From IMG/VR virus record IMGVR_UViG_3300037840_000188, positions 32,001 to 96,000 of that record: 64,000 nucleotides of DNA; one strand, given 5' to 3'. Source of the DNA: a virus. Below, piece by piece: positions 1 through 64,000 of the stretch. The translations under genes and the position numbers were made by a program. Below the pieces are notes generated by a model. It did no database searches, was not told where the DNA came from, and worked only from the letters and a program-made list of their open reading frames with translations. Numbering within the stretch: the first letter of the stretch is position 1; each line of letters opens with the position of its first letter.

Positions 1-1008
1 ATCGATGCCGCGCTCGATAACATCCGACTCAGCCTAGCGCCAGAGGGTCGCTTTTATTTTCTGATTCCGAACGAACTCTGGAAGCATAACGATCAGCCAA
101 ATGAGCGCACGGCAACCGACGCGGAATGGACTTCGTTATTCAAAAAGCACGGCCTTATTGTAGAGTCGGCGAAGCGGTGGAATGACAGTACGGCGTTTCA
201 AGGCGGCATATACAGAGCATTGACATGTGAAATAGCCAGCGTCCTGTGCGGCGGCACCGGCCCCAAGCTGACCTTTAATTTCCATGGCCTCGCCGATGAC
301 TTCAGTGTAGACACAAAGACAGAGCGCGTCTGTTTTATCGATCCTTCTATCGGCTCAGGGATGGGGAATATTAAGTGCCGTTGGTATGACAACCGCACGA
401 ATCTGGTGACGCCCTGCGCGGCTTATCAGGCGCTGCTCGATGCGACCGAGGCTGATGTCTTGGTGTACGTTCATGACGATGTGGATATCTACGATCCCAA
501 CTGGCTGACCCGCGTTATGAATATTTTTGAAACAAATCCGAAGTGCGTGGCTGTTGGCCTTGGAGGTGCCACGTCACTCGGCAGGCCTTCACTGTATAAG
601 CGTCGCTACCGGATTGAGGATATGGCGAGAGGTGGCTATGCGTCTAATCAACGGGACTGGAATATACACGGTGAGCTACTTGTCGATAATCACCGCGTCG
701 CTGTCCTCGATGCTTTCTTCATGGCCGTTCGTGCAGATTTTATTCTTTCTATCGGTGGCTGGCCTGTCGATCATCTATCTCACCATTGCCTCGATTTATG
801 GCTGGCGTGTCAAGCAGCGAGACACGAAAAAGAAGTCTGGGTCGCTGGGATAGAATGCGCGCACTTCGGAGGTGGGTCGAGTACTAAGCCAACGTACCGC
901 TCGGCTGATTGGCTTCAGGGTGGTTGCATGGAGGAAGACCATCGACGCCCGCACCGCTACTTACACCAGGAATTTATCGATTGCCTCCCGATTACGGTGG
1001 CCCCATGA
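1..1008 (+). CDS. 5'-partial protein: probable SAM-methyltransferase C-terminus fused to a GT-A glycosyltransferase-like domain
   Basis: Frame 1 is open from base 1 (IDAALDNIRLSLAPEGRFYFLIPN) into ORF 220..1008; DxD-like VHDDVD and LDAFFMAVR motifs. Confidence 0.6.
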   Translation: MDAALDNIRLSLAPEGRFYFLIPNELWKHNDQPNERTATDAEWTSLFKKHGLIVESAKRWNDSTAFQGGIYRALTCEIASVLCGGTGPKLTFNFHGLADDFSVDTKTERVCFIDPSIGSGMGNIKCRWYDNRTNLVTPCAAYQALLDATEADVLVYVHDDVDIYDPNWLTRVMNIFETNPKCVAVGLGGATSLGRPSLYKRRYRIEDMARGGYASNQRDWNIHGELLVDNHRVAVLDAFFMAVRADFILSIGGWPVDHLSHHCLDLWLACQAARHEKEVWVAGIECAHFGGGSSTKPTYRSADWLQGGCMEEDHRRPHRYLHQEFIDCLPITVAP

Positions 1009-1331
1009 CCTTAGCTATCGCCCTTGAAAACGGCTCCGACTTTTACGGTCCACTTTTTAATGCTCTCGACGCCCATACGGCGAAAAGTGGCAATTGGAGC
1101 ATTGAGAAGAATCCCCAGCGATTGGCTTACCAAAGCGTGCGCGACGAAGACGAGCACGCGCAGTATAGCTGGCTTAATAAAGAACATATGGACTCGGCTT
1201 ACGAGGCTAACTCCATGGTTGTCCTTCGCTGGTACAAAGACACACCAGTCGGCTCATATGCAATCGCGGCGCTGGATATGTGGTGGCTGGCGAAGACTCT
1301 CGTCGAGAAGTTTCCGGAGATCTTCGCATGA
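1005..1331 (+). CDS. hypothetical protein
   Basis: ATGA overlaps with both neighbours. Confidence 0.6.
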   Translation: MTLAIALENGSDFYGPLFNALDAHTAKSGNWSIEKNPQRLAYQSVRDEDEHAQYSWLNKEHMDSAYEANSMVVLRWYKDTPVGSYAIAALDMWWLAKTLVEKFPEIFA

Positions 1332-1576
1332 CCTGGATCAAAGCCATGTCCTCCGGCCAGCCCAGTTCTCATATCGCAGAGTTCGCACATTCAGAAGGTC
1401 GTTTATACGTGAGATTCCAGCGCGGCGATGTGCATTCCTACCCGGCTCCAGATACCGTATTCAATGCCATGCGCGCGGCCCCGAGCGCGGGAGTTTTCTT
1501 CAATTCATTTATTAAGAGGCGGCGGTCGACGAGACATGAGGATATGGAGAAGCCGAAAGAAGTAAAGAAGAAATGA
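1328..1576 (+). CDS. KTSC domain protein
   Basis: SSHI...LYVRFQRGDVHSY...FNAMRAAPSAGVFFNSFIK fits the KTSC pattern. Confidence 0.8.
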   Translation: MTWIKAMSSGQPSSHIAEFAHSEGRLYVRFQRGDVHSYPAPDTVFNAMRAAPSAGVFFNSFIKRRRSTRHEDMEKPKEVKKK

Positions 1577-2385
1577 CAAACATAGTGATTATCGGTCGCG
1601 GGAGGCGCGCGCTTGTTCAGCAGACCATCGACTCTCTCTATGCCAATACCGATCAGGAACAATTCAATTGCGTCTTCGTCGCTGACATGGAGGAAGACTT
1701 TCGCATTCTTCGCTGCCTGCGCGGCATCACCAGAAAAAACTTTTCTCTCCTCGAAGTCACATCTGGTAGCTCCCATGTCCTGTCACAATTAAAGAACCTC
1801 GGCGCATACTGGAGCGAACAGCGCTGGGGCCGTGGCGACTGGCTTTATTTTTCGGATAATGATGTCTGGTTTTCTCCTGGCTGGATGGATAAGTTAACAA
1901 ATGCCGCTGAGCTTACCGAACAGGACGGATTCCGATTATGGGGTGGACAAATCCACCCATTTCATCAGCCACTCGTTGGGCCACAGGGATCTCCCCTCTC
2001 ATGGGGAGAGGTGGACGCGGCGAATGGAAATAACGTCAGGCGCAACGCGACGCTCACTGAACACGCCATCCTTGACGGCCCCTCGTGGCTGATGCGGTGG
2101 AACACATGGGATACCTACGGTCCACTCCAAAGAACGACCGCGCCCGGAGTGTGTCAGTCTGAGGAAACGCCATTTTGTAGATTACTTACCGCTCCAGTAT
2201 CGATGACGAGAGAGCAGTGCCGTGAATCTGAATTGCGCGGCACTACTATCCTCGGGGGATGCCGTATCGGGGTAATCCATCCTCACGTGGTTGTTCACAC
2301 CGGCCTCTCCCAGTCTGACGGCAGGCCAACTCCCGGCGCAGCCGAACGCCGCGCCCTAATACCGCCAGGAGTCTTAGCCGAGTGA
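1573..2385 (+). CDS. glycosyltransferase family 2
   Basis: QTIDSLYANT, WLYFSDNDVWFSPGW. Confidence 0.75.
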   Translation: MTNIVIIGRGRRALVQQTIDSLYANTDQEQFNCVFVADMEEDFRILRCLRGITRKNFSLLEVTSGSSHVLSQLKNLGAYWSEQRWGRGDWLYFSDNDVWFSPGWMDKLTNAAELTEQDGFRLWGGQIHPFHQPLVGPQGSPLSWGEVDAANGNNVRRNATLTEHAILDGPSWLMRWNTWDTYGPLQRTTAPGVCQSEETPFCRLLTAPVSMTREQCRESELRGTTILGGCRIGVIHPHVVVHTGLSQSDGRPTPGAAERRALIPPGVLAE

Positions 2386-3005
2386 CATTAGAATCCTTCA
2401 TCTCCGACGCCCTGTCTGACTCCCCCACGATAATCGACTGCGGAGCAAACGAAGGCCAGTGGGTCTCAAGAATCAAGCCCTACCTCAAAGGCACACCGAG
2501 TATCACATCTATCGAGATGCTGCGATCAGAGGCCGAGAAGTGCCGCCAGAATCATCCAGACATCATGGTCCTCAACTATGCGGTTGGGGCTGGCAGCTAC
2601 AATGCCATCGCGCGGAGGCACGGCTTCTCCCAAAGTTCCTCTATCCTCGTCATGACCGAGATTCACGATCAGGTATGGGGTAGCAGCACGCATGATCCGA
2701 CAGGCTTCGAGACCGTGGAGATGAAGACCCTCGATGCTCTATTTCCAAGCGTCACCGTAGATCTCCTGAAGCTCGATCTTCAGGGTTACGAGATGGAGGC
2801 ATTAAAGGGTGCCGTTAATCTGCTCGCGAGAATCTCCCATGTAATCTCAGAAGTGGCGTGGTTCGAGTTGTACGAGGGACAGCCGCTATTCGCCGACATC
2901 GATAAATTTCTTCAGGATGCAGGGTTTCATTTCGTTGAAGACTTTGACGTGAAAATGCACTGGAACGACAAGGCGGCGGGGGATGGCATATGGAGCAAGG
3001 CATGA
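2382..3005 (+). CDS. FkbM-family methyltransferase
   Basis: IIDCGANEGQ and DLLKLDLQGYEMEALKGA motifs. Confidence 0.9.
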   Translation: MTLESFISDALSDSPTIIDCGANEGQWVSRIKPYLKGTPSITSIEMLRSEAEKCRQNHPDIMVLNYAVGAGSYNAIARRHGFSQSSSILVMTEIHDQVWGSSTHDPTGFETVEMKTLDALFPSVTVDLLKLDLQGYEMEALKGAVNLLARISHVISEVAWFELYEGQPLFADIDKFLQDAGFHFVEDFDVKMHWNDKAAGDGIWSKA

Positions 3006-3661
3006 CGCCGGAATTTTCTATTCTTCACCCTACAATCCGCCTCCCGGATGGCTGGCGAGCGGCGCACGACGCTTGGTATGCGACCGCCAGCGATCCGGCG
3101 TCGATTGAGTACCTGCTGATCGTGGATGGAGATACCCTGTTAGCGCAAACAGACGGCGTCCGTCTCATAATCAACCACGGCCCCCATTCTTACGTCTCTG
3201 CCATGAATACCGGTGCCCACTCCGCTACCGGCAGATGGCTCATCTCCGCAGCCGATGATTGGTTCCCTGCTCCCGGCTGGGACTTGGAGCTTCGTCGCCT
3301 GGTGCCCGATCCGCTCACTACGCAGGCGCTGGTAAATGTCGTCAACGGCCACCATAACCATTCGATATATCCGATCCTGACGCGGGCCTATTACGAACGG
3401 CCCGGTCGTGGTGGGCATCCGAACGGGGAGATGTTCCATCCGGACTATATGTCGATGGGCTCGGACGACGATATCAGCCGTGTGGCACGGCAGGATGGCG
3501 TGTGGATCGACAGCCCAATGGTTTTCGAGCATGAGCATCCGTGGCGCGGACAGCCGCAGCATGACACGCATGGGGCGTACGCTCACGTCCAAAGCAATGA
3601 GGCTTTTGAGATCGGACGCGCGGTGCAGGAGCGGCGAATTAAGGAGGGGTGGATCAGGTGA
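3002..3661 (+). CDS. glycosyltransferase family 2-like
   Basis: IEYLLIVD, AMNTGA, ISAADDWFP, EHEHP. Confidence 0.7.
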   Translation: MTPEFSILHPTIRLPDGWRAAHDAWYATASDPASIEYLLIVDGDTLLAQTDGVRLIINHGPHSYVSAMNTGAHSATGRWLISAADDWFPAPGWDLELRRLVPDPLTTQALVNVVNGHHNHSIYPILTRAYYERPGRGGHPNGEMFHPDYMSMGSDDDISRVARQDGVWIDSPMVFEHEHPWRGQPQHDTHGAYAHVQSNEAFEIGRAVQERRIKEGWIR

Positions 3662-4206
3662 TATTCGAAGACGTAATGACTCTTACCCGCACCATCGACT
3701 CGCCGTTAATTTTCAGCGACGAAGAGGCCCAGGCATACTACGATCTGTTGACTACGGTCCCCGATGGCTCTACGGTCCTGGAGATTGGCCTTCAGTACGG
3801 ACGTTCCTCTTCGGTCGCGCTCCAGGTAGCCCGTAACCGCTCGCTCACCTATTACGGCATTGACCCTTTCACTGAGACTCCGCAAGCGGAGGTAGAGTGG
3901 CTGAATCTGAGAGACCAGATCAACTACCCAGTCTGGCTGTTGAAATATCGTTCAGACGAGGTGCGTAATTGGCCGCCCTCCGTGGCACTCGCTCTGATCG
4001 ACGGCGACCATACGACCGAGGGCGTGACTACAGATTGCAAGCTGGTGATGCCGCTTATTGCATCGAGTGGATATATCTGTTTGCATGATTACGACCGTTC
4101 CCATTTGCCTGGGGTGAAGTGGGGAGCGGAGGCGACGCTGGGGCAGTCAGCAGAGTGGAAATTGGAGCGAGTCACTGGGACGCTCGCGATCTGGAGGAAG
4201 GCGTGA
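3658..4206 (+). CDS. class I SAM methyltransferase (Methyltransf_24-like)
   Basis: VLEIGLQYGRSS, IDGDH, ICLHDY. Confidence 0.85.
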   Translation: MIFEDVMTLTRTIDSPLIFSDEEAQAYYDLLTTVPDGSTVLEIGLQYGRSSSVALQVARNRSLTYYGIDPFTETPQAEVEWLNLRDQINYPVWLLKYRSDEVRNWPPSVALALIDGDHTTEGVTTDCKLVMPLIASSGYICLHDYDRSHLPGVKWGAEATLGQSAEWKLERVTGTLAIWRKA

Positions 4207-4367
4207 TGTTCTCCTACGGGCCGATGAACGACGCACCACAGGAGCCATGCTGCGCGTGCAACGAGTACACTCGTAACCACTTGGAAACTCCGCATCATAG
4301 TTACTATTTATGCCAGACGTGCATGGATAATCTGTCTGTCGGCGGAGAAGTGGGGCGCACCGAATGA
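4206..4367 (+). CDS. small Cys-rich hypothetical protein
   Basis: CxxC...CxxC; translationally coupled. Confidence 0.45.
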   Translation: MFSYGPMNDAPQEPCCACNEYTRNHLETPHHSYYLCQTCMDNLSVGGEVGRTE

Positions 4368-5089
4368 CTCCTTCCCAATCCAACCGCCGCTACGAAGCTA
4401 TCCGACTCGCCATTGTGTCGTGCCAGTGCGACCCACTCACGTCGATTAAATTCTCCATGTTTCTTCACTCTGCGAAAGTGTTCGGTCACACGGAAATTCA
4501 CTGGTACAAGGGCACAGAGAGCGGAGTCGTATACTCAGACTTCGCTGACGCTAAAGTAAATCGCCTCCTGCCGGTGCTGGAACGCCTCCGCTCGGAAGGC
4601 TACACGCACGTACTCTACACCGACAGCACTGATGCCTTCTTCGTCGGAACTAAAGAGAAGATCCTCCGCTCTTACCAGAAGATGGAGTTTCCGCCGGTGC
4701 TGTTCAGTCGAGAACGCGGGTGTTATCCACATCATCACCTCGGGGATAAGATTCCGGAGCATTTGAGGTTTCCGAATACAGGTCAGTACATGGGTCAGAT
4801 CGATGCTTTAATTACTATGTGGACGGCTGTGCGGGAGAGGTACGGGAAAGAGCCGGACAACGAACAGGGCTGGCTCCAGAAGGCTTGCGCTGATGGCGTG
4901 AATATTGTGCTCGATACCAAGAGTCAGATTTTCAGAGCGGATGCAAGTGACTACAATCCGAAGCACTGGAGTACCTGCTTAGTCCATCAGCAAGGGGGCT
5001 ACAGTTCGCCAGAGCGTGGTAAGTACGACGACATGCTCCCTTTGTTTTTGCGGGTTTTTGAGAAGGAGCCGACGTGTCCATCCGCTTGA
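4364..5089 (+). CDS. glycosyltransferase, PLOD GT-domain-like
   Basis: VLYTDSTDAFF, FSRERGCYP, FPNTGQYMG, DNEQ. Confidence 0.7.
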   Translation: MTPSQSNRRYEAIRLAIVSCQCDPLTSIKFSMFLHSAKVFGHTEIHWYKGTESGVVYSDFADAKVNRLLPVLERLRSEGYTHVLYTDSTDAFFVGTKEKILRSYQKMEFPPVLFSRERGCYPHHHLGDKIPEHLRFPNTGQYMGQIDALITMWTAVRERYGKEPDNEQGWLQKACADGVNIVLDTKSQIFRADASDYNPKHWSTCLVHQQGGYSSPERGKYDDMLPLFLRVFEKEPTCPSA

Positions 5090-5709
5090 ATGTTGGATCG
5101 GGGCAGAGGCCGTTCGGATTACCCAGACCAATTCCAAACCACAATGACGCGTGTTTAGTGTGCGGAAATTCAGCGGAAACGCACTGCGTGGATGCCCTTA
5201 CTCACGAGCGCCTGCCAGTCGGTGGATTCGTCCACAAGTTTATTCCCATCGGCGGCTGGTGTAATATCGACATCAGCCCAAAATTCTCTCCTGACATAGT
5301 AGCTGATTGCGAGAAGATGCCGATGTTCGCTGATAGATCGGCTGAACTCATCGTGTCCCACCATAATGTTGAGCACTACGGATGCGGAGAGGCTGCTTCG
5401 ATGGTCGGTGAATGCTTGAGAATATTGGAACCAGGTGGATCGCTTATCGTCTGCGTGCCCGACATGCGAGCCCTCGCGCAGGCGTGGATCGAAGGACGGA
5501 TGGATACGCAATTGTGTATGACCAATTTTTTCGGCGCTTACGTTGACAACGAGGCAGACCGCCACCGCTGGGGGTTCGACGCTCGGTCCTTAAAGGAATT
5601 TCTTATGGGATGTGGATTTAAAAAAGTGATTCCGTTTGACTGGAGATCGATAGCTGGGGCCGACATTGCGCGAGCATGGTGGGTACTCGGCGCGGAGGCA
5701 ATTAAGTGA
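5074..5709 (+). CDS. class I SAM methyltransferase (type 11-like)
   Basis: LNVGSG, WCNIDI, HNVEH, RILEPGG. Confidence 0.8.
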   Translation: MSIRLNVGSGQRPFGLPRPIPNHNDACLVCGNSAETHCVDALTHERLPVGGFVHKFIPIGGWCNIDISPKFSPDIVADCEKMPMFADRSAELIVSHHNVEHYGCGEAASMVGECLRILEPGGSLIVCVPDMRALAQAWIEGRMDTQLCMTNFFGAYVDNEADRHRWGFDARSLKEFLMGCGFKKVIPFDWRSIAGADIARAWWVLGAEAIK

Positions 5710-6619
5710 ACATTGCGCGCCTAGTAGCCCATGACTTTAAAGCCGAAGCACTGCGTTCTTCTGGAGTTTTTGCAGCTTGAGCTTTTCTGCTCATCTCGCG
5801 TCGCTGCTCCAGAGTAAAGGATGCGCGTCTTTTTTTAGCAATCTCAGATCTTCTTTCCGGGGGTATAGAAGCGTTCATTTTCCTAGCCCATTCACTTCTT
5901 TCCTCAGGAGTTCTATTGGCTTGTATCTTTCTGGCGCGGGCGCTCCTTTCTTCTGGACTCAGTTGCGCTTCGTATTTCGCCTTAGCTTCTCGTCTTTTTT
6001 GACGTGTTTCTTCGCTTGCGATAAGAGGCCTCGATTGCAGCAGCTTTCCGATAATATAATCCCTTTTCTCCTGAGGGTATTCCTCCCATGCTTTCTTTGC
6101 AGACTCGATCAATTCTTCTTTAGTAAAGTGACTTCTGGCGTAAGCGCAGCGAGCGTTTCTTTCCTCAGGGGACAGGGACATCATTTGATTTTTGGCAAAC
6201 TCCGCCTGCTTAGCGCGTCTCTCTGGGGTCATTCTTTGCTTCATCAGTTCGGACTGTCTTGCTCTCTGTTCCGGACTCATCCTCCTGCCGGGGCACCCAT
6301 CTCCGCCGTCGGTAGTGTTTGTAAGCCTAGAGCCAGCCTGATCCCTGAAGTGCTTAATCCACTTCTTTTCTGCCTTTTTCCATTCGTCACCTTCCCCCGA
6401 ATCGATCTTTTCAATGGTTGGCTGTGTCTCCTTTCCAAGCAGGTACGAAATCCACCTCTGACAATGGGATGCGTTCGGATGTGCACGGGCATGCCTGATG
6501 TGATTCTGAAGCCTAAGCTTAATACCAATGGACGTCCATCCTACATAGCGGACGTCACCAGACAGCGGACATCTAAGCACGTATACGATCCATTTCATCT
6601 CCCTCGTCTCCGTTGGCAC
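5702..6619 (-). CDS. GIY-YIG-like homing endonuclease with repeated helical C-terminal motifs
   Basis: IVYVLRCP...VRYVGWT...RLQNH, LTNTTDGGDG, repeated (S/T)PEER motifs; inserted antisense in the GT operon. Confidence 0.75.
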   Translation of the reverse strand: MPTETREMKWIVYVLRCPLSGDVRYVGWTSIGIKLRLQNHIRHARAHPNASHCQRWISYLLGKETQPTIEKIDSGEGDEWKKAEKKWIKHFRDQAGSRLTNTTDGGDGCPGRRMSPEQRARQSELMKQRMTPERRAKQAEFAKNQMMSLSPEERNARCAYARSHFTKEELIESAKKAWEEYPQEKRDYIIGKLLQSRPLIASEETRQKRREAKAKYEAQLSPEERSARARKIQANRTPEERSEWARKMNASIPPERRSEIAKKRRASFTLEQRREMSRKAQAAKTPEERSASALKSWATRRAMFT

Positions 6620-6732
6620 ACTGGAAGGTGTACTCTTAACTCTCTAGACCCAAGTTTCAACCTGCAAAATGGACACGGAGTAAGGACCTTTTTTCTGCCT
6701 GCTCCGGGAGATCTTTTTACCATATTACAATT

Positions 6733-7686
6733 GTGACACAAATAAAGGAAACAAGGCAAATGAGTGAAACCCTGATAGTCATTGTGGCCCGACAGGGAAT
6801 TGCGCTAACAAAGCAGACTGTGAATAGCGCCTTAAAGCAACACCCGCCGTGCGATGTTCTTCTGGTGTCAAATCACTGCACCGATGGGACTGACGCGTGG
6901 GCCTCTACTAAAAATATCGCGCGAATTACGTTCCAGAAACAAGTATCATTATCCGCTTGCTGGAATGCCGCGCTGCGTGCCGCATGGCGAATGAAGTATA
7001 AGGCAGTTATTTTATCCAACAACGACGTCCTCTACCGAAGCGATTTTTCTGATTTACTTTTTAAGCACGGCACTGAGTTTGTGAGCTGCGTTTCCGTGGC
7101 AAGTGAAGAGCAACTCGGAATTCCCGGCGACCGTACCGTGGAGGATCTGCGTAAGTCCGAGCGTGACCACCCCGATTTCTCGAATTTTTTGATACGAAAA
7201 TCTGTCACCGATAAGGTGGGATTTTTCAATGAAGATTACTATCCCGGCTATGCTGAGGATTCAGAATTTCATGTTCGGGCATGGCGTGCTGGGGTCCGTC
7301 TGCTCTGTGTAGATCTTCCGTTCGTTCACTTTGGCGCATCCACCCTGAAGCAGGCGAGCGACCGAGAGGCCGTGGTCATCCGAAGAGGAGCCGAAAAGAA
7401 CCGCCTCAGATTTAAGGCGAAGTACGGCTGTCTACCGGGGACGCCTGAGTACGAGAAATTATTTTCGCCGGATCAGTTCGGCATCGACAACCGCCGCATC
7501 CAGTGCGTCGCCTGCGGTTCGCGCGATCATGTCACGTCGCTGTGCCCGATCAACAATGCCGCGATGGCCGGATCGACGAAGCCGTGCTTGGATTGCGCGA
7601 AGATCGCCAAGAACTTCGCGTGGCCTCAGTGGGGCAATGGCGTCCACCTCCAAGGCTGTTCTAGCGCCCCGCGCCCAGCACTCTGA
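6733..7686 (+). CDS. glycosyltransferase family 2
   Basis: SNHCTDGT, LSNNDV, VGFFNEDY, EDSE, HFGAST. Confidence 0.85.
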   Translation: MTQIKETRQMSETLIVIVARQGIALTKQTVNSALKQHPPCDVLLVSNHCTDGTDAWASTKNIARITFQKQVSLSACWNAALRAAWRMKYKAVILSNNDVLYRSDFSDLLFKHGTEFVSCVSVASEEQLGIPGDRTVEDLRKSERDHPDFSNFLIRKSVTDKVGFFNEDYYPGYAEDSEFHVRAWRAGVRLLCVDLPFVHFGASTLKQASDREAVVIRRGAEKNRLRFKAKYGCLPGTPEYEKLFSPDQFGIDNRRIQCVACGSRDHVTSLCPINNAAMAGSTKPCLDCAKIAKNFAWPQWGNGVHLQGCSSAPRPAL

Positions 7687-9436
7687 GCGCATCTTCTACC
7701 TGCCGCGCGCCCTCTTCAGCCGGGCGACCGTAGCCGCCAGGCCGGAAGTCCACACCGAATGGCTTGTAGCTCTTTTTCTGTGCGGCATTGATCTTCTTCA
7801 CCCAGGCGTTTTTCTCTTCCATCGGCAGCGCAGCCCACTTGTCCGCATCAATCCCCTGACCGAGAAGATGCTGAGCCATGACGGCATTTTTGTTTGTCGT
7901 CAGAGTGTGTCCGATATCACCGGCGTGCTCGGCGATAGCCTCGGCGTTTTTGTCAGGCGAGGACTGAACCGTCTTAATCAGATTCTGAAGGAGGCCAGAC
8001 GGTGGAGCGGTTGCTGGCACTGGCTCAACGGGCATCGTCAACGGCTGCGGTAGCACGGCCTGCTGGACCGCTGGTGAGACTGGACTCAAGGGTGGCTGAG
8101 CGGCTATCGGAGACGGCACCACAACTCCCGTCGGTGGCTGCGCAAATTCCGCGTTCTTCGTTCCCGGCTTCAATTTGCCAGTGAAATCCTGAACGTTCTT
8201 GAGCGATATCCTCTTGCTCAATTCTTCTGGAGTCGGAAGACCCGTTGCCGCCGAGTAGTCATAATTCGGGATATGGACGGGAACGTCGGTGTCCTCAGGC
8301 GGGACATAGCCCTGATAATATCCAGAGCGACGCGGTGCTGGAGGAGGTGCGCTGTACTGGCTAACATCCAGCGGGAGCGTCGACTTATTTCCTGCGGCGG
8401 TCGGGCCGCTTGTACCGGGATACCGCTCCTGATTGATCAGGTCCTGAACTACCTGGGGCGGGAGTTGGGGCGCTTTCCAGCCCGGTAAAGTAGTTACGGT
8501 ATTACCTTCATTCGGATGGATCGGAGCTGGCGGTGCGGGTGCCCCATATTGAGCGATGTCGGGCGGGAGGGCTGATGACGAATAGCCAGAATAATCTGGC
8601 GGTGGCATGTGGCGCAGATCATATAGGGAAAGGCTGCTTTTTCTTCCCTTTATCGCTCCACGGACAATAGGGCTGAGCGCCCCAGTCGTCCCGCCAATAA
8701 AGGTGCCGAGTCCTGGCTCGCCAAAGAATTCACCCGCTCCGGCTCCCGCTGCGCCACCGCTGAGCCCATAGGCTACCGAAGCTGGCATGGATACGTCTGG
8801 CAGGCCCATCAATTTCGGAATCAGACCATGCGAGACTGGAACTCTCTCAGTAGCCCCTTGCCATGCCCCCTTGACGGCTCCGCTGGCTCCAGCCATAGGC
8901 CTAGACATATCGGGCACGTTCGGCATGTCACGCAGAAGCTCTGGGGCTATCATCCCAGCGGCATTTAATGCTAAATCACCAAACGCCCCCGGGACATCGC
9001 CTTCAGCAGCCGTCTGGTATGGCTTGGCATGCATGTCCTCAAGCATACCCACGCCCGGGATCGCACGGACGAAATTATGCAACGTCGGATTAGTACCATA
9101 CGCAGCCATGTTTTGCTGCATCGACTGAATGGGACGAGCGATAACGTCGCCGTTCAGGAATGAATTTTTTATATCACTCAGGCCTTGGCCTACGTGAGAC
9201 AGGAATCCCTGTCCGGAGGTATCAGTGCCGTAGTTTCTTGGGCGCAGGTCGACTGGGCCGTTCTCTGATTTTTTTGCCTCCCATAGGGCTGCTTTCGCCT
9301 CCTGTGGGAGAGGAATTCCGCCCAAGCGGCTAGCTAAGTCAGCAGGTGAGGTAGCAGCGTGATAAGCTTCCCAGGCGTCCGCGCGAGCGGTCCCCGGTGC
9401 TTGCACTCCTGCGAGAATAGACTGAAGATCAGCCAT
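7661..9436 (-). CDS. putative internal virion/ejection protein
   Basis: Long Pro/Ala/Gly-rich ORF at the end of the morphogenesis operon. Confidence 0.5.
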   Translation of the reverse strand: MADLQSILAGVQAPGTARADAWEAYHAATSPADLASRLGGIPLPQEAKAALWEAKKSENGPVDLRPRNYGTDTSGQGFLSHVGQGLSDIKNSFLNGDVIARPIQSMQQNMAAYGTNPTLHNFVRAIPGVGMLEDMHAKPYQTAAEGDVPGAFGDLALNAAGMIAPELLRDMPNVPDMSRPMAGASGAVKGAWQGATERVPVSHGLIPKLMGLPDVSMPASVAYGLSGGAAGAGAGEFFGEPGLGTFIGGTTGALSPIVRGAIKGRKSSLSLYDLRHMPPPDYSGYSSSALPPDIAQYGAPAPPAPIHPNEGNTVTTLPGWKAPQLPPQVVQDLINQERYPGTSGPTAAGNKSTLPLDVSQYSAPPPAPRRSGYYQGYVPPEDTDVPVHIPNYDYSAATGLPTPEELSKRISLKNVQDFTGKLKPGTKNAEFAQPPTGVVVPSPIAAQPPLSPVSPAVQQAVLPQPLTMPVEPVPATAPPSGLLQNLIKTVQSSPDKNAEAIAEHAGDIGHTLTTNKNAVMAQHLLGQGIDADKWAALPMEEKNAWVKKINAAQKKSYKPFGVDFRPGGYGRPAEEGARQVEDALRVLGAGR

Positions 9437-9442
9437 GAATTA

Positions 9443-11893
9443 TTACTTCGGGGCGAACGGATTATCCGGAGAATATTGAGGTGTAGGAGGAGGCATTAAA
9501 CTACCGCCTTGTGCACCTGTAATCGGCGGCACCACGCCACTCTTCTTCTGGTCCGCTACGGCAGCGGCGCGCTCTTCCAGGATTATCTTTTTAGCCTCGG
9601 ACAGTTTATCGAGCATCAGTTTTGTGCTGTCCGGGTCAAGGCCATGTAGGCGGTCGAACGTCGGAGTATGCTTCATGCCTTCATTGAATACCGGGAAGGA
9701 CCGAGACCCGATGCCCTGGAGCGCGGCAGACCCAGAGCGAAGTCTTTCGAAGGCCGTACCGGTGAATATATCGTCATACGGAGTACTGAACCCAAGCTGG
9801 TATTTCATGTAAGAAGGAATTAAATTCTTCCCCTTCACCTCGTTCAGCCTCTTCGTCAGATCGTCGATTTGGGTAACGACTGGATCTAATATTGAAATGG
9901 ATTTCTGCGCTCCTGCGCTCAGCACATCAGGCATTGGTAGCCCATGAGAAGAGGCGTAGAGTTGAACGCCCTGCATTTGACGACCAGTCGGCGCAGGCCC
10001 TTTGCCTGCTATGTAATTCTCATAATTCGCCTTCGCCAGCGGATCGTTAAACTCGACTGACTTTGGAGCGCCGCTCGCGGGCCTTGATACCGTCCCACCC
10101 ACGGGAGGAGGAATACCTCCGCCGTTTATTGCTGGCGGTACCACAACAGGCATGCCACCACCCTTCGTCCGCGTTGTTGTGATCGGCGGCGCGCCGGGCT
10201 GTTCACTCACGCTCTTACTTGGAATGAATGAAGGATTCACCCCCGCACCAGCAACTGGAGCAGGCCCGATTAGATCTCGCCGGGATTCAAATACAGGATG
10301 CCCAGTCGCATCGACGCCTGTTTGGACTGGCGCTACTTCACCTGGAGTATAAAGATTGGATAGCGGCGCACCGGTAGGGGCTCCACTGCGCGCTCCCACG
10401 CCAACCGGATTTCCGTTTGCGTCCACAAAATACCGATTCGATTCGGTACCGACATGGACATCCATCGGTTCGCGCGTGATCTTGTTCACATCAAGAGTTA
10501 CTGGTGCGTTATCCGCAACGCCCGCCAACGCAGCGTCGAACGTGCCGGGATACTGCTTGCGAATGTCTCCAGCCTTCAGGTTGGTCAGACGCTCTGGCGT
10601 ATAGAGCGCGCTTCCAATCCCCGGCATCATCGGCACTGGTGCACCGATAAGAGAGCCAATTATCGAAGGAATCACATATTCAGAATATCCTTGAGCCTTC
10701 AGTTTTGCGGGAAGTTCTGCGATTCGCGGATCATTCATCAACCGAATCCGGTTCTCGACCAAGTCCGCCTGCTGCCGAAGCGCTTCGTTATGCGCCAGTT
10801 CATCGTTCATCGCTTGCTGCATCAAAGGGCGATTCGCAGGAGCAGCCCACCGCCGGTCGCCCATGTACTTATTCATGATGTCCTGTGGGTCTTTAATGAG
10901 CGGCGTGAGCGGTGCGGCGGTCACAGGTACTGGTAATGTTGTGGGTACTCCGGGAGTGCCTGCTGCGACCGAAGGAGATGGTAGGGCAGCGGCGGAGGCG
11001 GGAAGCGGAGGGGTGGCCTGAGGGGTAAACTTCTGTACCAGTTGATTACCCGCATCCCCAGGCCTGCTCATCAAATCATGGCCGATAGCCCTATGGGTTC
11101 CTGGGTCGTAAATAATCCCAGTGTTTTGATCTCGCTTCAGTACGGACCCATTAGGACCGGAAAAATCCTGCATGGATTGCAATTGCTGGGGGGTTACTTC
11201 TTCGCCTGGAAGCTGCGTGCGGGATGCATAATTCTGCGCTGCTGCGCTCAGTGTGGAATCCGATGCTGGAGCGACACCGGCAGTCTGCTGTACGCCCCCG
11301 CTCGGCGCAGGAATAGCCCCGCTAAAAACACCCTGAAGATAGCTCGATATATTCGTTCCGTCCGGGCCGATCAGGTCTGGCTGTTGAAGATTCGGGAGGT
11401 CCGCATTGGACACGCGCGGCTGCGCTGGCGCTCCAGCCACTGGCGGCGGCACCTCAATCCGCCCCCCATTTGCAGGATTTGCCGCTGGACTGGTGGCTGG
11501 CTGCGCCACATTCGGCAACGCATTTCCACCACTACCGGCTACTTGACCAGGAGGCGTAGCGCCGGGCGGCGGTGGGGGTGGCGTCTGCTGCTGTTGACCA
11601 GCACTCTGCGCAAGGGTCCCTACACCGTTCTGTAGAGCCTGATTATCCTTCTGGCGCTTTTGGACGGTCTTGGAGAAATCCTGAATAATGCCACCCATCG
11701 GCTTTCCCGACAGGGCATCAGTGGCATGCTGAAGCAGCGCGGATCTAGCATCCGGGTCCGACTCCTCAGCGGCCTGTTTTGCCCACATCTGACCGAGGAG
11801 ACTTCGGCGCTGTTCGAGAATTTCCCGCATCTGCTGGCCGTATTGCCCAGCAGCCTGGCCAAAGCCACCGAGCGCGAGTGCAAACCCACCCAT
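9443..11893 (-). CDS. putative internal virion/ejection protein
   Basis: Starts MGGFALALGGFGQAA; Pro/Gln-rich; podovirus-like position. Confidence 0.55.
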   Translation of the reverse strand: MGGFALALGGFGQAAGQYGQQMREILEQRRSLLGQMWAKQAAEESDPDARSALLQHATDALSGKPMGGIIQDFSKTVQKRQKDNQALQNGVGTLAQSAGQQQQTPPPPPPGATPPGQVAGSGGNALPNVAQPATSPAANPANGGRIEVPPPVAGAPAQPRVSNADLPNLQQPDLIGPDGTNISSYLQGVFSGAIPAPSGGVQQTAGVAPASDSTLSAAAQNYASRTQLPGEEVTPQQLQSMQDFSGPNGSVLKRDQNTGIIYDPGTHRAIGHDLMSRPGDAGNQLVQKFTPQATPPLPASAAALPSPSVAAGTPGVPTTLPVPVTAAPLTPLIKDPQDIMNKYMGDRRWAAPANRPLMQQAMNDELAHNEALRQQADLVENRIRLMNDPRIAELPAKLKAQGYSEYVIPSIIGSLIGAPVPMMPGIGSALYTPERLTNLKAGDIRKQYPGTFDAALAGVADNAPVTLDVNKITREPMDVHVGTESNRYFVDANGNPVGVGARSGAPTGAPLSNLYTPGEVAPVQTGVDATGHPVFESRRDLIGPAPVAGAGVNPSFIPSKSVSEQPGAPPITTTRTKGGGMPVVVPPAINGGGIPPPVGGTVSRPASGAPKSVEFNDPLAKANYENYIAGKGPAPTGRQMQGVQLYASSHGLPMPDVLSAGAQKSISILDPVVTQIDDLTKRLNEVKGKNLIPSYMKYQLGFSTPYDDIFTGTAFERLRSGSAALQGIGSRSFPVFNEGMKHTPTFDRLHGLDPDSTKLMLDKLSEAKKIILEERAAAVADQKKSGVVPPITGAQGGSLMPPPTPQYSPDNPFAPK

Positions 11894-12690
11894 TATGCGA
11901 GAGCCCTCCTCAATGCCATATCAAACACCGGGCGAAGCATCCACCGCACCGGCCCCCTTACGAGCGGAGCGATTTGTCGTCCAATCTTCCGGTATAGCCC
12001 CACTACAACGCTCCCAATTCGGGTGCGGGAGTATTCCATAGCGAGCCACTGGCGAACCGCGTGTGTGCGGATATCGTCCGCACCGTACACCGCTGCTGCG
12101 ATCCAGCAGAGAGTGCCCCAGCCATTACCACCGCCGCCAAAGAGATTGCCTGCCAAGCTGCCACCGCCCGATACTGGTAACGATGCCAGCCCAAACAGAC
12201 CACCACCGATGGCCGCATCAATAGCATTCGACATCTGCTGCACCTGAAGCGCGTTCTGCACACCCGCATTCGCGCTCGATGCTCCTGTATTCAGTAGGTT
12301 GGTCCCGAGCCCTTCCTGCTGGAGCCCGATCTGCGGCAGCGCGCTGGCCGCGCTTGTTCGTGCCCCGCCGAATAAGGATTGGATCTGCTGGTTCGGTGCG
12401 TAACTGGCACCAAAGAGAGTTCCCGACCGACCGCCACCGCGAGGCGTGAGGGTTGAAATACCTTGGAGCTGCTGCTGATTGGCCTGTCGAATCTGATCGA
12501 TGTTCGGTTGAAGAACGGCGGTTGTGTTCGCTCGATTGCCGTTCAGGATCGTTGAAAGAAAATTCGTCCCACTCGTAACATTGGGAGACCCGGCGGCGAA
12601 CTGGGCGTTCGACTGAGCATTTGCCTGCTGGGTTTCGGCTAGCTGCTGATTCTGGGCGTTCTTGACAGATTGATTAGCGCCAAACGACAC
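11893..12690 (-). CDS. putative ejection protein with CFI-box-like C-terminus
   Basis: Gln/Asn/Gly-rich body, then GGGG...CWIAAAVYG...LYRKIG. Confidence 0.55.
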   Translation of the reverse strand: MSFGANQSVKNAQNQQLAETQQANAQSNAQFAAGSPNVTSGTNFLSTILNGNRANTTAVLQPNIDQIRQANQQQLQGISTLTPRGGGRSGTLFGASYAPNQQIQSLFGGARTSAASALPQIGLQQEGLGTNLLNTGASSANAGVQNALQVQQMSNAIDAAIGGGLFGLASLPVSGGGSLAGNLFGGGGNGWGTLCWIAAAVYGADDIRTHAVRQWLAMEYSRTRIGSVVVGLYRKIGRQIAPLVRGPVRWMLRPVFDMALRRALA

Positions 12691-12691
12691 G

Positions 12692-13168
12692 TCAATTCAC
12701 CTCCGTAGGGCCAACCCTCTTGCTCAATACGCGCCACGGCTCCTCAGTAAAACCAAAGACCTCGGCCAACTGCTTTACCTCTCCCTCGGGAGCGAAGAGG
12801 AACGCATTAATCACGCCGACACGAGAGACGATTTCATTTTCCATGAAGTGAGCCATGCTCTTGAGGTACATACGGTGTTTGGGAAGTAGATGCAACGGCT
12901 CGATATGCAGAGTTGCTTGCGCAACCAAAAAGCTTTCGGTCGGCTCTCCATCTTCCAAAATGCCAACTATGAAGCTAGTGGATGGATCGGGGAGAACCGC
13001 GCCAGCACGCTCGAAGACCGGCACGAGTTTCTGGCATTCCTCAGGAGTCAAAATTCTCATCTCGATCTTTTTATCTCGGGATGGATTGTCGGAGTATGCC
13101 GTATCAATCGGCTCCGCGCCGGGGAGTGGAAGCAGATCGATATGTGCGGGGGCGCTCATCTCTATCAA
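12692..13168 (-). CDS. hypothetical protein, possibly GNAT-like virion assembly factor
   Basis: Lies between nozzle and ejection genes; EVFGF near C-terminus. Confidence 0.45.
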   Translation of the reverse strand: MIEMSAPAHIDLLPLPGAEPIDTAYSDNPSRDKKIEMRILTPEECQKLVPVFERAGAVLPDPSTSFIVGILEDGEPTESFLVAQATLHIEPLHLLPKHRMYLKSMAHFMENEIVSRVGVINAFLFAPEGEVKQLAEVFGFTEEPWRVLSKRVGPTEVN

Positions 13169-13178
13169 GTATAACGCC

Positions 13179-16100
13179 TCAAGTCTTGTAAATCTGGAGG
13201 TTGAGGTAACTGGGTTGCTGCCAAAATTTCACCTCTGGCGCAAAACTTTCCGGAAACAAAGCAAACGGAATACCCCCCGAGTCCAACTCGAAGGCCGCCG
13301 AGAGGAATTTTGCTCCCTGTTCGAACATTTGTTCCTGGATTTTAAACTGACCACCGGTGGAGGGAATCACCACCGAGTAAACGCGGCCATCTTGTGTGGT
13401 GACGGTAAATGTGATCGGCGATGTACTTATGACCCCTGCATATAAGCGCCTCAAGTGCAACCAGGTTCCAGGTGAATCCAATGGAATAAATTGAGTCAAC
13501 ACTCTCGTCGATAGGTACGGCATTAAATACCAGGCAAACTCGGTCAGGTACAAACGCGGCCCAGCGGGACCGCCAGTCCATGAAAAAAGCACTGAAACGT
13601 TTCGGTACAGAGTCAGTATGCTAGGGACATTAGAGATATTCAGGATATTCTGGGTGCGAGGACCGTTTACAGTAAATTGTTGCGCTGGCCCAGCAACTGC
13701 TCCGTTATTGTAATATTGCGTTGCATTGACAATACCGACACCATCCGAATCCGTTACGTAATCCGTGGGGAGTTTTTGCGCACGAAGATCCCCTCCATCC
13801 AGATACGGCACCTGCGCCTGCGAAGTAATATCCACCCCCGCATCATCATTCCCGCCAGCCGAATAAATATTTCCTGACGTAGCTCCGAGTAGCAGGATCT
13901 CCGGCGTCGACGGCGCGGTCACCGACTCATCAACCAGATAATGATTTAAAATCTGATCTCCGTAAGTATGCGGAAACCACCGCTGATGACGAATATCAAA
14001 CCGTAGCGTATTCTGCGCGCTGTTCACGTCAAGATAATCAAAAAATATCTCAAAGTCCCCCGCGCTCAACCGCATGAACTTTCCGGTCTGCGTCATGTCG
14101 ACCGCCGCAAGAGACGGTGACCCAACCGCAGGAGCCCCATCATGCGGAAACAGCGGATACAACTGCGCATCCGTTATGCACTTCGCCCCGGACTCATTGG
14201 CGAGATAGATTCCGTCTCTCCCGAGGAAATAAACTCCATCTGGCCCTCTACAGGATGTCCACCGCGTCCACATTCCCGATGGCGACGGTACGCGATTGAA
14301 CTGATAAACGGAGTTCGTGATGAACGAATACCGAACAAGGAAGATGTTGTCGCGCGATCCAACGATCACAATTCCGTTCCATACCTGACCCGAGATCAGG
14401 GGCTCGCTCGGTGGCGTCAATTCCAGAAAGTTTGTATCACCAGCAGAATCTCCATCCGAAAAATTAGTCCAGTAGAGATTACCCCCGCTCACGGGATCTC
14501 CCAGCGCGAAGACTACCGGAGCCAGCGGGCCTTCGAGAGGGCCGAACGCGTACGGCAGTGGTTGTCCGGCGAGTGTCGGCGATGCGATCAGATATGGGAC
14601 GTTTGTCTGAACACCGGCATCCGTGAATAGCTCAAGAAACGTTGTCGAGCGCGGTTGTCCATATGTCTGGTAATCCACGCCATTGATGGAAATAACCGTT
14701 GCCGATAGAAGCGCCGTATTAAACGGTGTCCCACTGACCCATTCGACTGACGTGCCGACGACATTCACAAAACCAGACCACGGCAGGCCAAGTAACGGCC
14801 ACGGCTGGATCTTCGTCAGATCCGGAGCTGGGCTTGCAAGTATCGAGGTGTCGGGGAGGCCATCCAGGAAGGAATTAGGAGAGCCTGAGTTATTAACGAC
14901 CGTCGCGTCATAAACAAAACCGGTTAACGTGCCACCCTGTCGGTAAATATCGAGCGAATCCACGCCCGCCGCGCTGGTCGCTTGAGGTGTAACGAGTACA
15001 GATTCTCTGAGTGGAAACAGATCGTAGCGTGTTTGCGGCCCTGGCACCGACTCCGCACCGGTGGTCGAGTCGCGATCCACGGACTGATAGAGGTAGCCCG
15101 TGGGTGAGTTCGGTTGGATCGTGGGACCATACGTGCCGAAGAAATAAAACCAGTCCACTCCCCAAAAACCGATTGCAGCGGTTGTTGTTACTACGAACCC
15201 CACGGCATATATAGAAGAAAATCCCAGGCTGAGGTCACTGCCAGTCCGGGTGCCGCTGGAAATGGGAATCACGATCTCTACCCATACGCCAAAGGTTCCA
15301 ACCTCGAATGCTCCCATCTGCTCCTGGGTAACCGTCCATGACCAGTAATTAGTCGTGAAGGCTGTACCGGCAGGCGTTCCTGGGTCTACGTCAACTAGAA
15401 TCTGAAGCGAGACCACGACAGACGGTTCTTCGAGAAATAGAGAAACATGGAGGTAATCGTTGGCAGGATCGATGCTGCGCCCAAGATTAGTGAGAGACCC
15501 GTTTTCTCCTGGAGGAGATCCTCCTGAATTAATCTTAGCTGCAAGTGCAGTGATACCTACAATCGACGTCTGAACGGAAATATATTGAGAGGTGATCGTC
15601 TCGGTTGCTACATGAGCCTGTGTCGTATAGCAGTACCACGACAGAATGCCATTGACCGTAGCCCCGGCGGCGTGATTATGAATCGTCGAGCAGCGAACAG
15701 AATAGGCCGTTCCGTCCGGGGAAAGATTAACTTCAAGAACTCGAACTATCTCCGTGCCACCACCACCGACGATCTGGATCAGAGAGTTGCGCGCCAATCC
15801 TGCGGGTAGATTGACGAGCACGAGAGAGCACGCGCCGGTAGTGCCGGAGTCATACTGAATGGCGGAAATCGTGGTATTAGTAATTGGCTGATGAATCTCC
15901 CGAACAACTACGTACTCCACGTTCGCCTGTCCGAAATTCAGCACCACTGCCATGCGTTCCCCGCTCCACGAGGAGCCGTTCACAGAGGGCTGAATGCAGG
16001 CCCAGCCAGTAGTTCCGGAATTATACAGAATGCTCGATATTGTCGCGCCTGCGCCATTGGTTCGATCAGCGGAAGAGACTATAGCGGGCGAAGTGGCGTT

Positions 16101-16628
16101 CCATCCAGAGTCGCTTTGCCCGTCTACAATATCAGCCGCAGCCGGAGCGCCGTATTCGATCTTCGGGGCTTTGATCGGCGGCGCAACCCCGATCATGCGG
16201 GTAGTGGCATCTGGACGTACTTTTACTTGCTTATTGGCATCGTAAACATACATCCAACTCTCGGGTGACTGTTCGGGGCGGAATGTAACCAGAGAAAGTG
16301 GATTCCCGGAGTACCCAGTATCGATCTGCGCGAGTGCATTTTCCGCGCCAGCTTCGACGATAGTTCCATTGCCAACCACATTGATGTATCCAGTGGCGGC
16401 GAAGGATTCGTCTGGATCATTGAGGCGGCGAATCGAGTGCAGGAGCTTTGGAGCAGATGCCGAGTCATCGTAGAGACTGTAGCCGGGGCGTCCTTCGACG
16501 CGGCCCTCTTCGATCACACGGACATTGGAGAGAACGGGGAAGGAGCCAGGCGGCATCCTGTCGACCACATGAACCAGATCGATTCCAGAGCAGTCGAGGC
16601 GGACTGGTGTGCGGATTATTTCAGGCAT
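13179..16628 (-). CDS. tail nozzle / tubular protein B-like
   Basis: 1149 aa, beta-rich; NVRV...VEGRPGY N-terminus, GVYFLGRDGIY. Confidence 0.6.
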   Translation of the reverse strand: MPEIIRTPVRLDCSGIDLVHVVDRMPPGSFPVLSNVRVIEEGRVEGRPGYSLYDDSASAPKLLHSIRRLNDPDESFAATGYINVVGNGTIVEAGAENALAQIDTGYSGNPLSLVTFRPEQSPESWMYVYDANKQVKVRPDATTRMIGVAPPIKAPKIEYGAPAAADIVDGQSDSGWNATSPAIVSSADRTNGAGATISSILYNSGTTGWACIQPSVNGSSWSGERMAVVLNFGQANVEYVVVREIHQPITNTTISAIQYDSGTTGACSLVLVNLPAGLARNSLIQIVGGGGTEIVRVLEVNLSPDGTAYSVRCSTIHNHAAGATVNGILSWYCYTTQAHVATETITSQYISVQTSIVGITALAAKINSGGSPPGENGSLTNLGRSIDPANDYLHVSLFLEEPSVVVSLQILVDVDPGTPAGTAFTTNYWSWTVTQEQMGAFEVGTFGVWVEIVIPISSGTRTGSDLSLGFSSIYAVGFVVTTTAAIGFWGVDWFYFFGTYGPTIQPNSPTGYLYQSVDRDSTTGAESVPGPQTRYDLFPLRESVLVTPQATSAAGVDSLDIYRQGGTLTGFVYDATVVNNSGSPNSFLDGLPDTSILASPAPDLTKIQPWPLLGLPWSGFVNVVGTSVEWVSGTPFNTALLSATVISINGVDYQTYGQPRSTTFLELFTDAGVQTNVPYLIASPTLAGQPLPYAFGPLEGPLAPVVFALGDPVSGGNLYWTNFSDGDSAGDTNFLELTPPSEPLISGQVWNGIVIVGSRDNIFLVRYSFITNSVYQFNRVPSPSGMWTRWTSCRGPDGVYFLGRDGIYLANESGAKCITDAQLYPLFPHDGAPAVGSPSLAAVDMTQTGKFMRLSAGDFEIFFDYLDVNSAQNTLRFDIRHQRWFPHTYGDQILNHYLVDESVTAPSTPEILLLGATSGNIYSAGGNDDAGVDITSQAQVPYLDGGDLRAQKLPTDYVTDSDGVGIVNATQYYNNGAVAGPAQQFTVNGPRTQNILNISNVPSILTLYRNVSVLFSWTGGPAGPRLYLTEFAWYLMPYLSTRVLTQFIPLDSPGTWLHLRRLYAGVISTSPITFTVTTQDGRVYSVVIPSTGGQFKIQEQMFEQGAKFLSAAFELDSGGIPFALFPESFAPEVKFWQQPSYLNLQIYKT

Positions 16629-16651
16629 CTTGTAATACTCTATATATCGAC

Positions 16652-18607
16652 TTACTGGTCATAACAATAATTGAAACTTATAGTTCGGGTAGAACCCGCC
16701 GTGACGGTTGCCTTGATATTACCGGCTCCGTCGTAAGACAGGACGAAATCAGAACTGGAGTGAAGGTCTGTGGTGGATGACAGGCCAGTGTTAAACACAC
16801 TAACAGCTACATAACCATCGGTCCCATCCACCGCTCGAATATCGACCGTAGTGGCCGATGATGGAACAGTGATTATCGTAGTCGGGGTAGCCGTGCCAGG
16901 CACGTTAGTGGAACTTGTCTGGCAGGTTTGCTGATCGGTGTATATAGTACTGCCACTTGAATCAGCGACGAGCGGATTTCCCCGAACGGTGGGAAGCCCA
17001 TACAAATCGTTACTGGCAGAAATTATCGTTCGAAGCGCGGTTGCCGCGATGGATACAAATGCAGGACTGCCAGGGGCATGTGTAATTGTTGTCTCACCTC
17101 GGATGTCCACATTCTGCGCATTCGCAATTGATAAATTAGGCGTACCCGCGTGCCCGCTGTTTACGATTGCATCGGCAGAGAATCTCGCCGTTTGACCCAC
17201 CGGCGAACCGCCCTGAAGGCAGTTGAGGGTTGGATTGACGTTGAATACTATTCCGTAGATAGACTCAAAGTAATTATTTTCGGATACAAATGAGCAAGCC
17301 GCGTCCACACGAACTCCCTTTTGTCCGGTGTTTGCCAGAAGCCCATCGATAATATTATTCGTGAAAGTTATGTGTGGCGCGTTCACAGCCCCTAAGACTT
17401 CGTTCTGTACCTGTTGAAAATAATTGTTTTCTACCCTCCATCCATTTGGGCCTCCGTTGCTACCTGCAAGATTCAGTCCGATAGCTCGTTGCGAACTCGC
17501 GAAAAAGAAATTATGAGCGATAGTCCCGGCGAAGATACTCGTACCAGTATTAAGGGAGGCGGTCGAATTCATGGTATCAGGAATGCAATTCTCAAAGAAG
17601 TTTTGATCGATCTCCGGGCTCCGCGTCTGATCCACCCATAAACCCGTACTCGCCAGATTATTGCAGTCGAAAGCGATCCCATGAACGCGCGCCTGAAAGT
17701 CCTGCGAAGCGCCCTGAAGCCCCACAATCCTGCCATATTGTGCTCCAGTCCATTGGATGACGGTGCCAGGAGAGCCTCCATTGCCGAGCACCCCTTCGTC
17801 ATCGCAATCGTCACCTGTCGTCATATCCTTCACGAGATAAACGCTCGTCTGATAAATACCGGGAGAATACCTTACGACTCCACAGGGAATCTGAGAACGA
17901 GTCGCCAGAATAGCAGCACCAGAATCCGTCGATCCATCCGCACGAGCCCCGCGCCACTCCGGATACTGGATGCCGCCCGGCGCAAGGATTACGCAGGAGC
18001 CTCCAGCCGAGATATCGCAGATAGTCGACAAGCCTGCTAATGCAGCATCGAAGGTCACCGTTTGCCCGCTGGCCGGTTGTAATCTCCCAGTTGCCAGAAA
18101 AACCATTTGACAATTAAACACTTGCGTCGTGAGGCTTGCCCATGGTTTAGTTACATAAAGAGTGCCGTTTCCAGCCGCTGTACAGGCCGCTGTGATCGTT
18201 AAATAATTGACATCGCAGGTGGAATTTGCCGGGCAACCGCTCGTGCTTGTGATTGCGCCCCAGGTGAATGGGGCCGGTATTCCACCCCCCGAAAGGCTGA
18301 CATCATAAATACCATCAGGTGCGTAATATCCCCAGTACCCGGTTTTGGACGCAGTAAACGGATTGCTTAATGGCGTGATTCCGTTGTCGGAATAAAGAGT
18401 GGCGTGGGTCAGTGTCCCGGAGACGAAAACTGTGATTACGCACTGAGGATACGATTGTTGAACTTTAGTGGTTGATGGGACCGTTGAGGTAACTACTACC
18501 TGACCACCCTGCTGGCAATAACCAGAAGTCCTGGCCATCCCGAATACAGAGCCACAGAGAATCAAAGCGACAAAGGCAACCCGTGACAGCAGCCGAAAAA
18601 GTCCCAT
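16652..18607 (-). CDS. tailspike-like beta-helix (pectin-lyase fold) protein
   Basis: ATLYSDN...NPF head-binding-like segment, GARADGSTDSGAAI, Asn-ladder repeats. Confidence 0.7.
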   Translation of the reverse strand: MGLFRLLSRVAFVALILCGSVFGMARTSGYCQQGGQVVVTSTVPSTTKVQQSYPQCVITVFVSGTLTHATLYSDNGITPLSNPFTASKTGYWGYYAPDGIYDVSLSGGGIPAPFTWGAITSTSGCPANSTCDVNYLTITAACTAAGNGTLYVTKPWASLTTQVFNCQMVFLATGRLQPASGQTVTFDAALAGLSTICDISAGGSCVILAPGGIQYPEWRGARADGSTDSGAAILATRSQIPCGVVRYSPGIYQTSVYLVKDMTTGDDCDDEGVLGNGGSPGTVIQWTGAQYGRIVGLQGASQDFQARVHGIAFDCNNLASTGLWVDQTRSPEIDQNFFENCIPDTMNSTASLNTGTSIFAGTIAHNFFFASSQRAIGLNLAGSNGGPNGWRVENNYFQQVQNEVLGAVNAPHITFTNNIIDGLLANTGQKGVRVDAACSFVSENNYFESIYGIVFNVNPTLNCLQGGSPVGQTARFSADAIVNSGHAGTPNLSIANAQNVDIRGETTITHAPGSPAFVSIAATALRTIISASNDLYGLPTVRGNPLVADSSGSTIYTDQQTCQTSSTNVPGTATPTTIITVPSSATTVDIRAVDGTDGYVAVSVFNTGLSSTTDLHSSSDFVLSYDGAGNIKATVTAGSTRTISFNYCYDQ

Positions 18608-18670
18608 GTCATTGATTATAGGGCCGTACTGGCTGAAAAGGCTTTACGGTAAATAGAAATGAAAAGCCCA

Positions 18671-19999
18671 TCAGGCTGCTGTGGTAGCCTTGCGTTCCAT
18701 GCGGTCCGGGCGCTGGGACTCCTCAAATTGCCACTGTGAGAAGGTCGGCTGGAAGTACCTGGCCTTGACTGCGAGGATCTGATTTCTCGATACGCAGGCC
18801 TTGGTGAAATTATCCAGGCCCTCTAATGTTTCCTGAAGTTCTTTGCCCCCGGATTTCAGTAATAGAACCGACAGCGCGTACTGCACGATCAGCGGAATAT
18901 CTTCCGGGCCTACTTGAATTGGATCTCCGAGCGCTGGCAACGGCGCTGCTGCAACCACATCCACTGCGACCGAGTACGCTTGATCTGGTATTCCCGCGAA
19001 TGCCAGAATGTCGTACATCTGGGCCGCCATCTGCGGCGGTCCGGGCTGATTGCGCCAATATGGGAAACCAGCGTCGATGTTCGCGAGAGTATCGAGTGGC
19101 AGCGGTATGCCGTTTAGCTGCAATCTAATGACGGATTTAGCTGTTCGCGCCATGTCTACAGCTTGCTGATAACGCTGAGCGCAGTACTGATACCTCAGAA
19201 CGTCATCGGTCTGACCGCCGGAAAATATAGACGCCAGCGCGCCATAGAGTACTCCATGAACCCACTCATCTGGAATATTCAACGTTGCATTCGGATTCGT
19301 GATATCGATTTCCAGTGAATCTACGGTGATAGCCTCAAGTGCGCTGGCGTTGACTGGCGCAGGCACGAGCTGCGCAGATAGTGGCGCATTCTCCGATTGG
19401 GAAAAGGCCACTGGCGATCCCGGTTGAAGAGTCCAGAGTTGATTATTGTGGTCAGTCGCCCACGCATCCTCGCGCCAGAGATTGGACCATGCACCTGAAG
19501 TCCCATCCTGAAGCGACAGCCGGTGAAGATAAACTGTGGTGTTGGGTAGCTGAATCAGCCCGTCGGGTGGCGTGACCGCGAAGTCCGTATTAGGATGAAT
19601 CGTAAACGGAAATTTGACGTCAATGACGAACGAATTCCGCACCCGCTGGATCGCGGTCAGGATATCGTTGACGGTGAGCTGGCCGGACATGCCGGTACCC
19701 GCAACACCGCTCGGGTTCTCCAGGAGCATGTATTGCATTTGCTGGCACAACTGATTAAGCGTCCAACTACGGGAACGCAGCGTGGGAAGAAGCGTCGAGA
19801 GATCGTACCACGGCGTCTGTGGGCCGATGGTGATTACGCCGCGCTGCCGCCACGCCGACGTGAGAGCACCAAACACCCTCAGGGCTTCGTAGATGGCGTA
19901 TTGGACCTCTGCGGTGACGTAAAATGCCCCGCTCGGGTCATCGAGGATGGTTTGAATCTGGGTGATGAGCGCGGATAATGTGACCTGAGTGTAAGCCAT
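18671..19999 (-). CDS. head-tail adaptor / tubular protein A-like
   Basis: LDDP...EVQYAIYEALR, L.P.P, IPDEWVHGVLYGA; internally duplicated layout. Confidence 0.55.
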   Translation of the reverse strand: MAYTQVTLSALITQIQTILDDPSGAFYVTAEVQYAIYEALRVFGALTSAWRQRGVITIGPQTPWYDLSTLLPTLRSRSWTLNQLCQQMQYMLLENPSGVAGTGMSGQLTVNDILTAIQRVRNSFVIDVKFPFTIHPNTDFAVTPPDGLIQLPNTTVYLHRLSLQDGTSGAWSNLWREDAWATDHNNQLWTLQPGSPVAFSQSENAPLSAQLVPAPVNASALEAITVDSLEIDITNPNATLNIPDEWVHGVLYGALASIFSGGQTDDVLRYQYCAQRYQQAVDMARTAKSVIRLQLNGIPLPLDTLANIDAGFPYWRNQPGPPQMAAQMYDILAFAGIPDQAYSVAVDVVAAAPLPALGDPIQVGPEDIPLIVQYALSVLLLKSGGKELQETLEGLDNFTKACVSRNQILAVKARYFQPTFSQWQFEESQRPDRMERKATTAA

Positions 20000-20074
20000 C
20001 TCATTTGATGATACTCAGGGCTGACGCCTCAAGCGCAATCAATAGTTTTCGACGCTGCCCTGCGGAGGCTGTAT

Positions 20075-20383
20075 TCATCTCGCTTTGATTTCATGACGAT
20101 GCTTCATGTCCTCATCGCTAACGAATTTCAGAGAGCCGAGAGATTCCCTTCGCGCATCATTGAGATGTCGGTCGTGAAGTTGATTGTAACGATGCATCCA
20201 GTTACGTGCGATCCCCTCGCTGGACTCTGCCTTGCGTAACGCAGCGCGTATTTCCATATTTTTTGCGAGGATCTCCTTTTGAAGCTCTAAGGCGTGGTGG
20301 CGGTAGCCTTCTACCTTATCCAAAAGCTGCCTTTTACGCACGTCGGCGTAGCGCTTTTCAAGCCAAGTATAGAGGCGATACAT
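20075..20383 (-). CDS. hypothetical coiled-coil protein
   Basis: ORF track, operon position. Confidence 0.5.
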   Translation of the reverse strand: MYRLYTWLEKRYADVRKRQLLDKVEGYRHHALELQKEILAKNMEIRAALRKAESSEGIARNWMHRYNQLHDRHLNDARRESLGSLKFVSDEDMKHRHEIKAR

Positions 20384-20388
20384 CGCGC

Positions 20389-20592
20389 TTACTTCCCGGC
20401 CTTGTCCGTGTTCTTGCCGCTCGCCGGGCCTTCGATGAAGCCGCCGTCTTTGGAGGCGTTCTTGCCGATGGTGGATGAATTTGGGTAGATTTTCGTGGGC
20501 GCTTGCAGTGCATCGCCGCTCGGACCGCTACCACCGTTATACCCGGCGGGTCCGACTATTCCCGACTTTGACTCTGTTTTTTCTTCGGCCAT
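20389..20592 (-). CDS. small hypothetical protein
   Basis: AGGAG SD before ATG. Confidence 0.55.
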   Translation of the reverse strand: MAEEKTESKSGIVGPAGYNGGSGPSGDALQAPTKIYPNSSTIGKNASKDGGFIEGPASGKNTDKAGK

Positions 20593-20657
20593 GTTAGAGG
20601 TGCTCCTGACGGCTATCGTAACACGAATGGAGGCCCCGGCTGGCATCGAAGCAGCCT

Positions 20658-21368
20658 TTATGCGGCAGTATTGATAGTGGCGGGCGATGAAGGATTCGAA
20701 CCCTCTGCCTCGGAGATAGAAGCTCCGCGCTCTGGTCCAGATGAGCTAATCGCCCGTAAATCAAGCAACCCGTGATCAAATTCCCAATGGCAATTACGGC
20801 AGAGCTGAACTACATTCTTCCTCGCGTTGGCGGTTGCAACAGTAGCGTCATCGGGAAATTTAGAGAGCGGGATTATGTGCGCCAATTCAACGTGACGAGA
20901 ATATCCACAGGCAGCACATGGCTTACTCAATATGTCGACATGTAGATGTCGCGCCATTTCACGGATCTGGCTATCCTTCCACGAAGGATGTTTCACTGTA
21001 TCTCTCGTACGGAACTCTCCAAGGGTCATGGACTGTCGTTCCACGAATTTAAAATGTCCAGCGCAGCGAATGCAGGCGCTTGAATAATAATCCATCCTGC
21101 GTCCGCATGCGCAAATCTTTTTATTCTCTTTCCGCCATTTACGGACACGCTCAACATTGCGCGCTTTTGCATTTTCCCTCCTTTCCGTTTTTATTGCCTC
21201 CTGACAACCATGGCAATGCAATGTGCGCGTGCTCAATACGATCCCGCATCGCCCACAATGACCTTCTGGCTTTCTCTTGGGGAATGCTTTGTCGTTATAG
21301 ATTGCGGCACATGAGCGACCGCAAAATTTTGGGTTCAGGGTTTTCTTCGAGCAATTCAAACAGTCCAT
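20658..21368 (-). CDS. HNH endonuclease with zinc-finger N-terminus
   Basis: CAACG...ELAHIIP...NVVQLCRNCHWEFD; 3' end overlaps tRNA-Arg. Confidence 0.8.
   Translation of the reverse strand: MDCLNCSKKTLNPKFCGRSCAAIYNDKAFPKRKPEGHCGRCGIVLSTRTLHCHGCQEAIKTERRENAKARNVERVRKWRKENKKICACGRRMDYYSSACIRCAGHFKFVERQSMTLGEFRTRDTVKHPSWKDSQIREMARHLHVDILSKPCAACGYSRHVELAHIIPLSKFPDDATVATANARKNVVQLCRNCHWEFDHGLLDLRAISSSGPERGASISEAEGSNPSSPATINTAA
20678..20755 (-). tRNA. tRNA-Arg(TCT)
   Basis: Cloverleaf; loop CTTCTAT; CCA. Confidence 0.9.
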
Positions 21369-21385
21369 TATTTATTTATAATTTT

Positions 21386-21462
21386 TGGTGATCGCGCGCA
21401 GATTCGAACTGCGGGCCTGTCGCTTAGGAGGCGACCGCTCTGTCCTGCTGAGCTACGCGATC
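21386..21462 (-). tRNA. tRNA-Arg(CCT)
   Basis: Cloverleaf; loop CTCCTAA; CCA. Confidence 0.9.
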
Positions 21463-21702
21463 AAGCTTTTCGAGCCACACATCCTCACACTGCTGCGAAC
21501 AGAATACAGGCTCTGACGGCAGTGCGCATTGAGCACAGAATCCAACGAGTCGCGGGATCTGAATCCAACGACCCGTCGGCGTCGCCACTACAGAACCATA
21601 CGGGACATCAAGCCGCTTCGCTATGGCGCGGACCTGCCTCTCGGTCGCGCCAGACGTTACGACTTGTCTTCCATCATTATTGTGATGGCGGCGGAATTTC
21701 AT
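21424..21702 (-). CDS. hypothetical protein with CxxC motifs
   Basis: Coupled to HNH; overlaps tRNA. Confidence 0.45.
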   Translation of the reverse strand: MKFRRHHNNDGRQVVTSGATERQVRAIAKRLDVPYGSVVATPTGRWIQIPRLVGFCAQCALPSEPVFCSQQCEDVWLEKLDRVAQQDRAVAS

Positions 21703-22253
21703 TGCACCACCTCTCCCTGCGGAGTATCGTTCTTATACCACAGGTACCGCTGCCAATCAGGGCGGTCGAGGGCTGCTTCCCTCAACATGAAACGCGAACT
21801 GAATACCGTATACGGCAGTGGCTTGCGCAGCAGCTTCATTCCGGCCTCTTCTGGCGTGCGGTCCGCCTTGCGGTGGTTGCAGGGCTGGCAGCAGGCCACG
21901 AGGTTTTCGTACGACGATGCGCCTCCCCTGCTTCGCGGAATCACGTGATCGAGGGTCAATTCGAACGCGCCCTTGATCTTTCCGCAGTACAGACATTGAT
22001 GCCGGTCGCGCGTGAGGATTCCACGGCGACTTATCATCCGCGTACGGCGCGGCACCCGGCGATACCTCGTCAGGCGGATTACCGATGGCACGAGATGCGA
22101 ACGGTGGCCGCTATGGACCTTGATCTCGGATACCTCTTCCATTTCGGCTGCACCCTTTGCAAGGAGTACGAACGCACGACGAGCGTTGATGATGGCGGTC
22201 GGCTCGAATGCGGCGTTAAGTTCAAGCACTGGAATTTTACGGAGGTCGGTCAT
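21699..22253 (-). CDS. HNH endonuclease (McrA-like)
   Basis: VLELNAAFEP, RDRHQCLYCG, TLDHVIPRSRGG, NLVACCQPCN. Confidence 0.9.
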   Translation of the reverse strand: MTDLRKIPVLELNAAFEPTAIINARRAFVLLAKGAAEMEEVSEIKVHSGHRSHLVPSVIRLTRYRRVPRRTRMISRRGILTRDRHQCLYCGKIKGAFELTLDHVIPRSRGGASSYENLVACCQPCNHRKADRTPEEAGMKLLRKPLPYTVFSSRFMLREAALDRPDWQRYLWYKNDTPQGEVVQ

Positions 22254-22275
22254 TGTTGTTCTCTTCAAGTTTAAA

Positions 22276-22353
22276 TGGTATGCCCGGAGAGACTCGAACT
22301 CTCGCACTATTGGTTAAAAGCCAATTGCTCTGAAGCCGCTGAGCTACGGGCAC
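22276..22353 (-). tRNA. tRNA-Lys(TTT)
   Basis: Loop CTTTTAA; CCA. Confidence 0.9.
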
Positions 22354-22359
22354 GTGAAA

Positions 22360-22434
22360 TGGGAGCCCCTGAGAATTTTGAAATCTCGACCCTCTCTGTG
22401 TAAAAGAGACGCTCTGCCTCTGAGCTAAGGGGCT
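22360..22434 (-). tRNA. tRNA-Val(TAC)
   Basis: Loop TTTACAC; CCA. Confidence 0.85.
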
Positions 22435-22440
22435 GTAAAG

Positions 22441-22517
22441 TGGTGGCGCTTGTTGGTATCGAACCAACCACCCTCGGATTATGAGTCCGCTGCTCTAACC
22501 GTCTGAGCTAAAGCGCC
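22441..22517 (-). tRNA. tRNA-CAT (Ile2-like, or Met)
   Basis: Loop CTCATAA; body resembles Ile2 tRNAs. Confidence 0.85.
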
Positions 22518-22521
22518 GATC

Positions 22522-22608
22522 TGGCTCCGTGCCGTGGACTCGAACCACGAGATGAGAATTAACTCGGCGCATTAACAGTGCGCTGCCATGCCATTAGGCG
22601 AGCACGGA
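22522..22608 (-). tRNA. tRNA-Asn(GTT) with long variable arm
   Basis: Loop CTGTTAA, G73, extra GAG-TTAATT-CTC arm. Confidence 0.8.
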
Positions 22609-22617
22609 ATAAAGCTT

Positions 22618-22695
22618 TGGTGAACGCGGTCGGCATCGAACCGACGACCTTCTCCTTAAGAGGGAGATGCTGCTACCGCACTGAGCTACGCGTTC
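22618..22695 (-). tRNA. tRNA-Lys(CTT)
   Basis: Loop CTCTTAA; CCA. Confidence 0.9.
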
Positions 22696-22704
22696 ACAAA
22701 AACT

Positions 22705-22780
22705 TGGTAGAGATGACGGGATTTGAATCCGTGTTCTCGCCGTGAAAGGGCGATGTGCTGGACCGCTGCACTACATCTCC
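22705..22780 (-). tRNA. tRNA-Glu(TTC)
   Basis: Loop CTTTCAC; CCA. Confidence 0.88.
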
Positions 22781-22794
22781 GTGTTAAACTGAAA

Positions 22795-22908
22795 CCTAAA
22801 TCAGACGACGCTCTTCACCGCGTAACCTGGACGCGCCGCCTCACTGAAAGATCCGAAACGCTCATCGGAGTACGCGGCGATGGTGAAGTGCTTTCGGATC
22901 TGCTTCCC
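22795..22908 (-). ncRNA. unidentified structured RNA within the tRNA array
   Basis: Helices CTTCACC/GGTGAAG, CGCCGC/GCGGCG, TCCGA/TCGGA; no cloverleaf. Confidence 0.4.
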
Positions 22909-22915
22909 AAAAAAA

Positions 22916-22992
22916 TGGCGACGCTGGTGAGGCTCGAACTCACGCATCTTCTGATTGAGGGTCAGACGGCTTACCTGTTTGCCCACAGCGTC
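22916..22992 (-). tRNA. tRNA-Glu(CTC)
   Basis: Loop CCCTCAA; CCA. Confidence 0.85.
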
Positions 22993-23065
22993 AAAAAAAT
23001 AGGCTGCCGGATGACCCACGGCATTTCCCGGTCACGCCTGTCACGCACGACCTTCGGCCTCGATA

Positions 23066-23140
23066 TGGCGGGGATGACGGGTGCTGGCCCCGCTTCGTTT
23101 CCGTAGACAGCGGAATGCATATCTGATCTGCCACATCCCC
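23066..23140 (-). tRNA. tRNA-Asp(GTC), atypical T and D loops
   Basis: Loop CTGTCTA, G73, CCA; T-loop lacks TTC. Confidence 0.7.
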
Positions 23141-23145
23141 AAATC

Positions 23146-23223
23146 TGGTGATCCTGCCGTGACTTGAACACGGGACCTCTCGGTTCGCAACCGAACGCGC
23201 TAATCCATCTGCGCCACAGGATC
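23146..23223 (-). tRNA. tRNA-Arg(GCG)
   Basis: Loop TTGCGAA; CCA. Confidence 0.85.
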
Positions 23224-23227
23224 AAAA

Positions 23228-23306
23228 TGGGAGTCCCGAGAGGATTTGAACCTCCAACTGACCCGCGTTCGAAGCGCGGCGCTCTGGTCCGTTGAGCTAC
23301 GGGGCC
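23228..23306 (-). tRNA. tRNA-Arg(TCG)
   Basis: Loop CTTCGAA; CCA. Confidence 0.85.
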
Positions 23307-23314
23307 GAAAAATT

Positions 23315-23391
23315 TGGCGAGCACGGATGGATTTGAACCACCGAATGTCAGGGCCAGAGCCTGATGCCTTAAGCCGCTTGGCGACGTGCCC
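23315..23391 (-). tRNA. tRNA-Gln(CTG)
   Basis: Loop CTCTGGC; CCA. Confidence 0.85.
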
Positions 23392-23397
23392 GTGAAC

Positions 23398-23473
23398 TGG
23401 CGGGGAGTGGGGGATTCGAACCCATCCATACTGAGATCCAAAGGCTCAGGTCCTGCCATTAAACGAACTCCCC
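23398..23473 (-). tRNA. tRNA-Gln(TTG)
   Basis: Loop CTTTGGA; CCA. Confidence 0.85.
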
Positions 23474-23480
23474 TAGATAA

Positions 23481-23557
23481 GGGTGGCCGATGGGATTTGA
23501 ACCCATGAGTAGATGCTCCACAGGCATCTGCCTTAGACCAGACTTGGCGACGGCCAC
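23481..23557 (-). tRNA. tRNA-His(GTG)
   Basis: Loop CTGTGGA, C73; no encoded G-1 or full CCA. Confidence 0.85.
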
Positions 23558-23560
23558 ATT

Positions 23561-23636
23561 TGGTGCTGAAGGAGCGAATCGAACGCTCGTTGCTGGGGTT
23601 TCAAGCCAGTGCCGTGACCATGTAGGCTACTTCAGC
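23561..23636 (-). tRNA. tRNA-Phe(GAA)
   Basis: Loop TTGAAAC; CCA. Confidence 0.85.
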
Positions 23637-23640
23637 GAAA

Positions 23641-23716
23641 TGGTGGAATCGGAGCGAATCGAACGCTCGGCCTCCGGAGTGCAAAACCGGCGCTCTCCCA
23701 TCTGAGCTACGACCCC
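23641..23716 (-). tRNA. tRNA-Ala(TGC)
   Basis: Loop TTTGCAC, G3:U70. Confidence 0.9.
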
Positions 23717-23724
23717 GTGAAAAT

Positions 23725-23802
23725 TGGTGGCGGTGATTGGATTTGAACCAATGGCCTGAAGCTTATGAGGCTTCCGCGCTGACCAGACTGCGCTACACCG
23801 CT
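23725..23802 (-). tRNA. tRNA-Met(CAT), initiator-like 1:72 mismatch
   Basis: Loop CTCATAA; A1:C72 mismatch; no 3 consecutive G-C pairs in anticodon stem. Confidence 0.85.
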
Positions 23803-23812
23803 CTGAAGCTTT

Positions 23813-23857
23813 TGGTGCAGATAGAAAGGATTGAACTTTCGACCTCACCCTTATCAG
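23813..23857 (-). pseudogene. 3' half of tRNA-Ile(GAT), split by IS1595
   Basis: T arm, acceptor and CCA; joins 28287..28328 into a full cloverleaf. Confidence 0.9.
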
Positions 23858-23884
23858 GGTAATTATATAGTTGGCTAAGTGATT

Positions 23885-24139
23885 TCAGGTTCGCCGGGAA
23901 TTCAAGCCAGCGCAATATCCGCAGTTCTGCCAGCCATCGGTTCCAAAAGTTCGATCCAGCCATTCTTTCGCGGCATTCCTGTCTTGTGAATAATATTTTG
24001 GATGCTGTGTGGTGGTAGCACTTACGGACTCGCAACTGGCGTGATGAACTTTACGGGACTCTGGACGTTCATTTAGAACAAAGCCGCGCTGTTCGACTTT
24101 GATGAGGTTGAGTTCCTGATTTGTGGCGATCCGATCCAT
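23885..24139 (-). CDS. hypothetical passenger protein
   Basis: KVHHASC...WQNCGYC. Confidence 0.55.
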   Translation of the reverse strand: MDRIATNQELNLIKVEQRGFVLNERPESRKVHHASCESVSATTTQHPKYYSQDRNAAKEWLDRTFGTDGWQNCGYCAGLNSRRT

Positions 24140-24178
24140 CGGGAAATTATACTCCCGATTTTGAATCCCCAAAAGGCT

Positions 24179-24367
24179 TCAGGATGCCTTCTTCGCCCGC
24201 CGTCTCGCCCGCGACCGCTTCAGCCGCGCTTCTTCCTTAACAACGGCTTCCTTCGGGATCGTCAGCGAGTGACGGAACATGCGGTCGAAGTTCTGGAACT
24301 GGTCAGGGCCCTCACAGCGCAGTGCAATGTCCGTGATGGTTTCGGCCTGCGTCGGTTCGTGCTTCAT
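24179..24367 (-). CDS. small basic IS1595-associated protein
   Basis: Similar pattern to ORFs 30755 and 60931. Confidence 0.55.
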   Translation of the reverse strand: MKHEPTQAETITDIALRCEGPDQFQNFDRMFRHSLTIPKEAVVKEEARLKRSRARRRAKKAS

Positions 24368-24400
24368 GTACGCCTCATGCCGCTTCCATAATAACCCGTT

Positions 24401-24670
24401 TCAAAGTTCCGGTAGTTTGGTCTTTTCGATGGACAGAAAGTAAACGTGGTCTGCGTCGAAAGTGTAGTAGAGCGCAGCATCAACCGTGTGGCCGCAAATG
24501 AACCATACCTGAGAGCCTTCCAATGGGCAACCCGCCTCCGGGTCTCGTGACAGGATTGTCTCAGCGCCTTCCATGAACTCGTCTGCCCTGCGAACGATTG
24601 GCTCGATGTAGTCCATCTCAAGCTCAAACCGGTGGTCACGGATGATGGTCCTGATTTTATCCGTGGGCAC
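24401..24670 (-). CDS. putative RelE/ParE-like toxin
   Basis: ILSRDPEAG, ALYYTFDADHVYFLSI; coupled to antitoxin. Confidence 0.55.
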   Translation of the reverse strand: MPTDKIRTIIRDHRFELEMDYIEPIVRRADEFMEGAETILSRDPEAGCPLEGSQVWFICGHTVDAALYYTFDADHVYFLSIEKTKLPEL

Positions 24671-25241
24671 GGAGATGTGTTTCTGCGAGCGACTGGAGTC
24701 GTAGTCCGCGCATTCGTTCGTGATCGGTCGGTGGCCTGCGGCTCACCAACGCCGTGCTGTATGGAATCGTTTCTTTCAGGTGTGCGGCCTTCCACCCCAG
24801 AAAGACATGCGACTGGTCGCTGATCTCGACGGCGCTCAACTTCCAGAATTTCTCTACAGTCTGGCGGATCAGATTAACGTCGGCACCTGAGAACTTTGAT
24901 AGATCGGGAGAGCGGAGCGCAATCGGTTTTTTTTGCGTGCGCCCGTAGTACGGCACTTCCTGCCAGGCAAAATCGCCTCTCTTTATCATGGCTTCCGTGA
25001 TCACCTTCAGGCGGCGCGGAGCTGGCCCCTGCGGAAGCTTGAAGTACTCCTGCCCGGTGATCGGCTCTCCATGCGTCAGAAACGCAGAGAAGTCGGCGTG
25101 AAACAAAAGCTTGTTGAGTTTTATTGCTCCGAACTTCGGATCGGCCTGGCACCACTCCGCGATCAGCAGAATCAACTCCTGGAGCTTCTCGTCGTTCGGG
25201 CGGTGTCGGTGTCGTGGTGTCGGTGTCGTGGTGGGCGGCAT
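24657..25241 (-). CDS. Panacea (DUF4065/SocA-like) antitoxin
   Basis: KLNKLLFHADF, ITGQEYFKLPQGP, SDQSH...W. Confidence 0.85.
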   Translation of the reverse strand: MPPTTTPTPRHRHRPNDEKLQELILLIAEWCQADPKFGAIKLNKLLFHADFSAFLTHGEPITGQEYFKLPQGPAPRRLKVITEAMIKRGDFAWQEVPYYGRTQKKPIALRSPDLSKFSGADVNLIRQTVEKFWKLSAVEISDQSHVFLGWKAAHLKETIPYSTALVSRRPPTDHERMRGLRLQSLAETHLRAHG

Positions 25242-25293
25242 GGCTGGTGCCTTCCTTGATTCAAGTATAACGTGATTGTCAATTGATACGTAA

Positions 25294-25305
25294 AGTCCGT
25301 GGACT
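25294..25305. promoter_or_regulatory. C-box-like palindrome
   Basis: AGTCC-GT-GGACT upstream of the controller gene. Confidence 0.55.
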
Positions 25306-25335
25306 CATTGTCATCGGGATGATCTGATTATCCAG

Positions 25336-25554
25336 ATGAGCAAGCGACGCGAAGCGCAAATTCAAAAGCGCTTCGGGCAACGAGTTCGGGCATTACGAAA
25401 AGAGAAAGGGCTTTCCCAGGAGGCGCTGGCCCTCGCCTGTGACCTTGACCGCACGTACGTCGGCGGAGTGGAGCGCGGCGAACGAAATATCAGCCTCATC
25501 AACATCTACAAAATTGCCGAAGCCCTCGGTATTGATGCAAAGGAACTGTTTTGA
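25336..25554 (+). CDS. XRE HTH controller (C) protein
   Basis: [20 protein letters not shown]...[17 protein letters not shown]. Confidence 0.9.
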
Positions 25555-26261
25555 CATCGCGGGCTTCGAAGCTTCCCAAAGAACTCTTGGCACGTATCGA
25601 AGCCGTCACGGCCAAACGCGCCAGATTTGTCTTGGACGGCATTGTGAAGAACGGCAAACTCACCACGGAGCAGATCAATCAGGCAGGCTATGATCATCCG
25701 CCTCGGGCCGTGCAGGACGCCAAGGACCTCGGGTTCAGGATCAAACGCACCACCGTAAAGCACACGAACGGACGATCTATCGCCGCCTATGAATTCGATG
25801 AAGGCGAACTGGACCCAAGCAAAGCAGGACGCCGCGCTATTCCGAAAAAAGAAAGAGACGAAATCATTCATGCCGCTGGTGACAAGTGCCAGATTTGCAA
25901 TGCCGTACACAATTTACAGGTAGATCACCGCATCCCCTACGAGGTGGCCGGTGAAGCCTCGGCAGCCGAAGCGCATCCATTTCAGGTTCTTTGTGGTTCC
26001 TGTAACCGCAAAAAGTCCTGGGCCTGCGAACACTGCCAAAACCGCCTTGAAATAGTTGACCCAAAAATTTGCCGTTCCTGCTATTGGGCAGGTGCGACAG
26101 CCTACACTCATATCGCCATGCAGGAGCAGCGTCGCGCCGATGTTGTGTGGACTGCGGGTGAAGTGCGAGACTTTGAGCGGTTGCATTACACCGCAAAGAG
26201 CCACGATAGAAGCGTGCCGGATGAAATTAAGGTGATCGTGAAAAAGGTGTTAGGCAAATAG
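25551..26261 (+). CDS. HNH endonuclease, putative Type II restriction enzyme
   Basis: CQICN...LQVDHRIPY...LCGSCNRKK; flanked by C protein and MTase. Confidence 0.75.
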
Positions 26262-27200
26262 AACTGACTGATGCTGCACCGTCGCGAAATCCCGAAGTGA
26301 AAGAGACGCTGGCTTTTCGCTGATGGGGAGCACATGGGACACATACAGAGACTCGACCGTAACGTCGTCACGGCCATTGAGAGTCGCCTGGCTGGAACGC
26401 CCGACATCTAGGAGAATTCGCCGGGCTACTGTCTCGGGAAGCGGCTCGCCATAATCGGTTTCCCCGCAGGAGCCGTCATAGCTGAGGATGAACGGAATTC
26501 GCCGTTCGTTCAGTATTGACAACCCTTTGATCATCTGATCACGGCTGACACCGGCGATGTATCGCCGGTCACGACCGCCGCTTGTTCCCTGATAGGGAGG
26601 GTCCAGATAGTAAAAATCTCCCTCTTGCGCCCACGAAAACAAGGTTGAAAAATCAGCGTGCATCGCCTGGCATTTTCCAGCGAGTAGTCGATGCGCCGCG
26701 AATAGTTCCGCCTTCATCGTTTTAGGCTTCGTGCCGGTGCGCCGTTTGTCGGGTGACTGATTGAAGTCTCCAGCAGGGTTGAAGCGAACAGCATTCTTGA
26801 CGCACCGCGCAAGCAGGTACAGCAATTTTGCGGGATGTCGATCCGCGTTAAACTCTGATCGGATTTCGTAGTATGCGTCGATGGGTTTAGAGCGCTCCCT
26901 TTGCCAGAGCGCCTCATACTGCCGCGCGACTGGACCCGGATCGTCAATAATCGACTGCCACAGGCGAATTAGCGGTTCGAGTGCATCTCCCACGATGTAA
27001 GAGCGAAATGTCTTGTGATAAGCCGCCGCCAGCGTAACAGCAGAGGAACCGGCGAATGGCTCAATCAGCCGGAAGTATTGGTTCGGAGGGACGTGGCTGA
27101 GAATCGCTGTTGCTAGTCTTCGTTTACTTCCCTGATACGGAATGGGGTGAGGAACGGAAAACCGCGATCTGTCCATCGGATACTGGCTCCTATGATACAC
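26250..27200 (-). CDS. Dam-family DNA adenine methyltransferase
   Basis: PYQGSKR, IEPFAGS, YLDPPY. Confidence 0.92.
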   Translation of the reverse strand: MYHRSQYPMDRSRFSVPHPIPYQGSKRRLATAILSHVPPNQYFRLIEPFAGSSAVTLAAAYHKTFRSYIVGDALEPLIRLWQSIIDDPGPVARQYEALWQRERSKPIDAYYEIRSEFNADRHPAKLLYLLARCVKNAVRFNPAGDFNQSPDKRRTGTKPKTMKAELFAAHRLLAGKCQAMHADFSTLFSWAQEGDFYYLDPPYQGTSGGRDRRYIAGVSRDQMIKGLSILNERRIPFILSYDGSCGETDYGEPLPETVARRILLDVGRSSQATLNGRDDVTVESLYVSHVLPISEKPASLSLRDFATVQHQSVLFA

Positions 27201-27260
27201 AAAGTCATCACGCCGATTCTATCGACGCTTTCCGCGTGAAGGTTTAGGATAAGGCGACCT

Positions 27261-28256
27261 TCAGGCGACCGCCGCTTCCGAATTGTCTGTTGGCGCGGGC
27301 GGTACCTTTCCGGTCAACTGATCGAACATCAGGCGCTTGCCAACGATCCCCTTGACAGCCAAATCGAACCGCTCCGCGTCCGTCAGGTGACGGTGATTGA
27401 ACCGATAGGCTTGCTCATCGAGATAGCGGAAAAGGTGGAACGGCTCAACCGAAACATACGTGCCGTGCAGCCCGCGCTTGAGCAGGCTCCAGAAGTTCTC
27501 GCACCCGTTCGTGTGGACAGCACCGCGAACATATTCAACCGCATGATCTACGACCTGGTGGCGAAACTCATCCAGCCCTTCATAAGACTTCAGCGAGTCG
27601 GTGAACAGCGCGGAGCCAGCCGCCACGTGTTCGCGCACTTCAGCCTGAAGCGCCTTCTTCTTCCGGTTCGATACGACCTTCGTGCGGATCTGACTTGGCT
27701 TCCCATCCTTGCCGCGCTCCAGAATGCCCATGACCATAGTTTTGTCTTTGCCACCCGTGCCGGTGATCTTCACGGCTCGCACATCCTTGTGCATATTACG
27801 TGCCTTCTGCCCGATAAAAGTCTCATCTGCTTCAACTTCTCCGGTCAGTTTGTCGGGCGCTTCCATACCGAATGCGACGCGGATTCTGTGATCCAAAAAC
27901 CACGCAGTCTTTTGAGTGACGTTCAGGGCGCGGGCGATCTCGCAGCTTGAGATGCCGTTTTTGCAGTTGCTCACCATCCAGGTAGCCGTCAGCCACTTGT
28001 CCAGCCCGAGCGGGGAGTCTTCGTAAATCGTTCCGGTCTTCAGGGAGAACTGACGCTGGGAGTGCTTGTTACGGCACTGCCAGCGGCTCTGGTTCGCCAG
28101 GAATATCACATCGGCACAGCCGCAGGTCGGACACGTGACGCCGTTGGGCCAGCGCCGCGCTACTACGTACTCCCGGCAGTTGTCGGGATTTGCGAAGTAA
28201 ACGATGGCTTCCTGTAGGCTGGTTGGCTCTTGTTCCATGCCTTTATTATCAGGCAT
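27261..28256 (-). CDS. IS1595-family transposase
   Basis: Zn ribbon CPTCG, VEADETFIG, LFTD, HTNGCENFWSLLKR, YLDEQAYRFN. Confidence 0.95.
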   Translation of the reverse strand: MPDNKGMEQEPTSLQEAIVYFANPDNCREYVVARRWPNGVTCPTCGCADVIFLANQSRWQCRNKHSQRQFSLKTGTIYEDSPLGLDKWLTATWMVSNCKNGISSCEIARALNVTQKTAWFLDHRIRVAFGMEAPDKLTGEVEADETFIGQKARNMHKDVRAVKITGTGGKDKTMVMGILERGKDGKPSQIRTKVVSNRKKKALQAEVREHVAAGSALFTDSLKSYEGLDEFRHQVVDHAVEYVRGAVHTNGCENFWSLLKRGLHGTYVSVEPFHLFRYLDEQAYRFNHRHLTDAERFDLAVKGIVGKRLMFDQLTGKVPPAPTDNSEAAVA

Positions 28257-28286
28257 TTTGTCCGCTTAGTCAACTATATAATTACC

Positions 28287-28328
28287 CTTATCAGGGGTGC
28301 GCTCTGAATCCGACTGAGCTATATCTGC
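28287..28328 (-). pseudogene. 5' half of tRNA-Ile(GAT)
   Basis: Acceptor, D arm and anticodon loop CTGATAA. Confidence 0.9.
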
Positions 28329-28333
28329 GAAAA

Positions 28334-28410
28334 TGGAGCCTCCGGCCTCGATTTGAACGGGCATCCTGCTGTTTACAAAACAGCCGCTCTACCATTGGAG
28401 CTACGGAGGC
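28334..28410 (-). tRNA. tRNA-Thr(TGT)
   Basis: Loop TTTGTAA; CCA. Confidence 0.88.
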
Positions 28411-28411
28411 A

Positions 28412-28486
28412 TGGAGCGGAATCCGGGAGTTCAACCCGGCTGGCTTGTTTGGAAGACAAGTGCCTGAAGCGCTCGGCCAATCCCGC
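28412..28486 (-). tRNA. tRNA-Gly(TCC)
   Basis: Loop CTTCCAA, U73. Confidence 0.85.
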
Positions 28487-28551
28487 GTATTTTTGACATC
28501 ACCAAATTTTCAAACATCAATCGCGCCGATAGTTCTGTCGGTCGCGCGAAA

Positions 28552-28630
28552 TGGTCGGGCATCTCAGATTCGAACTGAGGATCTCTCGGTCCCAAGCCGA
28601 GCGGATTAAACCAGACTTTCCCAATGCCCG
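28552..28630 (-). tRNA. tRNA-Pro(TGG)
   Basis: Loop CTTGGGA, C1-G72. Confidence 0.88.
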
Positions 28631-28635
28631 AAATC

Positions 28636-28671
28636 AAAAGCCCCCGGTTTCTCTTTTGGAGATCCGAGGGC
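28636..28671 (-). terminator. intrinsic terminator of a putative attenuator
   Basis: GCCCTCGGATCTC-loop-GAGAAACCGGGGGC followed by TTTT. Confidence 0.7.
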
Positions 28672-28702
28672 CTGGAAACTTTTAAAGTGCTGGAATCCAG
28701 GT

Positions 28703-28795
28703 CTACGGATCGTTCCTTGGCGTGCGCACACCCGCAAATGCGGTGGCGGGCTGCATCGCTTTCGGTTCTATCGCCGTATGGATTCGTCTTTGCAC
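28703..28795 (-). CDS. putative 30-aa leader peptide
   Basis: GTG...TAG between promoter and terminator: MQRRIHTAIEPKAMQPATAFAGVRTPRNDP. Confidence 0.55.
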   Translation of the reverse strand: MQRRIHTAIEPKAMQPATAFAGVRTPRNDP

Positions 28796-28804
28796 TGCAA
28801 GATC

Positions 28805-28832
28805 AGAATAGCACGAGAAGGCTAACTGTCAA
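28805..28832 (-). promoter_or_regulatory. sigma70-type promoter of the tRNA array
   Basis: TTGACA-16 nt-TATTCT with TG extension. Confidence 0.7.
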
Positions 28833-28839
28833 GTGCTTT

Positions 28840-29509
28840 TTACCAATTCCCCCGCACATAATCGCGATACGTCCACTTCTGCCCCGTGATGTGATCATTC
28901 ACCTGATCATCGCGCTCGCGAACGGTTCTGCGCTTGTCGCCGCGCATGCCGCTTCCGATCTGTTGTTTGCGGTCGGCAGCCGTAGCAGCAACCGCGCGCT
29001 CCCTCTCTGCACTCCACAGTCGCGAAGTAAGCAGAGCGAGCGCCAGTTCTTTATTCCTGAACTGCGAGCGCTCGGCTTCGGAGCGCACCATCAGTCCAGT
29101 GGGGATATGTGTTAGCTGGACGGCTGTCTCGACCTTGTTGACGTTCTGCCCGCCTGCGCCTCCTGCACGGCAAGTCTGCCAATGAAGGTCTCTGGGATTG
29201 ATCGAGAATTGAGCCTGAGTCGGCTCGGGAAGGACAGCTACCGTGATTGTGGAGGTGTGGACGCGGCCACGCTTTTCGGTAGGCGAGACACGCTGCCATC
29301 GGTGGCCGCCCGCTTCGTCAGCAAAACAAGACCGGGATCGCTCAGCCACCGCTTCTGTGACTCGTAGAACCGAAAGGCCGGGACGCTCTTCGATGACTTG
29401 AGTGTTAAAGCCCCCTCCGTATGCACCTCTTCAGGTAAATGGAGAGTTGGGTCTCGACGAGCATTTTCGCGTCTAAGCCGCCCTCTGCGGCGCGGATTTC
29501 TATGATCAT
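28840..29509 (-). CDS. RF1-like release factor homolog lacking domain 1, needing a +1 frameshift at 29404-29410
   Basis: ORF0 [11 protein letters not shown]...RRGL-stop; +1 frame [20 protein letters not shown] and [15 protein letters not shown]. Confidence 0.85.
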
Positions 29510-29543
29510 AATTTCAGTTTACTCCTCGGGTTTGCCTTCCCAT

Positions 29544-29768
29544 TCATTTCCTCATCGCCTCCGCAAGTGAAGTCCATGGCGTATCTCCGTGCCAGTACAT
29601 CTTCCCGCCCTTCGATCCTTCGCGGTCGCTTCGGCGCATTTGCGGCGCTGGGTCTTCAGATCGGTTTGCTTGATATCGATACTGGCGACTCCACAGGCGC
29701 TTACTGAACTTCTCGCTTTTCGCGGTAGTGATGCCAGTGATAGGAGTATGGCGTGTGCTGCGGGACAT
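29544..29768 (-). CDS. small basic hypothetical protein
   Basis: MSRSTRHTPITGITTAKSEK; directly upstream of the RF gene. Confidence 0.65.
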   Translation of the reverse strand: MSRSTRHTPITGITTAKSEKFSKRLWSRQYRYQANRSEDPAPQMRRSDREGSKGGKMYWHGDTPWTSLAEAMRK

Positions 29769-29785
29769 GATGATTCAATTGTAAA

Positions 29786-29862
29786 TGGCGGGGGTGACAC
29801 GGTTCGAACGTGCAGCACCTGGGTTTGGAAGCCAGTGGCAATACCTATATGCCCTCACCCCC
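29786..29862 (-). tRNA. tRNA-Trp(CCA)
   Basis: Loop TTCCAAA, G73. Confidence 0.8.
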
Positions 29863-29871
29863 CCCGCATAG

Positions 29872-29947
29872 TAGGCCCGGTGGGACTTGAACCCACAATA
29901 AACAACCGCTTTTGAGACGGCGGAGTCTGCCATTCCTCCACGGGCCT
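29872..29947 (-). tRNA. tRNA-Leu(CAA), short variable region
   Basis: Loop CTCAAAA, A73. Confidence 0.8.
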
Positions 29948-29954
29948 GGAAAAT

Positions 29955-30037
29955 TGGTGGACGTGCACGGAATCGAACCGCATTTGCCCGAAGGCGTCCG
30001 GTTTACAGCCGGGTGGAGACCATTCCCCATCACGTCC
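29955..30037 (-). tRNA. tRNA-Tyr(GTA)
   Basis: Loop CTGTAAA, variable arm, CCA. Confidence 0.88.
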
Positions 30038-30038
30038 A

Positions 30039-30114
30039 TGGCGGAGTCGGAGTGATTCGAACACTCAATTGCTTTCGCAATCACGCCTTAGCGGGGCGCT
30101 GCAATACCGTTCTG
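30039..30114 (-). pseudogene. tRNA-Ser(GCT), 5' end deleted
   Basis: Loop CCGCTAA, long variable arm; 5' acceptor strand replaced by transposase sequence. Confidence 0.85.
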
Positions 30115-30762
30115 GGGGTTACTCAGAAGACGGCGTGGTTTATGTTGAGTCGGATTCGCCTCGCAATGCAGGACGATCTCACGGGAGGAAACCTTGGCGG
30201 CGAAGTCGAAGTGGACGAAACCTACATCGGCGGCAAGGCGCGCAACATGCATGCATCGGCCCGTCTTCGTCGGCACATCGGGACGGGCGGTGAAGGCAAG
30301 ACGGTAGTTCTCGGGATTTTGGAACGCGCGAGCGGGAAGAAACCGAAGCGCATCCGCGCTACCGTCATTTCGGATCGCAAGAAAGCGACGATTCAGCCTG
30401 AGGTGGCCGGACAAGTCGAGCGCGGCTCGAAAGTCTATACTGACGACTTCGCACATACGTGGAGAATGGAAGATCGCTTTGAGCATGAGATGGTCAACCA
30501 TCTCGACAAGTACGTCTCTGGCAACTGCCATACAAATTCGCTTGAGAATTTTTGGTCCTTGCTCAAGCGGTCCGTTGGCGGAACTTACATCAGCGTGGAA
30601 CCGTTCCACCTGTTTCGTTACGTCGATGAACAGGCGTTCCGGTTTAACAACCGGCTCATGGACGACGCTACGCGCTTCGTGATTGGCATGACTCAGATCG
30701 TCGGACGCCGCTTGACGTATGCTCAGTTGACTGGGAAAGCAGAGGTTGTTCAACATGGCTGA
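30112..30762 (+). pseudogene. N-truncated IS1595 transposase
   Basis: EVDETYIGG, HTNSLENFWSLLKR; Zn ribbon missing. Confidence 0.9.
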
Positions 30763-31000
30763 CGGGCGGGAGACACAATTACCAGAATCCGCAACGCCAA
30801 GGGCGCGGGAAGCGCATGGACCGCCATCTAATCGAACTCGCTTCGAGGCTACGCCGGAATTTAAAACGTTCAGGCGCGGCATGAAGAAACTCCTGATGGT
30901 TCCGAAGGCGGCACTGGATGCGCGAGTGAAGGCTGCGAAAGAGGCGTCGCCCCGGGTTGGAAATCCGAAGGCGGCGGGACGTAAGAAAAAGAGTGGATAA
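30755..31000 (+). CDS. small basic IS1595-associated protein
   Basis: EFKTFRRGMKKLLMVPK. Confidence 0.6.
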   Translation: MADGRETQLPESATPRAREAHGPPSNRTRFEATPEFKTFRRGMKKLLMVPKAALDARVKAAKEASPRVGNPKAAGRKKKSG

Positions 31001-31910
31001 GACAGAGAACCCCAAAGACCCAGCCGATCAGGGCGACAATTCCGCCTTCCGCAACCAACTTCCCATCATTGCCGCAGTAGCCACCGATGCAGCAGAACAA
31101 ACCACAGGCACCCGCGAACGAAAGAATGATTCCAAAGACAAGCCAGGTCCAGTTAGGCTGGCTTGGTACTTCGTCAAAGACCCTAGTCATTCTGGCGCGG
31201 TCATGGCGATATTCACTGTTTTGCTTTTTCTCGTTAACGCTGGCTATATGGTGATATCTGGCTTGACCCTCAAGAATATGGGTCAGCAATTGACTGTGAT
31301 GAAACAGTCCACGCAAGCCGCCAGAGACGCCGCCGAGATTGCGCTTGCCGCGAATAGACCGCTGCTTAGATTGAAACTCAGTGTCGGCCATTTTACGGTT
31401 GAGCAAGACGGCAGTATAAGAGTGAATGTCGTTCCGCAGGTTCAGAACACCGGCAACGCGTTGCCCATAGCCACTGATCTCGCCGTATTTGCCGATGTCC
31501 CCAGTATGAGTGTGATGGACACGAACGAATACGGAGCGGACAGCCCCGAAGAAATTGCTAACCGACTTCGAGAACGTTGCCGAAAGACCCCGACTTCGGA
31601 GCGCAGCATGATCCCTCTCACTGTCATATTTCCCAACAGCCCACCAGCGGACCTTCGGCCCGATGGCGAAGAGATAGCCATCGATCTCATCAAGGCGCGC
31701 GGGAAAAGCATCGAAGGACGCTTTCAATTCGTGGTAATGGTTTATGGATGTATCACGTATTCCTACCCCGACAGATCCACCTTTCATAGGACAGGAATCG
31801 CCTACCAACTTCACACGGTCGGGTACCACCCGCTCAAGTCGATGACCGAGTACACCGCGACCGACTTGCAGTTGGAGCCTTGGGGATTCCACTCCGACTT
31901 CGCGGATTAA
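30993..31910 (+). CDS. single-TM membrane passenger protein
   Basis: AIFTVLLFLVNAGYM TM, NRPLL, NTGN motifs. Confidence 0.6.
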   Translation: MDKTENPKDPADQGDNSAFRNQLPIIAAVATDAAEQTTGTRERKNDSKDKPGPVRLAWYFVKDPSHSGAVMAIFTVLLFLVNAGYMVISGLTLKNMGQQLTVMKQSTQAARDAAEIALAANRPLLRLKLSVGHFTVEQDGSIRVNVVPQVQNTGNALPIATDLAVFADVPSMSVMDTNEYGADSPEEIANRLRERCRKTPTSERSMIPLTVIFPNSPPADLRPDGEEIAIDLIKARGKSIEGRFQFVVMVYGCITYSYPDRSTFHRTGIAYQLHTVGYHPLKSMTEYTATDLQLEPWGFHSDFAD

Positions 31911-32126
31911 CCGGCCTGTCACGCCGACTATAACTATTGCCGTCATCGCCAGTAAAGTCAAGTATATTATTACCAAAAAAAGGCCCCTGTGCTCCGTGAG
32001 TGCCGGATTTACCTGCACGTCGGCGCGGGATTCTATCGGCAGGACGACTTGTGGGACGCAGGCTGGACCGGTCCCGTCACATTCACCAGGGGCGTGAACG
32101 AGGCACTGTGTCACTTTGCCATCTCC

Positions 32127-32426
32127 TCACACAGCCGCCGTACCTCTTCCAGATCCGCCTGGCGGAAGATTCGAAAGATCGGTCACGTGAATCGCCTGGG
32201 GCGAATTTCTTACGCGGATGATCCACGGATGAAATCCCTCACGCCGCAGTGAGTCTCCCAGGATATTAAGAACGCGACGACTGATTCGGTTGGCGTCAGC
32301 TTCGATCATGATGTACTTATTCTGCTCGCCGGTGCTTCTGACTGCGTCTCCTGGCTTCGGCGCTACTAGCACCGGCGTCGTCGCTGCGCCGAAGATCGTT
32401 GAGAGGATGGTGCGGCGGGAGAGCAT
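32127..32426 (-). CDS. hypothetical protein with Tat-like N-terminus
   Basis: MLSRRTILSTIFGAA; GGAGG SD. Confidence 0.55.
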   Translation of the reverse strand: MLSRRTILSTIFGAATTPVLVAPKPGDAVRSTGEQNKYIMIEADANRISRRVLNILGDSLRREGFHPWIIRVRNSPQAIHVTDLSNLPPGGSGRGTAAV

Positions 32427-32753
32427 TTATTTCTCCTCCCTTAACTCTTTAACTATGGTCACCTTAATCTTCCCATATCGCTCCAGTAATTCACAGAAGT
32501 CGCCCGTATACCGAAGCCCCGCCATAGTCAGAGCGCCACGAAAGAACTCACCGTGCTCTTTGAATGTGAAGATCTTCTCAAAGGCGAAAGCCGCAGACTC
32601 GCCTTCGTATGCGGGATCTTTTTTTTCGGTGGAGAAGCCCCTGATAATCGCCCGCTGAAGCTCAGCCCCGTTAGTTCGGCAATCGTGAGATATTGTCCAC
32701 GCTGGAATGACGGGCTCAGCTGTCATATCGAGCATCCAACGCATATAGCTCAC
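32427..32753 (-). CDS. hypothetical protein
   Basis: Coupled ORF. Confidence 0.5.
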   Translation of the reverse strand: MSYMRWMLDMTAEPVIPAWTISHDCRTNGAELQRAIIRGFSTEKKDPAYEGESAAFAFEKIFTFKEHGEFFRGALTMAGLRYTGDFCELLERYGKIKVTIVKELREEK

Positions 32754-32902
32754 TTCGCCTCCCTGTAATATTTATCCGCGTACTTCCTGATCGCCTCCAT
32801 CGCGATCCGGCTAACGGAGTCGCCGTTCTTTTTTGCAGCGCGCTTGGCGACTCGCAGGACTTTCTGGTCAGCAGGTGATGTGTAGATTGTCAGGTTTGCC
32901 AT
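32750..32902 (-). CDS. small ribbon-helix-helix-like regulator
   Basis: MANLTIYTS...AAKKNGDSVSRIAMEAIRKY. Confidence 0.6.
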   Translation of the reverse strand: MANLTIYTSPADQKVLRVAKRAAKKNGDSVSRIAMEAIRKYADKYYREAK

Positions 32903-33003
32903 ACGTGTGAGTGTATCACAGCTTTAAGTCTGATACAATAGAAAAAGCCGCCAGCATTCGCGTGCCGACGGCCTGACATCGTGCCCTGAAAGGAGGGGCG
33001 CTA

Positions 33004-34293
33004 ATGCCTCAAGAAGAGTCTACCGCATCTGCATCACGAACGATCAAGTTTAATTCGACGGCGTTTGAGCGCTTCTGGTCCAAGGTCGATAAGAATGGGC
33101 CGGTGCCGGAACATCGACCGGATCTGGGGCAGTGTTGGGTTTGGACGGGGCAGATCAGTAGCGTTGGTTATGGCGTGCTCCAGCCTGCAAGTTATGTCCC
33201 TGAAGAAAAAGCGCATCGCGTATCGTGGATATTTGCGTATGGTGAAATACCGGATGGACTCCAAGTGCTGCATCGTTGTGATCGACGATCTTGCGTCAAC
33301 CCGGCTCATTTGAGATTGGGCACGCGAGACGACAACAGCAGAGATATGGCCACGAAGCTCAGAGCATCCAAAACGAAACTTGACATTGAGGCGATTAGAG
33401 ATATTCGCTCTCAATACGCTCACCGATATTACGGGACCGTACTTGAACTGTCAGAGAAATACGGAATCAACAGAAGCGAAGTCAGAAGAGTGGCAAAGGG
33501 GTTAATCTTTCGGGATGTAGATGCCGAGCGTGATCCAGATTCAGAATTTATTGCCGGAAGCGGCCTTGAGCGTCCACCAGCGATGGATGGATCGCAAATC
33601 AATTTCGTGCCGATAATCGTTAAGCCGCTGATGGACATCTCTGGACACACCTACGGGCAACTGACTGTTAAATACCTTATTGAAGCACTACCAAATGGTG
33701 ACGCTCGCTGGCTATGTGCCTGCTCTTGTGGTACCGAAAAGTCAATCAGGATGCAGAACCTGCGCAAAACTGGAGGGACGCGCAGTTGTGGGTGCTTATC
33801 CGATAAGGCTCGAAGGAATAATAAGCCACCGCTCGAAAAACGCTTCTGGGATCTCGTTGATAAGCGAGGTCCAGATGAGTGCTGGCCATGGAAGGGATCG
33901 CTCCGGGAAGGCTACGGACGAATTAAGCGCAAGGGCGTTCCGATGGGGGCGCATCGCGCCTCGTGGGAGATCGCTCACCCCGATGAACCACGCCTCGGGC
34001 CTAACGACTTTGTGTGTCATACCTGCAACGCGCCAACTTGCGTCAATCCTGCCCACCTCCTGCGCGGCAATGTGACTCTCAACAACTTCGATAGAGACAT
34101 CAAGGCTGCAAATAAAGATTGGACGTTCGATAAAACGGCAAATCTAATTTTAGAAATAAAAGGACTGCGCGCGAACGGCCTTAGATACTCCGAAATATCA
34201 GAAATAACCGGCGTGCATGAGATTTATATCAAGGAGGTGTTGACCAAGAAGCACGATCAAGAGTTCTCCAGAATACTTAAAGTTGAGCTTTAA
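33004..34293 (+). CDS. HNH homing endonuclease with two HNH modules
   Basis: Two copies of RFW...CWxW...AHR.SW...H.C...CVNPAHL. Confidence 0.88.
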   Translation: MPQEESTASASRTIKFNSTAFERFWSKVDKNGPVPEHRPDLGQCWVWTGQISSVGYGVLQPASYVPEEKAHRVSWIFAYGEIPDGLQVLHRCDRRSCVNPAHLRLGTRDDNSRDMATKLRASKTKLDIEAIRDIRSQYAHRYYGTVLELSEKYGINRSEVRRVAKGLIFRDVDAERDPDSEFIAGSGLERPPAMDGSQINFVPIIVKPLMDISGHTYGQLTVKYLIEALPNGDARWLCACSCGTEKSIRMQNLRKTGGTRSCGCLSDKARRNNKPPLEKRFWDLVDKRGPDECWPWKGSLREGYGRIKRKGVPMGAHRASWEIAHPDEPRLGPNDFVCHTCNAPTCVNPAHLLRGNVTLNNFDRDIKAANKDWTFDKTANLILEIKGLRANGLRYSEISEITGVHEIYIKEVLTKKHDQEFSRILKVEL

Positions 34294-34308
34294 GTATTTC
34301 TTGTAAGT

Positions 34309-35574
34309 CTATACAAGGTAAGGTGCGTGGCTCGCACGCCACTTGCCGGTGTCCCATGGCGCTAAAATTTGTTCGAGTTGTTCGTAAGAAATATTCGTGA
34401 GGCCGACTTCCTCATCATTTCTCTCCATATCATTCAATAATCCCTCTGCCTTGATTTGGTGTTGCGTCGCGAGATTCAAATTAAAGTAGGGGTTGGGGTG
34501 ATCAATATCCGCGCCAGGATAACGAGCGCATTTCTCCAGTGCCATCTCCAGAAGTACTTCTCCACGGTTGGCGACGAATGGCGGTAATTGCGGTTGCTGA
34601 ACGGTGAGATCGCTTTCTTTCGCGATATAAATGTAAGGCAGGAGCGCGCTCTGAAACGAAGTCTGAAATGACGGCGCAGGCCAAATCTCGTATCGCGGTA
34701 CGCCGCTTGTGATTTGTGACTGTGCATTAATGACGAAAAGATCTCCCGAGATGTACGAGCCGCTCGTTGGAAAATAAATCTGAACACCATCCTGAAGATC
34801 TACCGGACTTCCGTCGGAAGGGGTCACGATAGGGCCAGTAAATGAAGTCTGTCCGGAGCGCATCCACTGAAATGCAGCGGTGCCAGGCGCGCCGGTCGTA
34901 GTGATCTGCACGATGTAAGTGGCGCTTGAAACATAAGAGTAGCCAAAGGTGGTTGTCGAGACTGGCGCGCTGCCCGTCGCCGCGACCGGAATCACTGGTC
35001 CAATCGTCCCGCCAAAGTTCGCTGTGTAATCCCTGAATGCAACCCCAATCGGGACTCCCTGGTTCGTACGCTGGGGGTCATACACCGCCAGTTCATTCTC
35101 GGTTATATTTATCCATAGGCGATAAGCTCCGCTTAGTGAAATAACTACGTACCAATAACCGAAATCCGCCGGGACCGGATAGTAACATTGCAAAATTTGG
35201 TACGGCACGTTGGTGATATCAGGCCCAGACCATGGTTGGTCGATTAAGATCGAAGTCGGTGATAGGTAGTTCTGGATCGTGTAATATGGATAGAGCAATC
35301 CAAATGCGCGAATCTGCTGTCCGACCATTTGCGGAGTCCAAGTGGTCCCAATACCGGTCAGGAGGTTCGGATTGCCAGTGCTGACATTTGTGGATATCGT
35401 GCCGGTATTGTAAATCGGAGGCGGGGCGAAAGTTCCGGACCTGCGGCGAAAAGACCATTCTCTCCGGCTTTGAAATGTGTGCCACGAATCCTGGATAAGC
35501 TGGGACGAAAGCTGCACCCCGACCGCTGGGCAACGATTTAAGAGGCGCTGGGTTAGTGTGTTATAGTCATCCAT
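34309..35574 (-). CDS. head-tail adaptor-like virion protein
   Basis: RREWSF, YPVPADF, EIWPAP; follows head genes. Confidence 0.55.
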   Translation of the reverse strand: MDDYNTLTQRLLNRCPAVGVQLSSQLIQDSWHTFQSRREWSFRRRSGTFAPPPIYNTGTISTNVSTGNPNLLTGIGTTWTPQMVGQQIRAFGLLYPYYTIQNYLSPTSILIDQPWSGPDITNVPYQILQCYYPVPADFGYWYVVISLSGAYRLWINITENELAVYDPQRTNQGVPIGVAFRDYTANFGGTIGPVIPVAATGSAPVSTTTFGYSYVSSATYIVQITTTGAPGTAAFQWMRSGQTSFTGPIVTPSDGSPVDLQDGVQIYFPTSGSYISGDLFVINAQSQITSGVPRYEIWPAPSFQTSFQSALLPYIYIAKESDLTVQQPQLPPFVANRGEVLLEMALEKCARYPGADIDHPNPYFNLNLATQHQIKAEGLLNDMERNDEEVGLTNISYEQLEQILAPWDTGKWRASHAPYLV

Positions 35575-35586
35575 TCAAAGCGACCC

Positions 35587-35620
35587 AAAACAAAGAACGC
35601 CGCCCCCAAGGAGCGGCGTC
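35587..35620 (-). terminator. intrinsic terminator after head genes
   Basis: GACGCCGC...GCGGCGTT followed by CTTTGTTTT. Confidence 0.65.
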
Positions 35621-35642
35621 ATAAAATCGAGCACCAGTTACG

Positions 35643-35894
35643 CTACCCATAAAGAAACGGAGCTTCCCGCGACTTCTCGACCACTGGAGCCTCCCGCGAT
35701 TCAGGATTAATCCTCATCCCGGCACTCTCGGCAAAAATCAAAATCGCCTTCGCGCCTTCGATGTACCCGGCCTGCACCCGGCTATCGAGCCGATCCCATT
35801 CCGGAATCGCCTTCTCGGTCACTGGCGAGGTTGAGCCTACCGCCGAGCGGTATGCGGCGAAGAAAGCCTGGGCAGCCCAGAGATTAACGTCCAC
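35643..35894 (-). CDS. hypothetical protein
   Basis: ORF track. Confidence 0.55.
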   Translation of the reverse strand: MDVNLWAAQAFFAAYRSAVGSTSPVTEKAIPEWDRLDSRVQAGYIEGAKAILIFAESAGMRINPESREAPVVEKSREAPFLYG

Positions 35895-35897
35895 AAG

Positions 35898-36044
35898 CTA
35901 GTACTTCTTCGACATGCCCCTGGACTTCTCGTGTTCCTTGTGCTCTTTCTTCTTCATGCCGATGGACTCGTGCTTGCGCCCTTCCTTCTTGTGCGCCATT
36001 TCCTTCTTCATGCCCATCGATTCGTGCTCTTCGGCTTTCTTCAT
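35898..36044 (-). CDS. small Lys/His/Glu-rich protein (possible in-frame extension to 36119)
   Basis: AAGGAG SD; MKKAEEHESMGMKK. Confidence 0.65.
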   Translation of the reverse strand: MKKAEEHESMGMKKEMAHKKEGRKHESIGMKKKEHKEHEKSRGMSKKY

Positions 36045-36127
36045 CGGAGATCTCCTTTTGGATTGCCCGCTGATGTAGCGGCGGGTTGTGGTTTCGATTT
36101 GTGAGAGTTCGTCGGGGATATGCGTGC

Positions 36128-36403
36128 CTATTTGACGCTGCTGTGGCCCTGTGCAGCCTTATTCCCGATAGGTTTGAAACAATCCTCCATGGAAGTCATC
36201 AAGTGCTCTGCCGCGTCTTCCTTGGTGGCGTGGACGGCAGTGTGGGACTCCGAGGGTCCATACTCATCGCCCTCGGCACGATGACGGCTCCGTGAGATCA
36301 CACCGCCCTCAGCAGGTTCGAAGCTTATCTCGACGAGCTTCTTCTTGCCTGTCTTCGGCTTGTGTGCCTGTTCACGGAGAGCGATAGCTGAGGTCTTGGC
36401 CAT
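36128..36403 (-). CDS. hypothetical protein
   Basis: ORF track. Confidence 0.6.
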   Translation of the reverse strand: MAKTSAIALREQAHKPKTGKKKLVEISFEPAEGGVISRSRHRAEGDEYGPSESHTAVHATKEDAAEHLMTSMEDCFKPIGNKAAQGHSSVK

Positions 36404-36412
36404 TATCTGTGC

Positions 36413-36682
36413 CTAGCCCTCGTGTGCCCAGACCATGATCACTTCGTTGACCATTGGAGCGGACGAGGTGAAGGTAATCACGCCGGTAACCGCATTGACG
36501 GTCATGCCAGTGATGAGCGAAGCGGTCCCAGCCTGGCAAAAGGACTGTACGTCCGCCCAGAGGATGCCGATCATATTCGTGTTCAGCGTCGAGCCGGTGG
36601 GTCCATTAACCACAAAGATACGGCTGATGTAGTTGCCTTGCAGGCGCTGGTTCGTGGGTGTACCGAAGGTTACCTGAGCCAT
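36413..36682 (-). CDS. small virion-associated protein
   Basis: AAGGAG SD; follows capsid genes. Confidence 0.6.
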   Translation of the reverse strand: MAQVTFGTPTNQRLQGNYISRIFVVNGPTGSTLNTNMIGILWADVQSFCQAGTASLITGMTVNAVTGVITFTSSAPMVNEVIMVWAHEG

Positions 36683-36707
36683 GAATTCTCCTTAAGTCCT
36701 GCGCCGG

Positions 36708-37301
36708 TTAGTCAACGAAGCCGATGTTGACGTCGACCGGGGTGGTGTTTCCAGCGCTCAGTACGGAAGATGCGCAGATACCGATCACCTGGCTCACCGG
36801 AGCGGTCGTAACTGTCGCCTGGCTGATACCGCGCGCCACGCTTGCCGTGGTGTCCGCAATGAAGGCGGTTCCCTGGAGAATGGTTCCAGTGGCGGCAACA
36901 GGATACGCGCGCTTCTGGATGACAAGATCCGTGTAATACGTCACCGGGTTACCTGTCGCGTCATTCACGCCAGGAGCGGTGGATACCGCGAGTTGGAAAA
37001 TACCGGCCACACGATTGATCGCGCCAGACGGGCCGACATCGCATTGGTTCTTGTCGTTGGTGACAAGGGCATTAGCCTGATCCTTCCAGAATGCGAGCTG
37101 GCCAGCAGCTACCGCACCGACCGCAGTCGCCGACGTAGCGCCAGAATCGAGACGGACGCGGAGGTAAGAGCCGCCCGTCGTCTGGTCGTTGAAGGCGCAG
37201 CCGATTTCGCCATTCGCGTATGCCGGAGTCGGAGCATTGGTCTTATCCGGGGTGCCCTGTGGCATATATGGGTTCGGAATCCGTGGATATACTTGAGCCA
37301 T
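36708..37301 (-). CDS. capsid decoration/cement-like protein
   Basis: Ala/Gly/Thr-rich; directly downstream of MCP. Confidence 0.55.
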   Translation of the reverse strand: MAQVYPRIPNPYMPQGTPDKTNAPTPAYANGEIGCAFNDQTTGGSYLRVRLDSGATSATAVGAVAAGQLAFWKDQANALVTNDKNQCDVGPSGAINRVAGIFQLAVSTAPGVNDATGNPVTYYTDLVIQKRAYPVAATGTILQGTAFIADTTASVARGISQATVTTAPVSQVIGICASSVLSAGNTTPVDVNIGFVD

Positions 37302-37347
37302 AAAGACTTAACTCTCCTTGTCGTTCTGAAATTCTGGTACTAAAGTA

Positions 37348-38454
37348 CTACGCCACAAATCCGAACCCGGACGCATGATATCCCGGTAAGACCGATAAAT
37401 TGTGCGCTAGCAACACTTTACCGACTATTTTGGTGTTTCCAGCGCTGGGGATAAACCCATCATCATCCAGCGTCCCGTTGAACGGCGCATTCTTCGAAAT
37501 GCGGTACTTGATGTTCGGCTTGCGGGCGTTCAGGAACCAGATCGATTCGCCGCCCTGAAGGTTGCCGGACGGATACGCGGTCACCGCGCCGCCAGTGGTG
37601 TAAGACAGGTACCTGGTCGCCACGCGGTCGTTGGTGCCGCCGCTGGCTGTCAGGTAGGAGCCGGGAGCGTAACGAGAAGCCAGGATCACCGCACCGTTGT
37701 ATTCGAGGCCACGGAAACCGCCCTTGGCGATAGTGACGTTCTGGAAGCGCTGCTGAGTCTGATAGTTCGAACGAATGTAGCCCTGACCCTTGGCAGTTGT
37801 CAGGATGATGTTGGGCTCGTACTCGCCAGAACCATAGTTGACCGACTGGTACATGTTCTCCATCACCGGGAGGGTGATGTTCGCACCGGCGAAGTTGACG
37901 GGCGCGGGAGCCAGCATACGGCCACCATACAGCGAGCGAGTCAGGGTGCCATAGATCGGATAGGCCGAACCGTCCCAGCCGGGCGTCACGCCGTCAGAGA
38001 GGGCTTCATCGAGGCCGTTGATGACCTTGACATACGCGCCAGTCTGGCCCTGGAGATAGAGCTGGAGTGCGGTCTGCGCGCCGAGTTGCATGTAGGCGGA
38101 GTCCACGCGCTCTTCGACGAGCTTGATTACCGCGAGCGGCCCGTTGTTCAGCACCTTGATGTCTTCCTTGTAGAAGGGGATCATCACGGTCTGGTACTTC
38201 GGATCGAAGCGCAACTGCTGCTCGATCTGGCGCTGGTCGGCAGGCAGATCCTGACCCTTCGAGTACGAACCGCCATCCTGGACGTCATACTCGATGTTGT
38301 CGTTCCACGAAGAGCCGCCCTCGACCTCATCGAGACAGTTCTCGTCGAGGAAGGACATGAGCGGATCTTTATTGAATACGAGATCACGGAGCTTTGGCTG
38401 TTCGTCGATGTAGCGGCGAGTCGTGACTTCGATTTGCGAAAGAGTGTCAGGCGT
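37348..38454 (-). CDS. major capsid protein (inferred ACG start)
   Basis: Follows scaffold; INGLDEA, GGFRGLEYNGAVI; frame open to ACG at 38454. Confidence 0.8.
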   Translation of the reverse strand, partial: TPDTLSQIEVTTRRYIDEQPKLRDLVFNKDPLMSFLDENCLDEVEGGSSWNDNIEYDVQDGGSYSKGQDLPADQRQIEQQLRFDPKYQTVMIPFYKEDIKVLNNGPLAVIKLVEERVDSAYMQLGAQTALQLYLQGQTGAYVKVINGLDEALSDGVTPGWDGSAYPIYGTLTRSLYGGRMLAPAPVNFAGANITLPVMENMYQSVNYGSGEYEPNIILTTAKGQGYIRSNYQTQQRFQNVTIAKGGFRGLEYNGAVILASRYAPGSYLTASGGTNDRVATRYLSYTTGGAVTAYPSGNLQGGESIWFLNARKPNIKYRISKNAPFNGTLDDDGFIPSAGNTKIVGKVLLAHNLSVLPGYHASGFGFVA

Positions 38455-38486
38455 ATAGGTACCCTACCTTTGCTAGCTTAAATTCG

Positions 38487-39419
38487 TTACTGAACCGACT
38501 GAAACGCATCCAACAGCTTCGACCGGTCGTAAACTTTCTTGTCGCCACCGATTCCATCGCGTGACAGCGGCGATGGTGTACCGGCTCCAGTCGACGACGA
38601 CGCGCCCTCGGCACCTGCCGGGAAATTCGACTGCAACATCCGCTTCTTCATCCGCTCATTAACCTGGTCTTCGATGCGCTTTTCATCGGCGGCCAGCCGT
38701 GCGGCTTCAGCAGTCTTCTGGTCTTCGAGCACATTTGGCGCATCCCACTCTTCGTAGGCCTTGACCACGTCGCCCGCGATCTCTGGCTTTGCGGCCAGTT
38801 CGTCGAGCTTCTTCCAGTCGATGGGAGTCTTTTTGCCACGCGCGATATTGCGCATGATGTTCATCTCGACCGCAGTTCCGACTCCAATAAGAGTGCCCGT
38901 CACCTTCGGCGCGTAGACATTCTTATATGCCTCTTCGACACTCTCCTTCGCAGCGCCAGTACTGATTTCTTTGGCGATTGCCTGGACTTCTTCCTTGGTC
39001 AGGCCGGGGATCGAACTCGGGAGAGCAGGCGGGGTGGTGGTTGCGCCAATCTTCCCGTACTTGGCCTCATACTCCTTGACAGAAGCTTCAAGCGCCTTAC
39101 TGGAATCTTCGAGTTCTTTCAACTTGTTTGCGTTCCCGGTGATCGTCGCGTAGTTCTCGGCGTACCATTGCTGGTACTTGCGGCTGCCGGGCTTCGCATC
39201 GGTACCGATCAGTTCGGCTTCGAGTGTGGCCTTCGCGGCTTCGATCTGCTGCTTCTCGGCGAGCAGAGCATTAGCACGCTGCTCGATAGCCTGATACTCG
39301 GTGGCTTGGCGAAGTTGAGTTACCTTAGCCATCGTACTTGCGTTGCCAGTGAGCTTGGCGACCTCTTCGGTCGTCAACCCGCCTTCAATCAAAAGAGCCT
39401 GGAATTCTTGTGCGGTCAT
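38487..39419 (-). CDS. scaffolding protein
   Basis: Coiled-coil, charged; directly upstream of MCP. Confidence 0.65.
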   Translation of the reverse strand: MTAQEFQALLIEGGLTTEEVAKLTGNASTMAKVTQLRQATEYQAIEQRANALLAEKQQIEAAKATLEAELIGTDAKPGSRKYQQWYAENYATITGNANKLKELEDSSKALEASVKEYEAKYGKIGATTTPPALPSSIPGLTKEEVQAIAKEISTGAAKESVEEAYKNVYAPKVTGTLIGVGTAVEMNIMRNIARGKKTPIDWKKLDELAAKPEIAGDVVKAYEEWDAPNVLEDQKTAEAARLAADEKRIEDQVNERMKKRMLQSNFPAGAEGASSSTGAGTPSPLSRDGIGGDKKVYDRSKLLDAFQSVQ

Positions 39420-39426
39420 ACGTTAG

Positions 39427-39801
39427 TTACTGTCCTTGTGGCGGCGCGCCCTGAGGTGGCCCACCTGGCGGCGGAGTCAGTGGTGCCTGGCCGCCCTGCT
39501 GCGGTTGATTTCCTTGTCCGCCCATCGCCTGCTGTACGGCCATGGGTACGAGCTGCTGAGCGAGCGCGATGATCTGCGCACAAATCTGTTCCGAGCCAGG
39601 CACTGCCCCCGAGGTCACGACCTGTTTGCAGGCCTGCTGGATTGAAGTAACTGCATCCTGGACCGGCTGCGTACCCTGAAGGATCGCTTTTAAAAATCCG
39701 CCCTGCTTCGCTGGCGCTGCTGCGGGCTGCGCGGGAAGATCCGGCAACGGAGGCAGCGGTGCGGTACCGGCGCTGGTCGCGGGCGTTGGAGAAGGCGACA
39801 C
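39427..39801 (-). CDS. Pro/Gln-rich head-module protein
   Basis: ORF track. Confidence 0.55.
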   Translation of the reverse strand: MSPSPTPATSAGTAPLPPLPDLPAQPAAAPAKQGGFLKAILQGTQPVQDAVTSIQQACKQVVTSGAVPGSEQICAQIIALAQQLVPMAVQQAMGGQGNQPQQGGQAPLTPPPGGPPQGAPPQGQ

Positions 39802-39948
39802 TCAACGTATCCCCGCCTTATTTGCATCGCATGCGGGCGACGCGATTTCCTTGCCCATTGATTTTTGGCGACCGACCTTCGCGGAGAACCCGGTTTCCTT
39901 CTTCGTGAGTCCGACACCCCGGCTGGAGCCGCGCTTCTTACTGCCCAT
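39802..39948 (-). CDS. small basic protein
   Basis: MGSKKRGSSRGVG. Confidence 0.45.
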   Translation of the reverse strand: MGSKKRGSSRGVGLTKKETGFSAKVGRQKSMGKEIASPACDANKAGIR

Positions 39949-39965
39949 TGATTCGTGTTCGCGCT

Positions 39966-40166
39966 TCATTTGGCTATAGCCCCTTTACCCCTGAGCTTCG
40001 ACAATGTCTCCGCAAGGCGGGACTGTTTGCCGAGTTTTCCCGGCGATCCGGCGTTCTTCGCGGCAAATGACTGTGTGCCCATCCCGGCCTTCTTGGCTTT
40101 GGCTCCGAAAGCGCCCTTGTTGAGATTGGCGTGTTCTATCCAATCAGGGTCTGGGTTTGTGGGCAT
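39966..40166 (-). CDS. small basic protein
   Basis: WI...KGAF..KAKKAG...ARLAETL-like pattern. Confidence 0.6.
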   Translation of the reverse strand: MPTNPDPDWIEHANLNKGAFGAKAKKAGMGTQSFAAKNAGSPGKLGKQSRLAETLSKLRGKGAIAK

Positions 40167-40266
40167 CTAAGTGTGATGATGGACCTCGGAAAAGCGGGAA
40201 GTAAAGCGATCAAAGGGGTTACATCAAAGAAAGAACGACTGTGATAAACTGGGCGCAATCAGGACA

Positions 40267-40437
40267 ATGCTCATTACCGAGAGAGAGGTTGCCTCTATCA
40301 TGAATGTCTCCGTCAGCGTGGTCCGCAAATGGAGATGGAAGAATCACCCGCCAAGTTTTTTTAAAATAGGAAAATCTATTCGCTACGAAGAGAAAGACAT
40401 CTACGCTCTTAAGCAGAAAATGCGGGTAGAGCGATGA
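40267..40437 (+). CDS. excisionase/AlpA-like HTH protein
   Basis: MLITEREVASIMNVSVSVVRKWR...PSFFKIGKSIRY. Confidence 0.75.
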   Translation: MLITEREVASIMNVSVSVVRKWRWKNHPPSFFKIGKSIRYEEKDIYALKQKMRVER

Positions 40438-40804
40438 TCGACCTGCGCATCGAGAGCCGCTTTAAGAATGCTGCGCTATATAACGCGATGATCGCGTATT
40501 GCCTCCCTGAGGAACGAGGACCCGGAAGATCTTTTCCCTCGCCACATCTATCAACTTTCGCTCCCCAAAATCGCCGTCACGGAACCGGCAGTACAGGAGA
40601 AGCCGGGGCCGCTGTCTGCGCTGCGCCGTAGCTGGGCACCGCTCGATCCGGATAAGTTCTGGATCGGGTTGCAGAAGGATCTGTTTGATAGAGGCATCGC
40701 CTTTGAATGACAATTTTCCAGAGCGGATGTGTTATTACGGGAGATCCGTGATTGCCTTGTCTTTGGGGTCATGAATCACCACTCTGGAATTCAAGGAGCA
40801 TAAA

Positions 40805-40999
40805 ATGAAACAGGTTTTCCTTTCTCGCGGCAGCACGCATCAAGTAGTCTGCGTCCCCGCTCAATTCGCAATACGCGGCGCGTATCTTCGCATCCTCGAC
40901 GAGGATGGCTGGCGCGTGGACGAGGTGTATTCAGTCGGCGCGTCGCTCGCGACAAGCGATAGAAGAAATCTGAGGGGATTGTTCGGATCACTGGCATGA
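40805..40999 (+). CDS. hypothetical protein
   Basis: AAGGAG SD; ATGA overlap. Confidence 0.5.
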   Translation: MKQVFLSRGSTHQVVCVPAQFAIRGAYLRILDEDGWRVDEVYSVGASLATSDRRNLRGLFGSLA

Positions 41000-41235
41000 A
41001 AATGTCCTCCATCCAACCCGGCATGCGCCTGCGCTCGACCATTTCGCGAGTGCCGATGGAGGAGTTCATCACCGTCACAGAACTGACGGAGTCTGGGTTT
41101 CGATTTTCTCTCGATGCCGAGTACGTGATGATTACACGCTGGGGAATGACAATGGCAAAGGATGGCCACGAACATTTCGGATTCAATGGCGAGGCGTTTT
41201 ACGAGCCAGTGTATCAGTGCGAGGGCGCAGATTGA
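40996..41235 (+). CDS. hypothetical protein
   Basis: Coupled ORF. Confidence 0.5.
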   Translation: MKMSSIQPGMRLRSTISRVPMEEFITVTELTESGFRFSLDAEYVMITRWGMTMAKDGHEHFGFNGEAFYEPVYQCEGAD

Positions 41236-41404
41236 AGCCCAAGGTTAAATATCTGAATGGCTCCTGGTACGTCACCGGCGGCCTCGTGCCCATTGATTTA
41301 AGATTTGTCGCGCACGAGACATTAGGTGCGGCGGTTGAGGCGCTGTGTCGGTGGTATCGGGGTGGTGGTGGGGCAGCAATGATTCCATATGGAGGACAAA
41401 CGCA

Positions 41405-41851
41405 ATGAATCTGTCCCGTCGCGGATTTCTCGGTGGTGCTATTGCCGCTATCACCCTGCGGATACTCCCATCGCCGCTCGCCGCTCGCGAGCCACGCAAA
41501 TGGATCTGGCTGCAATTCCACACAGGATTTGATCCGAACTGTACGAGGGCTTGGGCGCGATGGGCCGCATGTCGCTCAGATGGCGTTTACTTTACTACCG
41601 CCGGGCCGATATTCCTTGAAGACGTAGGCACGTCCAGCATGGAATCTTCACCGGCGGTCCTTGCCGTAAAGCAGCAGACCCGCATTCTCCTGAATGAATT
41701 CCTCGATTCTCGCTGTGACTGCCATCCTGGCTATTGGTGCCAGATTCACGAGCACATGAGGCCGAAGGATTTTTCTGGATATATTCCGGACGATGAAGAT
41801 GAGGATGAGGAAGATACGCCTACAGCGATTTATGAGGTAGTCTCCGGATGA
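41405..41851 (+). CDS. hypothetical protein with Tat signal
   Basis: MNLSRRGFLGGAIAA; GGAGG SD. Confidence 0.6.
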   Translation: MNLSRRGFLGGAIAAITLRILPSPLAAREPRKWIWLQFHTGFDPNCTRAWARWAACRSDGVYFTTAGPIFLEDVGTSSMESSPAVLAVKQQTRILLNEFLDSRCDCHPGYWCQIHEHMRPKDFSGYIPDDEDEDEEDTPTAIYEVVSG

Positions 41852-42354
41852 TCTCTTGCGACCAACTCCCACCCGACAATAAACTTGTCTTCTCCGACGA
41901 CAGAGCACTACTTCCACATGGCTTTAACTGGGACATTCAGAAATGGCTATCGGAGTGGAGGCCGCTTCCGTATTTAATGCTTCGCGAACCGCTGCCGTAC
42001 GCAGACTGGACCGAGCTTCCAGACTTCCTTAAGATGACCATCCGGCAAGTCTGCTTCCAGCGCCAGCACTGGCAATTAAATAATATGCAACGCCTTTTCC
42101 GCGCGGCAGTCTGCGTAGAACACGGCTGGCAGATTCTTGGCCCGGAGATCGACACCCAGCATGGTCACGTAATCGCCGACTCTCCTGTCGTGGATGTGAT
42201 CGTTCGCCAGGCAGACCAGCCACCAGCGTCGATCCAGAGCCTAGCCGAGTTATCCGCGCAAGTATGGGCTGGGATGACAGATGCCGAGCGCGAGAAGCAT
42301 CCAAGGATCGGCGAGGTCGCCGCGTGTGCGGATCTAGATGGACTTAGCTTGTGA
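41848..42354 (+). CDS. hypothetical protein
   Basis: Coupled ORF. Confidence 0.5.
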   Translation: MISCDQLPPDNKLVFSDDRALLPHGFNWDIQKWLSEWRPLPYLMLREPLPYADWTELPDFLKMTIRQVCFQRQHWQLNNMQRLFRAAVCVEHGWQILGPEIDTQHGHVIADSPVVDVIVRQADQPPASIQSLAELSAQVWAGMTDAEREKHPRIGEVAACADLDGLSL

Positions 42355-42623
42355 GTATGTGTCGTGGCTGCGGTCAAGCAGATGGACGACCACGCCTCTG
42401 CCATAGTTGCACTGTGAGGCGTCAGGATCTATTTGCCGTTCAGGTAATGACTATGCAAGCGATGGGTATGAGCTTGAGAGAGATCGGCGAGAGGCTGGGA
42501 AAATCAGCCGAGCGCGTGCGGCAGATCCTGTACTTGGGCTGCCGACGGTGTTTTGTGTTGCGCGATGAACGAGGAGCAATTATCCCCTCCGAACGCAAAT
42601 CGAGATTTTACGGTACAATCTAA
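42351..42623 (+). CDS. sigma70 region-4-like HTH protein
   Basis: MSLREIGERLGKSAERVRQI. Confidence 0.7.
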   Translation: MSMCRGCGQADGRPRLCHSCTVRRQDLFAVQVMTMQAMGMSLREIGERLGKSAERVRQILYLGCRRCFVLRDERGAIIPSERKSRFYGTI

Positions 42624-42625
42624 TT

Positions 42626-42774
42626 CTGCGAGCAAGTTGATAGATCGGGATCGCTTCGTCAACGTCGCCCCTGATCCTTGCGTCCCCGTAGTTGCTGGAA
42701 GGAAGCCTCGGCCACCGGGGTGATAACAAAGCGACGGAGCGGTGAATCCGGCCAGTTCCGGAACTTGCTCGCAG
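42626..42774 (+). ncRNA. candidate rod-shaped ncRNA (6S-like architecture)
   Basis: 13-bp closing stem, nested helices, TACAAT 6 nt upstream. Confidence 0.5.
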
Positions 42775-42793
42775 CGTAATATCATCGTAGTCA

Positions 42794-44413
42794 GTGGCCC
42801 AAAACCAAATCCCCGCCCGTCTGCCCGGCGCAACGCCACAGACGATCAGCGACCTTTACGACAAAATTAACTACCTCCTCTCAAAGCAATCCCCATCTTC
42901 AACCCCAACCACCACCCCAACTGCCCCCACCACTCCGACCACCTCCATAGTCGCTGATATCAGCGGCGCGAGCGGTCAGGCATCTGGTCCACAGTTCGCC
43001 GACATCCCGATCCTCGCCACCCTTCCATCTAATAACCCCGTGCAGGGCGCACCGTACGCACAAAATGGCCTGATGATCGACGTTGGCGGTCAACTGTATA
43101 TCTATGTCGCGGGGCCAACCTTTGCCTGGACTCCTGCCGTTGCCGAAGCCACGTTTCAGGCTGCCGAGACGCTGACCGTTGGCGGCACTGCCAATGCGAT
43201 CACTGGCACCACGCCGACCACCTACGCCGCACTCGCTACCGGTTACGTAATCCGCCTTATTCCGACCGCTACAAATACCGGGGCCGTGACTATCAACATA
43301 AATTCCATCGGCGCAAAAGCCATCACAAAGAACGGCACTGCGGCGCTCGTTGGGGGAGAACTGGTCAATGGCAATACGTATTTCCTCTTATACGATGGCA
43401 CTCGTTTTCAGATTCTTGGTGAAATCATCAACGAAGTCACCTTGGCGAACAGTGAATGGGTGACCGTCGGGGGGGCGGCAAACGCCATCACTGGCATTAC
43501 GGCGAATAAATACACCGCACTCGCGAATGGTTTTCTCCTGCGCCTTATTCCAACCTCCACAAATACGGGGGCTACGACACTCAACATCAACAGTATCGGC
43601 GCGCACGCAGTCACAAAGAACGGCAACGTCGCCCTGACGGGCGGAGAACTCACTTCCGGAATTGTTTATTTTCTGCTCTGGGATGGTACGGAATTTCAGA
43701 TCGTCGGATCGCAACCTGTTACCGAGGCCGCGATTGCGAACAGTGAGTGGATAACGGTTGGCGGCACTGCGAATGCGATTACCGGTGCTACGGCTACCCC
43801 CTACACCTCTCTCGCTCCTGGATTCCTTATCCGGATCATTCCGACCGCAAATAATACCAGCGCCACGACGCTGAATGTAAATGGTATCGGCGCACAGCCG
43901 GTAACGAAGGACGGTAACACAGCCCTCTCGGGAGGTGAACTGCTCAGCGGCGTAGCGGCCTTTCTATTGTGGGATGGAACAGAATTTCAAATAGTTGGAG
44001 CTGCTGCCGGAGTGACGCAGACTGTGGCTACTTTCACTCCTGCGCTTCTTATCGGCGGCTCTGGTACCGGCATCACCTATTCCAACCAGACCGGCGTTTC
44101 TATCCTGACCGGCGATCAGGTAGTACTGCTCGTATCGCTGACCCTATCCGGAATCCCAGCCCCGAGTGGTGGTGCGCTGACAATCGACGTATCTGGTGCC
44201 GCTGTTCCTGTGTCGGTCGCCCCTGGCGGCATCGTGACGATCTGCTACATGACAGGCTGGCAGTCATTAACGGGCGCGCCGAGCGGGCTCCTTCCCACCG
44301 GAACCGGGAGCGTGCATCTTTACCAGTGGGGTGCTACGGGCGTTTCTGGCCTCACTGACGCCAACATCACTGCTGCCAGTGTGATTTATCTGGCGGTGGT
44401 CTATGTGACGTAG
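42794..44413 (+). CDS. tail fibre-like protein with three tandem repeats
   Basis: 3x VGG.ANAITG...NTGA.TLNIN...GGEL..G...L.WDGT.FQI. Confidence 0.7.
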   Translation: MAQNQIPARLPGATPQTISDLYDKINYLLSKQSPSSTPTTTPTAPTTPTTSIVADISGASGQASGPQFADIPILATLPSNNPVQGAPYAQNGLMIDVGGQLYIYVAGPTFAWTPAVAEATFQAAETLTVGGTANAITGTTPTTYAALATGYVIRLIPTATNTGAVTININSIGAKAITKNGTAALVGGELVNGNTYFLLYDGTRFQILGEIINEVTLANSEWVTVGGAANAITGITANKYTALANGFLLRLIPTSTNTGATTLNINSIGAHAVTKNGNVALTGGELTSGIVYFLLWDGTEFQIVGSQPVTEAAIANSEWITVGGTANAITGATATPYTSLAPGFLIRIIPTANNTSATTLNVNGIGAQPVTKDGNTALSGGELLSGVAAFLLWDGTEFQIVGAAAGVTQTVATFTPALLIGGSGTGITYSNQTGVSILTGDQVVLLVSLTLSGIPAPSGGALTIDVSGAAVPVSVAPGGIVTICYMTGWQSLTGAPSGLLPTGTGSVHLYQWGATGVSGLTDANITAASVIYLAVVYVT

Positions 44414-44926
44414 TGGTTTGCCTCATCACAATTCCGAGACTGTCGAGCGGACTTACGTCAACGCCGAAGCCGAAGATTGCGGAGCCGTGGCTGGCGGCTT
44501 CCTGGCGGCGGTTTTCGCGGAGAACGCCGAACTTTAATCGGGATTTGACGAAGACCACGGAATCACAGGCACGAAGGGCGCGCTGGAAGATGCGCGTGTC
44601 GGTGTGTGAGGGGATCAGCAGGACCACTTTTCGTGATTGGCCTTCGAGGATGCAGCGCTCGACCCAGCGGCCCCTAACTTCGCCATACGGTGGGTTTATG
44701 AAGCAGGTAGGACTATCCCACGGCAATACGCAACCGTCTTGGGGGGGGTATAGAAGGACAGAGCGCCAGTCGGATTATCCGGTTCCGTGCACGGGTCGAG
44801 GCCGATACCTCCCAAAAGAGCACGGATGGGCTCCAGTACGTACTCTGGCGTCAGCATTGCCTGCCTGGCGTGACTCTCTGGTCTTCGGCGTTTGGTGTTG
44901 TCGAAGCGGTGGGAGGCGGTTGGCAT
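44367..44926 (-). pseudogene. phage N6-adenine methyltransferase, frameshifted at a C8 tract
   Basis: TP...LDPC in one frame, FINPPYG...LLIPSHTDT in another; shift at 44741-48. Confidence 0.8.
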
Positions 44927-44976
44927 TCTAGCCTAGGCAGGCGAATTCGCGGTGCAATTGCTTCAGTGGAGCAGCT

Positions 44977-45318
44977 TTACAGTAGGCCTCGTGAGCCAAC
45001 TCCGGAGTCGAAAAACACCCAAGATGAATTCTCTTTTTTGACTTCTGTATAACGGCACGCCAGCGATTGCCGATCTTGTGGACGCCTTTGTATCCGATTC
45101 ATGACGACGTTTTCCATAAGGATCAACTTTCCATCCCCATAGCGACAGGCGTGGTAGCTGGCGGTTCTGGCGAGCCAAATAGCTTGCCACTTCCACTGCA
45201 TTAAATATTCGTAGTTATGCTCGTCTACAAGCGATGTCATTCCGTTATCGAGCGGAATGCGGTACTCTTTTATTGGCTGGGTTTCCTGCTCATTCAGGTT
45301 CATGTGGTCGCGCTCCAA
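44977..45318 (-). CDS. degenerate HNH/AP2 homing endonuclease N-terminal domain
   Basis: IPLDNG..SLVDEHNYEYLMQWKW. Confidence 0.5.
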   Translation of the reverse strand: MERDHMNLNEQETQPIKEYRIPLDNGMTSLVDEHNYEYLMQWKWQAIWLARTASYHACRYGDGKLILMENVVMNRIQRRPQDRQSLACRYTEVKKENSSWVFFDSGVGSRGLL

Positions 45319-45354
45319 CGCGAGTTACAACTCAGCCATTATATCACACTTGGA

Positions 45355-47328
45355 TCAACCCGATGTTGCTATTGTGGGTCCATTTGCATTCTGCTTGAGA
45401 CTTGGTGGGGCTTGGTCTGTCTGCTTCCGACCCGCCGAGTTCGCGATTAAGCCTATCCCGAGTTGCTGCTGAAGTGCCAGCCGACCAATTTCATCAGCAG
45501 GGATTTTTAATCCAGGAGGAGAAAAATTATCTCTTCCCGCAGCTTCCATGAGAGAAAAAACGGATAAATATCCCATTTTAGCCAACATAAAGTCCTGAAG
45601 GAGCTCCTGCTGCCCGGCAGAATTAAGCAACGAAGATGGCGCGAATTTAAATGCAAACGACGCAAGCATTGCCTTCGCTCTTTCATACAGCGGTCGCGGT
45701 CCATCAGACATAAAAGCATCCAGCGTCGAGCCCACGTCACCAGGCTCCCCATCCGGCACATCATCTGGAATGAAGTTTCCAGCAGAGAAATCATAATCCT
45801 CTGCTGTTACTGCGTCTGGACCAAACTTCATTAACCGCTTGGAAAGTGTATCGAATTCAGCAATACAATATAAAAATTGTTCGCTAAATTCCTTCATAAA
45901 CCCTTCCAGAATCCTTGATCTTAAACGGATTCCAGGCGTTTGAAACTTGGCGATGGTATCGAGTGTATCGTCGGATGGTATCTGATTTAACGACGCCATT
46001 CCCTGAATATTCGCCGTCCCTGCCGCCTCCCGCATCCATTCTTCGAGCTTCTCGATATGCGTCCAGATTGACTGCGGAAGAGTAGGCGGATTAACGATCT
46101 GAATTCCCTTCCCAGAAGCCGGATTAGATCTCACTTTATATCCGGCGACCGCCGAATTAAACTTAGTAAACTCGCTGCGGGAAACATTGCGATCCGCAAT
46201 AGCACCAGGCTGCGCAATTTGAGCGGCATTATTATCCACCACTCGACACAGACCGTTCAGCGACTCATTAAGCGGAAGAAGGTCCCAGAGCGGGGCCTTC
46301 CCCAAGAACGACATCGGCCACGGATTCAACGTGAGCTTGATGAGGGGATATTGACCATGCCAGTACGGCGACGTATCGTCATAAAGCATGACGCCGTTTG
46401 ACCATACAATCATCCGCTTAAACGGGTAGAGCGGCATCCCGGGCTTGACCTTGTATGACCATTGATTCTGCCCGACTAGTTCGCCTTTTTCGTTTTTCTC
46501 CCAACCCCCCATGTAGACATCGTGTTTATATGGATTAGTGCGCGGGTCGTCCAGATAGAGGGTACGCAGAAAGCACGTGGGAGTCTTTGGAATTGGGGCG
46601 TCTGCATGCTTCCGGTCTGGAGATAACGGCCCAGTAACCGAACTCTTGCCGGTAACTGCCCCCACTGCGTGAAGAAACCACCCGAAGATAGATTGCCCGC
46701 CAACGTTAGGGGCTACGTCTTTTCCGTACTCTGATTTAATCCATGCTGGAGTTTTTGCCTGATTGAGGATGACGCCCTCAGCATCCTGAAGGGTGTGATA
46801 CGAGATGGGTCCGATTGGAATTACGTTTCGTGGATCGACGGCATCCACCATCATGTCATTCAGGCGGCGGGAGTAATACAAGTGGGCATAGCCCGTACCG
46901 CAACACGTGTAGTATCGAATTACATCACTGATCCGCAGGTCGATGCAGCGCTGCGTATACCAAGCCGAAGCTTCTTTATTGGATATTCTAGCCTGATTTT
47001 CGTACTTGGGATTATTCGTGGAGTAGTTCCAAAACACCCGTGCGTCGGTCAGCATCGCCGTGATATCTTCAGCGGTAATTGCCACCTTGTTGACCCGAGT
47101 GTTACTCAGGGGGCGCGGCGTCGGAGCATAACTGGCATTCGATGAGGTCTTTTCGTAAGCGAAAATCGCCCCGATGGTCTTGTCGATCTTGTCGTACCCA
47201 ACCTGCGCCTCAATAAACTCCTGCCCCTGTTTAAGGCGAGCCTCGCACCAGCTGATGATCGCGTAATCCCGCGTCCCCGGCTTAGCAGGATCGGGCTCAG
47301 GCAGAGGCGGCAAATCAAAGTCAGGCAT
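45355..47328 (-). CDS. portal protein
   Basis: CGTGY, VDPRNV, PYWHGQYP, FLG..P..DL...N; between terminase and head genes. Confidence 0.8.
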   Translation of the reverse strand: MPDFDLPPLPEPDPAKPGTRDYAIISWCEARLKQGQEFIEAQVGYDKIDKTIGAIFAYEKTSSNASYAPTPRPLSNTRVNKVAITAEDITAMLTDARVFWNYSTNNPKYENQARISNKEASAWYTQRCIDLRISDVIRYYTCCGTGYAHLYYSRRLNDMMVDAVDPRNVIPIGPISYHTLQDAEGVILNQAKTPAWIKSEYGKDVAPNVGGQSIFGWFLHAVGAVTGKSSVTGPLSPDRKHADAPIPKTPTCFLRTLYLDDPRTNPYKHDVYMGGWEKNEKGELVGQNQWSYKVKPGMPLYPFKRMIVWSNGVMLYDDTSPYWHGQYPLIKLTLNPWPMSFLGKAPLWDLLPLNESLNGLCRVVDNNAAQIAQPGAIADRNVSRSEFTKFNSAVAGYKVRSNPASGKGIQIVNPPTLPQSIWTHIEKLEEWMREAAGTANIQGMASLNQIPSDDTLDTIAKFQTPGIRLRSRILEGFMKEFSEQFLYCIAEFDTLSKRLMKFGPDAVTAEDYDFSAGNFIPDDVPDGEPGDVGSTLDAFMSDGPRPLYERAKAMLASFAFKFAPSSLLNSAGQQELLQDFMLAKMGYLSVFSLMEAAGRDNFSPPGLKIPADEIGRLALQQQLGIGLIANSAGRKQTDQAPPSLKQNANGPTIATSG

Positions 47329-47385
47329 TGCCTCTATCATACGGCAAGTCGTGCCGAATCACCCAATTGCGATATGCTGGAGAGA

Positions 47386-47706
47386 ATGAACTGGCCAGTC
47401 ATCGGCTCATGGATCGTTGCGTTTGCCACGAAACATGAAGAAGCTCTCGGACTTTTCGCGCTCGCCATGGCTGTGACGATGCGGCCAAAATTACCGTGGC
47501 CTTTCGCCCTGATCGAGCCACTCGAATGGCTTTACGAATGGGTACGGGACGGCCTGCTCACATTCGTGTCGATGCGCGGCCCAGCGCATTCAGAAGCAAG
47601 CGTAGAGAAAACCACGAAGTCCATCATAGACCAAACTGGCAAGACAACCGAGGTCACCTCTTCAATCAAGGCCGAAGAGGGAACGCACGAGGAGTCAGCG
47701 AAATGA
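47386..47706 (+). CDS. membrane protein (holin-like candidate)
   Basis: Hydrophobic N-half, charged tail. Confidence 0.45.
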   Translation: MNWPVIGSWIVAFATKHEEALGLFALAMAVTMRPKLPWPFALIEPLEWLYEWVRDGLLTFVSMRGPAHSEASVEKTTKSIIDQTGKTTEVTSSIKAEEGTHEESAK

Positions 47707-48239
47707 TGCGATTGATTCTCATTCTGGCAGTCTCCTCAGTCGCCCTCGCCGACTCCAAATCAGACAGAGACCGCATTGCTGAACTCAATCGCCAGAACGC
47801 GGATCTGATCCAGCAGATAAAAGCCTCGATAGCAGGAAATCAATCCGAACTTCTCAAGCTCCGCGCCCAGGTCGCCGCGCGGTCGAAAGATGCTGCTTCT
47901 CTCGCGGCCTCCGGTCGCTCTGAGGCAAAGGCAACAGCGAGCGGCCAGTCCGATGCCATTGCAACCGTACAGCAGTCCACGGATGCCATCCAGCTCCAGA
48001 TCGCGCAACTGAAGGCAGCGAGTCCGGTCAATTCAGTTCCAGTGTGGCTCGCGGCAATAGCTCTGATCGGGACGTTTTTCGGAACGCTCGGCACCGTGAT
48101 ACTCGCAATCATCAATCACACGAAAACGAGCGTCATTGAACAGCATGTCAACGGCATGGTAGAGAAGATGGGTGCGGCACGGGAACAAAAAGGCCGTGAC
48201 GATGCGCGCGCCGAGGACAGAGAAGTTCGTGGTGGATGA
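47703..48239 (+). CDS. signal-peptide coiled-coil protein with C-terminal TM
   Basis: MMRLILILAVSSVALA; AAIALIGTFFG. Confidence 0.55.
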   Translation: MMRLILILAVSSVALADSKSDRDRIAELNRQNADLIQQIKASIAGNQSELLKLRAQVAARSKDAASLAASGRSEAKATASGQSDAIATVQQSTDAIQLQIAQLKAASPVNSVPVWLAAIALIGTFFGTLGTVILAIINHTKTSVIEQHVNGMVEKMGAAREQKGRDDARAEDREVRGG

Positions 48240-48461
48240 TGGACGGCGACGAGATAGGGCGTGCGGAAGAGGTCTATCAGTTTGTGTCGGAGCTAGCGGA
48301 CGCGCTCCAGGACGCGCTGGAGATGGTGGATTCAGGACCACACAGCAGAGAGTCTGTGCTTCAGGAGTTTGCAGCACGGCTGGTGCTTATGATGCGCTCG
48401 AATAGCGAGTAGAATCAGCGGACGGGCAGTGGCGTGCTCTTAGGTGGGGGAGGTGGTGCGC

Positions 48462-48671
48462 ATGCAGACCAGGAAAGCCAGTCCTCCGGCTGAGCAAGCT
48501 AAGGAGTTAGAGCGTCGCGTCAAGGCTCTCGAAGATCGACTCGCAGCAGGGCCAGGCGCTCAGGGACGTCCCGGCGAGAAGGGTGCCCGGGGCGAGAAGG
48601 GCGACACTGGCGAGTCTGGAAATCGCGGAGCAGAAGGACCACGGGGTCCTGGGTTTTGGGGAGGGGAATAA
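48462..48671 (+). CDS. short collagen-like protein
   Basis: G-X-Y repeats. Confidence 0.55.
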   Translation: MQTRKASPPAEQAKELERRVKALEDRLAAGPGAQGRPGEKGARGEKGDTGESGNRGAEGPRGPGFWGGE

Positions 48672-48674
48672 ATC

Positions 48675-48890
48675 ATGGAAACGTTGATCTATGTATTGAT
48701 CTGTATTGTCATATTCTGCATTCTTGCCTATGGGCTGCTTTGGGTCTGCGGCAAATTCTTCCCGGAATTTCCGCCCGCCCGCTGGATTTGCGGAGCCATC
48801 CTACTGATCGTTTTGCTTATTTTTGCGGCCAGTCAATTTGGTGGTGGAAGCGGCGTTCACTTCCCTGAATTTCGACACGATTCGCGTTAG
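48675..48890 (+). CDS. small two-TM membrane protein
   Basis: Two hydrophobic helices; GGAGG SD. Confidence 0.65.
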   Translation: METLIYVLICIVIFCILAYGLLWVCGKFFPEFPPARWICGAILLIVLLIFAASQFGGGSGVHFPEFRHDSR

Positions 48891-49153
48891 CGCGGCGCGA
48901 GGAAGCAGTGAATCTTGCGGCCTTCGGTGCGAGTGCAGAGACGCCAGTCGCCCTTGTGGATACGTTGACCGGCGGTGAGAATTGTGGAGCGGAAGGAGGG
49001 AACCGTGAGATTGGTGGGGGTAACGACTTCCAGTTGCTGGCCCGGCTCAAGAGCCTTTAACTGGGAATTCAAACCGGACCAGTCGGATCGTTGTCTGGGG
49101 ATATCCAGAAGTTCACTGACCCGACCGATCCTGGTTCGAAGAGGACTCGCCAT
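48887..49153 (-). CDS. hypothetical protein, last gene of TROVE operon
   Basis: Adjacent to upstream stop. Confidence 0.6.
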   Translation of the reverse strand: MASPLRTRIGRVSELLDIPRQRSDWSGLNSQLKALEPGQQLEVVTPTNLTVPSFRSTILTAGQRIHKGDWRLCTRTEGRKIHCFLAPR

Positions 49154-49498
49154 CTACCGCCCGGTTTTCGCCGGTGTGAGGCCGAGCTTGTTCTGGAGAG
49201 CCGCCATCTTCTTGACAGCTTCAGTCTTGCGCTCGCTCGTGGTCTTGTAACCCTCAAGCTCTGCTTCGATACGCTTCAGCTCTGCCATATCGGCAGCGCG
49301 AGTGCGACGGTCGATCTCATCACGCAGAACGGTGGTCGACTTCTCCAACCATTCCGGCGCGGAGATCTGAAGGTGGCCGTACTCATTCTCCAGATTGCGC
49401 GCGTAGGCCGATAGCGTCACCGCTTCGTCCATATCAAGAACGCGATCCAGATTCAGATTCTTCAATGCCTGTAACATTGCTTTAATCCTTTCTACCAC
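49154..49498 (-). CDS. coiled-coil protein, TROVE operon
   Basis: Helical, charged. Confidence 0.65.
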   Translation of the reverse strand: MVERIKAMLQALKNLNLDRVLDMDEAVTLSAYARNLENEYGHLQISAPEWLEKSTTVLRDEIDRRTRAADMAELKRIEAELEGYKTTSERKTEAVKKMAALQNKLGLTPAKTGR

Positions 49499-49503
49499 GA
49501 AGC

Positions 49504-50097
49504 TCAGCGCGAGCGCGGCTTGGCAGTTATTTTTCGCAAATCATTCAAGCGCTCGACGAGCGCCTCGTTAGCCAGGTAAGTCTTGTAATTTATCTCATCC
49601 GGCTGATTTAGATAATGCATATCCGAGGAAACACGACCATATTCGGATGAGGCTATCCACGCCGAATATTCCATGCTCCCCCGAAGCTTATTACAGCGAC
49701 GGCAGGCGCTAACTAGATTGTCCTCAGCCGTCGCCCCACCATCCTCCCAGAGAATTACGTGATCCACCGTTAATGGCTTTTCTTGACCACAGTACCTACA
49801 CCGAAAGTGATCTCTCCGAAAGACATTCCAGCTGACGAACTGATCTATCTGCCGCTGGCTCTTTCGAAGAATCGCCTTTCCCGGCCCTCGCACATCGAGC
49901 ACGTCGGACTGATTCAGGAAGCGCTCCCACTGAGCGGTGTCCATCACGAGCAGTTCGTGCTCGCCCGCGAGGTCTTCGTCTGGTAACGGGACGAGATACA
50001 CTTTCCCGTTACCAGTCCAGATCGCACCGCCGAGTTGAATCGTGTGGCCGACTTCGAGGATGTCGAGGTCGGCTAACGTCACCTGAGTGGCGGTCAT
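49504..50097 (-). CDS. HNH endonuclease with N-terminal extension
   Basis: RDHFRCRYCG...LTVDHV...NLVSACRRCN. Confidence 0.88.
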   Translation of the reverse strand: MTATQVTLADLDILEVGHTIQLGGAIWTGNGKVYLVPLPDEDLAGEHELLVMDTAQWERFLNQSDVLDVRGPGKAILRKSQRQIDQFVSWNVFRRDHFRCRYCGQEKPLTVDHVILWEDGGATAEDNLVSACRRCNKLRGSMEYSAWIASSEYGRVSSDMHYLNQPDEINYKTYLANEALVERLNDLRKITAKPRSR

Positions 50098-51614
50098 GCC
50101 GCCACCAACTCACGAACGCCGAGCACCTGATCGAGGGTCAACAGAGGGCACGACATGATCTTTTCAACGACACCAAACCGAGAGGCGTTCATCGACTGTA
50201 CGAGGTTTGGCAGCGCATAGTAGTCGGTCCCATTCGTCAGATCATATTCCGTGAACTGCAACCCAGCCGCTGCCATTGCGGCTCCAAACAGACGCGGACT
50301 TCCATTGCCCATCGCGTACCGAGCATCAACAAATGTCCGGTACAGGTAAACCGGAACCTGCTTGTCCGTCTGGCGCTTGAAATGTTGATACGCCGTCGCG
50401 AACATCGGGTGACTGTTCTCGCCTCCATCGCCCACGATTGCGATCCCATCGATATTAAGCTTCTTGTCGAGCGCCCAAGCGAGGCCAACGCCATACGAAG
50501 TACCACCGCTGGCGAAGATGAACTTCGTCTGCCCTTTGATCTCGTCAAGCGTCTTGCCGGTTACCTCGATAGGAGTCACGTCCGTATTGCAGAAAACAAG
50601 CCATACGCGGCCCGTCACAAACTTCGCAATAGCAGCACCGATGTGCGCTCCGAGTTCAATAGCCTGCTCCTGCGACTGGCTGCGATCCACGATCACAAGC
50701 CAATCACCCTCAATCCCCCGCCCCGCATCCTTCTGAGCCTGAATCTGACGCTCCTGGAGTTCGCGAAGCATGGTCTTCAATCCCTTGTCCTCGACTTCAT
50801 CAGCCGCGACCGAGGTCTTGAGCGTTGCCTTATTGCTCTTCGTCGCCTTCGCAACTTTCTTTCGGAAGGTGTCCTTCAGCGCGGCATCTCGCGAGAGACC
50901 CTTCTTTTCGAGGCTCTTTGCCCGCGTCACGACCTCGGTATCGCTCATTTGGTCCATACCGGCCTGAACGACCTCTGAGGCCTGCTGCGTGGCCTTTGCG
51001 CCAGTCATGGCACCACTGACCACCAGTGGAGACAAATGCCACTTCTGGATCGTTGCAGCAACCTGTGCCGGGGTCATCTTCGAGAGATTCTTGATGTCGG
51101 CGAAGATCGTACCCTGCGCCGGATTGCCGTTGAACAGCACATCCGCAGCGAAAGCTGGAATCTTCGCATGAGTCAGCGCGTACAGCGACTTCAAACTGCG
51201 CCGGTGGCGAGCCGCGAGGCGGTTCCATTTGCCCGGCTCGGCAGCCTTGGCGTCGAGATAAGAATGGATCATCCGTTTGATCGCCGTATCGCGACGGCGG
51301 GCCAAATTAAGTGTGGCCGAGAAGCGGAGCGCGCGAAGAATTTCGCGCGGCGACTGCATCGCCAGATGCGCCAGCGAGTTCTCGACAAGCTCATCGGGAA
51401 ACTCACGCGTGGCCAGCGTGATCACTGGGAGAGCGATCTTTGTATCCTTTATTTGCCCGTTCGTGAAGTCAAAAGCGATTAAATGGGCGAGAAATTCCGG
51501 GTCCTGACGGCAGGCTGCGCCGATCACGTTCTGATAGGCGGCGAGGTCTCCGTGAAGGGAAAGATTTAACTTCCCTACGATTTCGTTGCGCGTGATTCCG
51601 AGTTCTTGTGACAT
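50094..51614 (-). CDS. TROVE/Ro60-like protein with C-terminal vWA domain
   Basis: Helical N-region with QDPEFLAHLI; vWA VIVDRSQS, GGTS, IVGDGGEN; Y-RNA-like genes upstream. Confidence 0.75.
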   Translation of the reverse strand: MSQELGITRNEIVGKLNLSLHGDLAAYQNVIGAACRQDPEFLAHLIAFDFTNGQIKDTKIALPVITLATREFPDELVENSLAHLAMQSPREILRALRFSATLNLARRRDTAIKRMIHSYLDAKAAEPGKWNRLAARHRRSLKSLYALTHAKIPAFAADVLFNGNPAQGTIFADIKNLSKMTPAQVAATIQKWHLSPLVVSGAMTGAKATQQASEVVQAGMDQMSDTEVVTRAKSLEKKGLSRDAALKDTFRKKVAKATKSNKATLKTSVAADEVEDKGLKTMLRELQERQIQAQKDAGRGIEGDWLVIVDRSQSQEQAIELGAHIGAAIAKFVTGRVWLVFCNTDVTPIEVTGKTLDEIKGQTKFIFASGGTSYGVGLAWALDKKLNIDGIAIVGDGGENSHPMFATAYQHFKRQTDKQVPVYLYRTFVDARYAMGNGSPRLFGAAMAAAGLQFTEYDLTNGTDYYALPNLVQSMNASRFGVVEKIMSCPLLTLDQVLGVRELVAA

Positions 51615-51623
51615 AAAAATAAA

Positions 51624-51792
51624 GGGCGGCGTGTCGATGGACTGTTGCTTTTAGGCAATCACCAAATGATTGTGCCCCGCCGTGGAGCCTCTCCCCCGTA
51701 AGCGCTTTTCAGCAGTTTTATGGGTGGGGGAGGTCGGAATCGAACCGACTGTCTTCTTGCGAAGATGCGTGTAAGTCCGTCAGTTTCCGCCC
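51624..51792 (-). ncRNA. Y RNA-like (YrlA-type, permuted T/acceptor/D)
   Basis: Terminal stem, T arm GTCGG-TTCGATT-CCGAC, closed acceptor. Confidence 0.75.
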
Positions 51793-51829
51793 TAACTTAG
51801 TGCCTCAATAAAACGGAGGCGAAATCAAA

Positions 51830-51994
51830 GGAAGCCATGTCGATGCGCTTTGCTGTTATTGGCAAGTCATGCGCTCTACCGCTGAGCTAATCGCTCACTG
51901 GTGAAATCGTTTCCGACTAGTCGACCAGTGAACGATTCTGGATTTGAACCAGAGACCTCATGAATTAAACGTGTATGCGCGTCAGTTTGCTTCC
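51830..51994 (-). ncRNA. Y RNA-like (YrlA-type, permuted)
   Basis: T arm, long closed acceptor, then D arm TAGCTCAGCGGTAGAGC. Confidence 0.85.
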
Positions 51995-52033
51995 TGTCTC
52001 GATGAAAGCCGCGTCGTCAGACTCTCGAACTTA

Positions 52034-52157
52034 TTCCCGGCATGTCGATGCGCGTTGATCCCTTACGGGAACGGTTGGAGTTGAACCAACTACCTAAAGC
52101 GTTGAAGGCTTTTGCTCTACCAAATGAGCTACGTGTAAGCGCGTCAGTGTCCGGGAA
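52034..52157 (-). ncRNA. Y RNA-like, non-permuted with UCA anticodon loop
   Basis: D arm, AAAGC-CTTCAAC-GCTTT, T arm; shared terminal motifs instead of acceptor/CCA. Confidence 0.75.
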
Positions 52158-52185
52158 AACCTTTCGAACTTGCGTCCGAAACATC

Positions 52186-52216
52186 AGACTACCACATTAC
52201 CCATGTTACCTGTCAA
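52186..52216 (-). promoter_or_regulatory. promoter of the Y-RNA/TROVE operon
   Basis: TTGACA...TGG-TAGTCT (extended -10, 19-nt spacer). Confidence 0.5.
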
Positions 52217-52236
52217 GTGATTTCTGAAAATAAATC

Positions 52237-52725
52237 TCAGACCTTAACAGTCAGCACCGGATCTGAATAAGCCTGATCCAGAATCTTCGTCTCCTGAATG
52301 GGCGACCCGACATTCGTCAGCAGCTCCCGCTCCGCCGTAGCCGACCCCTTATCGAAGTGCGACGCCTCATGTACGAGCCCGGTCTTACGCTCGAAGTCGT
52401 TCCGCTTCTGATGGGTGTCAAGCTCGACGCGCTCATATCCCTGCCGCCGGTAGACTTCAGGCATCTGAAGATCGGCACGTGCGGGAATGCGGCGCTCGCC
52501 GGTGCGGGGGTTCATATACACCACGGCGCGTTCGGATGGGTGGATCGAGGAGATGCGGCTTCCACCGTGGGGGGCCGTATGTCCGTGCTTCCCGGATTCA
52601 TCCTGGCAATATGGCCAGGACCCTACCGGGCGCGGTCGGCCACATGAAGGACACAGATCAACAACACCAGCAGGAGCAGGGGGAGATTCTCGCGATTGAG
52701 CAGAAATTTCATTGACGGAAGTCAT
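52237..52725 (-). CDS. hypothetical zinc-finger protein
   Basis: CPSCG...WPYC...H. Confidence 0.6.
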   Translation of the reverse strand: MTSVNEISAQSRESPPAPAGVVDLCPSCGRPRPVGSWPYCQDESGKHGHTAPHGGSRISSIHPSERAVVYMNPRTGERRIPARADLQMPEVYRRQGYERVELDTHQKRNDFERKTGLVHEASHFDKGSATAERELLTNVGSPIQETKILDQAYSDPVLTVKV

Positions 52726-52729
52726 TAGA

Positions 52730-52879
52730 TTAGCACGCACACTTCCCAAACCTCTCCGCACACCGACACAGATTGCACCTGCAATCCCGAGATCGCGCTA
52801 TCCACGGCGACATCAGGATGGCGCTGAAGAGCAACGCAAGACCGAGGAGAGCAAGTAACGTGGGGCGAGTCAGGGTCAT
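52730..52879 (-). CDS. small TM protein with Cys-rich tail
   Basis: MTLTRPTLLALLGLALL...CRCNLCRC...CAC. Confidence 0.45.
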   Translation of the reverse strand: MTLTRPTLLALLGLALLFSAILMSPWIARSRDCRCNLCRCAERFGKCAC

Positions 52880-53073
52880 GTCCGCGAAGGCGTAAGCCGC
52901 CCGGTGACCACGGCAAATGCCGCTAGATCGTCCTCGTCTTTGATCGAGACGTTCACGCCGCCGAGGTCCACATCCATGTAATCTTTCTTCGTTACTGGAT
53001 CGATCTGCGGGGAGACCCGTACGACTTGATCGAGATTCAGGAGTTGGCCGGTTTTTAGCTTAAAGAGGGTCAA
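52876..53073 (-). CDS. hypothetical protein
   Basis: Coupled ORF. Confidence 0.45.
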   Translation of the reverse strand: MTLFKLKTGQLLNLDQVVRVSPQIDPVTKKDYMDVDLGGVNVSIKDEDDLAAFAVVTGRLTPSRT

Positions 53074-53375
53074 TACGTCGCTCCGTACAGCGCAGGCCGG
53101 ATCACAGTGCTCCACGTGAATTCGCTCACCGAGACGCCCTGCGAGCGGTTCTTTAGTCGCTTCAGTACGTCTGGCGGGATGATAATTCTCGCAACACCTT
53201 CGCCATTCGGCATTTCCTCGATAGAGCATTCAGGGCAGACTGGCTTCGGCTTCGCCTGGCGTGGGGCTGGTGCGCCCTCGGGGGCTTCTTCGACTCGCTC
53301 CGCTTGCGGGAGCGGTATTGCGGATTGCTTGACTGGGGGGCGGAGGACTGTTGGCTTTTCGGCTGCTGTACTCAT
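53070..53375 (-). CDS. hypothetical protein
   Basis: GGAG SD, coupled. Confidence 0.55.
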   Translation of the reverse strand: MSTAAEKPTVLRPPVKQSAIPLPQAERVEEAPEGAPAPRQAKPKPVCPECSIEEMPNGEGVARIIIPPDVLKRLKNRSQGVSVSEFTWSTVIRPALYGATY

Positions 53376-53641
53376 TATTTCTGATCTCCGATATTTTCTA
53401 TTCTGACACATCTTCCAGCGTATTCTTCATCGGTCTCGTTAATCCGGCGCGACGGGAGCGCGTACATGGTTCCGTCCGGCATCCATGGCGCTGAGCGGAT
53501 GTCCGGCATCACGAACTGGATATCGTCTGGTGTTGCTGGGATCGTCTTGATGTTGGCCACTTTTCGGTAGACCTCGTCTGCGGCCCGAAAGGCGGCTATG
53601 TGGAGTGGGTTGAAGGGGTCGAATTTAAAAGTATCGCTCAT
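53375..53641 (-). CDS. hypothetical protein
   Basis: ORF track. Confidence 0.5.
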   Translation of the reverse strand: MSDTFKFDPFNPLHIAAFRAADEVYRKVANIKTIPATPDDIQFVMPDIRSAPWMPDGTMYALPSRRINETDEEYAGRCVRIENIGDQK

Positions 53642-53644
53642 GAT

Positions 53645-54562
53645 TTAATCGTCAGACCAGTCGTCCACCGCCGCTGCCCAAGCCTCGCGATACGACTTTT
53701 GCTCGCCGCTCATCGTTGGAGCTAGGTGCTGCCAGTCTACATCGAGTCGCTCTGTGACAGGCTCGTCAGTTCGCTCTGGATTATCTGTCCAGCGATGACC
53801 AGCCCAGAATGCCAGGTTACAGGCCCGGAGGCGATCATCGTGGATTCCATAAGCACCACGAGCAGTCATTCTTTGCATGTCAACAACGGCATTAGCGTAC
53901 TCATCTACAGCCCACGGCGACATTAATTTCACCCTGCGAGACATCAGGTGCATGCGTGCCCTGGTCCACAGAATTCTCGTGCTCCTTGGCGTCGCCTGCC
54001 AGCCTATAACGTTCGTGTCTTCCGCGACGGTGTTGGCAAACTGCTGCCACATCCACATATTCCCGTACCCAAGTCGGATTAATTCCTGCGTCATTAGGGG
54101 ACCGGGGCCGGGGTATGACTCGTATATAAACTCGCACTGATCCCCTTCTTCTCCCGCGTACATGCGCCCCATGACATTGGCTACTTTTGCCAGCTCTGCA
54201 GCATCAACAGGAGCCGCGAACTCGGCCACCTGAAGATCCCGCATGACAAACGCTTGTGTGCCCGTAGCCTTGTCGATGACCGGCTTATTATTCTTGAATA
54301 GCGGCATCTTTATGGCATTCGGTCGGAAAATTTCGATCACGCCGTTATCGGTCTTATAGTCATCTTCGCGACGAGACCCTCGGCTCCAGTTCGTAATCCC
54401 CTCGGACGGGTCCGCCGCCATTATGTATTTGGCCCAATGTTTTGGCTCTTCCCAGACGAGCAGTAATCCCCTGGGGTCACCATTGACAGACTCGTCGGCT
54501 TCGCCAGTTCGCAAGAAGGAACTTCCAGATACGTGGAAGGCGGATTGGAATTCGTCGTTCAC
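53645..54562 (-). CDS. terminase large subunit, nuclease domain
   Basis: YIMAADPSEG, QVAEF, GIHDDRLRA. Confidence 0.85.
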   Translation of the reverse strand: MNDEFQSAFHVSGSSFLRTGEADESVNGDPRGLLLVWEEPKHWAKYIMAADPSEGITNWSRGSRREDDYKTDNGVIEIFRPNAIKMPLFKNNKPVIDKATGTQAFVMRDLQVAEFAAPVDAAELAKVANVMGRMYAGEEGDQCEFIYESYPGPGPLMTQELIRLGYGNMWMWQQFANTVAEDTNVIGWQATPRSTRILWTRARMHLMSRRVKLMSPWAVDEYANAVVDMQRMTARGAYGIHDDRLRACNLAFWAGHRWTDNPERTDEPVTERLDVDWQHLAPTMSGEQKSYREAWAAAVDDWSDD

Positions 54563-54568
54563 AATATC

Positions 54569-55825
54569 CTAGTTTACCGACAACTCATACTCATAACAGG
54601 CCCCTGGATTCATGCACTCGTTAGTTAGCTGCTCGATAAGCTCTGGCGACAAGGCCCCTTTATGTGGCGATTGAAAGGTCTCTCCGGGATCAGCCCCAAA
54701 ATTGGTCAGAAACTCTGGCAACTCTCCGTTACTTACATGCTCTGCCCGCGTGGACTCCCACCAATAAAGCTGCTCGCGAGTCGGTCGATATGTAATGCCA
54801 TCATTGAACTCCGGCGAAGTGCGCTCGATCTTCTCGGCGTGCTTACGTGTATGCTCTTCCGGAACCCAATCATCTGGCGCAATGGCTCGATATTTGGTTT
54901 TGTTATACCACCACGGAACGAAGCAATAAATCCAGTCCTCGTAACCTCGACGGTGCCACCTCGCTCCCTCCGAAGACTCATGCCAATAATTCCCCTTACC
55001 GTCAGACGTAGATTCCTGCACGTGGAGGGTCGTGATGGCTTTTGGAATCGAAGGAACGAAGCTGAACCTTATTTTTCCAGGCTGCTTGAATAACGCGACC
55101 TCAGTGAGGTGCGAAATATCGTTCTGCGTACCCGTGCCAAAGCCAGTTTCCGAATTCTCCGCCTGATAGCTGATACGACTTGATATCGGATCTTCAAATC
55201 CCAGTTCCGCATTCTGTTTGTCAGGATAAATGTTAGGCTTTAACCACCAGGCGAGCTTATCGAGAAAGAGATGATCACGAGCAAAAACTTCCGAAATGCG
55301 CTGATCGTCGAGAGTCGCGAACAGGCCGCGCACTGGATACCAGAAAAGCATCCGATGCCACATCATGCCGCGCACTGTCGCTGTTGCGGCGACCTGGCGA
55401 ACCTTGTGGATGTACGCCTTAATGCCTGTCGTGAACTTATACTTGCGCTGCTCTTCGTGGCACTCTACCTCGCGCTTGCCAAAAAGTTTGATATATCGAT
55501 GCTGAGATTCAAGCAGCATTGGCGGTCCGATACCGCTGCCACGCCCGACGCCGGGGTCGATTTCCAGATTGAAATATCTCGAAAAAAAATACTCGAAGTC
55601 TACCTTGCATAACAGGCGCTCACTATCCAGAAATTCTTCTTCCTCGCGGTTTAGTGGCCTGATTAATTGCCCCTGCGGTAGGAGCTTTCTTGTTTTCGGA
55701 TCGCGAATCAGCGTCTCTAGGTGCGTAGAAAATTCAATCGAACGGTCGCGGCTCTGGCGCTGGAATTTGAGACCAGCCTTTTTGGCCTTGTGTAAACGCT
55801 GGGCGATTATTTCCTGACTGTACGT
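54569..55825 (-). CDS. terminase large subunit, ATPase domain (inferred ACG start)
   Basis: HKVRQVAAT (Walker A-like), HLTEVA (Walker B), ESTSDG, FVPWW. Confidence 0.85.
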   Translation of the reverse strand, partial: TYSQEIIAQRLHKAKKAGLKFQRQSRDRSIEFSTHLETLIRDPKTRKLLPQGQLIRPLNREEEEFLDSERLLCKVDFEYFFSRYFNLEIDPGVGRGSGIGPPMLLESQHRYIKLFGKREVECHEEQRKYKFTTGIKAYIHKVRQVAATATVRGMMWHRMLFWYPVRGLFATLDDQRISEVFARDHLFLDKLAWWLKPNIYPDKQNAELGFEDPISSRISYQAENSETGFGTGTQNDISHLTEVALFKQPGKIRFSFVPSIPKAITTLHVQESTSDGKGNYWHESSEGARWHRRGYEDWIYCFVPWWYNKTKYRAIAPDDWVPEEHTRKHAEKIERTSPEFNDGITYRPTREQLYWWESTRAEHVSNGELPEFLTNFGADPGETFQSPHKGALSPELIEQLTNECMNPGACYEYELSVN

Positions 55826-56016
55826 AGCCGATTCTCCTGTGCCATCCCGACGCGCTCTGTATAACCCTGCCTGCTCTGCGCCTCGGTAGCCTTACGATAC
55901 TCCGCAGCATCCCGAGCCGTCCACTGCCTGTTACCGATGGCGCGCAGGGCGACTACGTTGTCAGTGGGACCGTCGCCGAAGAGGCGGAATTTTTTGGAGA
56001 GGATGGGTTCTGTCAT
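55807..56016 (-). CDS. hypothetical protein
   Basis: ORF track. Confidence 0.5.
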   Translation of the reverse strand: MTEPILSKKFRLFGDGPTDNVVALRAIGNRQWTARDAAEYRKATEAQSRQGYTERVGMAQENRLRTVRK

Positions 56017-56095
56017 ACCGTGTTAAGCTAAGGGCTGACCGCCCAGTGCGTCAAACACTGAACGGCCAGCAAACGACCACGGGAGGGTCGCCGCA

Positions 56096-56710
56096 TTGCC
56101 CAACTTAAAGCCTACCGCACTTGAACGCCTGATGGCGAAAGTAATCGTACTGCCGAATGGATGCTGGCAGTGGACGGGCTCGCTGGATGATTGTGGATAT
56201 GGATTCTTTCGAATGGATCGAGGGGTAATGTGGCGAGCGCATCGTGCGTCGTATGTCCTGCGAAATGGACCAATCCTAAAAGGAGCGGAATTGGATCACT
56301 CGTGCCATGATCCTAAATTATGCAAGCTGGGGAATAAATGCCCTCATCGAGCGTGCGTAAATCCTGAACATATGGTCGTTTCAACTCACGCTAATAATTG
56401 TTCTCGCGAGCGAGCTAATAATGGCATGGAGGCAGCCCATGCCGCACAGAGAGCAAGGACACACTGCAAGCATGGTCACGAATTTACTCCGGAAAATACG
56501 TATAAAACAAAGAGCGGAAGAAGTTGCAGGCTATGTACATTGCTGAGTATGAGGGTAAAGCCACAGTTGAAATTAGAATGCATCCGTGGCCATATACTCA
56601 CCCCAGATAATCGATGCGGGAAAAGATCTAACTCATGCAAAATGTGCAGAAAGGAGCAGCTACACGCTAACTACATAGCGAGAAAAAATAAACATCAAGA
56701 CCTGATCTGA
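56096..56710 (+). CDS. HNH homing endonuclease
   Basis: CWQWTG, AHRASY, LDHSC, CVNPEH, THCKHGHEF. Confidence 0.88.
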   Translation: MPNLKPTALERLMAKVIVLPNGCWQWTGSLDDCGYGFFRMDRGVMWRAHRASYVLRNGPILKGAELDHSCHDPKLCKLGNKCPHRACVNPEHMVVSTHANNCSRERANNGMEAAHAAQRARTHCKHGHEFTPENTYKTKSGRSCRLCTLLSMRVKPQLKLECIRGHILTPDNRCGKRSNSCKMCRKEQLHANYIARKNKHQDLI

Positions 56711-56955
56711 TCATCAAATTCATCGTCATTGACATCTGGTTTATCGAAAGCAAGAAAGCGTCGCCATGCAGGCTTTTCATCAGAGCCATCAAATACCTCA
56801 GTATCAAATCTTGGATTCGGCTCTTCGGTTCTTCTAATGATCGGCGGCATTCGTGAGCCAAGCTCCTCCTCGTAAAGCTCTCGAATGATTCGCAACTCTC
56901 GCGCAATCTCCTTCATGGGGGAAAAAATCAACCGCAACATCCGAAGGAGTTTCAA
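56695..56955 (-). CDS. hypothetical protein
   Basis: Coupled ORF. Confidence 0.5.
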   Translation of the reverse strand: MKLLRMLRLIFSPMKEIARELRIIRELYEEELGSRMPPIIRRTEEPNPRFDTEVFDGSDEKPAWRRFLAFDKPDVNDDEFDDQIRS

Positions 56956-57152
56956 GCTCGATACTCCCTCTCCGCGTGATTCGGTTCCGCCAATTCTCGC
57001 CGATCAAAGCTGTTATGAACTATCACGTCAGCCGTAGTTTCAGGATGCCGCTCGGGATGGCAGTGGCAATCCGGTATCTCGAAATGGGGCTCCACGTCTT
57101 CTGTGGGGATGATATGCATGACACCGCTTACGCTGCGTACCTTCCACGGCAT
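56952..57152 (-). CDS. hypothetical His/Cys protein
   Basis: H...CHCHP...IVHNSFDRRE. Confidence 0.6.
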   Translation of the reverse strand: MPWKVRSVSGVMHIIPTEDVEPHFEIPDCHCHPERHPETTADVIVHNSFDRRELAEPNHAEREYRA

Positions 57153-57466
57153 TACTTGAAGTCCTCGAAATAAACAGGCATGTACTTATCCTGCGTAACG
57201 TTCCTCAGGACGCCACAATAAATCGGCAGATATTTATTTTCGCGGATCGGAATCAGCGTGCTGCCAAATGCAGATTTATTCTCCTTCTCGGAGGCGTCAA
57301 AGAAGTCTCGATATCGATTCGGGCTCTCGGGGTGTACATGAAGCTCGATCACGTCCAGTACGGGCGGAAGGGAATTATAGAGCGCCTCTATATCTGCGAG
57401 AGTGAGACTGCCGGTCATAGCCGCACTCCATACCACCGCGCCACATTCCTCACCGCTGACGCCCAC
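57152..57466 (-). CDS. hypothetical protein
   Basis: ORF track. Confidence 0.45.
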   Translation of the reverse strand: MGVSGEECGAVVWSAAMTGSLTLADIEALYNSLPPVLDVIELHVHPESPNRYRDFFDASEKENKSAFGSTLIPIRENKYLPIYCGVLRNVTQDKYMPVYFEDFK

Positions 57467-57563
57467 TCGAAATAATTACACGGAGGATCGTCGTCTGTCG
57501 ATACACGCCAGAGCCAGACACCGGGCCAGCGGCTCGGGGCGGAGAAGATGCGGGGTTTGATTT

Positions 57564-57938
57564 TCATACAGGCAGCCTCGCCGGAGTCGCAGGATATCGA
57601 AGACCGCCATCCATGCGCTTCCAACCCTCGCCGGGTTTTCGATAGTATTTGTCGCCAGGCGACCACCGAACGTCGGGATCATTCCTCAGAGCCCACTTCG
57701 CGTTCAGATACTCAAAGACGGGCGATGAGCAGAAGATCATATCAGGGAGTCCGGCGTCACTCATGTATTGCAGCGTGATCGAATTTATTTGATCGAGGCC
57801 CCCGTTCCATGTTGGGTTAATCTGCTCATTGATAAACGTCCCGATCTCTGGCTGTTTAATTGGCAGAAATCGAGCCGCCAACGGGGCAAGCACTGGCGCG
57901 AGAAGCGCAGCGAAAAATGAGTGGCGATTATTCTCCAT
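57564..57938 (-). CDS. hypothetical protein, degenerate Tat-like N-terminus
   Basis: MENNRHSFFAALLA. Confidence 0.45.
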   Translation of the reverse strand: MENNRHSFFAALLAPVLAPLAARFLPIKQPEIGTFINEQINPTWNGGLDQINSITLQYMSDAGLPDMIFCSSPVFEYLNAKWALRNDPDVRWSPGDKYYRKPGEGWKRMDGGLRYPATPARLPV

Positions 57939-58746
57939 TTTCAACCTCGGATATGTCGGCGGGACCTTTATCAGAATGTTCGGGCACCTGATTCCAGTCC
58001 CGCTCCGCTTCGATTGCTGGATCACCCCCTTCTGTGATTGTGTCGGCACTTAAATCGAAAGTGACTCCCGCCAAGCGGTTCCCAGCCGCTTCAATACCGT
58101 GGCCGCCGTAATTATTATTTATGGCGACCGTCACACCAGCCGACTTATTGGAAATGCCGTTCATAAGGAGAATCTTCTCTCGCGCATGGCTATCGCCCGG
58201 CTTACTCAGCTTACCTTTACCGCTGCATTGTGGGCAGTCCCGAACAAACCTCGCTCCCATCGGACGAATACCTCCTGGTATTGGTCCGCCATCCTCAGGT
58301 AACGGTGGCATCTCCTGCTCTGACACATTCACAAACCCCCACCCGTCACACCGGCCACACGCCTCCTTCTGTGTGAGCGCATCGTCGGCCATGTGAGAGG
58401 TGATCTCGGGGAGTCGCTGCGCCGCTATGGAAAGCGCGCGGGTCCGACTGGCACTACGGAGGAAGTCTGTAAACTCTGCGAGCGAGATATCCATTATCTT
58501 CGCGAGAGTCGAGGCCTTTTTGTTGCGGTTCTTAGGGAGGTTTAGCTGGCGCAGGTACTCGCGGAAGCGCTTATCGGTTGACGCGGCCAGCGCCTGCTGC
58601 ATCTCCGGGCTCTGGAGTTTGGCTTCTTCAAGGAAAGCCTGGTACGGGACGTCGATCTCTTCAGCGTCCCACGCCGGAACAAGGCCGCGATACTTTTCGA
58701 GCATCATGCCGGGCGGGATGGGGGGTTTAGGCATTACGCTACCCAC
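57928..58746 (-). CDS. putative terminase small subunit-like protein with Zn finger
   Basis: HTH-like segment, CxxCxGxG pairs; upstream of TerL. Confidence 0.5.
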   Translation of the reverse strand: MGSVMPKPPIPPGMMLEKYRGLVPAWDAEEIDVPYQAFLEEAKLQSPEMQQALAASTDKRFREYLRQLNLPKNRNKKASTLAKIMDISLAEFTDFLRSASRTRALSIAAQRLPEITSHMADDALTQKEACGRCDGWGFVNVSEQEMPPLPEDGGPIPGGIRPMGARFVRDCPQCSGKGKLSKPGDSHAREKILLMNGISNKSAGVTVAINNNYGGHGIEAAGNRLAGVTFDLSADTITEGGDPAIEAERDWNQVPEHSDKGPADISEVENGE

Positions 58747-58913
58747 ATAGCGACGACGCCGGTATTTATACCCACAGCAGCCGCCGAAACAATATAAGAC
58801 CAGTATTTTTTCTGATTACCCATAGCGAAGGCCATGAGAGTAAATGCAATTGAAAGCGCAATAGCGGTAACCGCCAACTTCCATATGGGAATACAGATCA
58901 CGTGACTAATCGC

Positions 58914-59093
58914 CTATTTCTTCTTCGCGGTCGAGCGGCCAGACATCTTGGCTTCGTGCTTCTGATCCATCTTGCGGCCTAGGGCAGTTTCGTTGGGACC
59001 CTTCATCCAGCCTTTAGCGTTCGCGATCTTATACGGAATTTTGCTATCAGCGCCATACTCCTGCTTCAGCTTTTTTAAAAGGAATTCCGGCAT
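58914..59093 (-). CDS. small basic protein
   Basis: GGAGG SD; MPEFLLKKLKQEYG. Confidence 0.6.
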   Translation of the reverse strand: MPEFLLKKLKQEYGADSKIPYKIANAKGWMKGPNETALGRKMDQKHEAKMSGRSTAKKK

Positions 59094-59375
59094 TACCCCT
59101 CCACCTTCCTCAGCCCCATCGGCGTCACCTGAAAAACCTTGGGATCGTCAGGATACTTACAGTCAGGGCAGTTATAGAGGTTCTCTCCAGTCCACTTTCC
59201 ATTCTCGGCGGTGCCAAGCTGCCGAAGTTCCGTGCTGTGGATCGGACACCTGTGCCCCATGCGTCCATCTTAACGCAAAGAGGGACCACACGCGGAGGAT
59301 GGGTTGCCCCTCTTCGTTGCACCCGGAAAAGCTTCCGGCGACTGATTCCCTTACCGCTAAAGCCGCTCGCGCGAG

Positions 59376-59654
59376 TTACGGAGTGGGCAGGCCGGTACGA
59401 AGGGCGGGTGCGATATCAATCAGATCTCTTCTCGACGTAGCGCCTGTCTTGTCAAAGATGTGGCGCATGAATGTCTTAATGCTTCCTTTCGCGATCCCGA
59501 GCGTGCTCGCGATCACTCTATCAGAACAGCCACGCGCCGCCAGTGCGGCTACCTCAGATTCACGCTGAGAGAGACCCTTGGAGGTGACCCCGCGCGGCTT
59601 GTAGTCGCGGCGTGGGGTGCGCTGGAGAGAGAAGGTGGAGAGGGCGGAATTCAT
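59376..59654 (-). CDS. LuxR-type HTH regulator
   Basis: LSQRESEVAALAARGCSDRVIA..LGI. Confidence 0.85.
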   Translation of the reverse strand: MNSALSTFSLQRTPRRDYKPRGVTSKGLSQRESEVAALAARGCSDRVIASTLGIAKGSIKTFMRHIFDKTGATSRRDLIDIAPALRTGLPTP

Positions 59655-59657
59655 GGG

Positions 59658-59900
59658 CTAGCCGATAAGCCTCGACTCTGGAATATATCGCTCGCGCCAA
59701 AGGAACTCTGCCTGCCTTGCGGTGAATCCAGCGCGCCTCGCGGCGGCGATAAAGTTCAGACGCGGAGCCTCTCGCTCGCGCACTCTCGCGGCCTCCTGCT
59801 CGACATGTACGCGTTTCAACGCCTCGTTTAACTTATTTAACTGTGCGGGTGATAGTCGCTTACCCATCTGATTGAGAGAGCGAGAGTGGATGACACTCAT
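59658..59900 (-). CDS. hypothetical protein
   Basis: ATG lies inside the IS target duplication. Confidence 0.5.
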   Translation of the reverse strand: MSVIHSRSLNQMGKRLSPAQLNKLNEALKRVHVEQEAARVREREAPRLNFIAAARRAGFTARQAEFLWRERYIPESRLIG

Positions 59901-59950
59901 GAGGTGAAAATATACTTGACTCCTCAAATCAGTTCTCCTAAAATGGGTTT

Positions 59951-60934
59951 ATGGAAGCCGCCGCACCCGAACCAAAGACATTTCTGGAAGCCGTTCAGTA
60001 CTTCGCTAACATCGACAATTGCATCGCATACCTTGCTAACAAGCGTTGGTCGAACGGCATCGTAGAGTGTCCGACGTGTGGCCGTAAGGATGCGGCCTAC
60101 GTGCCGTCTCGTCGTTACTGGCAGTGCAAGACGCGGCACCCTAAGGCGCAGTTCTCGGTTAAGGTCGGGACGATCTTTGAGGACTCTCCTATCGGTCTCG
60201 ACAAGTGGCTTCCCGTCATGTGGCAGGTTGCCAGTTGCAAGAATGGCGTCTCGTCCTGGGAAATCAGCCGGAACCTCGGAGTAACCCAGAAGACCGCGTG
60301 GTTCATGCTCCATCGCATCCGGCTTGCAATGCAGGACGACTTCACGGGCGGAAAGCTTGGTGGCGAAGTGGAAGTCGACGAGACTTTCATCGGCGGTAAG
60401 GCACGGAACATGCACAAGGACCGCAAGTGGCGTGCGCTTGAAGGGGCTGGTGGTGGCCAAGTCGGAAAGACCGCCGTTATCGGGCTGCTCGAACGTGGCG
60501 GCAAGGTTCGCACTCAAGTCATCCCGAACCGGAAGCGGCCCACGATTCAGGCCGAAGTACGGAAGCACGTTGAGCCGGGATCGCCGCTGTACACGGATCA
60601 GCTTGAGTCCTATCGCGGCCTGAATGAGTTTGAGCATCAGGTGATCGATCACGCCGTGGCATACGTCAATGGGCAGGTTCATACCAACGGGCTCGAAAAC
60701 TTCTGGTCCTTGCTCAAGCGCGGATTGGGCGGCACCTATGTTTCCGTCGAACCGTTCCATCTGTTTCGGTACGTTGACGAACAGGCGTTCCGCTACAACA
60801 CGCGCAAGGACGCGGACGGCGAAGTGATCCCCGATGCAGAGCGTTTCGGCGAACTGTGTCGAAAGGTCGTGGGTAAGCGGCTGACGTATGCCGAACTCAC
60901 CGGCAAGGTGGGACAAAAACCGGAAGACTTCTAG
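59951..60934 (+). CDS. IS1595-family transposase
   Basis: CPTCG, EVDETFIGG, LYTD, HTNGLENFWSLLKR. Confidence 0.95.
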   Translation: MEAAAPEPKTFLEAVQYFANIDNCIAYLANKRWSNGIVECPTCGRKDAAYVPSRRYWQCKTRHPKAQFSVKVGTIFEDSPIGLDKWLPVMWQVASCKNGVSSWEISRNLGVTQKTAWFMLHRIRLAMQDDFTGGKLGGEVEVDETFIGGKARNMHKDRKWRALEGAGGGQVGKTAVIGLLERGGKVRTQVIPNRKRPTIQAEVRKHVEPGSPLYTDQLESYRGLNEFEHQVIDHAVAYVNGQVHTNGLENFWSLLKRGLGGTYVSVEPFHLFRYVDEQAFRYNTRKDADGEVIPDAERFGELCRKVVGKRLTYAELTGKVGQKPEDF

Positions 60935-61113
60935 GAATCTTCCCCGTGGTCCGAAGCGGAAGGCTTGACCCTCCGTTTTGGTCCGCGCCTGTTGGGGTTC
61001 GCGTCTACCTGTTTCCGATACTCCGCCTCGCGGCGCTGCATCTCTTCGCGCGATACAGACAGAACCCTTCCGACCAGCCCATCGAAGGCGTTGAACTCGG
61101 CAGAGTGTTTCAT
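60931..61113 (-). CDS. small basic IS1595-associated protein
   Basis: EFNAFDGLVGRVLSVSR. Confidence 0.6.
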   Translation of the reverse strand: MKHSAEFNAFDGLVGRVLSVSREEMQRREAEYRKQVDANPNRRGPKRRVKPSASDHGEDS

Positions 61114-61165
61114 TCGTGCCCATCCTATCAATTTCCTCGCGGCGACGCGGTGATAGACTCCCCAG

Positions 61166-61606
61166 ATGGCGAAGCCGCGACCATTTGACCCTCAATACCC
61201 ACTCCTCTGCAAGGGTGAGGGTTGTTCGCAATATATCTGGCTCCCTCAAGGAATCCTCGCAGATATACTTGGCGATCCACTGGGCCGCCCAAAAATCCAG
61301 TATCCCGCCATAGCCGTTGTATGCCCTCACTGCAAGCAACTTCAAACGCTATCGAAGGACCAATTTGTCGCGGGTCACATGGAAGGGCGATACCTTGATG
61401 TGGCCACCGAGTTTTATACGTTGCTTCAATGCGACGAGGAAAAGTGCAGCATTCAAGTACCACTGTACGTGCAATGGAAAGCTCCCACATTTCCCTCCAC
61501 CGAAGCAGAGTTATTCGAAGAAACCGATACATGGAAATGGGGTGACCTGCGCTGTGCTGCTGGGCACTCAATTGTGAAACCACCCCATTGGCCGCTGGTC
61601 TCATAG
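61166..61606 (+). CDS. hypothetical Cys-containing passenger
   Basis: ORF track. Confidence 0.5.
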   Translation: MAKPRPFDPQYPLLCKGEGCSQYIWLPQGILADILGDPLGRPKIQYPAIAVVCPHCKQLQTLSKDQFVAGHMEGRYLDVATEFYTLLQCDEEKCSIQVPLYVQWKAPTFPSTEAELFEETDTWKWGDLRCAAGHSIVKPPHWPLVS

Positions 61607-62473
61607 TTAGCCGCCGCCCTTCGCCTCGTCCAGACGCGCAAACATGTTATCCACGATCCCGGCCAATTGCTTGGTGGTCCACTTGTGCTCGTCAGGTTTA
61701 GCGGCACGACCATACAGTAATCGAAGTCGCTTAAGGTCCACCGTATCTGCTTTCCCTGAAAGCTTACGTTGGCGATGCCAGCACAACACGTCCGCAGCCT
61801 GTAACGGAAGACGGGTCTCCATGTCGCCAGGTATGACATCTCCGATGTAACGGTAAGCGTCTGGATAAAGGGACCCGAACCATTCCCTGAAGTCGTCCTG
61901 AGTCTTATCGAGTGTTTTGGAGATGTATTGCTTTTTGGAAACTACGAAGTCCACCTTGTCCGCATCTGGGAAGTGCCTGCGAACCGCTGCCACGACTCTT
62001 ACCATGTATGTCAAATAGCAGTAGTAATCCGGAAACTTTAAGCGGTCTGGAATATGCCTTTTCTTTTGAAATCGAGAGTGAATGAGATTCTTTATTTCAT
62101 CTTGGCTGATCGCCGATGTTGTTACCCGCAGCGAACCGCAACAAGACAGGATTCTGGCTGCTTGGTCGATTCTGTTCTGTGCCTCAATGTATGACATCCC
62201 GATTTTCTTAAGCCACTCCTCTGACATCTCGGACATGTGCAGATAAGGCAACGACCCAGTGCGTGGCGGTCCATCCAATACTTGCTCCTGCCACGCTCGG
62301 GCGATGTATGGCCAGTCATCCTTCGGGGCGATATAACCGCCAACAAAAAACTCGCTAGTATTTTTTACTTCCGACTCATCCGAATGAGAAATAAACACAG
62401 CCACTCGCTTATACCTCGGAGAGAAGCCAGAGAATAGCGAATCCGTGAGAGCCGCTGCTGTAGCTCCCCTCAT
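61607..62473 (-). CDS. DUF3800-like (RNase H-fold) protein
   Basis: SDES...FVGGY, LHMSE, LQAADVL. Confidence 0.75.
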   Translation of the reverse strand: MRGATAAALTDSLFSGFSPRYKRVAVFISHSDESEVKNTSEFFVGGYIAPKDDWPYIARAWQEQVLDGPPRTGSLPYLHMSEMSEEWLKKIGMSYIEAQNRIDQAARILSCCGSLRVTTSAISQDEIKNLIHSRFQKKRHIPDRLKFPDYYCYLTYMVRVVAAVRRHFPDADKVDFVVSKKQYISKTLDKTQDDFREWFGSLYPDAYRYIGDVIPGDMETRLPLQAADVLCWHRQRKLSGKADTVDLKRLRLLYGRAAKPDEHKWTTKQLAGIVDNMFARLDEAKGGG

Positions 62474-62543
62474 GCGTAACCCCTGCGACTCTGTGAAAAA
62501 TGGTACCGCTCTCCGCTTGAGGAGTCAACGATATTATCACCAC

Positions 62544-62888
62544 TCATGAGCCGACCTGTTCCGTTGTCCCTTCCCACACGAACTGATCGAGAGGGTAATG
62601 CGCCCCGCACCGGCAGCAAAATGTCCCGCTATAAAAGCCGGGATCGCGGGCATAGGTTTCCGCCAGAGCGGTTCCCATTGTGGTTACGGAGCCGCATTTT
62701 TTATGAATATAGGAGCGTCGCACTGGCCGAACAAAACCCTTGGCGCGTTCCTTTTCACAGAGGACCACATATCCCTTCTGCTGGCCATCTGATCGCAACT
62801 CACGGTGATCTTCCGTCACGGGAGAGCCATCGGTCAGAACGCGACAACTGCGATCCACTGGCGGAATTTGATCTATTTCCATGTCCAT
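62544..62888 (-). CDS. hypothetical zinc-binding phage protein
   Basis: H..CG...TFCCRC. Confidence 0.65.
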   Translation of the reverse strand: MDMEIDQIPPVDRSCRVLTDGSPVTEDHRELRSDGQQKGYVVLCEKERAKGFVRPVRRSYIHKKCGSVTTMGTALAETYARDPGFYSGTFCCRCGAHYPLDQFVWEGTTEQVGS

Positions 62889-62893
62889 TACCC

Positions 62894-63136
62894 TTAATTA
62901 AGCGGTGGCGCGACCTTTACTAAAATTGTTTCCGGTACCGGCCCATCCCCTTGATATATGACCCGAATACCAGGAAACCGCTCCTTTAACTTCGCGATGT
63001 AACGATCCGCTTTGCCTTCCTCGGAATCCGTGACGAAACCCACCACCAGCTTTTCCTGCATCGCCTTTTCGCCGATCTGACGAATACGCTCGTCTTCTTG
63101 CAGATCCGCTATATCTTTGTAGGGTATTGGCTTCAC
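62894..63136 (-). CDS. hypothetical protein
   Basis: GGGAG SD. Confidence 0.55.
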   Translation of the reverse strand: MKPIPYKDIADLQEDERIRQIGEKAMQEKLVVGFVTDSEEGKADRYIAKLKERFPGIRVIYQGDGPVPETILVKVAPPLN

Positions 63137-63466
63137 GGCGTCGCTCCCATCTGCGCTCTCTCTCGGGGATTCGAGTCCACATTTAACCCAAGATCATCCG
63201 ACAGTCTGACGCCGAGCCAGAGGCCAACTACGGTGAGCGCCAGAGCGGAGATGATTACCCAGCGGCTCATAGATCGGCCATCCTCTCCAGCTCATCAACG
63301 GCCCGGCCTGCCCACAACTCCTCAATAAACATCTGGACCACGTGCTCGTTACTCACACTGCTCAGATCAGTCGCTCGGTCGGACCTATCCACTCGCAACG
63401 CAGTTCCATGCGGAGACGTAGACGCCTTGACATCAGAGTCCCTACCGCCTTGCGAGTAGAGAGCCA

Positions 63467-63931
63467 TCACTTGATCGCTTTCAATTTCAAACCGCACGCA
63501 ATCCAGTCCGTCGTCAGACAAGCTTGTCCATCATAGAGCGTCATCTTTCCAGAGCAGATTGCGCGGTTAACCGCCTTTTCAACCACGTCCTTGACGCGGG
63601 CGTTGTATTTACCGGAATACGGCTCTGCCCAGAGATTCTTGTCAGGATCGTTAGATCCACCGTTCTCCAGACTGAGGTAGTGATCTACTTCACAGCATCC
63701 GCTCTTCATCTGCTTGTCGCGAGCCAGGATTTGCTTCTTCGTCGCCTCGGTGACAGAGCGGACGGTCGCCGTGTATCCAACAACGCAGATCGTTGAATTG
63801 ATCGTCGCCTGCGTTACAGCCTTATCGCGGTCGCCAGTCACACCCACTGGCGGATAAGCCTCAGGAGGCCCAATCCGGTCGGCAGCGAAGAGTGCCACGC
63901 AAAGGCAGGAGACCAGTACGAGTGGCCGCAT
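63467..63931 (-). CDS. secreted HNH-like protein
   Basis: Signal peptide; EVDHYLSLENGGSN...NLW. Confidence 0.65.
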   Translation of the reverse strand: MRPLVLVSCLCVALFAADRIGPPEAYPPVGVTGDRDKAVTQATINSTICVVGYTATVRSVTEATKKQILARDKQMKSGCCEVDHYLSLENGGSNDPDKNLWAEPYSGKYNARVKDVVEKAVNRAICSGKMTLYDGQACLTTDWIACGLKLKAIK

Positions 63932-64000
63932 TATGCCGCCTTCACGTACTCGCGGAGAAGTCCGACGATAAGTTGCGACATATTCTTATTTTCGCCCTCA

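Follow-up and report, generated by a model that had tools for sequence, protein, structure and literature searches.

The closest described counterpart of the locus analyzed here is the autoregulatory +1 frameshift of prfB, the gene for bacterial release factor 2 (RF2), whose signal has been surveyed in 12,753 genomes—a survey that also supplies the motif definition used in this work (PMC12421855). In prfB, the ribosome pauses at a CUU codon followed by a poorly read stop, as in CUU UGA C, Shine–Dalgarno (SD) pairing takes place 3 nt upstream, and the reading frame is shifted by +1; the shift becomes less likely as the cognate release factor increases (PMC12421855). Among the prfB gates, TAG was not seen (0 of 8,164) and TAA made up 1.4%, being judged poorly tolerated (PMC12421855). 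For prfA, which encodes RF1, the same survey and a further study report no programmed frameshift (PMC12421855; PMC5009743), and an RF1/UAG counterpart of the prfB device has been called "unknown" (PMC5009743).

Further systems touch on single aspects of the locus. PrfH (RF-H), of the RtcB2–PrfH ribosome repair pair, is a class-I release factor homologue of about 200 aa that bears no domain 1, and its decoding-loop residues are unlike those of both RF1 and RF2 (PMC1586002). Mimivirus and Megavirus carry an eRF1-type release factor gene, i.e., a viral termination factor that also needs recoding of internal stops, whereby one frameshift and one readthrough occur together in one gene (Jeudy et al. 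2012, PMC3521657). Huge and stop-recoded phages encode RF1 and RF2 genes alongside tRNAs and translation genes; these release factor genes have been tied to code switching, and neither a frameshift nor an internal stop is mentioned for them (Al-Shayeb 2020, PMC7162821; Borges et al., 10.1101/2021.08.26.457843). A full-text literature search found no published description of a frameshift-gated RF1-type factor in phages.

Such a factor is predicted for the DNA described here, a stretch of 64,000 nucleotides (hereafter, the window) that corresponds to bases 32001–96000 of the IMG/VR soil phage record IMGVR_UViG_3300037840_000188 (140,995 bp, rated complete by CheckV).

Gene layout and predicted product

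The release factor gene lies on the minus strand and is divided into two overlapping reading frames with the following features.

29522–29527, minus strand: GAGGAG, an SD-like initiation element 12 nt before the ATG, read directly
29405–29509, minus strand: ORF1, 34 codons plus the TAA gate, with its ATG at 29509–29507, from the sequence and the ORF list
29414–29418, minus strand: internal GGAGG, a putative stimulator pairing with the anti-SD, followed by the spacer GGG (29413–29411), read directly
29404–29410, minus strand: shift site CTT-TAA-C (CTT 29410–29408, TAA 29407–29405, C 29404)
28840–29406, minus strand: ORF2 in the +1 frame, 188 codons plus a TAA stop, from AAC (29406–29404) to TAA (28842–28840)
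29278–29286, minus strand: tripeptide Ser-Pro-Thr within a stretch of 18 residues, from the translation and the RF1 alignment
29146–29154, minus strand: GGQ motif for peptidyl-tRNA hydrolysis, residues 119–121, from the translation and the RF1 alignment

ATG 29509 is the earliest possible start because an in-frame TAA sits 12 nt upstream. The opening strand and helix of release factor domain 2 (IEIRAAEGG...RRGL) come from ORF1, whose 3' end reads CGG AGG GGG CTT TAA C; ORF2 encodes the remainder of domain 2, domain 3 with the GGQ motif, and domain 4. A sequence-only reading had described this arrangement—SD element, ATG 29509, 34 codons, CTT-TAA-C, and a +1 continuation to GGQ—in full agreement with the sequence and the ORF list. 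Decoding TAAC as Asn, which equals a +1 slip on CTT-T, joins both frames into a protein of 222 aa (P0001). In a phmmer search against PDB sequences, its residues 2–208 align to residues 89–298 of Thermotoga maritima RF1 (2fvo) with an E value of 2.6e-42, and there is no alignment gap at the frame junction, where RRGLN of the query meets RKGWN of 2fvo. Both ORFs are conserved at the protein level, with ORF1 peptides of relatives being about 65–77% identical.

Contigs of two soil metagenome runs equal the window over 28700–29800 with zero differences or indels. As these runs may be the source of the window, the agreement argues only against a one-off assembly slip. RNA runs carrying the stretch were not listed among the sequencing runs searched.

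Domain architecture and class of the factor

Pfam recognizes two domains in the joined protein, both passing the cut-off: PCRF (PF03462, 57 bits, residues 2–90) and RF-1 (PF00472, 106 bits, residues 99–206). The RF-1 domain is full; the PCRF match covers only positions 103–194 of the 194-position profile, which bears out the earlier claim that domain 1 is absent. The assignment as RF1-like from the same reading holds as well: NCBIfam ranks prfA (194–200 bits) above prfB (143), prfH (96), and ArfB (49), all of these scores lying under the cut-offs for full-length proteins. In detail, the prfA equivalogs TIGR00019 and NF001859 reach 194 and 200 bits where the cut-offs are 423 and 400 and are matched at profile positions 107–325 only, PrfH (TIGR03072) scores 96 bits with a cut-off of 166.65, and ArfB (NF006718) scores 49 bits with a cut-off of 100, with residues 98–133 alone matched.

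An AlphaFold2 model computed from 39 family sequences has a mean pLDDT of 91. Foldseek superimposes it on ribosome-bound RF1 and mtRF1a with TM scores of 0.88–0.90 and on PrfH with 0.67; at the sequence level, the PDB match to PrfH (9mor) has an E value of 5e-19. According to the model and Foldseek, a codon-reading domain 2/4 stands in place of the basic C-terminal tail of ArfB-type proteins. The shape of the model is the extended, ribosome-bound one, from which nothing is concluded because most solved release factor structures share that state.

Bacterial RF1 is, hence, the best match in both sequence and structure. The phage factor shares with it the GGQ motif, the Gln before the tripeptide, the Thr at tripeptide position 3, and the HTST strand; it differs from RF1 by lacking domain 1 and the C-terminal helix, the alignment stopping about 25 residues before the RF1 C terminus. 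RF1-type stop-reading elements are conserved throughout the family—the Gln, a PxT-like tripeptide, H/Q-T-S-T, and the GGxDA helix tip—and GGQ is invariant across the family alignment (A1). The missing domain 1 is a likeness to PrfH, from which the phage factor differs in its RF1-like decoding loop, the score below the PrfH cut-off, the lower structural similarity, and the lack of an RtcB partner.

As tripeptide, RF1 carries Pro-x-Thr and RF2 Ser-Pro-Phe; relatives of the phage factor mostly bear PPT or PPN, and SPT arose at least four times on the tree. The SPT of the window falls outside a strict Pro-x-Thr pattern, which the PPT of most relatives matches. Tripeptide swaps by Ito et al. in 2000 reportedly suggested that Ser-x-Thr combinations broaden specificity. 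The tripeptide by itself does not determine specificity, as cautioned in PMC5776981.

Where PMC1586002 cites Mora et al., domain 1 is described as dispensable for stop recognition and hydrolysis and as needed for RF3. A factor without domain 1 would presumably bear no handle for RF3. Judging from these sequence features, the product is likely a codon-dependent release factor that acts on stop codons and independently of RF3.

Conservation of the frameshift signal

The family set comprises 81 distinct related sequences from two IMG/VR scans and one metagenome scan, the scan of metagenome contigs contributing only four of them (L065–L067 and probably L082). With the window counted, 61 of the 81 pass from frame 0 to the +1 frame at the identical codon, so that the prfB-style shift proposed from the window alone turns out to be a conserved trait. 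The gated loci other than the window are diverged (46–61% identity), and in all of them (60/60) the stop is preceded by CTT, which provides 18% of the Leu codons elsewhere in these genes. GGAGG occurs in 33 relatives, at a distance of 3 nt to CTT in 32 of the 33; 11 of the 60 gated relatives are without any SD-like element.

Several observations concern the nucleotides rather than the encoded residues. The Asp codon at the site is GAC in 30 cases and GAT in none, with GAC making up 58% elsewhere (p 7e-8), and AGG accounts for only 11% of the Arg codons elsewhere in the family genes. Gate-free relatives that encode Arg-Arg-Gly do so with CGT or CGC codons and bear no SD, which argues that the SD was selected at the nucleotide level. 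C follows the gate stop in 45 of the 61 frameshifted loci, G in 12, A in three, and T in one. Among the TAA contexts of the window phage, TAAC is the rarest, with 7 of 45 cases in a rough ORF set.

An independent sample of proteins mirrors this picture. Among the best 120 matches in a collection of 5.8 billion proteins, 43 are continuous (about 220 aa) and 77 are N-terminally short; 58 of these short proteins show a +1-frame extension that spells the cassette (GGVFD, GGVFE, GGVFS, and the like). In a scan of genome contigs with patterns specific to P0001, the best 80 matches were full-length cellular prfA genes, with no short gated member among them; eight of these 80 were sampled and have open frames of 266–393 aa. 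The notion that homologues might be continuous ORFs devoid of the motif does not describe the family, since most homologues retain it. At the same time, the 43 continuous proteins and eight family loci without a gate indicate that the gate is dispensable. Taken at the level of sequence conservation, the +1 frameshift is very probably real.

Identity of the gate stop codon

The gate stop in the 61 frameshifted DNA loci is TGA in 45, TAG in 15, and TAA in a single one—the window. The 58 cassettes from the best 120 protein matches add 39 TGA, 19 TAG, and no TAA. TGA-gated relatives surround the window in a maximum-likelihood tree. Its closest database relatives (P0003–P0005) are 75–78% identical, and the closest one with a readable cassette, P0005 (75%), presumably carries CTT-TGA-G, as deduced from its +1-frame extension GGLFE. 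The idea that UAA had been chosen in order to sense both host release factors is not upheld by these numbers. More probably, the TAA of the window marks a rare, transient state between TGA and TAG, because these two differ at two positions and TAA is the only stop codon that links them by single steps.

Stop identity is also poorly structured across the family. It takes at least 12 Fitch steps on the tree versus a mean of 13.7 with shuffled labels, many nodes being weakly supported. No covariation was found between tripeptide and stop, PPT and PPN both occurring with TGA and with TAG; S-first tripeptides occur with one TGA, three TAG, and one TAA, which represent only four independent origins. 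Among the alignment columns, none remains associated with stop identity after correction (best nontrivial p 1e-4 over 576 tests, uncorrected for phylogeny). Genes flanking TGA-gated and TAG-gated loci are similar in their use of TGA and TAG (45/25% versus 40/28%) and have equal GC content.

Strict prfB-type, self-specific autoregulation is, thus, not supported by the sequence comparison, as the choice of stop goes with neither the tripeptide nor the stop usage of the phages. An RF1-type factor cannot autoregulate on UGA, the one stop that is not read by RF1 and yet the gate of most relatives. With TGA, TAG, and—in the window—TAA all in use, the gate appears to be independent of the codon specificity of the factor itself.

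Other gates, gate origin, and gate loss

Frameshifting is not the only way in which the frame is interrupted. Four loci nested among the frameshifted ones are interrupted in frame at codon 35 as well (by TGA in L231, L248, and L301; by TAG in L249). In an AT-rich clade of its own, in-frame TGA occurs at codons 41 and 48/49 (L015, L016, L019, L287, L295, and L304); one member of this clade, L017, bears at codon 49 a second frameshift site, CTT-TAG-C. In several of the loci with in-frame stops, neighboring ORFs end in TGA with short open extensions beyond; extensions past TGA are short in L019, L301, and L016, and some are long in L231, L248, L249, and L287. A suppressor tRNA was not found in the 10-kb flanks of the relatives with in-frame stops. 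The recurrence of in-frame stops at or near the codon of the frameshift speaks for an early stop gate being under selection.

The origin of the device can be traced to some extent. Basal gate-free relatives read GGT TTT GAG (Gly-Phe-Glu) at the site, and adding one C to it gives the gated form (GGT CTT TGA G). The gate, hence, probably goes back to the insertion of one base, for which slippage compensated, with the SD being acquired later. Gates were lost several times through 1-nt deletions, for example in P0032. This continuous protein with an SPT tripeptide reads RRVFS at the position of the gate, as GGAGG-GT-CTT-TAG-C would when translated in the +1 frame; its two frames look as though the loss of 1 nt had joined them. 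Gates that occur at two positions, work in two ways, and have been lost repeatedly recall a regulator that is useful yet dispensable, as is the case for prfB.

Comparison with prfB and viral release factors

The phage signal has the slippery CTTT, the SD-like element (GGAGG or AGGGGG) at 3 nt, and the C after the stop in common with prfB. Both sites are early and follow a short first ORF (34 codons in the phage, 25 in prfB), both are lost in some lineages, and in both TAA is rare (1.4% of prfB gates, 1/61 in the phage family). The differences lie in the gene and in the gate: the phage gene is of RF1 type rather than RF2 type, its carrier is a phage, and the absence of an SD from 11 of the 60 gated relatives is a further departure. 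The phage site is located in domain 2, whereas the prfB site is located in domain 1, which suggests that the phage device arose independently. Also, the phage family uses TGA, TAG, or TAA, and prfB never uses TAG; this free choice indicates that self-specific autoregulation is not the general logic of the family. Taken together, and as far as sequences tell, the phage device is a prfB-like signal in another gene family, at another position, and with free stop choice.

Mimivirus, the nearest viral precedent, shares with the phage family a viral termination factor that depends on recoding. Its factor, however, has the eukaryotic/archaeal eRF1 fold and belongs to a eukaryotic virus, its gene combines frameshift and readthrough where members of the phage family have either one kind of gate or the other, and its recoding was shown experimentally, whereas that of the phage genes is predicted. 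The huge and stop-recoded phages resemble the window phage in carrying a release factor gene among tRNA and translation genes and differ from it in that their factors have been tied to code switching, the window phage using the standard code.

Genomic context

The window phage uses the standard code, as TGA ends about 55% of its ORFs and a suppressor tRNA is lacking. In a rough set of 164 ORFs, stop usage is 55% TGA, 27% TAA, and 17% TAG. All 23 tRNA genes of the phage fall inside the window, and the release factor gene is flanked by two groups of them.

28334–28630, minus strand: tRNA-Pro, tRNA-Gly, and tRNA-Thr, directly downstream of the release factor gene, from ARAGORN and Rfam
29786–30037, minus strand: tRNA-Tyr, tRNA-Leu, and tRNA-Trp, upstream of the release factor gene, from ARAGORN

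Suppressor tRNAs, a tmRNA, and tRNAs reading CUU are all absent from the phage. A further tRNA-like Rfam match (52071–52134, minus strand; 51.8 bits, model positions 5–66) lies distant from the main clusters and is not called by ARAGORN. Association with tRNA genes extends to the family: such genes are found within about 5 kb at 39 of 80 related loci, three or more at 31, with up to 34. A second release factor gene was not found in the phage, nor was RtcB (PF01139) in the 140,995-bp record, control genomes being positive.

Two IS1595/ISXO2-type transposase genes with 54% protein identity lie in inverted orientation at 27261–28256 (minus strand) and 30013–30762 (plus strand). They bracket tRNA-Thr/Gly/Pro, the release factor gene, an ORF of 74 aa, and tRNA-Trp/Leu/Tyr. 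The right-hand copy bears no zinc-ribbon N terminus, and its start overlaps tRNA-Tyr. Possibly, the release factor and tRNA genes were moved as part of an ancient composite element. The 74-aa ORF (29544–29768, minus strand) is located between tRNA-Trp and the release factor gene and has no Pfam match. Between the stop of the release factor gene and tRNA-Pro, a sigma-70-like promoter with an upstream TG can be read (TTGACA-16-TATTCT, 28832–28805, minus strand). A protein with a SocA/Panacea antitoxin domain (24657–25241, minus strand) adjoins the tRNA array, with an HNH endonuclease (20658–21368) and a Dam-type methylase (26250–27200) encoded nearby.

Proposed mechanism and alternative explanations

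Since the window holds every element of the prfB signal, we infer the same mechanics. With tRNA-Leu bound to CUU in its P site, a ribosome arriving there would face UAA-C in the A site, while GGAGG, 3 nt upstream, would pair with the anti-SD of the 16S rRNA. If the stop is not captured fast, tRNA-Leu would re-pair from CUU to UUU, and AAC would be decoded next as Asn. The stop would thereby serve as a gate: quick termination would yield a dead-end peptide of 34 aa, and slow termination would yield the full factor, whose output should climb as the termination capacity of the infected cell drops. Since both RF1 and RF2 recognize UAA, production of the 222-aa factor should vary inversely with the total stop-decoding capacity. 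A plausible reason for gating is that unregulated or broadened release factor activity is harmful: overexpression of RF2 lowers fitness, that of RF1 less so (PMC12421855), and RF2 mutants of broadened specificity are costly without the frameshift gate (PMC7530605). On the basis of sequence and by analogy with prfB, we consider it reasonably probable that the gene encodes a minimal RF1-type phage factor that is made in larger amounts when stop codons are decoded slowly. We give even odds that the gate senses termination capacity instead of attenuating at a fixed level. A role as sensor and backup factor is plausible, and two kinds of gate being kept at two positions would fit it.

The strongest competing account, which we hold to be possible with clearly lower probability than the proposed mechanism, is a fixed-ratio attenuator or "savior indel", i.e., a tolerated 1-nt insertion in GGT-TTT-GAG that leaves expression low and constant, with no sensing. 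The derivation of the gated form from the gate-free sequence by one added C and the repeated losses by 1-nt deletion, as in P0032 with its RRVFS, are what such an account would expect. So is the stop identity, for which the tree shows next to no structure and no correlate was found, as if any weak stop would do. In E. coli contexts, the leakiness of stop codons follows the order TGA > TAG >> TAA, and the frequencies of the gate stops in the family parallel this order. However, SD and post-stop base are under nucleotide-level selection, and independent gates at codons 35 and 41/49, by frameshift as well as by in-frame stop, argue that the stop itself was selected. Moreover, stop-dependent +1 sites are inherently sensitive to release factor occupancy, as shown for prfB (PMC12421855). 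That the interruption reflects a pseudogene or an assembly error in an ordinary phage release factor gene is scarcely credible. One extra base does divide the frames, and gene callers give only the downstream ORF of 169 aa (P0002); but the shift, its codon, the CTT, the SD spacing, and the weak stop context recur in 60 other loci at 46–61% identity, both ORFs are conserved as proteins, and the contigs of two runs are identical base for base. By this comparison of sequences, the signal is neither an error nor a pseudogene.

Two further accounts turn on the activity of the factor. A PrfH- or ArfB-like rescue factor for ribosomes damaged or stalled by an anticodon nuclease or a ribotoxin, as part of a tRNA counter-defense island, would explain the missing domain 1, the position within a cluster of 23 tRNA genes beside HNH endonucleases and the gene with the SocA/Panacea antitoxin domain, and the tRNA arrays near about half of the relatives. 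We deem it improbable, as the scores for PrfH (96 versus 166.65 bits) and ArfB (49 versus 100) are far under the cut-offs, the phage bears no RtcB, the RF1 stop-reading elements are conserved, and the structure is nearer to RF1 than to PrfH. It is a little less unlikely, yet still doubtful, that the SPT factor has a relaxed or omnipotent stop recognition, is toxic if overproduced, and closes an autoregulatory loop on any stop codon. The SPT loop of the window is a hybrid of the RF2 and RF1 tripeptides, and RF2 mutants evolved to read UAG were reported to terminate at UGG (PMC7530605). If true, such an omnipotent factor would provide one-factor, RF3-independent termination and would uncouple late translation from host RF1 and RF2.

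Implications

The window itself adds the UAA gate, the only one seen in the family, and the hybrid SPT loop. The wider meaning lies in the family. Frameshift mechanics and self-specific feedback, which are usually conflated in prfB, would come apart in these phages. The family, hence, might serve as a natural series of cassettes for probing what such a gate senses. It also points to a widespread, minimal release factor of two modules in large phages, encoded near tRNA arrays, which bears on how phages may take over or buffer the translation of their hosts.

Follow-up and report, generated by a model that had tools for sequence, protein, structure and literature searches.

The stretch of DNA analysed here (the window) is 64,000 nucleotides long and comprises bases 32001-96000 of a 140,995-bp virus record. 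Its minus strand carries a structural operon in which a coiled-coil, scaffold-like gene is followed by the gene for the major capsid protein (MCP), genes for proteins of 197, 89 and 91 amino acids (p197, p89 and p91), a 48-aa open reading frame termed KH, an 83-aa gene (p83) and a terminator-like hairpin, which closes the MCP-p197-p89-p91-KH-p83 unit. KH begins Met-Lys-Lys and contains two HES[MI]GMKK repeats. The entire gap of ~80 bases between the p91 stop and the KH ATG is occupied by a second copy of the beginning of the capsid gene, designated c2 (Table 1).

Table 1. Features of the capsid operon around c2, in window coordinates
Feature	Position	Strand	Basis
Terminator-like hairpin, 11 pairs then a T-rich run, after p83	35596..35620	-	
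KH mini-ORF, 48 aa, Lys/Glu/Met/His-rich, short form	35898..36044	-	ORF list; dN 0.18, dS 0.56 against L026
Candidate long form, 73 aa if ATC-started: N-arm-like helix, Arg-rich linker with internal Shine-Dalgarno, KH	35898..36119	-	
c2: copy of the MCP translation-initiation region and N-arm codons 1-22	36045..36131	-	repeat search, six-frame search, L026 orthologue
AAGGAG, Shine-Dalgarno for the KH short form, 7 nt upstream of ATG 36044	36052..36057	-	
p91, 91-aa gene, TAG stop adjoining c2	36128..36403	-	
MCP, HK97 fold, ACG at start-codon position 38454-38452	37348..38454	-	
Putative scaffolding protein, 310 aa	38487..39419	-	gene order and homologue comparison

A repeat search paired positions 36072-36128 with 38407-38463 over 57 nt at 74% identity, and when all six frames of the 141-kb genome were searched with the MCP as query, the MCP itself and the c2 site (E 6e-4, 26 residues) were the only matches. 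Since c2 is the only second match to the MCP in the whole genome, the similarity is not due to chance. There is one extra copy only, and no further copies of the c2 peptide that would make it a shared tag were found in the genome. In the KH frame, positions 36119-36045 encode I-PDELSQIETTTRRYISGQSK-RRSP and run directly into the ATG at 36044; the MCP counterpart is the ACG (38454-38452) followed by PDTLSQIEVTTRRYIDEQPK, and 15 of 20 residues are identical between the two peptides. The KH frame is open from 36158 (after the TAA at 36161-36159) to the stop at 35898-35900, with no ATG, GTG or TTG upstream of 36044. The original prediction, that a second copy of the capsid N-terminal peptide lies in frame with KH and has no AUG of its own, was therefore borne out, and all seven c2/MCP codon pairs that it listed as differing only synonymously (CCT/CCC, CTT/CTC, TCG/TCA, ACG/ACA, ACT/ACC, CAG/CAA and AAG/AAA) are present.

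The copy is real but had been described too narrowly as a peptide. Similarity to the capsid gene reaches back beyond the start position (TAGG...) and forward into the next two codons, indicating a DNA duplication of the whole initiation region of the capsid gene and not of the peptide alone. The Shine-Dalgarno sequence of KH, AAAAGGAGA, is positioned at the Lys-Leu-Arg codons of the MCP (AAG CTN MGN in MCPs), and the N-arm codons at 38451-38386 represent the source-type sequence of c2. The copy keeps the TTRRY core, which varies little or not at all across 60 MCP homologues, and lacks Pro18 and everything past residue 22. In the window, c2 is changed at two residues that are at least 90% conserved in the MCP family, Val9 to Thr and Asp16 to Ser, which may mean relaxation. 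The c2 part of the long form includes PDELSQIETTTR and RYISGQSK. c2 is a paralogue of the N-arm of an HK97-fold MCP.

The capsid gene itself has a non-AUG codon at its start position in the window, and the translation of its N-terminal extension, also claimed by the original prediction, was confirmed by three observations. Firstly, 260 database homologues of the MCP were found, and among the best 120 of these most are 366-408 aa long, covering 99% of the extended query; of 16 fetched homologues, 13 open with M-PD[TSIN]..., one is given with V (GTG) and the other two are truncated calls from an internal Met. Secondly, PHROG 9953 (major head protein) aligns from MCP residue 6. Thirdly, the AF2 model of the MCP (pTM 0.74), which matches HK97-fold capsids and encapsulin shells (Mic1, SU10, T5 and HK97), has helices at residues 5-16, 18-21 and 29-37 before the E-loop. 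The source segment of c2 is truly capsid protein and forms the N-arm.

Across the related loci, ATG is the commonest codon at the MCP start position, and GTG (L001, L003, L007, L021 and L026), TTG (L006), CTG (L023) and ATT (L024) are also found. ACG occupies this position in four lineages, namely the window, L002 (268-270), L020 and L013/L014, and so recurs among lineages whose MCPs are only 62-88% identical. The MCP start position lies at about 4998-5009 in L020, L013, L014, L023 and L024, and an upstream motif, GGGTAYYTAT, is common to the ACG, CTG and one GTG type of MCP start. None of the 23 tRNAs of the window has a CGU anticodon able to read an ACG start.

Distribution of c2 and KH among related phages

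The extended KH peptide was used as a tblastn query against 24 related loci, where it matched only MCP N-termini; a second copy was found in 0 of 24. KH and c2 are both absent from these loci, in which the interval from the 89/91-aa genes to the 421-aa gene varies in content. Such sporadic presence at a variable position is that of a moron or accessory gene, and the absence of c2 and KH from 24 relatives indicates that they are dispensable.

The closest relative, L026, whose MCP is 98-99% identical in protein and 88% in DNA, carries an orthologue of c2 (L026:2732-2809). This copy begins GTG-GCC-CCC-GAC..., encodes M-APDDTSQIEVTTRRYIDGQSK-RRTI-M and is in frame with a 49-aa KH, forming a 75-aa ORF that was called as a protein by the ENA gene caller (P0121). 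An extra 60-aa gene precedes this GTG-c2-KH ORF. Its lineage also includes L027-L031, five short contigs of different sample origin, all of which keep the GTG and the frame; L026-L031 as a group were drawn from several separate samples/assemblies of peat and soil metagenomes. The duplicated peptide, which the original prediction had proposed to look for in related phages, is thus missing from the 24 loci but present, and in frame, in L026-L031, so that c2 is known in two lineages, the window and L026-L031.

Broader searches returned little beyond the sister lineage. Three database proteins matched, all from one lineage, and a protein search with the 75-aa form found its own lineage only. An exhaustive phmmer search against 1.8 billion representatives gave one match, the sister KH, and a search of the 'longer' type with KH gave no match. 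Scans for the c2-specific codon pattern gave 0 matches in viral contigs (two scans), one match in metagenome contigs, of the L026-type sister lineage, and 18 matches in genome contigs, all of them chance matches in unrelated genomes. Pfam and PHROGs held no match to KH or to the long form, and the ESM Atlas gave unnamed clusters only, below 0.9.

In one related locus (L015:7647-7967), a single 106-aa ORF combines a p91 homologue with a KH-like tail (…GRKHESAGMKKKE…), which, together with T4 gp61.1 (see below), makes a modular design of an N-terminal partner plus a KH tail credible. This ORF is preceded by a homologue of the 60-aa gene of L026 and of window positions 39966-40166, and the same locus has an 855-aa ORF (L015:8034-10601) made of two tandem copies of the 421-aa protein of the window (34309-35574). 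In the sister lineage (L026:2534-2959), the TGA of the 60-aa gene is in frame with the GTG-c2-KH ORF 13 nt downstream, and read-through would give a 140-aa fusion; the shared frame may be due to chance, which is 1 in 3. The window itself has a second pair of small genes upstream of the scaffold module (39802-40166, minus strand). The 66-aa protein of this pair has GK[LI]GK..RLAETL in common with the 60-aa protein of L026, and the 55-aa protein has one KH-like EHESMG.KK motif; the pair looks like a duplicated accessory cassette.

Divergence of c2 between the window and L026

The original prediction took the seven synonymous codon pairs as a sign of protein-level selection. On its own this argument from paralogues is weak, because the synonymous differences could pre-date the duplication and be inherited from divergence among capsid genes that were functional. 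Constraint was tested on orthologous c2, window against L026, and since c2 occurs in two lineages only, the statistics rest on a single pairwise comparison of 24 codons. Over these codons dN was 0.22 and dS 0.68, a dN/dS of ~0.3 that equals the ratio for KH, with the caveat that the histories may be mosaic. The MCP gave a dN of 0.015 and a dS of 0.74, and p89, p91, p197 and p421 gave dN values of 0.13-0.42 and dS values of 1.1, 2.0, 2.3 and 2.7, respectively; the dS of p83 was not computable.

The two c2 copies differ at 18 of 72 nt (75% identical) without an indel, unlike the true intergenic spacers, which differ in length between the window and L026. Neutral divergence at the MCP synonymous rate was calculated to leave the copies ~53% identical; over the 60 nt shared with the MCP, ~28 differences would be expected neutrally and 13 were seen. 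The 18 differences change 6 residues in the KH frame and 10 in each of the other two frames. In 20,000 simulations of random substitution, the mean number of changes was 11.2, giving a P of 0.001, or 0.002 when the 18-nt Shine-Dalgarno block was barred from change (P range about 0.001-0.004). All 4 isolated differences and the one abutting a run fall at codon position 3, and the three 3-nt runs of differences coincide exactly with codons. This frame-specific, codon-phased divergence of orthologues argues for protein-level selection on c2, and it is here that the selection proposed from the paralogous pairs finds support.

Both c2 copies have derived states in common against all MCPs (CCC and GGG CAA TCC AAA AGG AGA), and each c2 is equally far from the MCP of its own genome and that of the other (18-19 differences), indicating one old duplication and no recent conversion. 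An 18-nt block holding the Shine-Dalgarno sequence (36051-36068) is identical in the window and L026; its conservation at the nucleotide level means that part of the constraint is not on protein. Taken together, the pattern of divergence suggests that c2 is translated in the KH frame, at least in the sister lineage and probably also, at a low level, here.

Start sites and alternative accounts of c2

The internal AAGGAG-7 nt-ATG of KH is strong and conserved in the window and L026, and the 6-nt spacer is the most variable stretch. A functional ribosome-binding site is expected to combine a conserved Shine-Dalgarno sequence with a variable spacer, and most of the product should therefore be the 48-aa form. 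On these signals, KH is likely made mostly as the short form, with the long form as a minor product. The upstream start of L026 is a GTG without a Shine-Dalgarno sequence, 13 nt after the preceding TGA. At the aligned position the window has CAT, with 10 nt fewer in the upstream spacer. The near-cognate candidates in the window are ATA 36131-36129, which overlaps the p91 TAG, ACG 36125-36123 (2 nt after it) and ATC 36119-36117 (8 nt after it), with no Shine-Dalgarno sequence before any of them. The ATC at 36119, which the original prediction had put forward as the start, aligns with the Ala codon following the GTG of the sister and not with the GTG itself; it is one candidate start only. In E. 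coli, initiation from AUA, AUC, AUU and CUG is ~1-2% of that from AUG and from other codons 0.1-1% (bioRxiv 10.1101/063800). Given the nearness of the p91 stop, termination-reinitiation would be the most plausible upstream route. The proposal of a long isoform agrees with the sister lineage, where the GTG start and the 75-aa form called by ENA are found, but less well with the window, which has no canonical start and where the short form should dominate.

The explanation that we favour, tentatively, is that a duplicate of the capsid arm was co-opted as an in-frame extension of KH, creating a dual-start gene with an arm-mimic tag. According to this model, c2 would be an old duplicate of the 5' end of the capsid gene, in which the ribosome-binding region is followed by ~22 initial codons for the opening helix of the HK97-fold N-arm, and which came to serve as an N-terminal extension of the small, charged and probably disordered KH. 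Most ribosomes would initiate at the internal AAGGAG-7 nt-ATG and make the short form, and a minority would start upstream and make a long form of ~73-77 aa bearing the N-arm mimic. The upstream start would be the GTG 13 nt past the stop in the sister, and the ATA, ACG or ATC 0-9 nt past the p91 stop in the window, probably reached there through termination-reinitiation coupling.

A less likely alternative, though one to be taken seriously, is that the long form has been lost here. The ancestor and the L026 lineage would make the GTG-initiated long form, and in the window the deletion of the 60-aa gene would have taken the GTG with it, leaving c2 as a recently silenced coding remnant that serves KH as a leader with a Shine-Dalgarno sequence. 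The window may indeed have lost a canonical start together with the 60-aa gene, as judged from the CAT and the shortened spacer; the weakness of near-cognate starts in E. coli, the lack of a Shine-Dalgarno sequence before ATA, ACG and ATC, and the two window-specific replacements at capsid positions conserved in at least 90% of MCPs all point the same way. However, despite a dS of ~0.7 the window c2 has acquired no stop, frameshift or indel, and the window branch shows no excess of nonsynonymous changes over the L026 branch. Moreover, with ACG at the MCP start in the window and three other lineages, non-AUG initiation is evidently workable in this phage system.

It is improbable that c2 is a recombination scar that was never translated, dragged in by illegitimate recombination at the capsid 5' end when the KH moron was inserted or rearranged. 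c2 would then be a spacer, and its codon-like pattern would stem from capsid diversity, through patchy conversion with the MCPs of co-infecting relatives, or from chance. The stretch from p89/p91 to p421 is a place where genes are readily gained and lost among relatives, the copy includes non-coding bases upstream of the MCP, as expected of a duplication at the DNA level, and the sampling is tiny. Set against this are the codon-phased divergence of the orthologous copies (P about 0.001-0.004), the c2-specific shared derived states that flank the variable codons and argue against repeated conversion, and the absence of an indel from c2 while the intergenic spacers of the same two genomes vary in length.

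Least probable of the three is a cis-acting RNA element, in which the duplicated initiation region would give KH the regulator of the MCP mRNA, a ribosome standby site or an unstructured enhancer: the duplicate does cover the MCP ribosome-binding region, the 18-nt block is identical between the lineages at third codon positions too, and the c2 region is poorly structured, as initiation regions are, but no stable or conserved fold was found (z-scores +0.5, -1.1 and +1.5), neither c2 nor the MCP initiation region folding better than its shuffles, no candidate regulator is known, and outside the Shine-Dalgarno block the differences are phased to the codons of one frame, unlike those of an RNA element. 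A consensus scan detected no promoter inside c2. Two further candidates were rejected. Relative to p91, KH lies in the -1 frame, which is open across the last 10 codons of p91; a frameshift fusion of p91 to c2-KH was discarded, as no slippery heptamer was seen by eye and the sister has a gene in between. The genome has an RF-like gene and many tRNAs; recoding of TAG was discarded, as the MCP has no internal stop and the TAG of p91 aligns with a TAA in the sister.

A possible role in capsid assembly and comparison with known systems

The tentatively favoured dual-start reading bears on how the long form might act. c2 keeps the first N-arm helix (residues 5-16 of the MCP model), and in the AF2 model of the long form, which is of low confidence (pLDDT 58), a helix is predicted at residues 6-15 only, the copied helix. 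No prohead protease of the Peptidase_S78 or ClpP type was found in the 141-kb record, and a separate scaffold gene precedes the MCP; assembly therefore looks P22-like or T7-like. In P22, which has an HK97 fold and protease-free assembly, the N-arm helix of the coat protein is the docking site for the C-terminal helices of the scaffolding protein (PMC9965877). c2 copies the equivalent first N-arm helix, a likeness that is by analogy only, with no sequence similarity. The putative scaffolding protein of the window has a conserved C-terminal segment containing [YF]D[RK], which is predicted to be helical, and this protein could be the binding partner of the N-arm. By this analogy, such a helix, carried as a mimic by a protein that is basic and disordered, would be expected to engage the scaffold, or an arm-binding site left vacant, in a targeting or decoy role. 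In the assembling procapsid, the N-arm mimic would anchor a small number of basic-protein molecules on the scaffold or the inner shell.

Such a role would in effect resemble that of the capsid targeting sequence (CTS) of T4. This short peptide is found at the N terminus of dispensable proteins that are small and often basic (IPI-III and Alt), and loads them into the prohead via the scaffold (PMC3012670). c2 copies the capsid protein; the CTS does not. The CTS is common to several cargo proteins and is cut off by the gp21 protease, whereas the c2 peptide has one extra copy in a genome where no protease of the types searched for was found, and its tag would be present on a minor isoform only.

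Encapsulins, which are among the structural neighbours of the MCP model, offer another likeness, as their cargo-loading peptides are short terminal peptides that dock cargo inside an HK97-fold shell. Such peptides are usually C-terminal on their cargo and do not come from the shell protein, whereas c2 is capsid-derived; encapsulins are also a different biological system. The arrangement of one frame with two starts and a long and a short product is that of dual-start phage genes such as lambda S107/S105 and T4 gene 21, for which an internal start is annotated. Known dual-start phage genes use canonical starts, unlike the window, where the upstream start would be near-cognate or coupled.

A close architectural parallel was found in T4 gp61.1, a hypothetical protein of 54 aa (L052:4967-5131). 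Residues 2-38 of gp61.1 match residues 57-93 of gp23 (L054:1446-3008) with 46% identity (E 6e-9), a match that spans the protease cleavage region and the mature N-terminus, and gp61.1 ends in KKKKEESKEKEE, a Lys/Glu-rich tail. Like c2-KH, it joins a copy of an N-terminal segment of its own capsid protein to a charged tail in a small protein. The two have no sequence relation in a PHROG scan, and they differ in setting: gp61.1 is a stand-alone gene of the early region with its own ATG, whereas c2-KH would be a dual-start gene in the capsid operon, and the T4 head is matured with a protease, whereas none of the Peptidase_S78/ClpP type was found in this phage. No function of gp61.1 is reported in the literature searched. 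The two appear to share one architecture that arose independently. A broader reading, which we consider doubtful, is that phages repeatedly build arm mimics by joining the scaffold-docking N-arm helix of their own capsid protein to a charged tail, as at this locus and in gp61.1, and that the mimic is made here only as a low-abundance long isoform, by non-AUG or coupled initiation. In that case, the number of basic-protein copies docked to the scaffold or inner shell of each procapsid would depend on the unusual initiation that also gives the capsid gene an ACG at its start codon.

Overall, c2 appears to be a copy of the opening helix of the capsid N-arm that has been exapted and conserved, and the interpretation of the original prediction is partly supported. 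The locus extends the targeting-tag and dual-start themes in a new form and, beside gp61.1, is an independent second case of a mini-protein of the capsid-arm-plus-charged-tail kind. If the long form is real, the locus would be a natural case, readable from sequence, of a capsid N-arm reused as a portable tag or decoy, with a loading or regulatory principle distinct from both the T4 CTS and encapsulin cargo peptides that could help to package foreign proteins in HK97-type capsids that are protease-free. The locus would in addition offer an argument, internal and drawn from evolution, that near-cognate or coupled initiation matters in this phage group, whose members have ACG, CTG, ATT, TTG, GTG or ATG at the capsid start. 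If the long form is not made, the locus would be an ordinary recombination relic acting as a leader.

Several features of the wider genome were also observed. The whole record is 141 kb, with 23 tRNA genes in the window, and relatives with the same capsid module are 61-64 kb; either the genome is truly enlarged or the assembly is composite. In the terminase region (53645-55870, minus strand) there are two adjoining ORFs of 316 and 305 aa, and the frame upstream of the ATG at 55519 is open for >100 codons without a canonical start. A close relative (ENA ERZ1426815) has a PDDEXK_5-like gene directly after the MCP and an HNH_3 gene after a 417-aa gene, and the window has a double HNH-like gene at 33004-34293 (plus strand); homing-type nucleases cluster around the capsid module.

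Follow-up and report, generated by a model that had tools for sequence, protein, structure and literature searches.

How two head genes of a phage come to be translated from frames that offer no canonical start codon where their proteins should begin is the question raised by the DNA examined here. This stretch of 64,000 nucleotides (the window) is part of a 141-kb virus contig from an uncultured soil phage, and in it the frames of the major capsid protein and of the ATPase domain of the large terminase (TerL) both appear to open at ACG. The first-pass annotation had read the two codons as a coordinated translational gate on virion assembly, set by relaxed start fidelity, a phage tRNA or initiation factor, or C-to-U editing, with prophage domestication as the alternative. 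Its coordinates and frames were all borne out when the sequence was read again. What it missed, and what is new here, is that the capsid ACG is tied to an HNH homing-endonuclease cassette.

Starts of the capsid and terminase genes

The capsid gene lies among the following features.

37348..38454 (-), major capsid protein gene, 368 codons, ACG start at 38454-38452
38356..38358 (-), first canonical ATG of the capsid frame, internal Met36 and not the start
38487..39419 (-), gene in the scaffold position, ending 32 nt before the capsid ACG
45355..47340 (-), portal protein gene (phrog_156 portal, E 1.9e-10)

The capsid frame is open over 37348..38463 (-), with an in-frame TAG (38466-38464) four codons 5' of the ACG, which in turn lies 32 codons 5' of ATG 38358 with no canonical start in between. 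The product matches the phrog_9953 major head protein (E 4e-13), the profile match running from residue 7. The gene in the scaffold position gave no match in a family search, and a homologue of it is also found 5' of the capsid gene in G001-G003 and L098.

The terminase region is arranged as follows.

54569..55825 (-), large terminase ATPase-domain gene, 418 codons, from ACG at 55825-55823 to the TAG stop at 54571-54569
55517..55519 (-), first canonical ATG of the terminase frame, internal Met103 and not the start
55834..55838 (-), AGGAG Shine-Dalgarno (SD) motif with an 8-nt spacer to the terminase ACG
55807..56016 (-), 69-codon upstream ORF, with a 19-nt overlap at the start of the terminase gene
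53645..54562 (-), large terminase nuclease-domain gene with a GTG start, in the frame of the ATPase gene past a single TAG

The stop-to-stop frame of the terminase covers 54569..55891 (-), with the upstream in-frame TAA at 55894-55892, and its ACG lies 102 codons 5' of ATG 55519, the first ATG, GTG or TTG of the frame. Pfam and PHROG searches with the ATPase protein found no match. Its AlphaFold model (pLDDT 84.7) has the ATPase domain of T4 gp17 as best Foldseek match (2o0j, E 5.6e-11) and also matches the TerL proteins of HK97, Sf6, D6E and P74-26. The residues H140-K141-x-R143-Q144-x-x-x-T148 are invariant and by eye resemble the deviant Walker A motif K-x-x-R-x-G-x-S/T, with Ala replacing the usual Gly. 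The model of the nuclease-domain product (pLDDT 68) matches the nuclease domains of RB49/T4 gp17 (E 1e-4 to 1.5e-5, TMt 0.63-0.71) and of G20c. Going by these folds, TerL of the window phage is split into two genes; fused homologues are known (P0081 and P0117, 738-740 aa).

For each of the two proteins more than 100 homologues begin at the codon that reads ACG here. Nearly all of the best 120 listed for the capsid protein begin MPD... at codon 38454, with P2 and D3 invariant, and nearly all of the best 120 listed for the terminase ATPase begin MYS... at codon 55825, with an invariant Y2, whereas ATG 38358 aligns with an internal methionine of the homologues (...DPLMSF...). The alignment of N-termini suggested by the first-pass annotation thus places the starts at the ACG codons rather than at the downstream ATGs, and its observation that both codons stand behind SD-like sites also holds, the motif being 7-8 nt upstream in each case.

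Recurrence of the ACG codons and selection on the genes

The same codon recurs in relatives. ACG opens the capsid gene in five other lineages from independent assemblies (L011, L018, L144, L159 and L161) and the terminase gene in two others, L094/L095 (an NCBI MAG and a Logan run) and L096/L097 (two runs), so that the relatives do not all carry ATG, a point on which the start-codon comparison had been expected to turn. L011 and L018 for the capsid and L094 and L096 for the terminase likewise have no in-frame ATG, GTG or TTG before the conserved N-terminus. Between the window and L018, 23 of capsid codons 2-35 differ synonymously and none non-synonymously; over the 101 codons 5' of Met103 of the terminase, the window and L094 differ by 40 synonymous and 21 non-synonymous changes. 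This pattern argues that both leaders are translated and that the genes are intact and under strong purifying selection.

All nine Thr-type lineages of the two genes have ACG and never ACA, ACC or ACT, although ACG makes up only 33% of the Thr codons in this genome, and the remaining capsid variants, ATC (three lineages), ATT (one) and CTG, are each one mismatch from AUG. The start codon therefore seems to be held at one mismatch from AUG instead of drifting as sense codons do. NCBI table 11 does not list ACG as a start, and because of this absence from the bacterial start-codon table gene callers have truncated the proteins of at least seven relatives, five capsid (P0163, P0164, P0215, P0225 and, in DNA, L144) and two terminase (P0005 and P0052); P0163 and P0164 are 337-aa capsid calls cut at the internal ATG.

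The closest relatives carry GTG (capsid, L098, 98%) and ATG (terminase, P0003, 91%), as would be expected if the two Cs were assembly or sequencing errors or if the genes were dying. The same ACG is however present, with the same leader in the case of the capsid, in at least seven other independent assemblies, the ORFs are intact under strong purifying selection, and the window and L098 differ across the whole leader and not at one base. Artefact or decay is accordingly given a very small probability, and sequencing error as the source of the ACGs appears unlikely, in agreement with the first-pass annotation, which had thought random error improbable. Prophage domestication can be set aside altogether, given a 141-kb virus contig, no prophage relative found and strong purifying selection on both genes.

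The set of variants also bears on C-to-U editing of the mRNA, which would restore AUG much as it does for ACG starts in plant organelles. One such change suffices to turn ACG into AUG and CUG into UUG, but the ATC and ATT variants at the capsid start cannot be repaired in this way. We know of no established C-to-U editing of mRNA in bacteria or phages, and this proposal of the first-pass annotation is regarded as extremely unlikely.

Distribution of start codons among relatives

Non-ATG starts are widespread in the clade, at 23 of the 50 distinct capsid 5' regions and 23 of the 46 terminase loci of relatives, and their distribution is mosaic. On the capsid tree the ACG label takes five changes for five rows, and sister alleles differ in their starts: the window (ACG) pairs with L098 (GTG, 98% identity), L118 (ATC) with L119 (ATG) and L011 (ACG) with L123 (ATG). 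L118 and L119 are only about 35% identical upstream and then 92-100% identical from codon 2 onward, the break falling at the start codon. The window and L098 are identical at about 80% of the first 100 nt and at 92-96% of nt 100-350, a dip resembling a conversion tract over the first 100 nt that is also seen between L011 and L123. In the terminase, ACG and ATG alternate three times within a clade of eight members, the tree requiring three changes for three ACG rows.

Such patchiness weighs against the idea of a regulatory gate, by which a weak ACG would tie capsid and terminase synthesis to a late drop in start fidelity, through depletion or modification of IF3 or through a phage factor, in the style of infC. 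The AUU start of infC is sensed by IF3 and conserved for autoregulation; a non-canonical start conserved across orthologues was found for neither the capsid nor the terminase. In favour of a gate are the occurrence of ACG in two head genes of one genome, a leader conserved under selection, the many translation-related genes of the phage, which include 23 tRNAs with an initiator-like tRNA-Met, and the repression of non-canonical starts by IF3 (PMC2268962). The trait is nevertheless not conserved, since sister phages whose proteins are 91-98% identical start them at ATG or GTG. Nor are the two ACGs coupled: in G003 the capsid gene begins with ACG and the terminase gene with ATG. A survey of 56 ORFs with homologues in three related genomes identified a homology-supported start without a canonical codon only in the capsid and terminase ATPase genes; other late genes, such as the portal and tail genes, start at ATG, GTG or TTG. 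The genomes with ACG were not found to share any factor, and tRNAs are absent from G001 and G003. The coordinated gate put forward at first is thus not supported, and we consider it unlikely.

A more specific proposal is that a phage initiator tRNA escapes IF3 proofreading and relaxes start choice so that ACG is read. In the tRNA-Met at 23725-23802 positions 1:72 are mismatched and G2:C71, C3:G70 and A73 are present, but its anticodon stem is without the three G:C pairs that IF3 and 16S rRNA inspect (PMC2268962). This tRNA also carries C11:G24, which is typical of elongators, and its CAU anticodon is the usual one and offers no specific gain for ACG. As G001 and G003 have a capsid ACG yet zero tRNA genes, a phage tRNA is not required for the ACG start, and this explanation, also raised by the first-pass annotation, is very unlikely.

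The capsid leader and the HNH gene

Upstream of the capsid ACG lies one further feature.

38455..38471 (-), leader cassette AAAGGTAGGGTACCTAT, with an SD-like AGGG and a conserved 8-nt spacer directly before the ACG

Its motif, AGGGTA-NN-TAT, belongs to a pattern AA...AGGGTA..T.T that is invariant in 10 near-cognate alleles. Among the 50 distinct capsid alleles, all 10 with the motif have a near-cognate start (ACG, ATC or CTG) as against one of the 40 without it (ATT), giving a Fisher value of 1e-9 when alleles are counted as independent, which they are only in part. No near-cognate start was found among the 39 capsid alleles with an ordinary AGGAG leader. In this genome the motif is not a general start signal.

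The origin of the leader is suggested by its neighbourhood in relatives. An HNH gene of the phrog_3377 family (E 1e-43 to 1e-46) lies directly 5' of the capsid gene in 7 of the 50 distinct alleles, at a site between the scaffold and capsid genes where the window has none, and 17 of 18 nt agree between the leader of the window and the 3' end of this gene in L118 and L142. In these two the HNH stop is 4 nt before the start (GGG-TAG-CTAT-ATC). ATG is used by none of the seven HNH-bearing alleles compared with 23 of 35 without the gene (p 0.002, subject to the same partial independence of alleles). The HNH-bearing L005 and L019 have a GTG start with an ordinary AGGAGG leader, unlike the cassette alleles, and the leader is kept without the HNH gene in the window, L018, L011 and L021.

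These associations also speak to host-permissive drift, in which the host would initiate adequately at near-cognate codons, ATG and ACG would be nearly neutral, and the endonuclease link would be mere hitch-hiking. The heavy use of non-ATG starts in both genes and the three alternations in the terminase clade agree with it, as does the ACG start of Corndog, used in Mycobacterium without obvious loss of expression (PMC4351075). Neutral drift would however predict near-cognate capsid starts behind ordinary AGGAG leaders, the leader and ACG are fixed although adjacent synonymous sites are saturated, and no near-cognate start was found in any other gene of the four genomes compared. We assign this reading a low probability.

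A proposed explanation

The account that we favour, with moderate confidence, combines ACG initiation, a capsid HNH cassette and tolerance of ACG in the terminase, and the evidence is better accounted for by its cassette link than by a regulatory gate. Ribosomes would begin both intact genes at ACG as a near-cognate codon, with the initiator tRNA pairing to its A1 and G3 and the SD-like site 7-8 nt upstream giving help. Rather than a lone point change, the capsid ACG is the last triplet of a cassette of about 20 nt, composed of a purine-rich AAAG-N-AGGGTA, NN-TAT and then ACG, ATC or CTG. In relatives this cassette makes up the 3' flank of the HNH gene, which is free-standing and has been inserted between those for the scaffold and the capsid. 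The cassette may move among near-identical capsid genes through recombination, and in the window phage the endonuclease may have been lost, or the flank alone co-converted. The non-ATG start and altered leader would persist by making the site refractory to the endonuclease, an immunity function proposed by analogy with T4 MobA. Alternatively, the endonuclease might prefer to insert beside a leader that was already there, in which case it would have neither brought nor selected that leader.

No phrog_3377-family endonuclease was found near the terminase start in any relative, and the cassette explanation therefore covers the capsid gene only. As ACG alternates with ATG inside one small terminase subclade it is probably tolerated there, because little terminase is needed and because of coupling to the overlapping upstream ORF. 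The 69-codon ORF gave no match in family searches, but its overlap with the terminase start has what looks like translational-coupling geometry, and L096 has the same 69-aa ORF with the same 19-nt overlap.

If ACG and ATC do drive the most abundant virion protein, start-codon strengths from E. coli would not be transferable to these hosts or leaders, and the 17-nt leader would be a candidate for the element that makes near-cognate starts efficient. The homing-endonuclease link would in turn supply a testable evolutionary reason for an otherwise costly start change.

Comparison with known systems

The capsid protein VP2 of AAV and the accessory protein C' of Sendai virus also start at ACG, by leaky scanning of the 40S subunit, which sets the ratio of isoforms. 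In the window phage there is no alternative AUG isoform and initiation would be of the SD-guided bacterial type. With the infC start and the near-cognate starts measured in E. coli it shares one mispaired base against the CAU anticodon and an SD site upstream, and by analogy with the E. coli measurements Met would be the expected N-terminal residue. Unlike the AUU of infC, which is conserved, the ACG occurs in some sister phages and not in others. Measurements of all 64 codons in E. coli place ACG in the weakest class, at 0.1-1% of AUG (10.1101/063800), an output hard to reconcile with the capsid as the most abundant virion protein, and one for which the leader would have to compensate.

The closest analogy is the MobA/gene 60 system of T4, which likewise links an HNH homing endonuclease to a short element that imposes an unusual mode of translation on an essential gene. 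Its bypass cassette protects the DNA from the endonuclease and survives endonuclease loss (Bonocora et al. 2011; bioRxiv 10.1101/2022.08.31.505936). As in the capsid alleles, insertions are scattered among near-identical genes and the cassette outlives the endonuclease. The T4 element is however a 50-nt bypass within the ORF instead of a near-cognate start with its leader, and protection from cleavage has been demonstrated in T4, where for the capsid cassette it is only inferred.

In the Cluster O mycobacteriophages Corndog, Firecracker and YungJamal an HNH gene is inserted 5' of the tape-measure gene, which has an ACG start (Cresawn et al. 2015, PMC4351075). The N-terminal peptide of the Corndog protein mapped by mass spectrometry follows the ACG, and HNH-free sister phages have ATG; the authors were undecided between ACG initiation and bypassing (PMC4351075). 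In the Corndog sequence the HNH gene (phrog_3593, E 1e-80) stops 4 nt before the ACG (GGG-TGA-TCTT-ACG), so that a structural gene with an ACG start, an HNH gene directly 5' and the 4-nt gap of L118 and L142 are all shared. The affected genes (tape measure as against capsid and terminase), the HNH family (phrog_3593 as against phrog_3377) and the host differ. Corndog is moreover a single case from one cluster, whereas the clade over which the pattern recurs here is diverse: its variants include ACG, ATC and CTG, the leader is conserved, and some alleles bear the leader without the endonuclease.

The capsid gene would be a second, independent case of the unexplained conjunction of HNH gene and ACG start seen in Corndog, pointing to a wider rule by which selfish endonucleases drive the recoding of essential genes. 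Phage HNH homing endonucleases may generally recognise the start-codon regions of essential late genes, and phages and cassettes may gain immunity by changing ATG to a near-cognate codon within a dedicated leader that keeps up expression. We offer this 'recoding as immunity' tentatively, as a possible but less than probable generalisation; it would bring the gene 60 bypass of T4 and the Corndog ACG together with the capsid alleles, and ACG would become a real start codon that recurs in phages and escapes gene finders.

The ACG starts of the capsid and terminase genes

The source record is 140,995 bp long (54.6% G+C), its bases 32001-96000 being the window, and a search of 185,579 species genomes yielded neither a prophage relative nor a host. 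The capsid ORF matches the major head protein family phrog_9953 (E 4e-13) from residue 7 of the stop-to-stop ORF. The ORF annotated as TerL has no match in Pfam or PHROG; its AlphaFold model (pLDDT 84.7) matches the ATPase domain of T4 gp17 (E 5.6e-11) and other large terminases. The first-pass annotation had both genes apparently starting at ACG, and its coordinates and description of both starts were found to be correct when re-read on the window sequence:

38463 to 37348, minus strand: capsid frame, open from stop to stop
38454-38452, minus strand: capsid ACG, 32 codons 5' of the first canonical start
38358, minus strand: ATG, first ATG/GTG/TTG of the capsid frame
55894-55892, minus strand: in-frame TAA of the terminase frame, upstream of the ACG
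55891 to 54569, minus strand: terminase frame, open from stop to stop
55825-55823, minus strand: terminase ACG, 102 codons 5' of the first canonical start
55519, minus strand: ATG, first canonical start of the terminase frame

An in-frame TAG lies four codons 5' of the capsid ACG, and AGGAG is located 8 nt ahead of the terminase ACG. The implied N-terminal peptides are (M or T)PDTLSQIEVTTR for the capsid and (M or T)YSQEIIAQR for the terminase.

A search over 5.8 billion proteins returned 281 capsid and 179 terminase-like homologs, and starts were aligned on the best 120 of each. Nearly all of these begin at the ACG-aligned codon, with the pattern MPDTLSQIEVTTRRYID in the capsid (P2 and D3 invariant) and MYS..II.RRL..AKKAG in the terminase (Y2 invariant), and the few shorter homologs are truncated gene calls on inspection. 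The homologs thus begin at the ACG codons and not at the downstream ATGs, which agrees with the first-pass annotation, and the alignments place the true N-termini of both proteins at the ACG codons. Both ACG starts are very likely genuine. They do not appear to be errors of this assembly because the same codon is found in the DNA of relatives, at the capsid start in L011/L012 (94.7-kb contig), L018 (62.8 kb), L144, L159 (Logan run) and L161 (NCBI MAG) and at the terminase start in L094/L095 (MAG and run) and L096/L097 (two runs). Other relatives start the capsid at ATC (L118, L142, L160), CTG (L021) or ATT (L022). All nine ACG lineages read ACG and none ACA, ACC or ACT, and ACG makes up only 33% of the threonine codons of this genome; such constancy is consistent with retention of the codon for pairing with the CAU anticodon. 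Capsid codons 2-35 differ between the window and L018 by 23 synonymous and no non-synonymous codons, and in the comparison with L094 the 101 terminase codons that precede the first ATG show 40 synonymous and 21 non-synonymous differences. Since synonymous differences outnumber non-synonymous ones, the stretches behind both ACGs appear to be translated.

A whole-genome start survey covered 56 ORFs with homologs in three related complete virus records (G001-G003), and a homology-supported non-canonical start was found in only two, the capsid and terminase genes. Six further candidates with apparent upstream homology were all ordinary ATG or GTG starts, and no near-cognate start was found at any other gene of G001-G003.

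The capsid leader and its link to an HNH endonuclease

A census of 50 distinct capsid 5' regions gave 27 ATG, 10 GTG, two TTG, six ACG, three ATC, one CTG and one ATT start; a second IMG/VR scan, run with the alignment of the capsid proteins, gave the same 23 loci again. The motif AAAG-N-AGGGTA-NN-T(A/C)T lies upstream of all ten ACG, ATC and CTG alleles and of none of the 39 canonical alleles, which carry ordinary AGGAG leaders (Fisher 1e-9, a value to be read with caution as the alleles are related). The leader is invariant although the adjacent wobble positions are saturated. It is predicted to be unstructured: RNAalifold gives a 5-bp stem of GGGUA with the start codon, at -1 kcal/mol and without covariation, and single sequences fold no more stably than their shuffled versions (z -0.6 to +0.9). 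A genome-wide start or promoter signal was also rejected. GGGTA..TAY occurs only seven times in the 141-kb genome, and in scans with GGGTA..TA[TC] on this phage's own record and the looser GGGTA..[TC][AC][TC] on G001-G003 the motif precedes a homology-supported start only at the capsid gene.

Seven relatives (L144, L161, L118, L142, L160, L005, L019) have a gene for an HNH endonuclease of 165-170 aa (phrog_3377, E 1e-43 to 1e-46) inserted after the scaffold gene and ahead of the capsid gene. The capsid starts of these alleles are two ACG, three ATC and two GTG, with no ATG, compared with ATG in 23 of the 35 HNH-free alleles that have enough upstream sequence (p 0.002). In L118 and L142 the HNH ORF ends within the leader, which supplies its final codons (...K-V-G-stop, GGG-TAG-CTAT-ATC). 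An HNH gene is absent from the capsid site of the window, but its 17-nt leader agrees with the HNH 3' end of L118 and L142 in 17 of 18 positions. The ACG and leader states are dispersed over the capsid tree, requiring five changes for five rows, and the sister of the window allele, L098 (98% identity), starts with GTG, while those of L118 and L011 (L119 and L123) start with ATG. L118 and L119 are about 35% identical upstream and above 92% identical from the start codon on. For the pairs window/L098 and L011/L123, identity is 80-82% over the first 100 nt and 88-96% over the next 200-250 nt, a dip that resembles a conversion tract.

An intron at the capsid start was rejected on length, since a group I intron with an ORF needs more room than either the 32-nt gap between the upstream stop and the ACG in the window or the HNH inserts of about 600 nt; the ATC alleles also lack a terminal G. 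Read-through or frameshifting from the upstream ORF was rejected as well: in-frame stops lie 4-7 codons upstream, the scaffold frame runs into a second stop, and no landing codon exists for a GGG-stop take-off site. The capsid ACG is best accounted for by a leader cassette that is linked to a homing endonuclease and would be read by near-cognate initiation. About as likely as not, the non-ATG start and altered leader would also make the site refractory to the endonuclease.

Upstream of the capsid GTG of L133, which has no HNH gene, the sequence CGTTAACTAACTGA is close to the HNH 3' end of L005 (L005/L109), CGTTAAGTAACTGA. It is probably an endonuclease footprint of a second type, in which GTG follows an ordinary AGGAG leader. 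In one sub-lineage of relatives (L006, L008, L010, L016, L115, L120) a conserved palindrome, GTAATCATTAC, follows the scaffold stop codon and precedes the capsid SD site, about 15-30 nt 5' of the ATG or TTG, and may be a hairpin or operator. The N-terminal peptide of the capsid protein occurs a second time in the window:

36044-36119, minus strand: second copy of the peptide (IPDELSQIETTTRRYI), with ATC at the capsid-start position (36119-36117) and CAT ahead of it

This ATC is the codon of the L118, L142 and L160 capsid alleles (TAT-ATC-CCN-GAY), and the copy may thus derive from an ATC-type cassette allele.

The terminase start and the split of TerL

The three ACG terminase lineages fall in one well-supported clade of eight members, on which three changes are needed, and the sister proteins P0003 and P0015 have Met as their first residue. 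No HNH gene of the capsid-linked family was found near the terminase start in 80 loci. The terminase start lies inside a small upstream ORF or 2 nt past its end, the overlap being 19 nt in both the window and L096, and half of 46 relatives' loci start the terminase with GTG, TTG or CTG. It is plausible that a weak start coupled to the upstream ORF would suffice for a terminase of which few copies are needed.

The neighbouring ORF at 53645-54562 (minus strand) is predicted to fold like the nuclease domain of RB49/T4 gp17. Just one in-frame TAG, with GAT-ATT-GTG after it, parts the ATPase and nuclease genes (53645-55825, minus strand), and this phage thus has TerL in two genes. In a few relatives TerL is fused into one protein of 738-740 aa (P0081, P0117), and in relatives with the two genes in different frames these overlap by 1 nt. 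HNH genes are inserted at the split point in L030 and L051, and the split point looks like a homing-endonuclease hit-and-run site. In L038 the insert at this point is a 167-aa protein with a DPPY motif, DNA methyltransferase-like by eye and without a PHROG match. The insert that separates the terminase and portal genes carries a further endonuclease, whose family is not that of the HNH gene found beside the capsid gene in relatives:

49504-50097, minus strand: 197-aa HNH endonuclease (phrog_16726, E 1.5e-15)

Phage tRNAs and a proposed gate on virion assembly

The first-pass annotation had proposed that relaxed start-codon fidelity, a phage initiation factor or tRNA, or C-to-U editing may gate virion assembly through the two ACGs. 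This found no support and is an improbable, if possible, reading: G003 combines an ACG capsid gene with an ATG terminase gene, so the two ACGs are not coupled. No capsid gene was found within 10 kb of the ACG terminase on the L096 contig, and a 121-aa ORF common to the window genome, G001 and G003 and absent from G002 has no obvious link to translation by eye. The window carries 23 tRNA genes in three clusters (20678-30037, minus strand). G001-G003 (62.8-107.6 kb, 100% complete by CheckV estimate) carry none, and a phage tRNA is thus not needed for the ACG capsid start of G001 and G003. One of the two tRNA-Met genes is a candidate phage initiator with relaxed proofreading:

23725-23802, minus strand: tRNA-Met(CAU), A1xC72 mismatch, G2:C71, C3:G70, A73

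These four features are formylation determinants; the anticodon stem (GAAGC/GCTTC) lacks the three G:C pairs, and C11:G24 is present. Two near-identical stretches of about 33 nt containing GGGTAATTATATAGTTG, near the tRNA clusters, are candidate promoter- or operator-like repeats; one is at 23848-23880 (plus strand) and the other at 28264-28297 (minus strand), directly 5' of the gene at 27261-28265.

Comparison with known systems

In E. coli, ACG yields 0.1-1% of the output of AUG, and the product carries Met, with some Thr in one culture (10.1101/063800). Cresawn et al. 2015 (PMC4351075) reported an HNH insertion 5' of the tape-measure gene in the mycobacteriophages Corndog, Firecracker and YungJamal, with ACG at the position where the HNH-free Dylan and Catdawg use ATG; tape-measure peptides begin directly after the ACG, with no visible drop in expression. 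The Corndog record shows an HNH endonuclease, gp56 (phrog_3593, E 1e-80), whose TGA lies 4 nt before ACG-GCA-ATA-CAT..., which codes for the published peptide, and this GGG-stop-4 nt-near-cognate geometry is the same as in the L118 and L142 capsid alleles. In T4 the HNH endonuclease MobA is linked to the bypass cassette of gene 60, which guards against nicking and outlasts the endonuclease (10.1101/2022.08.31.505936).

What the first reader, a model, noticed from the sequence alone, without database searches (positions are those of the whole stretch)
52034..52157. Non-chargeable tRNA mimic displaying a UCA (opal-reading) anticodon
Seen: canonical D arm, perfect 5-bp anticodon stem with loop CU-UCA-AC, and T arm, but the acceptor stem/CCA is replaced by the shared handle. 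This is the opposite topology to YrlA. Inference: it could probe UGA-paused ribosomes or bait anticodon nucleases. This is notable because the phage RF looks RF1-like and RF1 does not read UGA.
Basis: partly seen in the sequence, partly recalled or inferred. Interest (0 to 1): 0.7.

Follow-up and report, generated by a model that had tools for sequence, protein, structure and literature searches.

The report
Phage Y RNA with acceptor-less tRNA body
This 124-base element is a real, conserved small-RNA gene: a tRNA body without an acceptor stem, mounted on a conserved stem next to a phage Ro60-like protein gene, but its UCA "anticodon" is not conserved in relatives, so nothing points to a role in reading UGA.

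Summary
Bases 52157-52034 fold into a D arm, a 5-bp anticodon arm (loop CU-UCA-AC) and a T arm. The Rfam tRNA model matches at 51.8 bits over positions 5-66 only, and a long terminal stem replaces the acceptor stem.

It is the first of three tandem units sharing that stem. They lie just upstream, on the same strand, of a 506-aa gene whose predicted fold matches Ro60/Rsr over its full length; Pfam TROVE does not detect it. The best reading is a Y-RNA-like partner of a divergent phage Ro60. Its topology resembles the model proposed for D. radiodurans Yrn1 rather than YrlA.

A covariance model finds full-length homologs upstream of the Ro60-like gene in 47 of 57 related phage or MAG loci, and 26 of 29 base pairs show compensatory changes. 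Among 49 seven-base loops there are 19 different triplets. UCA occurs 4 times, and the nearest relatives carry UGA. U33, R37 and A38 are conserved.

TGA is an ordinary stop codon in this phage.

This is a new variant of a known kind (Y RNA / tRNA mimic). First-stage notes of this scan had already flagged the same array and Ro60-like gene on this genome.

The parts
52034..52157 (-). C-type unit (the finding): a Y-RNA-like gene. A terminal handle carries an acceptor-less tRNA body plus a GNRA hairpin.
   Evidence: Model R1 scores 134.1 bits over its full length. Rfam tRNA scores 51.8 bits over positions 5-66. Structure.
52103..52105 (-). Triplet UCA at anticodon positions 34-36, in loop CUUCAAC (52107-52101).
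   Evidence: Read. Not conserved: 19 triplets among 49 homologs.
52132..52138 (-). UUACACG. Its UACAYG core is invariant in 53 of 53 homologs and is shared by all three units of the window. Its last three bases form the 3-bp acceptor stub with CGU (52073-52071).
52041..52053 (-). 3' strand of the handle, GCGC-A-UCG-ACAUG, with the conserved CGA.
   Evidence: Column counts; compensatory pairs.
52059..52070 (-). Extra hairpin UCCC-GUAA-GGGA (GNRA tetraloop) at the three-way junction that replaces the acceptor stem.
   Evidence: Read. A GNRA hairpin is present at this place in 36 of 53 homologs.
51832..51995 (-). Unit B, YrlA-like permutation: handle, T arm, acceptor stem closed by a linker, D arm, handle. 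It is opened at the anticodon loop.
   Evidence: Rfam YrlA 27.2 bits over model 1-114, below the gathering score of 69. R1 scores 32.6 bits. Sequence.
51630..51800 (-). Unit A: handle, hairpin, T arm, acceptor stem closed by a linker, D arm, anticodon-like arm, handle. It is opened in the variable region.
   Evidence: T arm plus acceptor match the permuted-tmRNA models at 29.9 bits. R1 scores 40.4 bits. Sequence.
52208..52213 (-). TTGACA box about 50 nt upstream of the first unit, a possible -35 element. A TTGAC box stands at the same place in related loci.
   Evidence: Seen by eye. The strict sigma-70 scan found no promoter, so this is weak.
50094..51614 (-). 506-aa divergent Ro60/Rsr-like protein (HEAT-repeat ring plus vWA domain with a MIDAS motif), the presumed protein partner of the RNAs.
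   Evidence: AF2 mean pLDDT 84.5. The top 13 Foldseek PDB hits are all Ro60/Rsr/TROVE, E 7e-9 to 4e-6, 470-535 aligned columns. D310, S312 and S314 are invariant. No Pfam TROVE hit.
49504..50097 (-). HNH endonuclease gene overlapping the Ro60-like stop codon by 4 nt.
   Evidence: Pfam HNH, E 1e-12. Homologs lie beside the Ro60-like gene in 29 of 66 loci, at varying positions.
49154..49498 (-). 114-aa protein of unknown fold, a conserved downstream neighbour of the Ro60-like gene.
   Evidence: tblastn finds it directly downstream in 50 of 66 loci. No family or Atlas match.

Best explanation
The element is a Y-RNA-like non-coding RNA gene. It is one of three transcribed from the minus strand just ahead of a highly divergent phage Ro60/Rsr gene.

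Its paired 5' and 3' ends form a conserved, bulged handle: P1, then A-C-U-G opposite C-G-A-Y-U-U, then P2, then the invariant UACAYG. This handle is the presumed docking site for the Ro60-like ring. The other end is an L-shaped tRNA body (D arm, anticodon arm, T arm) in which the handle and a small GNRA hairpin replace the acceptor stem. The RNA therefore cannot be aminoacylated.

By analogy with D. radiodurans Yrn1, Salmonella YrlA and the Thermus phage phiLo Yrl RNAs, the tRNA-shaped module would act in one of two ways. It could be the effector or tether end, bringing a host tRNA- or RNA-binding factor such as PNPase to Ro60 or gating Ro60's cavity. Or it could be a nuclease-resistant cap.

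What is selected in the anticodon arm is its shape (5-bp stem, 7-nt loop, U33, purine 37, A38), not the triplet. UCA in this phage is a lineage-specific variant one substitution from the commonest UGA, and it has no demonstrated link to UGA decoding.

Shown: the structure, its conservation, its synteny and the Ro60 fold of the neighbouring protein. Inferred: Ro60 binding, expression and processing, and the identity of any effector.
For: 1. Structure. tRNA core at 51.8 bits without an acceptor stem. Consensus fold with 18 of 29 covarying pairs in 8 sequences and 26 of 29 in 53 sequences, with 96.7% of cells paired against 31-44% in slid controls.

2. Partner protein. The adjacent 506-aa protein has a full-length Ro60 fold. 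The top 13 PDB hits are all Ro60/Rsr/TROVE, including phage phiLo Ro60. The profile also weakly finds TROVE chains, co-linearly. The vWA MIDAS residues are invariant.

3. Synteny. Model R1 gives full-length hits of 55-134 bits, all on the gene's strand and upstream of it, in 47 of 57 non-redundant loci whose Ro60-like proteins are only 36-66% identical. In the whole 141-kb phage the only strong hit is this element.

4. Handle. It is shared by three units with different cores in the window and in relatives. UACAYG is invariant in 53 of 53.

5. Anticodon. 19 triplets among 49 loops; positions 35 and 36 are nearly random while U33, R37 and A38 are conserved. Four of the seven nearest relatives carry UGA.

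6. Precedent. Y RNAs are encoded upstream of Ro60 on the same strand and mimic tRNA, and Yrn1 has been modelled with D, anticodon-like and T arms (PMC4201824). Two Yrl RNAs lie upstream of phiLo Ro60 and bind it together with host PNPase (PMC12135203).
Against: - No expression or binding data.
- Pfam TROVE does not detect the protein, so Ro60 identity rests on a predicted fold with TM 0.53-0.59.
- The handle lacks the GNCGAAN0-1G motif on its 5' strand that marks the Ro60 site of YrlA. Only a CGA on the 3' strand resembles it. The unit does not match Rfam YrlA.
- No canonical sigma-70 promoter or terminator was found by the strict scan.
- In all 6 loops with G36, position 37 is also G. This tRNA-like rule hints that the loop is under more tRNA-specific constraint than a mere structural cap would need.
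Confidence: 0.75

Rival explanations
1. Anticodon-arm decoy. The RNP displays an uncleavable or sacrificial anticodon stem-loop that baits host tRNA-targeting defence nucleases or tRNA-modifying enzymes. The triplet varies because each phage matches the tRNA attacked in its own host.
For: The loop keeps tRNA hallmarks (U33, R37, A38). It also obeys a tRNA-like 36-37 rule: G36 is always followed by G37, 6 of 6, Fisher p = 1.5e-5, not corrected for phylogeny. Triplets differ even between units with identical stems, so the triplet turns over faster than the stem. The phage carries 23 tRNA genes of its own, a repertoire often read as a response to tRNA depletion; that reading is from my own knowledge.
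Against: The near-zero information at positions 35 and 36 is what neutral drift gives, so no signal separates diversifying selection from no selection. Several triplets (UCA, UUA, AAU, AUA) match no usual bacterial tRNA. No anticodon-nuclease or antitoxin gene was recognised nearby.
Confidence: 0.12
2. Leader or processing element of the Ro60-like mRNA. The units are cis-acting structured 5' leader modules, for example RNase P/RNase E processing or stability signals or autoregulatory Ro60 binding sites, rather than free trans-acting RNAs.
For: The units are always on the same strand directly upstream of the gene. The spacers carry a recurring AAGUU word. No terminator lies between the array and the gene.
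Against: Arrays of 1 to 8 or more units with different cores occur, some separated from the gene by an HNH ORF and some downstream of the operon. That fits independent RNA genes. Known Ro60 loci have the same layout and produce free Y RNAs (PMC4201824, PMC12135203).
Confidence: 0.07
3. Decayed or unusual tRNA gene unrelated to Ro60. It would be a tRNA pseudogene, or a precursor that is processed into a working (opal-suppressor) tRNA.
For: Strong tRNA-model score for the core. True tRNA genes sit within or next to some of the related arrays (hits covering model positions 28-104 only).
Against: The acceptor stem is absent in all 53 homologs, yet the replacement handle is conserved and covaries. 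A pseudogene would not keep 26 of 29 compensated pairs. No 3' CCA or acceptor partner exists. TGA is an ordinary stop codon.
Confidence: 0.03
4. One reading: a probe of UGA-paused ribosomes through the UCA anticodon.
For: The window's unit does carry UCA in a canonical 7-nt loop. The phage encodes only a truncated RF-like protein.
Against: UCA occurs in 4 of 49 homologs, scattered among lineages. There is no acceptor end to reach the peptidyl-transferase centre. The RF fragment's tripeptide is SPT, not the RF1 motif. TGA is used as a normal stop codon.
Confidence: 0.02

Closest known systems
Deinococcus radiodurans Yrn1 (Y RNA bound by Rsr; tethers Rsr to PNPase in RYPER)
   Same: Encoded upstream of the Ro60 gene on the same strand. 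A terminal stem made by the 5' and 3' ends carries the protein site. The effector end has been modelled as D-like arm, anticodon-like arm and T arm, with the terminal stem in the place of the acceptor stem (PMC4201824).
   Different: Yrn1's tRNA likeness is weak: a 6-nt 'anticodon' loop, no variable region, and no dihydrouridine detected (PMC4201824). Here the core is a near-canonical tRNA at 51.8 bits with a 7-nt loop, a variable region and all elbow nucleotides. The handle sequence is different, and the partner protein is a Ro60 too divergent for Pfam TROVE. Sequence homology to Yrn1 was not tested because no model was at hand.
YrlA (Rfam RF02553), the tRNA-mimicking Y RNA of Salmonella, Mycobacterium and mycobacteriophages
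   Same: A Ro60-adjacent, modular RNA with a tRNA-like L-shaped effector domain that lacks a free CCA end. The window's middle unit (51832-51995) has the YrlA arm order and gives a full-length but sub-threshold YrlA match (27.2 bits).
   Different: YrlA's order is T arm, closed acceptor stem, D arm, with no anticodon loop (bioRxiv 10.1101/312249). The finding has D arm, anticodon arm, T arm and no acceptor stem. It gives no YrlA match. The GNCGAAN0-1G motif is absent from the 5' strand.
Thermus phage phiLo Ro60 with Yrl1/Yrl2 (PDB 9KOP, 9L5Y; PMC12135203)
   Same: A phage-encoded Ro60 with Y-RNA-like genes directly upstream. The phiLo protein is among the best structural matches of the 506-aa protein.
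   Different: The phiLo Yrls are described as stem-bulge-stem RNAs with a CGAA motif, not as tRNA bodies. Sequence identity between the proteins is about 15%.
Canonical tRNA and opal-suppressor tRNA
   Same: D, anticodon and T arms, U8, G18G19, the T-loop UUCRA, and U33 and R37 in the loop.
   Different: No acceptor stem, discriminator base or CCA end. Not called by ARAGORN. The triplet is not conserved.

Membership tests
tRNA (RF00005) | Cloverleaf core: D arm, anticodon arm, T arm with elbow nucleotides | tested here: met
   51.8 bits against a gathering score of 29, model positions 5-66.
tRNA (RF00005) | 7-bp acceptor stem with a free 3' end for CCA and aminoacylation | tested here: not met
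   Model positions 1-4 and 67-71 are unmatched. ARAGORN makes no call. Only a 3-bp stub is present, followed by a hairpin and the handle. The stem is absent in all 53 homologs.
Opal-reading (UCA) tRNA or mimic | UCA triplet conserved among homologs | tested here: not met
   UCA in 4 of 49 loops; 19 different triplets; 0.07 and 0.17 bits at positions 35 and 36.
YrlA (RF02553) | Match to the covariance model at the gathering score (69 bits) | tested here: not met
   No YrlA match over this unit. The neighbouring unit reaches only 27.2 bits.
YrlA (RF02553) | Arm order T arm, closed acceptor stem, D arm; no anticodon loop | tested here: not met
   The order here is D arm, anticodon arm, T arm. YrlA order taken from bioRxiv 10.1101/312249.
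YrlA (RF02553) | GNCGAAN0-1G motif on the 5' strand of the Ro60-binding stem (PMC4201824) | tested here: not met
   The 5' strand consensus is A-C-U-G. A conserved C-G-A-Y-U-U lies on the 3' strand instead.
Y RNA (general) | Long stem formed by the 5' and 3' ends plus a distal effector module, about 80-130 nt | tested here: met
   124 nt. Helices P1, P1b and P2 are 89-98% paired with compensatory changes in 14 of 15 pairs.
Y RNA (general) | Encoded next to a Ro60 ortholog on the same strand | tested here: met
   The 3' end of the three-unit array lies about 15 nt upstream of the Ro60-fold gene, and this unit's own 3' end lies 420 nt upstream. The same arrangement holds in 47 of 57 loci.
Y RNA (general) | Physically bound and stabilised by Ro60 | not testable with these tools
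   Needs RIP or EMSA. No protein-RNA modelling tool was available.
Ro60/Rsr (TROVE) - the neighbouring protein | Pfam TROVE domain (PF05731) | tested here: not met
   No hit at E <= 10. None in the whole phage. No homolog carries it in the precomputed Pfam column.
Ro60/Rsr (TROVE) - the neighbouring protein | HEAT-repeat ring followed by a vWA domain with a MIDAS motif | tested here: met
   Full-length Foldseek matches to 12 Ro60/Rsr entries, E 7e-9 to 4e-6, TM 0.53-0.59. D310, S312, S314, T372 and D396 are invariant. Based on a predicted model with mean pLDDT 84.5.

The most novel reading that the evidence does not exclude
A large, so far unannotated clade of phage Ro60-like proteins (invisible to Pfam TROVE) carries arrays of Y-like RNAs that present the tRNA body in three different circular permutations. 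In the acceptor-less form, a complete anticodon arm would be displayed as a fast-evolving, host-matched decoy. The RNP, possibly with the coupled HNH nuclease and the conserved 114-aa partner, would use it to capture or neutralise host tRNA-targeting defence nucleases or tRNA-modifying enzymes.
Probability: 0.1. Interest if true: 0.8.

Novelty: new variant of a known kind. Interest (0 to 1): 0.45.

Why it matters
Y RNAs and their tRNA mimicry are known, but what the tRNA-like module does remains open. This family offers a natural experiment. One conserved handle carries the tRNA body opened at the acceptor stem, at the anticodon loop or in the variable region, side by side in one operon and in dozens of phages.

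The acceptor-less form is by far the most tRNA-like Y-RNA module with an intact anticodon arm that I could find described. It also exposes a Ro60 clade that domain databases miss, so Ro60/Y-RNA systems in phages are probably under-counted.

For the specific claim, the value is negative. The UCA triplet should not be read as evidence for stop-codon biology in this phage.

Tried and rejected
1. Exact handle word in IMG/VR. The 7 hits were all chance matches inside coding sequence, none with the 3' handle. Relatives had to be found through the protein instead.

2. Flanking 174-aa protein as a synteny anchor. No relatives found.

3. blastn of the array against GenBank phages. Only generic tRNA-core hits; no homologous array.

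4. Pfam, PHROGs, NCBIfam and PDB sequence search for the 506-aa protein. Nothing significant. Only the profile search hinted at TROVE, at E 0.76. The fold search settled it.

5. A host-type Rsr encoded in the phage. No TROVE hit in the 141-kb record.

6. Idea that the handle is a splicing or ribozyme motif that would close permuted tRNAs into working ones. Rejected for this unit, because removing the handle leaves no acceptor stem. No Rfam ribozyme match.

7. Strict sigma-70 promoter and terminator scan. Nothing on the relevant strand.

8. Expression evidence.

9. Function of the 114-aa neighbour. The Atlas gave no usable lead.

10. TGA recoding in this phage. Rejected: TGA ends 9 of 26 long minus-strand frames.

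Full report
OBSERVATION

The element is real and sits at exactly the given coordinates, but it is read on the minus strand, 5' end at 52157 and 3' end at 52034.

From 5' to 3' the unit contains:
- An outer stem UUCCCGG, which pairs with CCGGGAA at the 3' end.
- A conserved internal region: ACAC-UGA-C on the 5' side, A-UCG-ACAUG on the 3' side.
- A 4-bp helix GCGC/GCGC.
- The word UUACACG.
- A textbook tRNA core: U8-A9; D arm GCUC-AUUUGGUA-GAGC; anticodon arm AAAGC-CUUCAAC-GCUUU; variable region AGGUA; T arm GUUGG-UUCAACU-CCAAC.

Only three base pairs (ACG/CGU) stand where the acceptor stem should be. They are followed by an extra GNRA hairpin (UCCC-GUAA-GGGA) and the 3' strand of the handle.

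Rfam's tRNA model matches at 51.8 bits (gathering score 29), but only over positions 5-66 of 71. ARAGORN normal tRNAs elsewhere in the window and does not call this one. The single-sequence fold reproduces the handle, the D arm and the anticodon arm, but mis-pairs the T arm.

CONTEXT IN THE WINDOW

The unit is the first of three tandem units on the minus strand, at 52157-52034, about 51995-51832, and about 51800-51630. All three share the same handle. The 17-nt word ACUGACGNNCNUACACG occurs exactly three times against 0.32 expected (repeats).

The cores differ:
- The middle unit has the YrlA order (T arm, acceptor stem closed by a linker, D arm) and gives a full-length but sub-threshold YrlA match at 27.2 bits.
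- The last unit has T arm, closed acceptor stem, D arm and an anticodon-like arm, and is opened in the variable region.

About 15 nt downstream of the array starts a 506-aa ORF (51614-50094). It is followed by an HNH gene overlapping by 4 nt and by a 114-aa ORF.

The window is part of a 141-kb IMG/VR phage record judged complete.

THE NEIGHBOURING PROTEIN IS A DIVERGENT Ro60

Pfam, PHROGs, NCBIfam and a PDB sequence search gave nothing for the 506-aa protein. No TROVE domain is found anywhere in the phage.

Some homologs carry vWA Pfam domains. A profile of 34 homologs weakly and co-linearly hits 'TROVE domain-containing protein' chains at E 0.76.

An AlphaFold2 model built from that alignment has mean pLDDT 84.5. 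It was searched against the PDB. The top 13 matches are all Ro60/Rsr/TROVE structures: D. radiodurans Rsr, Xenopus and human Ro60, and Thermus phage phiLo Ro60. They align over 470-535 columns at E 7e-9 to 4e-6 and TM 0.53-0.59. Isolated vWA domains follow far behind. The MIDAS residues (D310, S312, S314, T372, D396) are invariant.

I therefore take the protein to be a highly divergent Ro60. This rests on a predicted structure.

THE RNA FAMILY

Protein-guided searches recovered 66 IMG/VR loci and 4 loci in MAGs of Solibacteraceae, Acidobacteriaceae, Terrimicrobiaceae and Clostridia. The two closest relatives carry the same three-unit array upstream of the gene, in the same or rearranged order. 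Other relatives have one to at least eight units, including a handle with almost no insert.

A covariance model was built from eight acceptor-less units. It finds full-length matches of 55-134 bits in 47 of 57 non-redundant sources. All are on the strand of the gene and upstream of it. In the whole phage genome the only strong match is the finding itself, and the two sister units score 40 and 33 bits.

On the 53-sequence alignment:
- 96.7% of pair cells are standard pairs, against 31-44% when partners are slid by one to three columns.
- 26 of 29 pairs have compensatory changes, including all five anticodon-stem pairs and all seven outer-stem pairs. The alignment is model-fitted and so leans towards the structure, but the margin is very large.

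Invariant or nearly invariant handle positions are U-A-C-A-Y-G (53 of 53, Y = U or C), A-C-U-G on the 5' strand and C-G-A-Y-U-U on the 3' strand. A GNRA hairpin is present at the junction in 36 of 53.

THE ANTICODON

Of the 53 homologs, 49 have a 7-nt loop. Those 49 carry 19 different triplets: UGA 8, UUC 5, UCA 4, AAU 4, CUU 4, UGU 3, UUG 3, and others.

Information content by loop position:

| Position | Bits |
|---|---|
| 34 | 0.49 |
| 35 | 0.07 |
| 36 | 0.17 |
| U33 | 1.27 |
| R37 | 1.00 |
| A38 | 1.38 |

The four UCA holders are no more similar to each other than random pairs. Of the seven nearest relatives of the window's unit (70-76% identical), four carry UGA, which is one substitution from UCA, and the other three carry AAA, CUG and AUA. 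Units with identical stems carry different triplets.

The loop's tRNA-like shape is therefore conserved and the triplet is not.

Two further points weaken the UGA story:
- TGA terminates 9 of 26 long minus-strand frames, so it is an ordinary stop codon.
- The phage's 'RF' is a 169-aa fragment corresponding to the C-terminal half of RF1 (181 bits against a cut-off of 400). At the codon-recognition tripeptide it reads SPT rather than RF1's PxT or RF2's SPF. Its specificity cannot be inferred.

MECHANISM

The layout matches known Ro60/Y-RNA systems: small RNAs upstream of Ro60 on the same strand, a terminal bulged stem that is constant, and a distal module that varies.
- YrlA RNAs lie within 4 kb of Ro60 on the same strand and mimic tRNA. 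Yrn1 of D. radiodurans was modelled with T and D arms in the opposite orientation to YrlA and with an anticodon-like arm between them (PMC4201824).
- YrlA's crystal structure shows T arm, closed acceptor stem and D arm, with no anticodon loop (bioRxiv 10.1101/312249).
- Thermus phage phiLo has two Yrl genes upstream of its Ro60, and they bind it together with host PNPase (PMC12135203).

I therefore read the finding as a Y-RNA-like partner of the phage Ro60, with Yrn1-type topology but a far more canonical tRNA body. The handle would dock on Ro60. The tRNA-shaped end would tether an effector or gate the ring, or would simply resist nucleases. Binding, expression and the effector are inferred, not shown.

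The handle is not the YrlA site. The GNCGAAN0-1G motif is missing from the 5' strand, and only a CGA on the 3' strand resembles it.

RIVALS

- An anticodon-arm decoy against tRNA-targeting defences cannot be excluded. The loop obeys a tRNA-like rule: G36 always comes with G37, 6 of 6, Fisher p = 1.5e-5, uncorrected for phylogeny. The triplet also turns over faster than the stem. Near-random composition is equally what drift produces.
- A purely cis-acting leader fits less well with arrays of many different units, some of them separated from the gene or downstream of it.
- A decayed or pre-tRNA gene fits less well with conservation of the handle.
- A UGA-ribosome probe is the least supported.

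NOVELTY AND VERDICT

Known: Y RNAs, their tRNA mimicry and phage Ro60.

New here:
- A large Ro60 clade that domain models miss.
- Arrays in which one handle carries three different permutations of the tRNA body.
- An acceptor-less unit with a complete anticodon arm, conserved in about 50 phage contigs.

That makes it a new variant of a known kind. The specific UCA/opal claim is not supported.

First-stage notes of this scan had already flagged the array and the Ro60-like gene on this same genome. I had reached the same reading independently, and I tested it here.

Noticed in passing
window 28840-29349 (-): The phage encodes a truncated release-factor-like protein of 169 aa (the frame is open for about 196 aa). 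It matches only the C-terminal half of RF1: 181 bits against a cut-off of 400, with RF2 at 129 bits and PrfH at 85 bits. At the codon-recognition tripeptide it reads S-P-T, a hybrid of RF1's PxT and RF2's SPF. It sits inside the tRNA gene cluster.
   Followed up: partly
alignment A4 (53 homologs of the unit), loop positions 36-37: All 6 loops with G36 also have G37, while only 4 of 43 others have G37 (Fisher p = 1.5e-5, not corrected for phylogeny). The six are not closer relatives than average. This mirrors the G36-G37 (m1G37) rule of real tRNAs and hints that the loop is treated like a tRNA loop.
   Followed up: partly
window 49154-49498 (-) and 49504-50097 (-): The 114-aa ORF of unknown fold follows the Ro60-like gene in 50 of 66 related loci. 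An HNH endonuclease homolog (27-60% identity) is in the operon in 29 of 66, sometimes downstream of and sometimes upstream of the Ro60-like gene. That makes it a recurrent partner rather than an obvious one-off homing insertion.
   Followed up: partly
L061:2363-2435 and L018:1100-2400: Related arrays vary widely. L018 carries at least seven handle units plus tRNA-like pieces in 1.3 kb. L061 has a 'minimal' unit that is a handle with only about 25 nt inserted. True tRNA genes (model hits covering only the tRNA core) lie within or beside several arrays.
   Followed up: partly
window 52161-52171, 52022-52032, about 51803-51812 (-) and the unit spacers of L015-L019, L037, L061: A short word, (A)AGUU(C/A), recurs a few bases after the 3' end of each unit and before the next one. 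It could be a processing signal. Nothing was tested.
   Followed up: no
L084 (Solibacteraceae MAG, 428-kb contig), L085, L086, L087: The closest cellular-genome relative of the Ro60-like gene (68% identity) lies on a 428-kb contig of a Solibacteraceae (Acidobacteriota) MAG, with an acceptor-less unit upstream (69 bits). The gene seems shortened there: a 300-aa product is recorded. This suggests an acidobacterial host or a prophage copy.
   Followed up: partly
window 51630-51800 (-): The third unit's T arm plus closed acceptor stem (CUCCCCC-A ... GGGGGAG) matches the permuted-tmRNA and beta-tmRNA models better than it matches tRNA (29.9 and 24.2 bits, sub-threshold). The resemblance is probably convergent, arising from the T-arm-to-acceptor order.
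   Followed up: no
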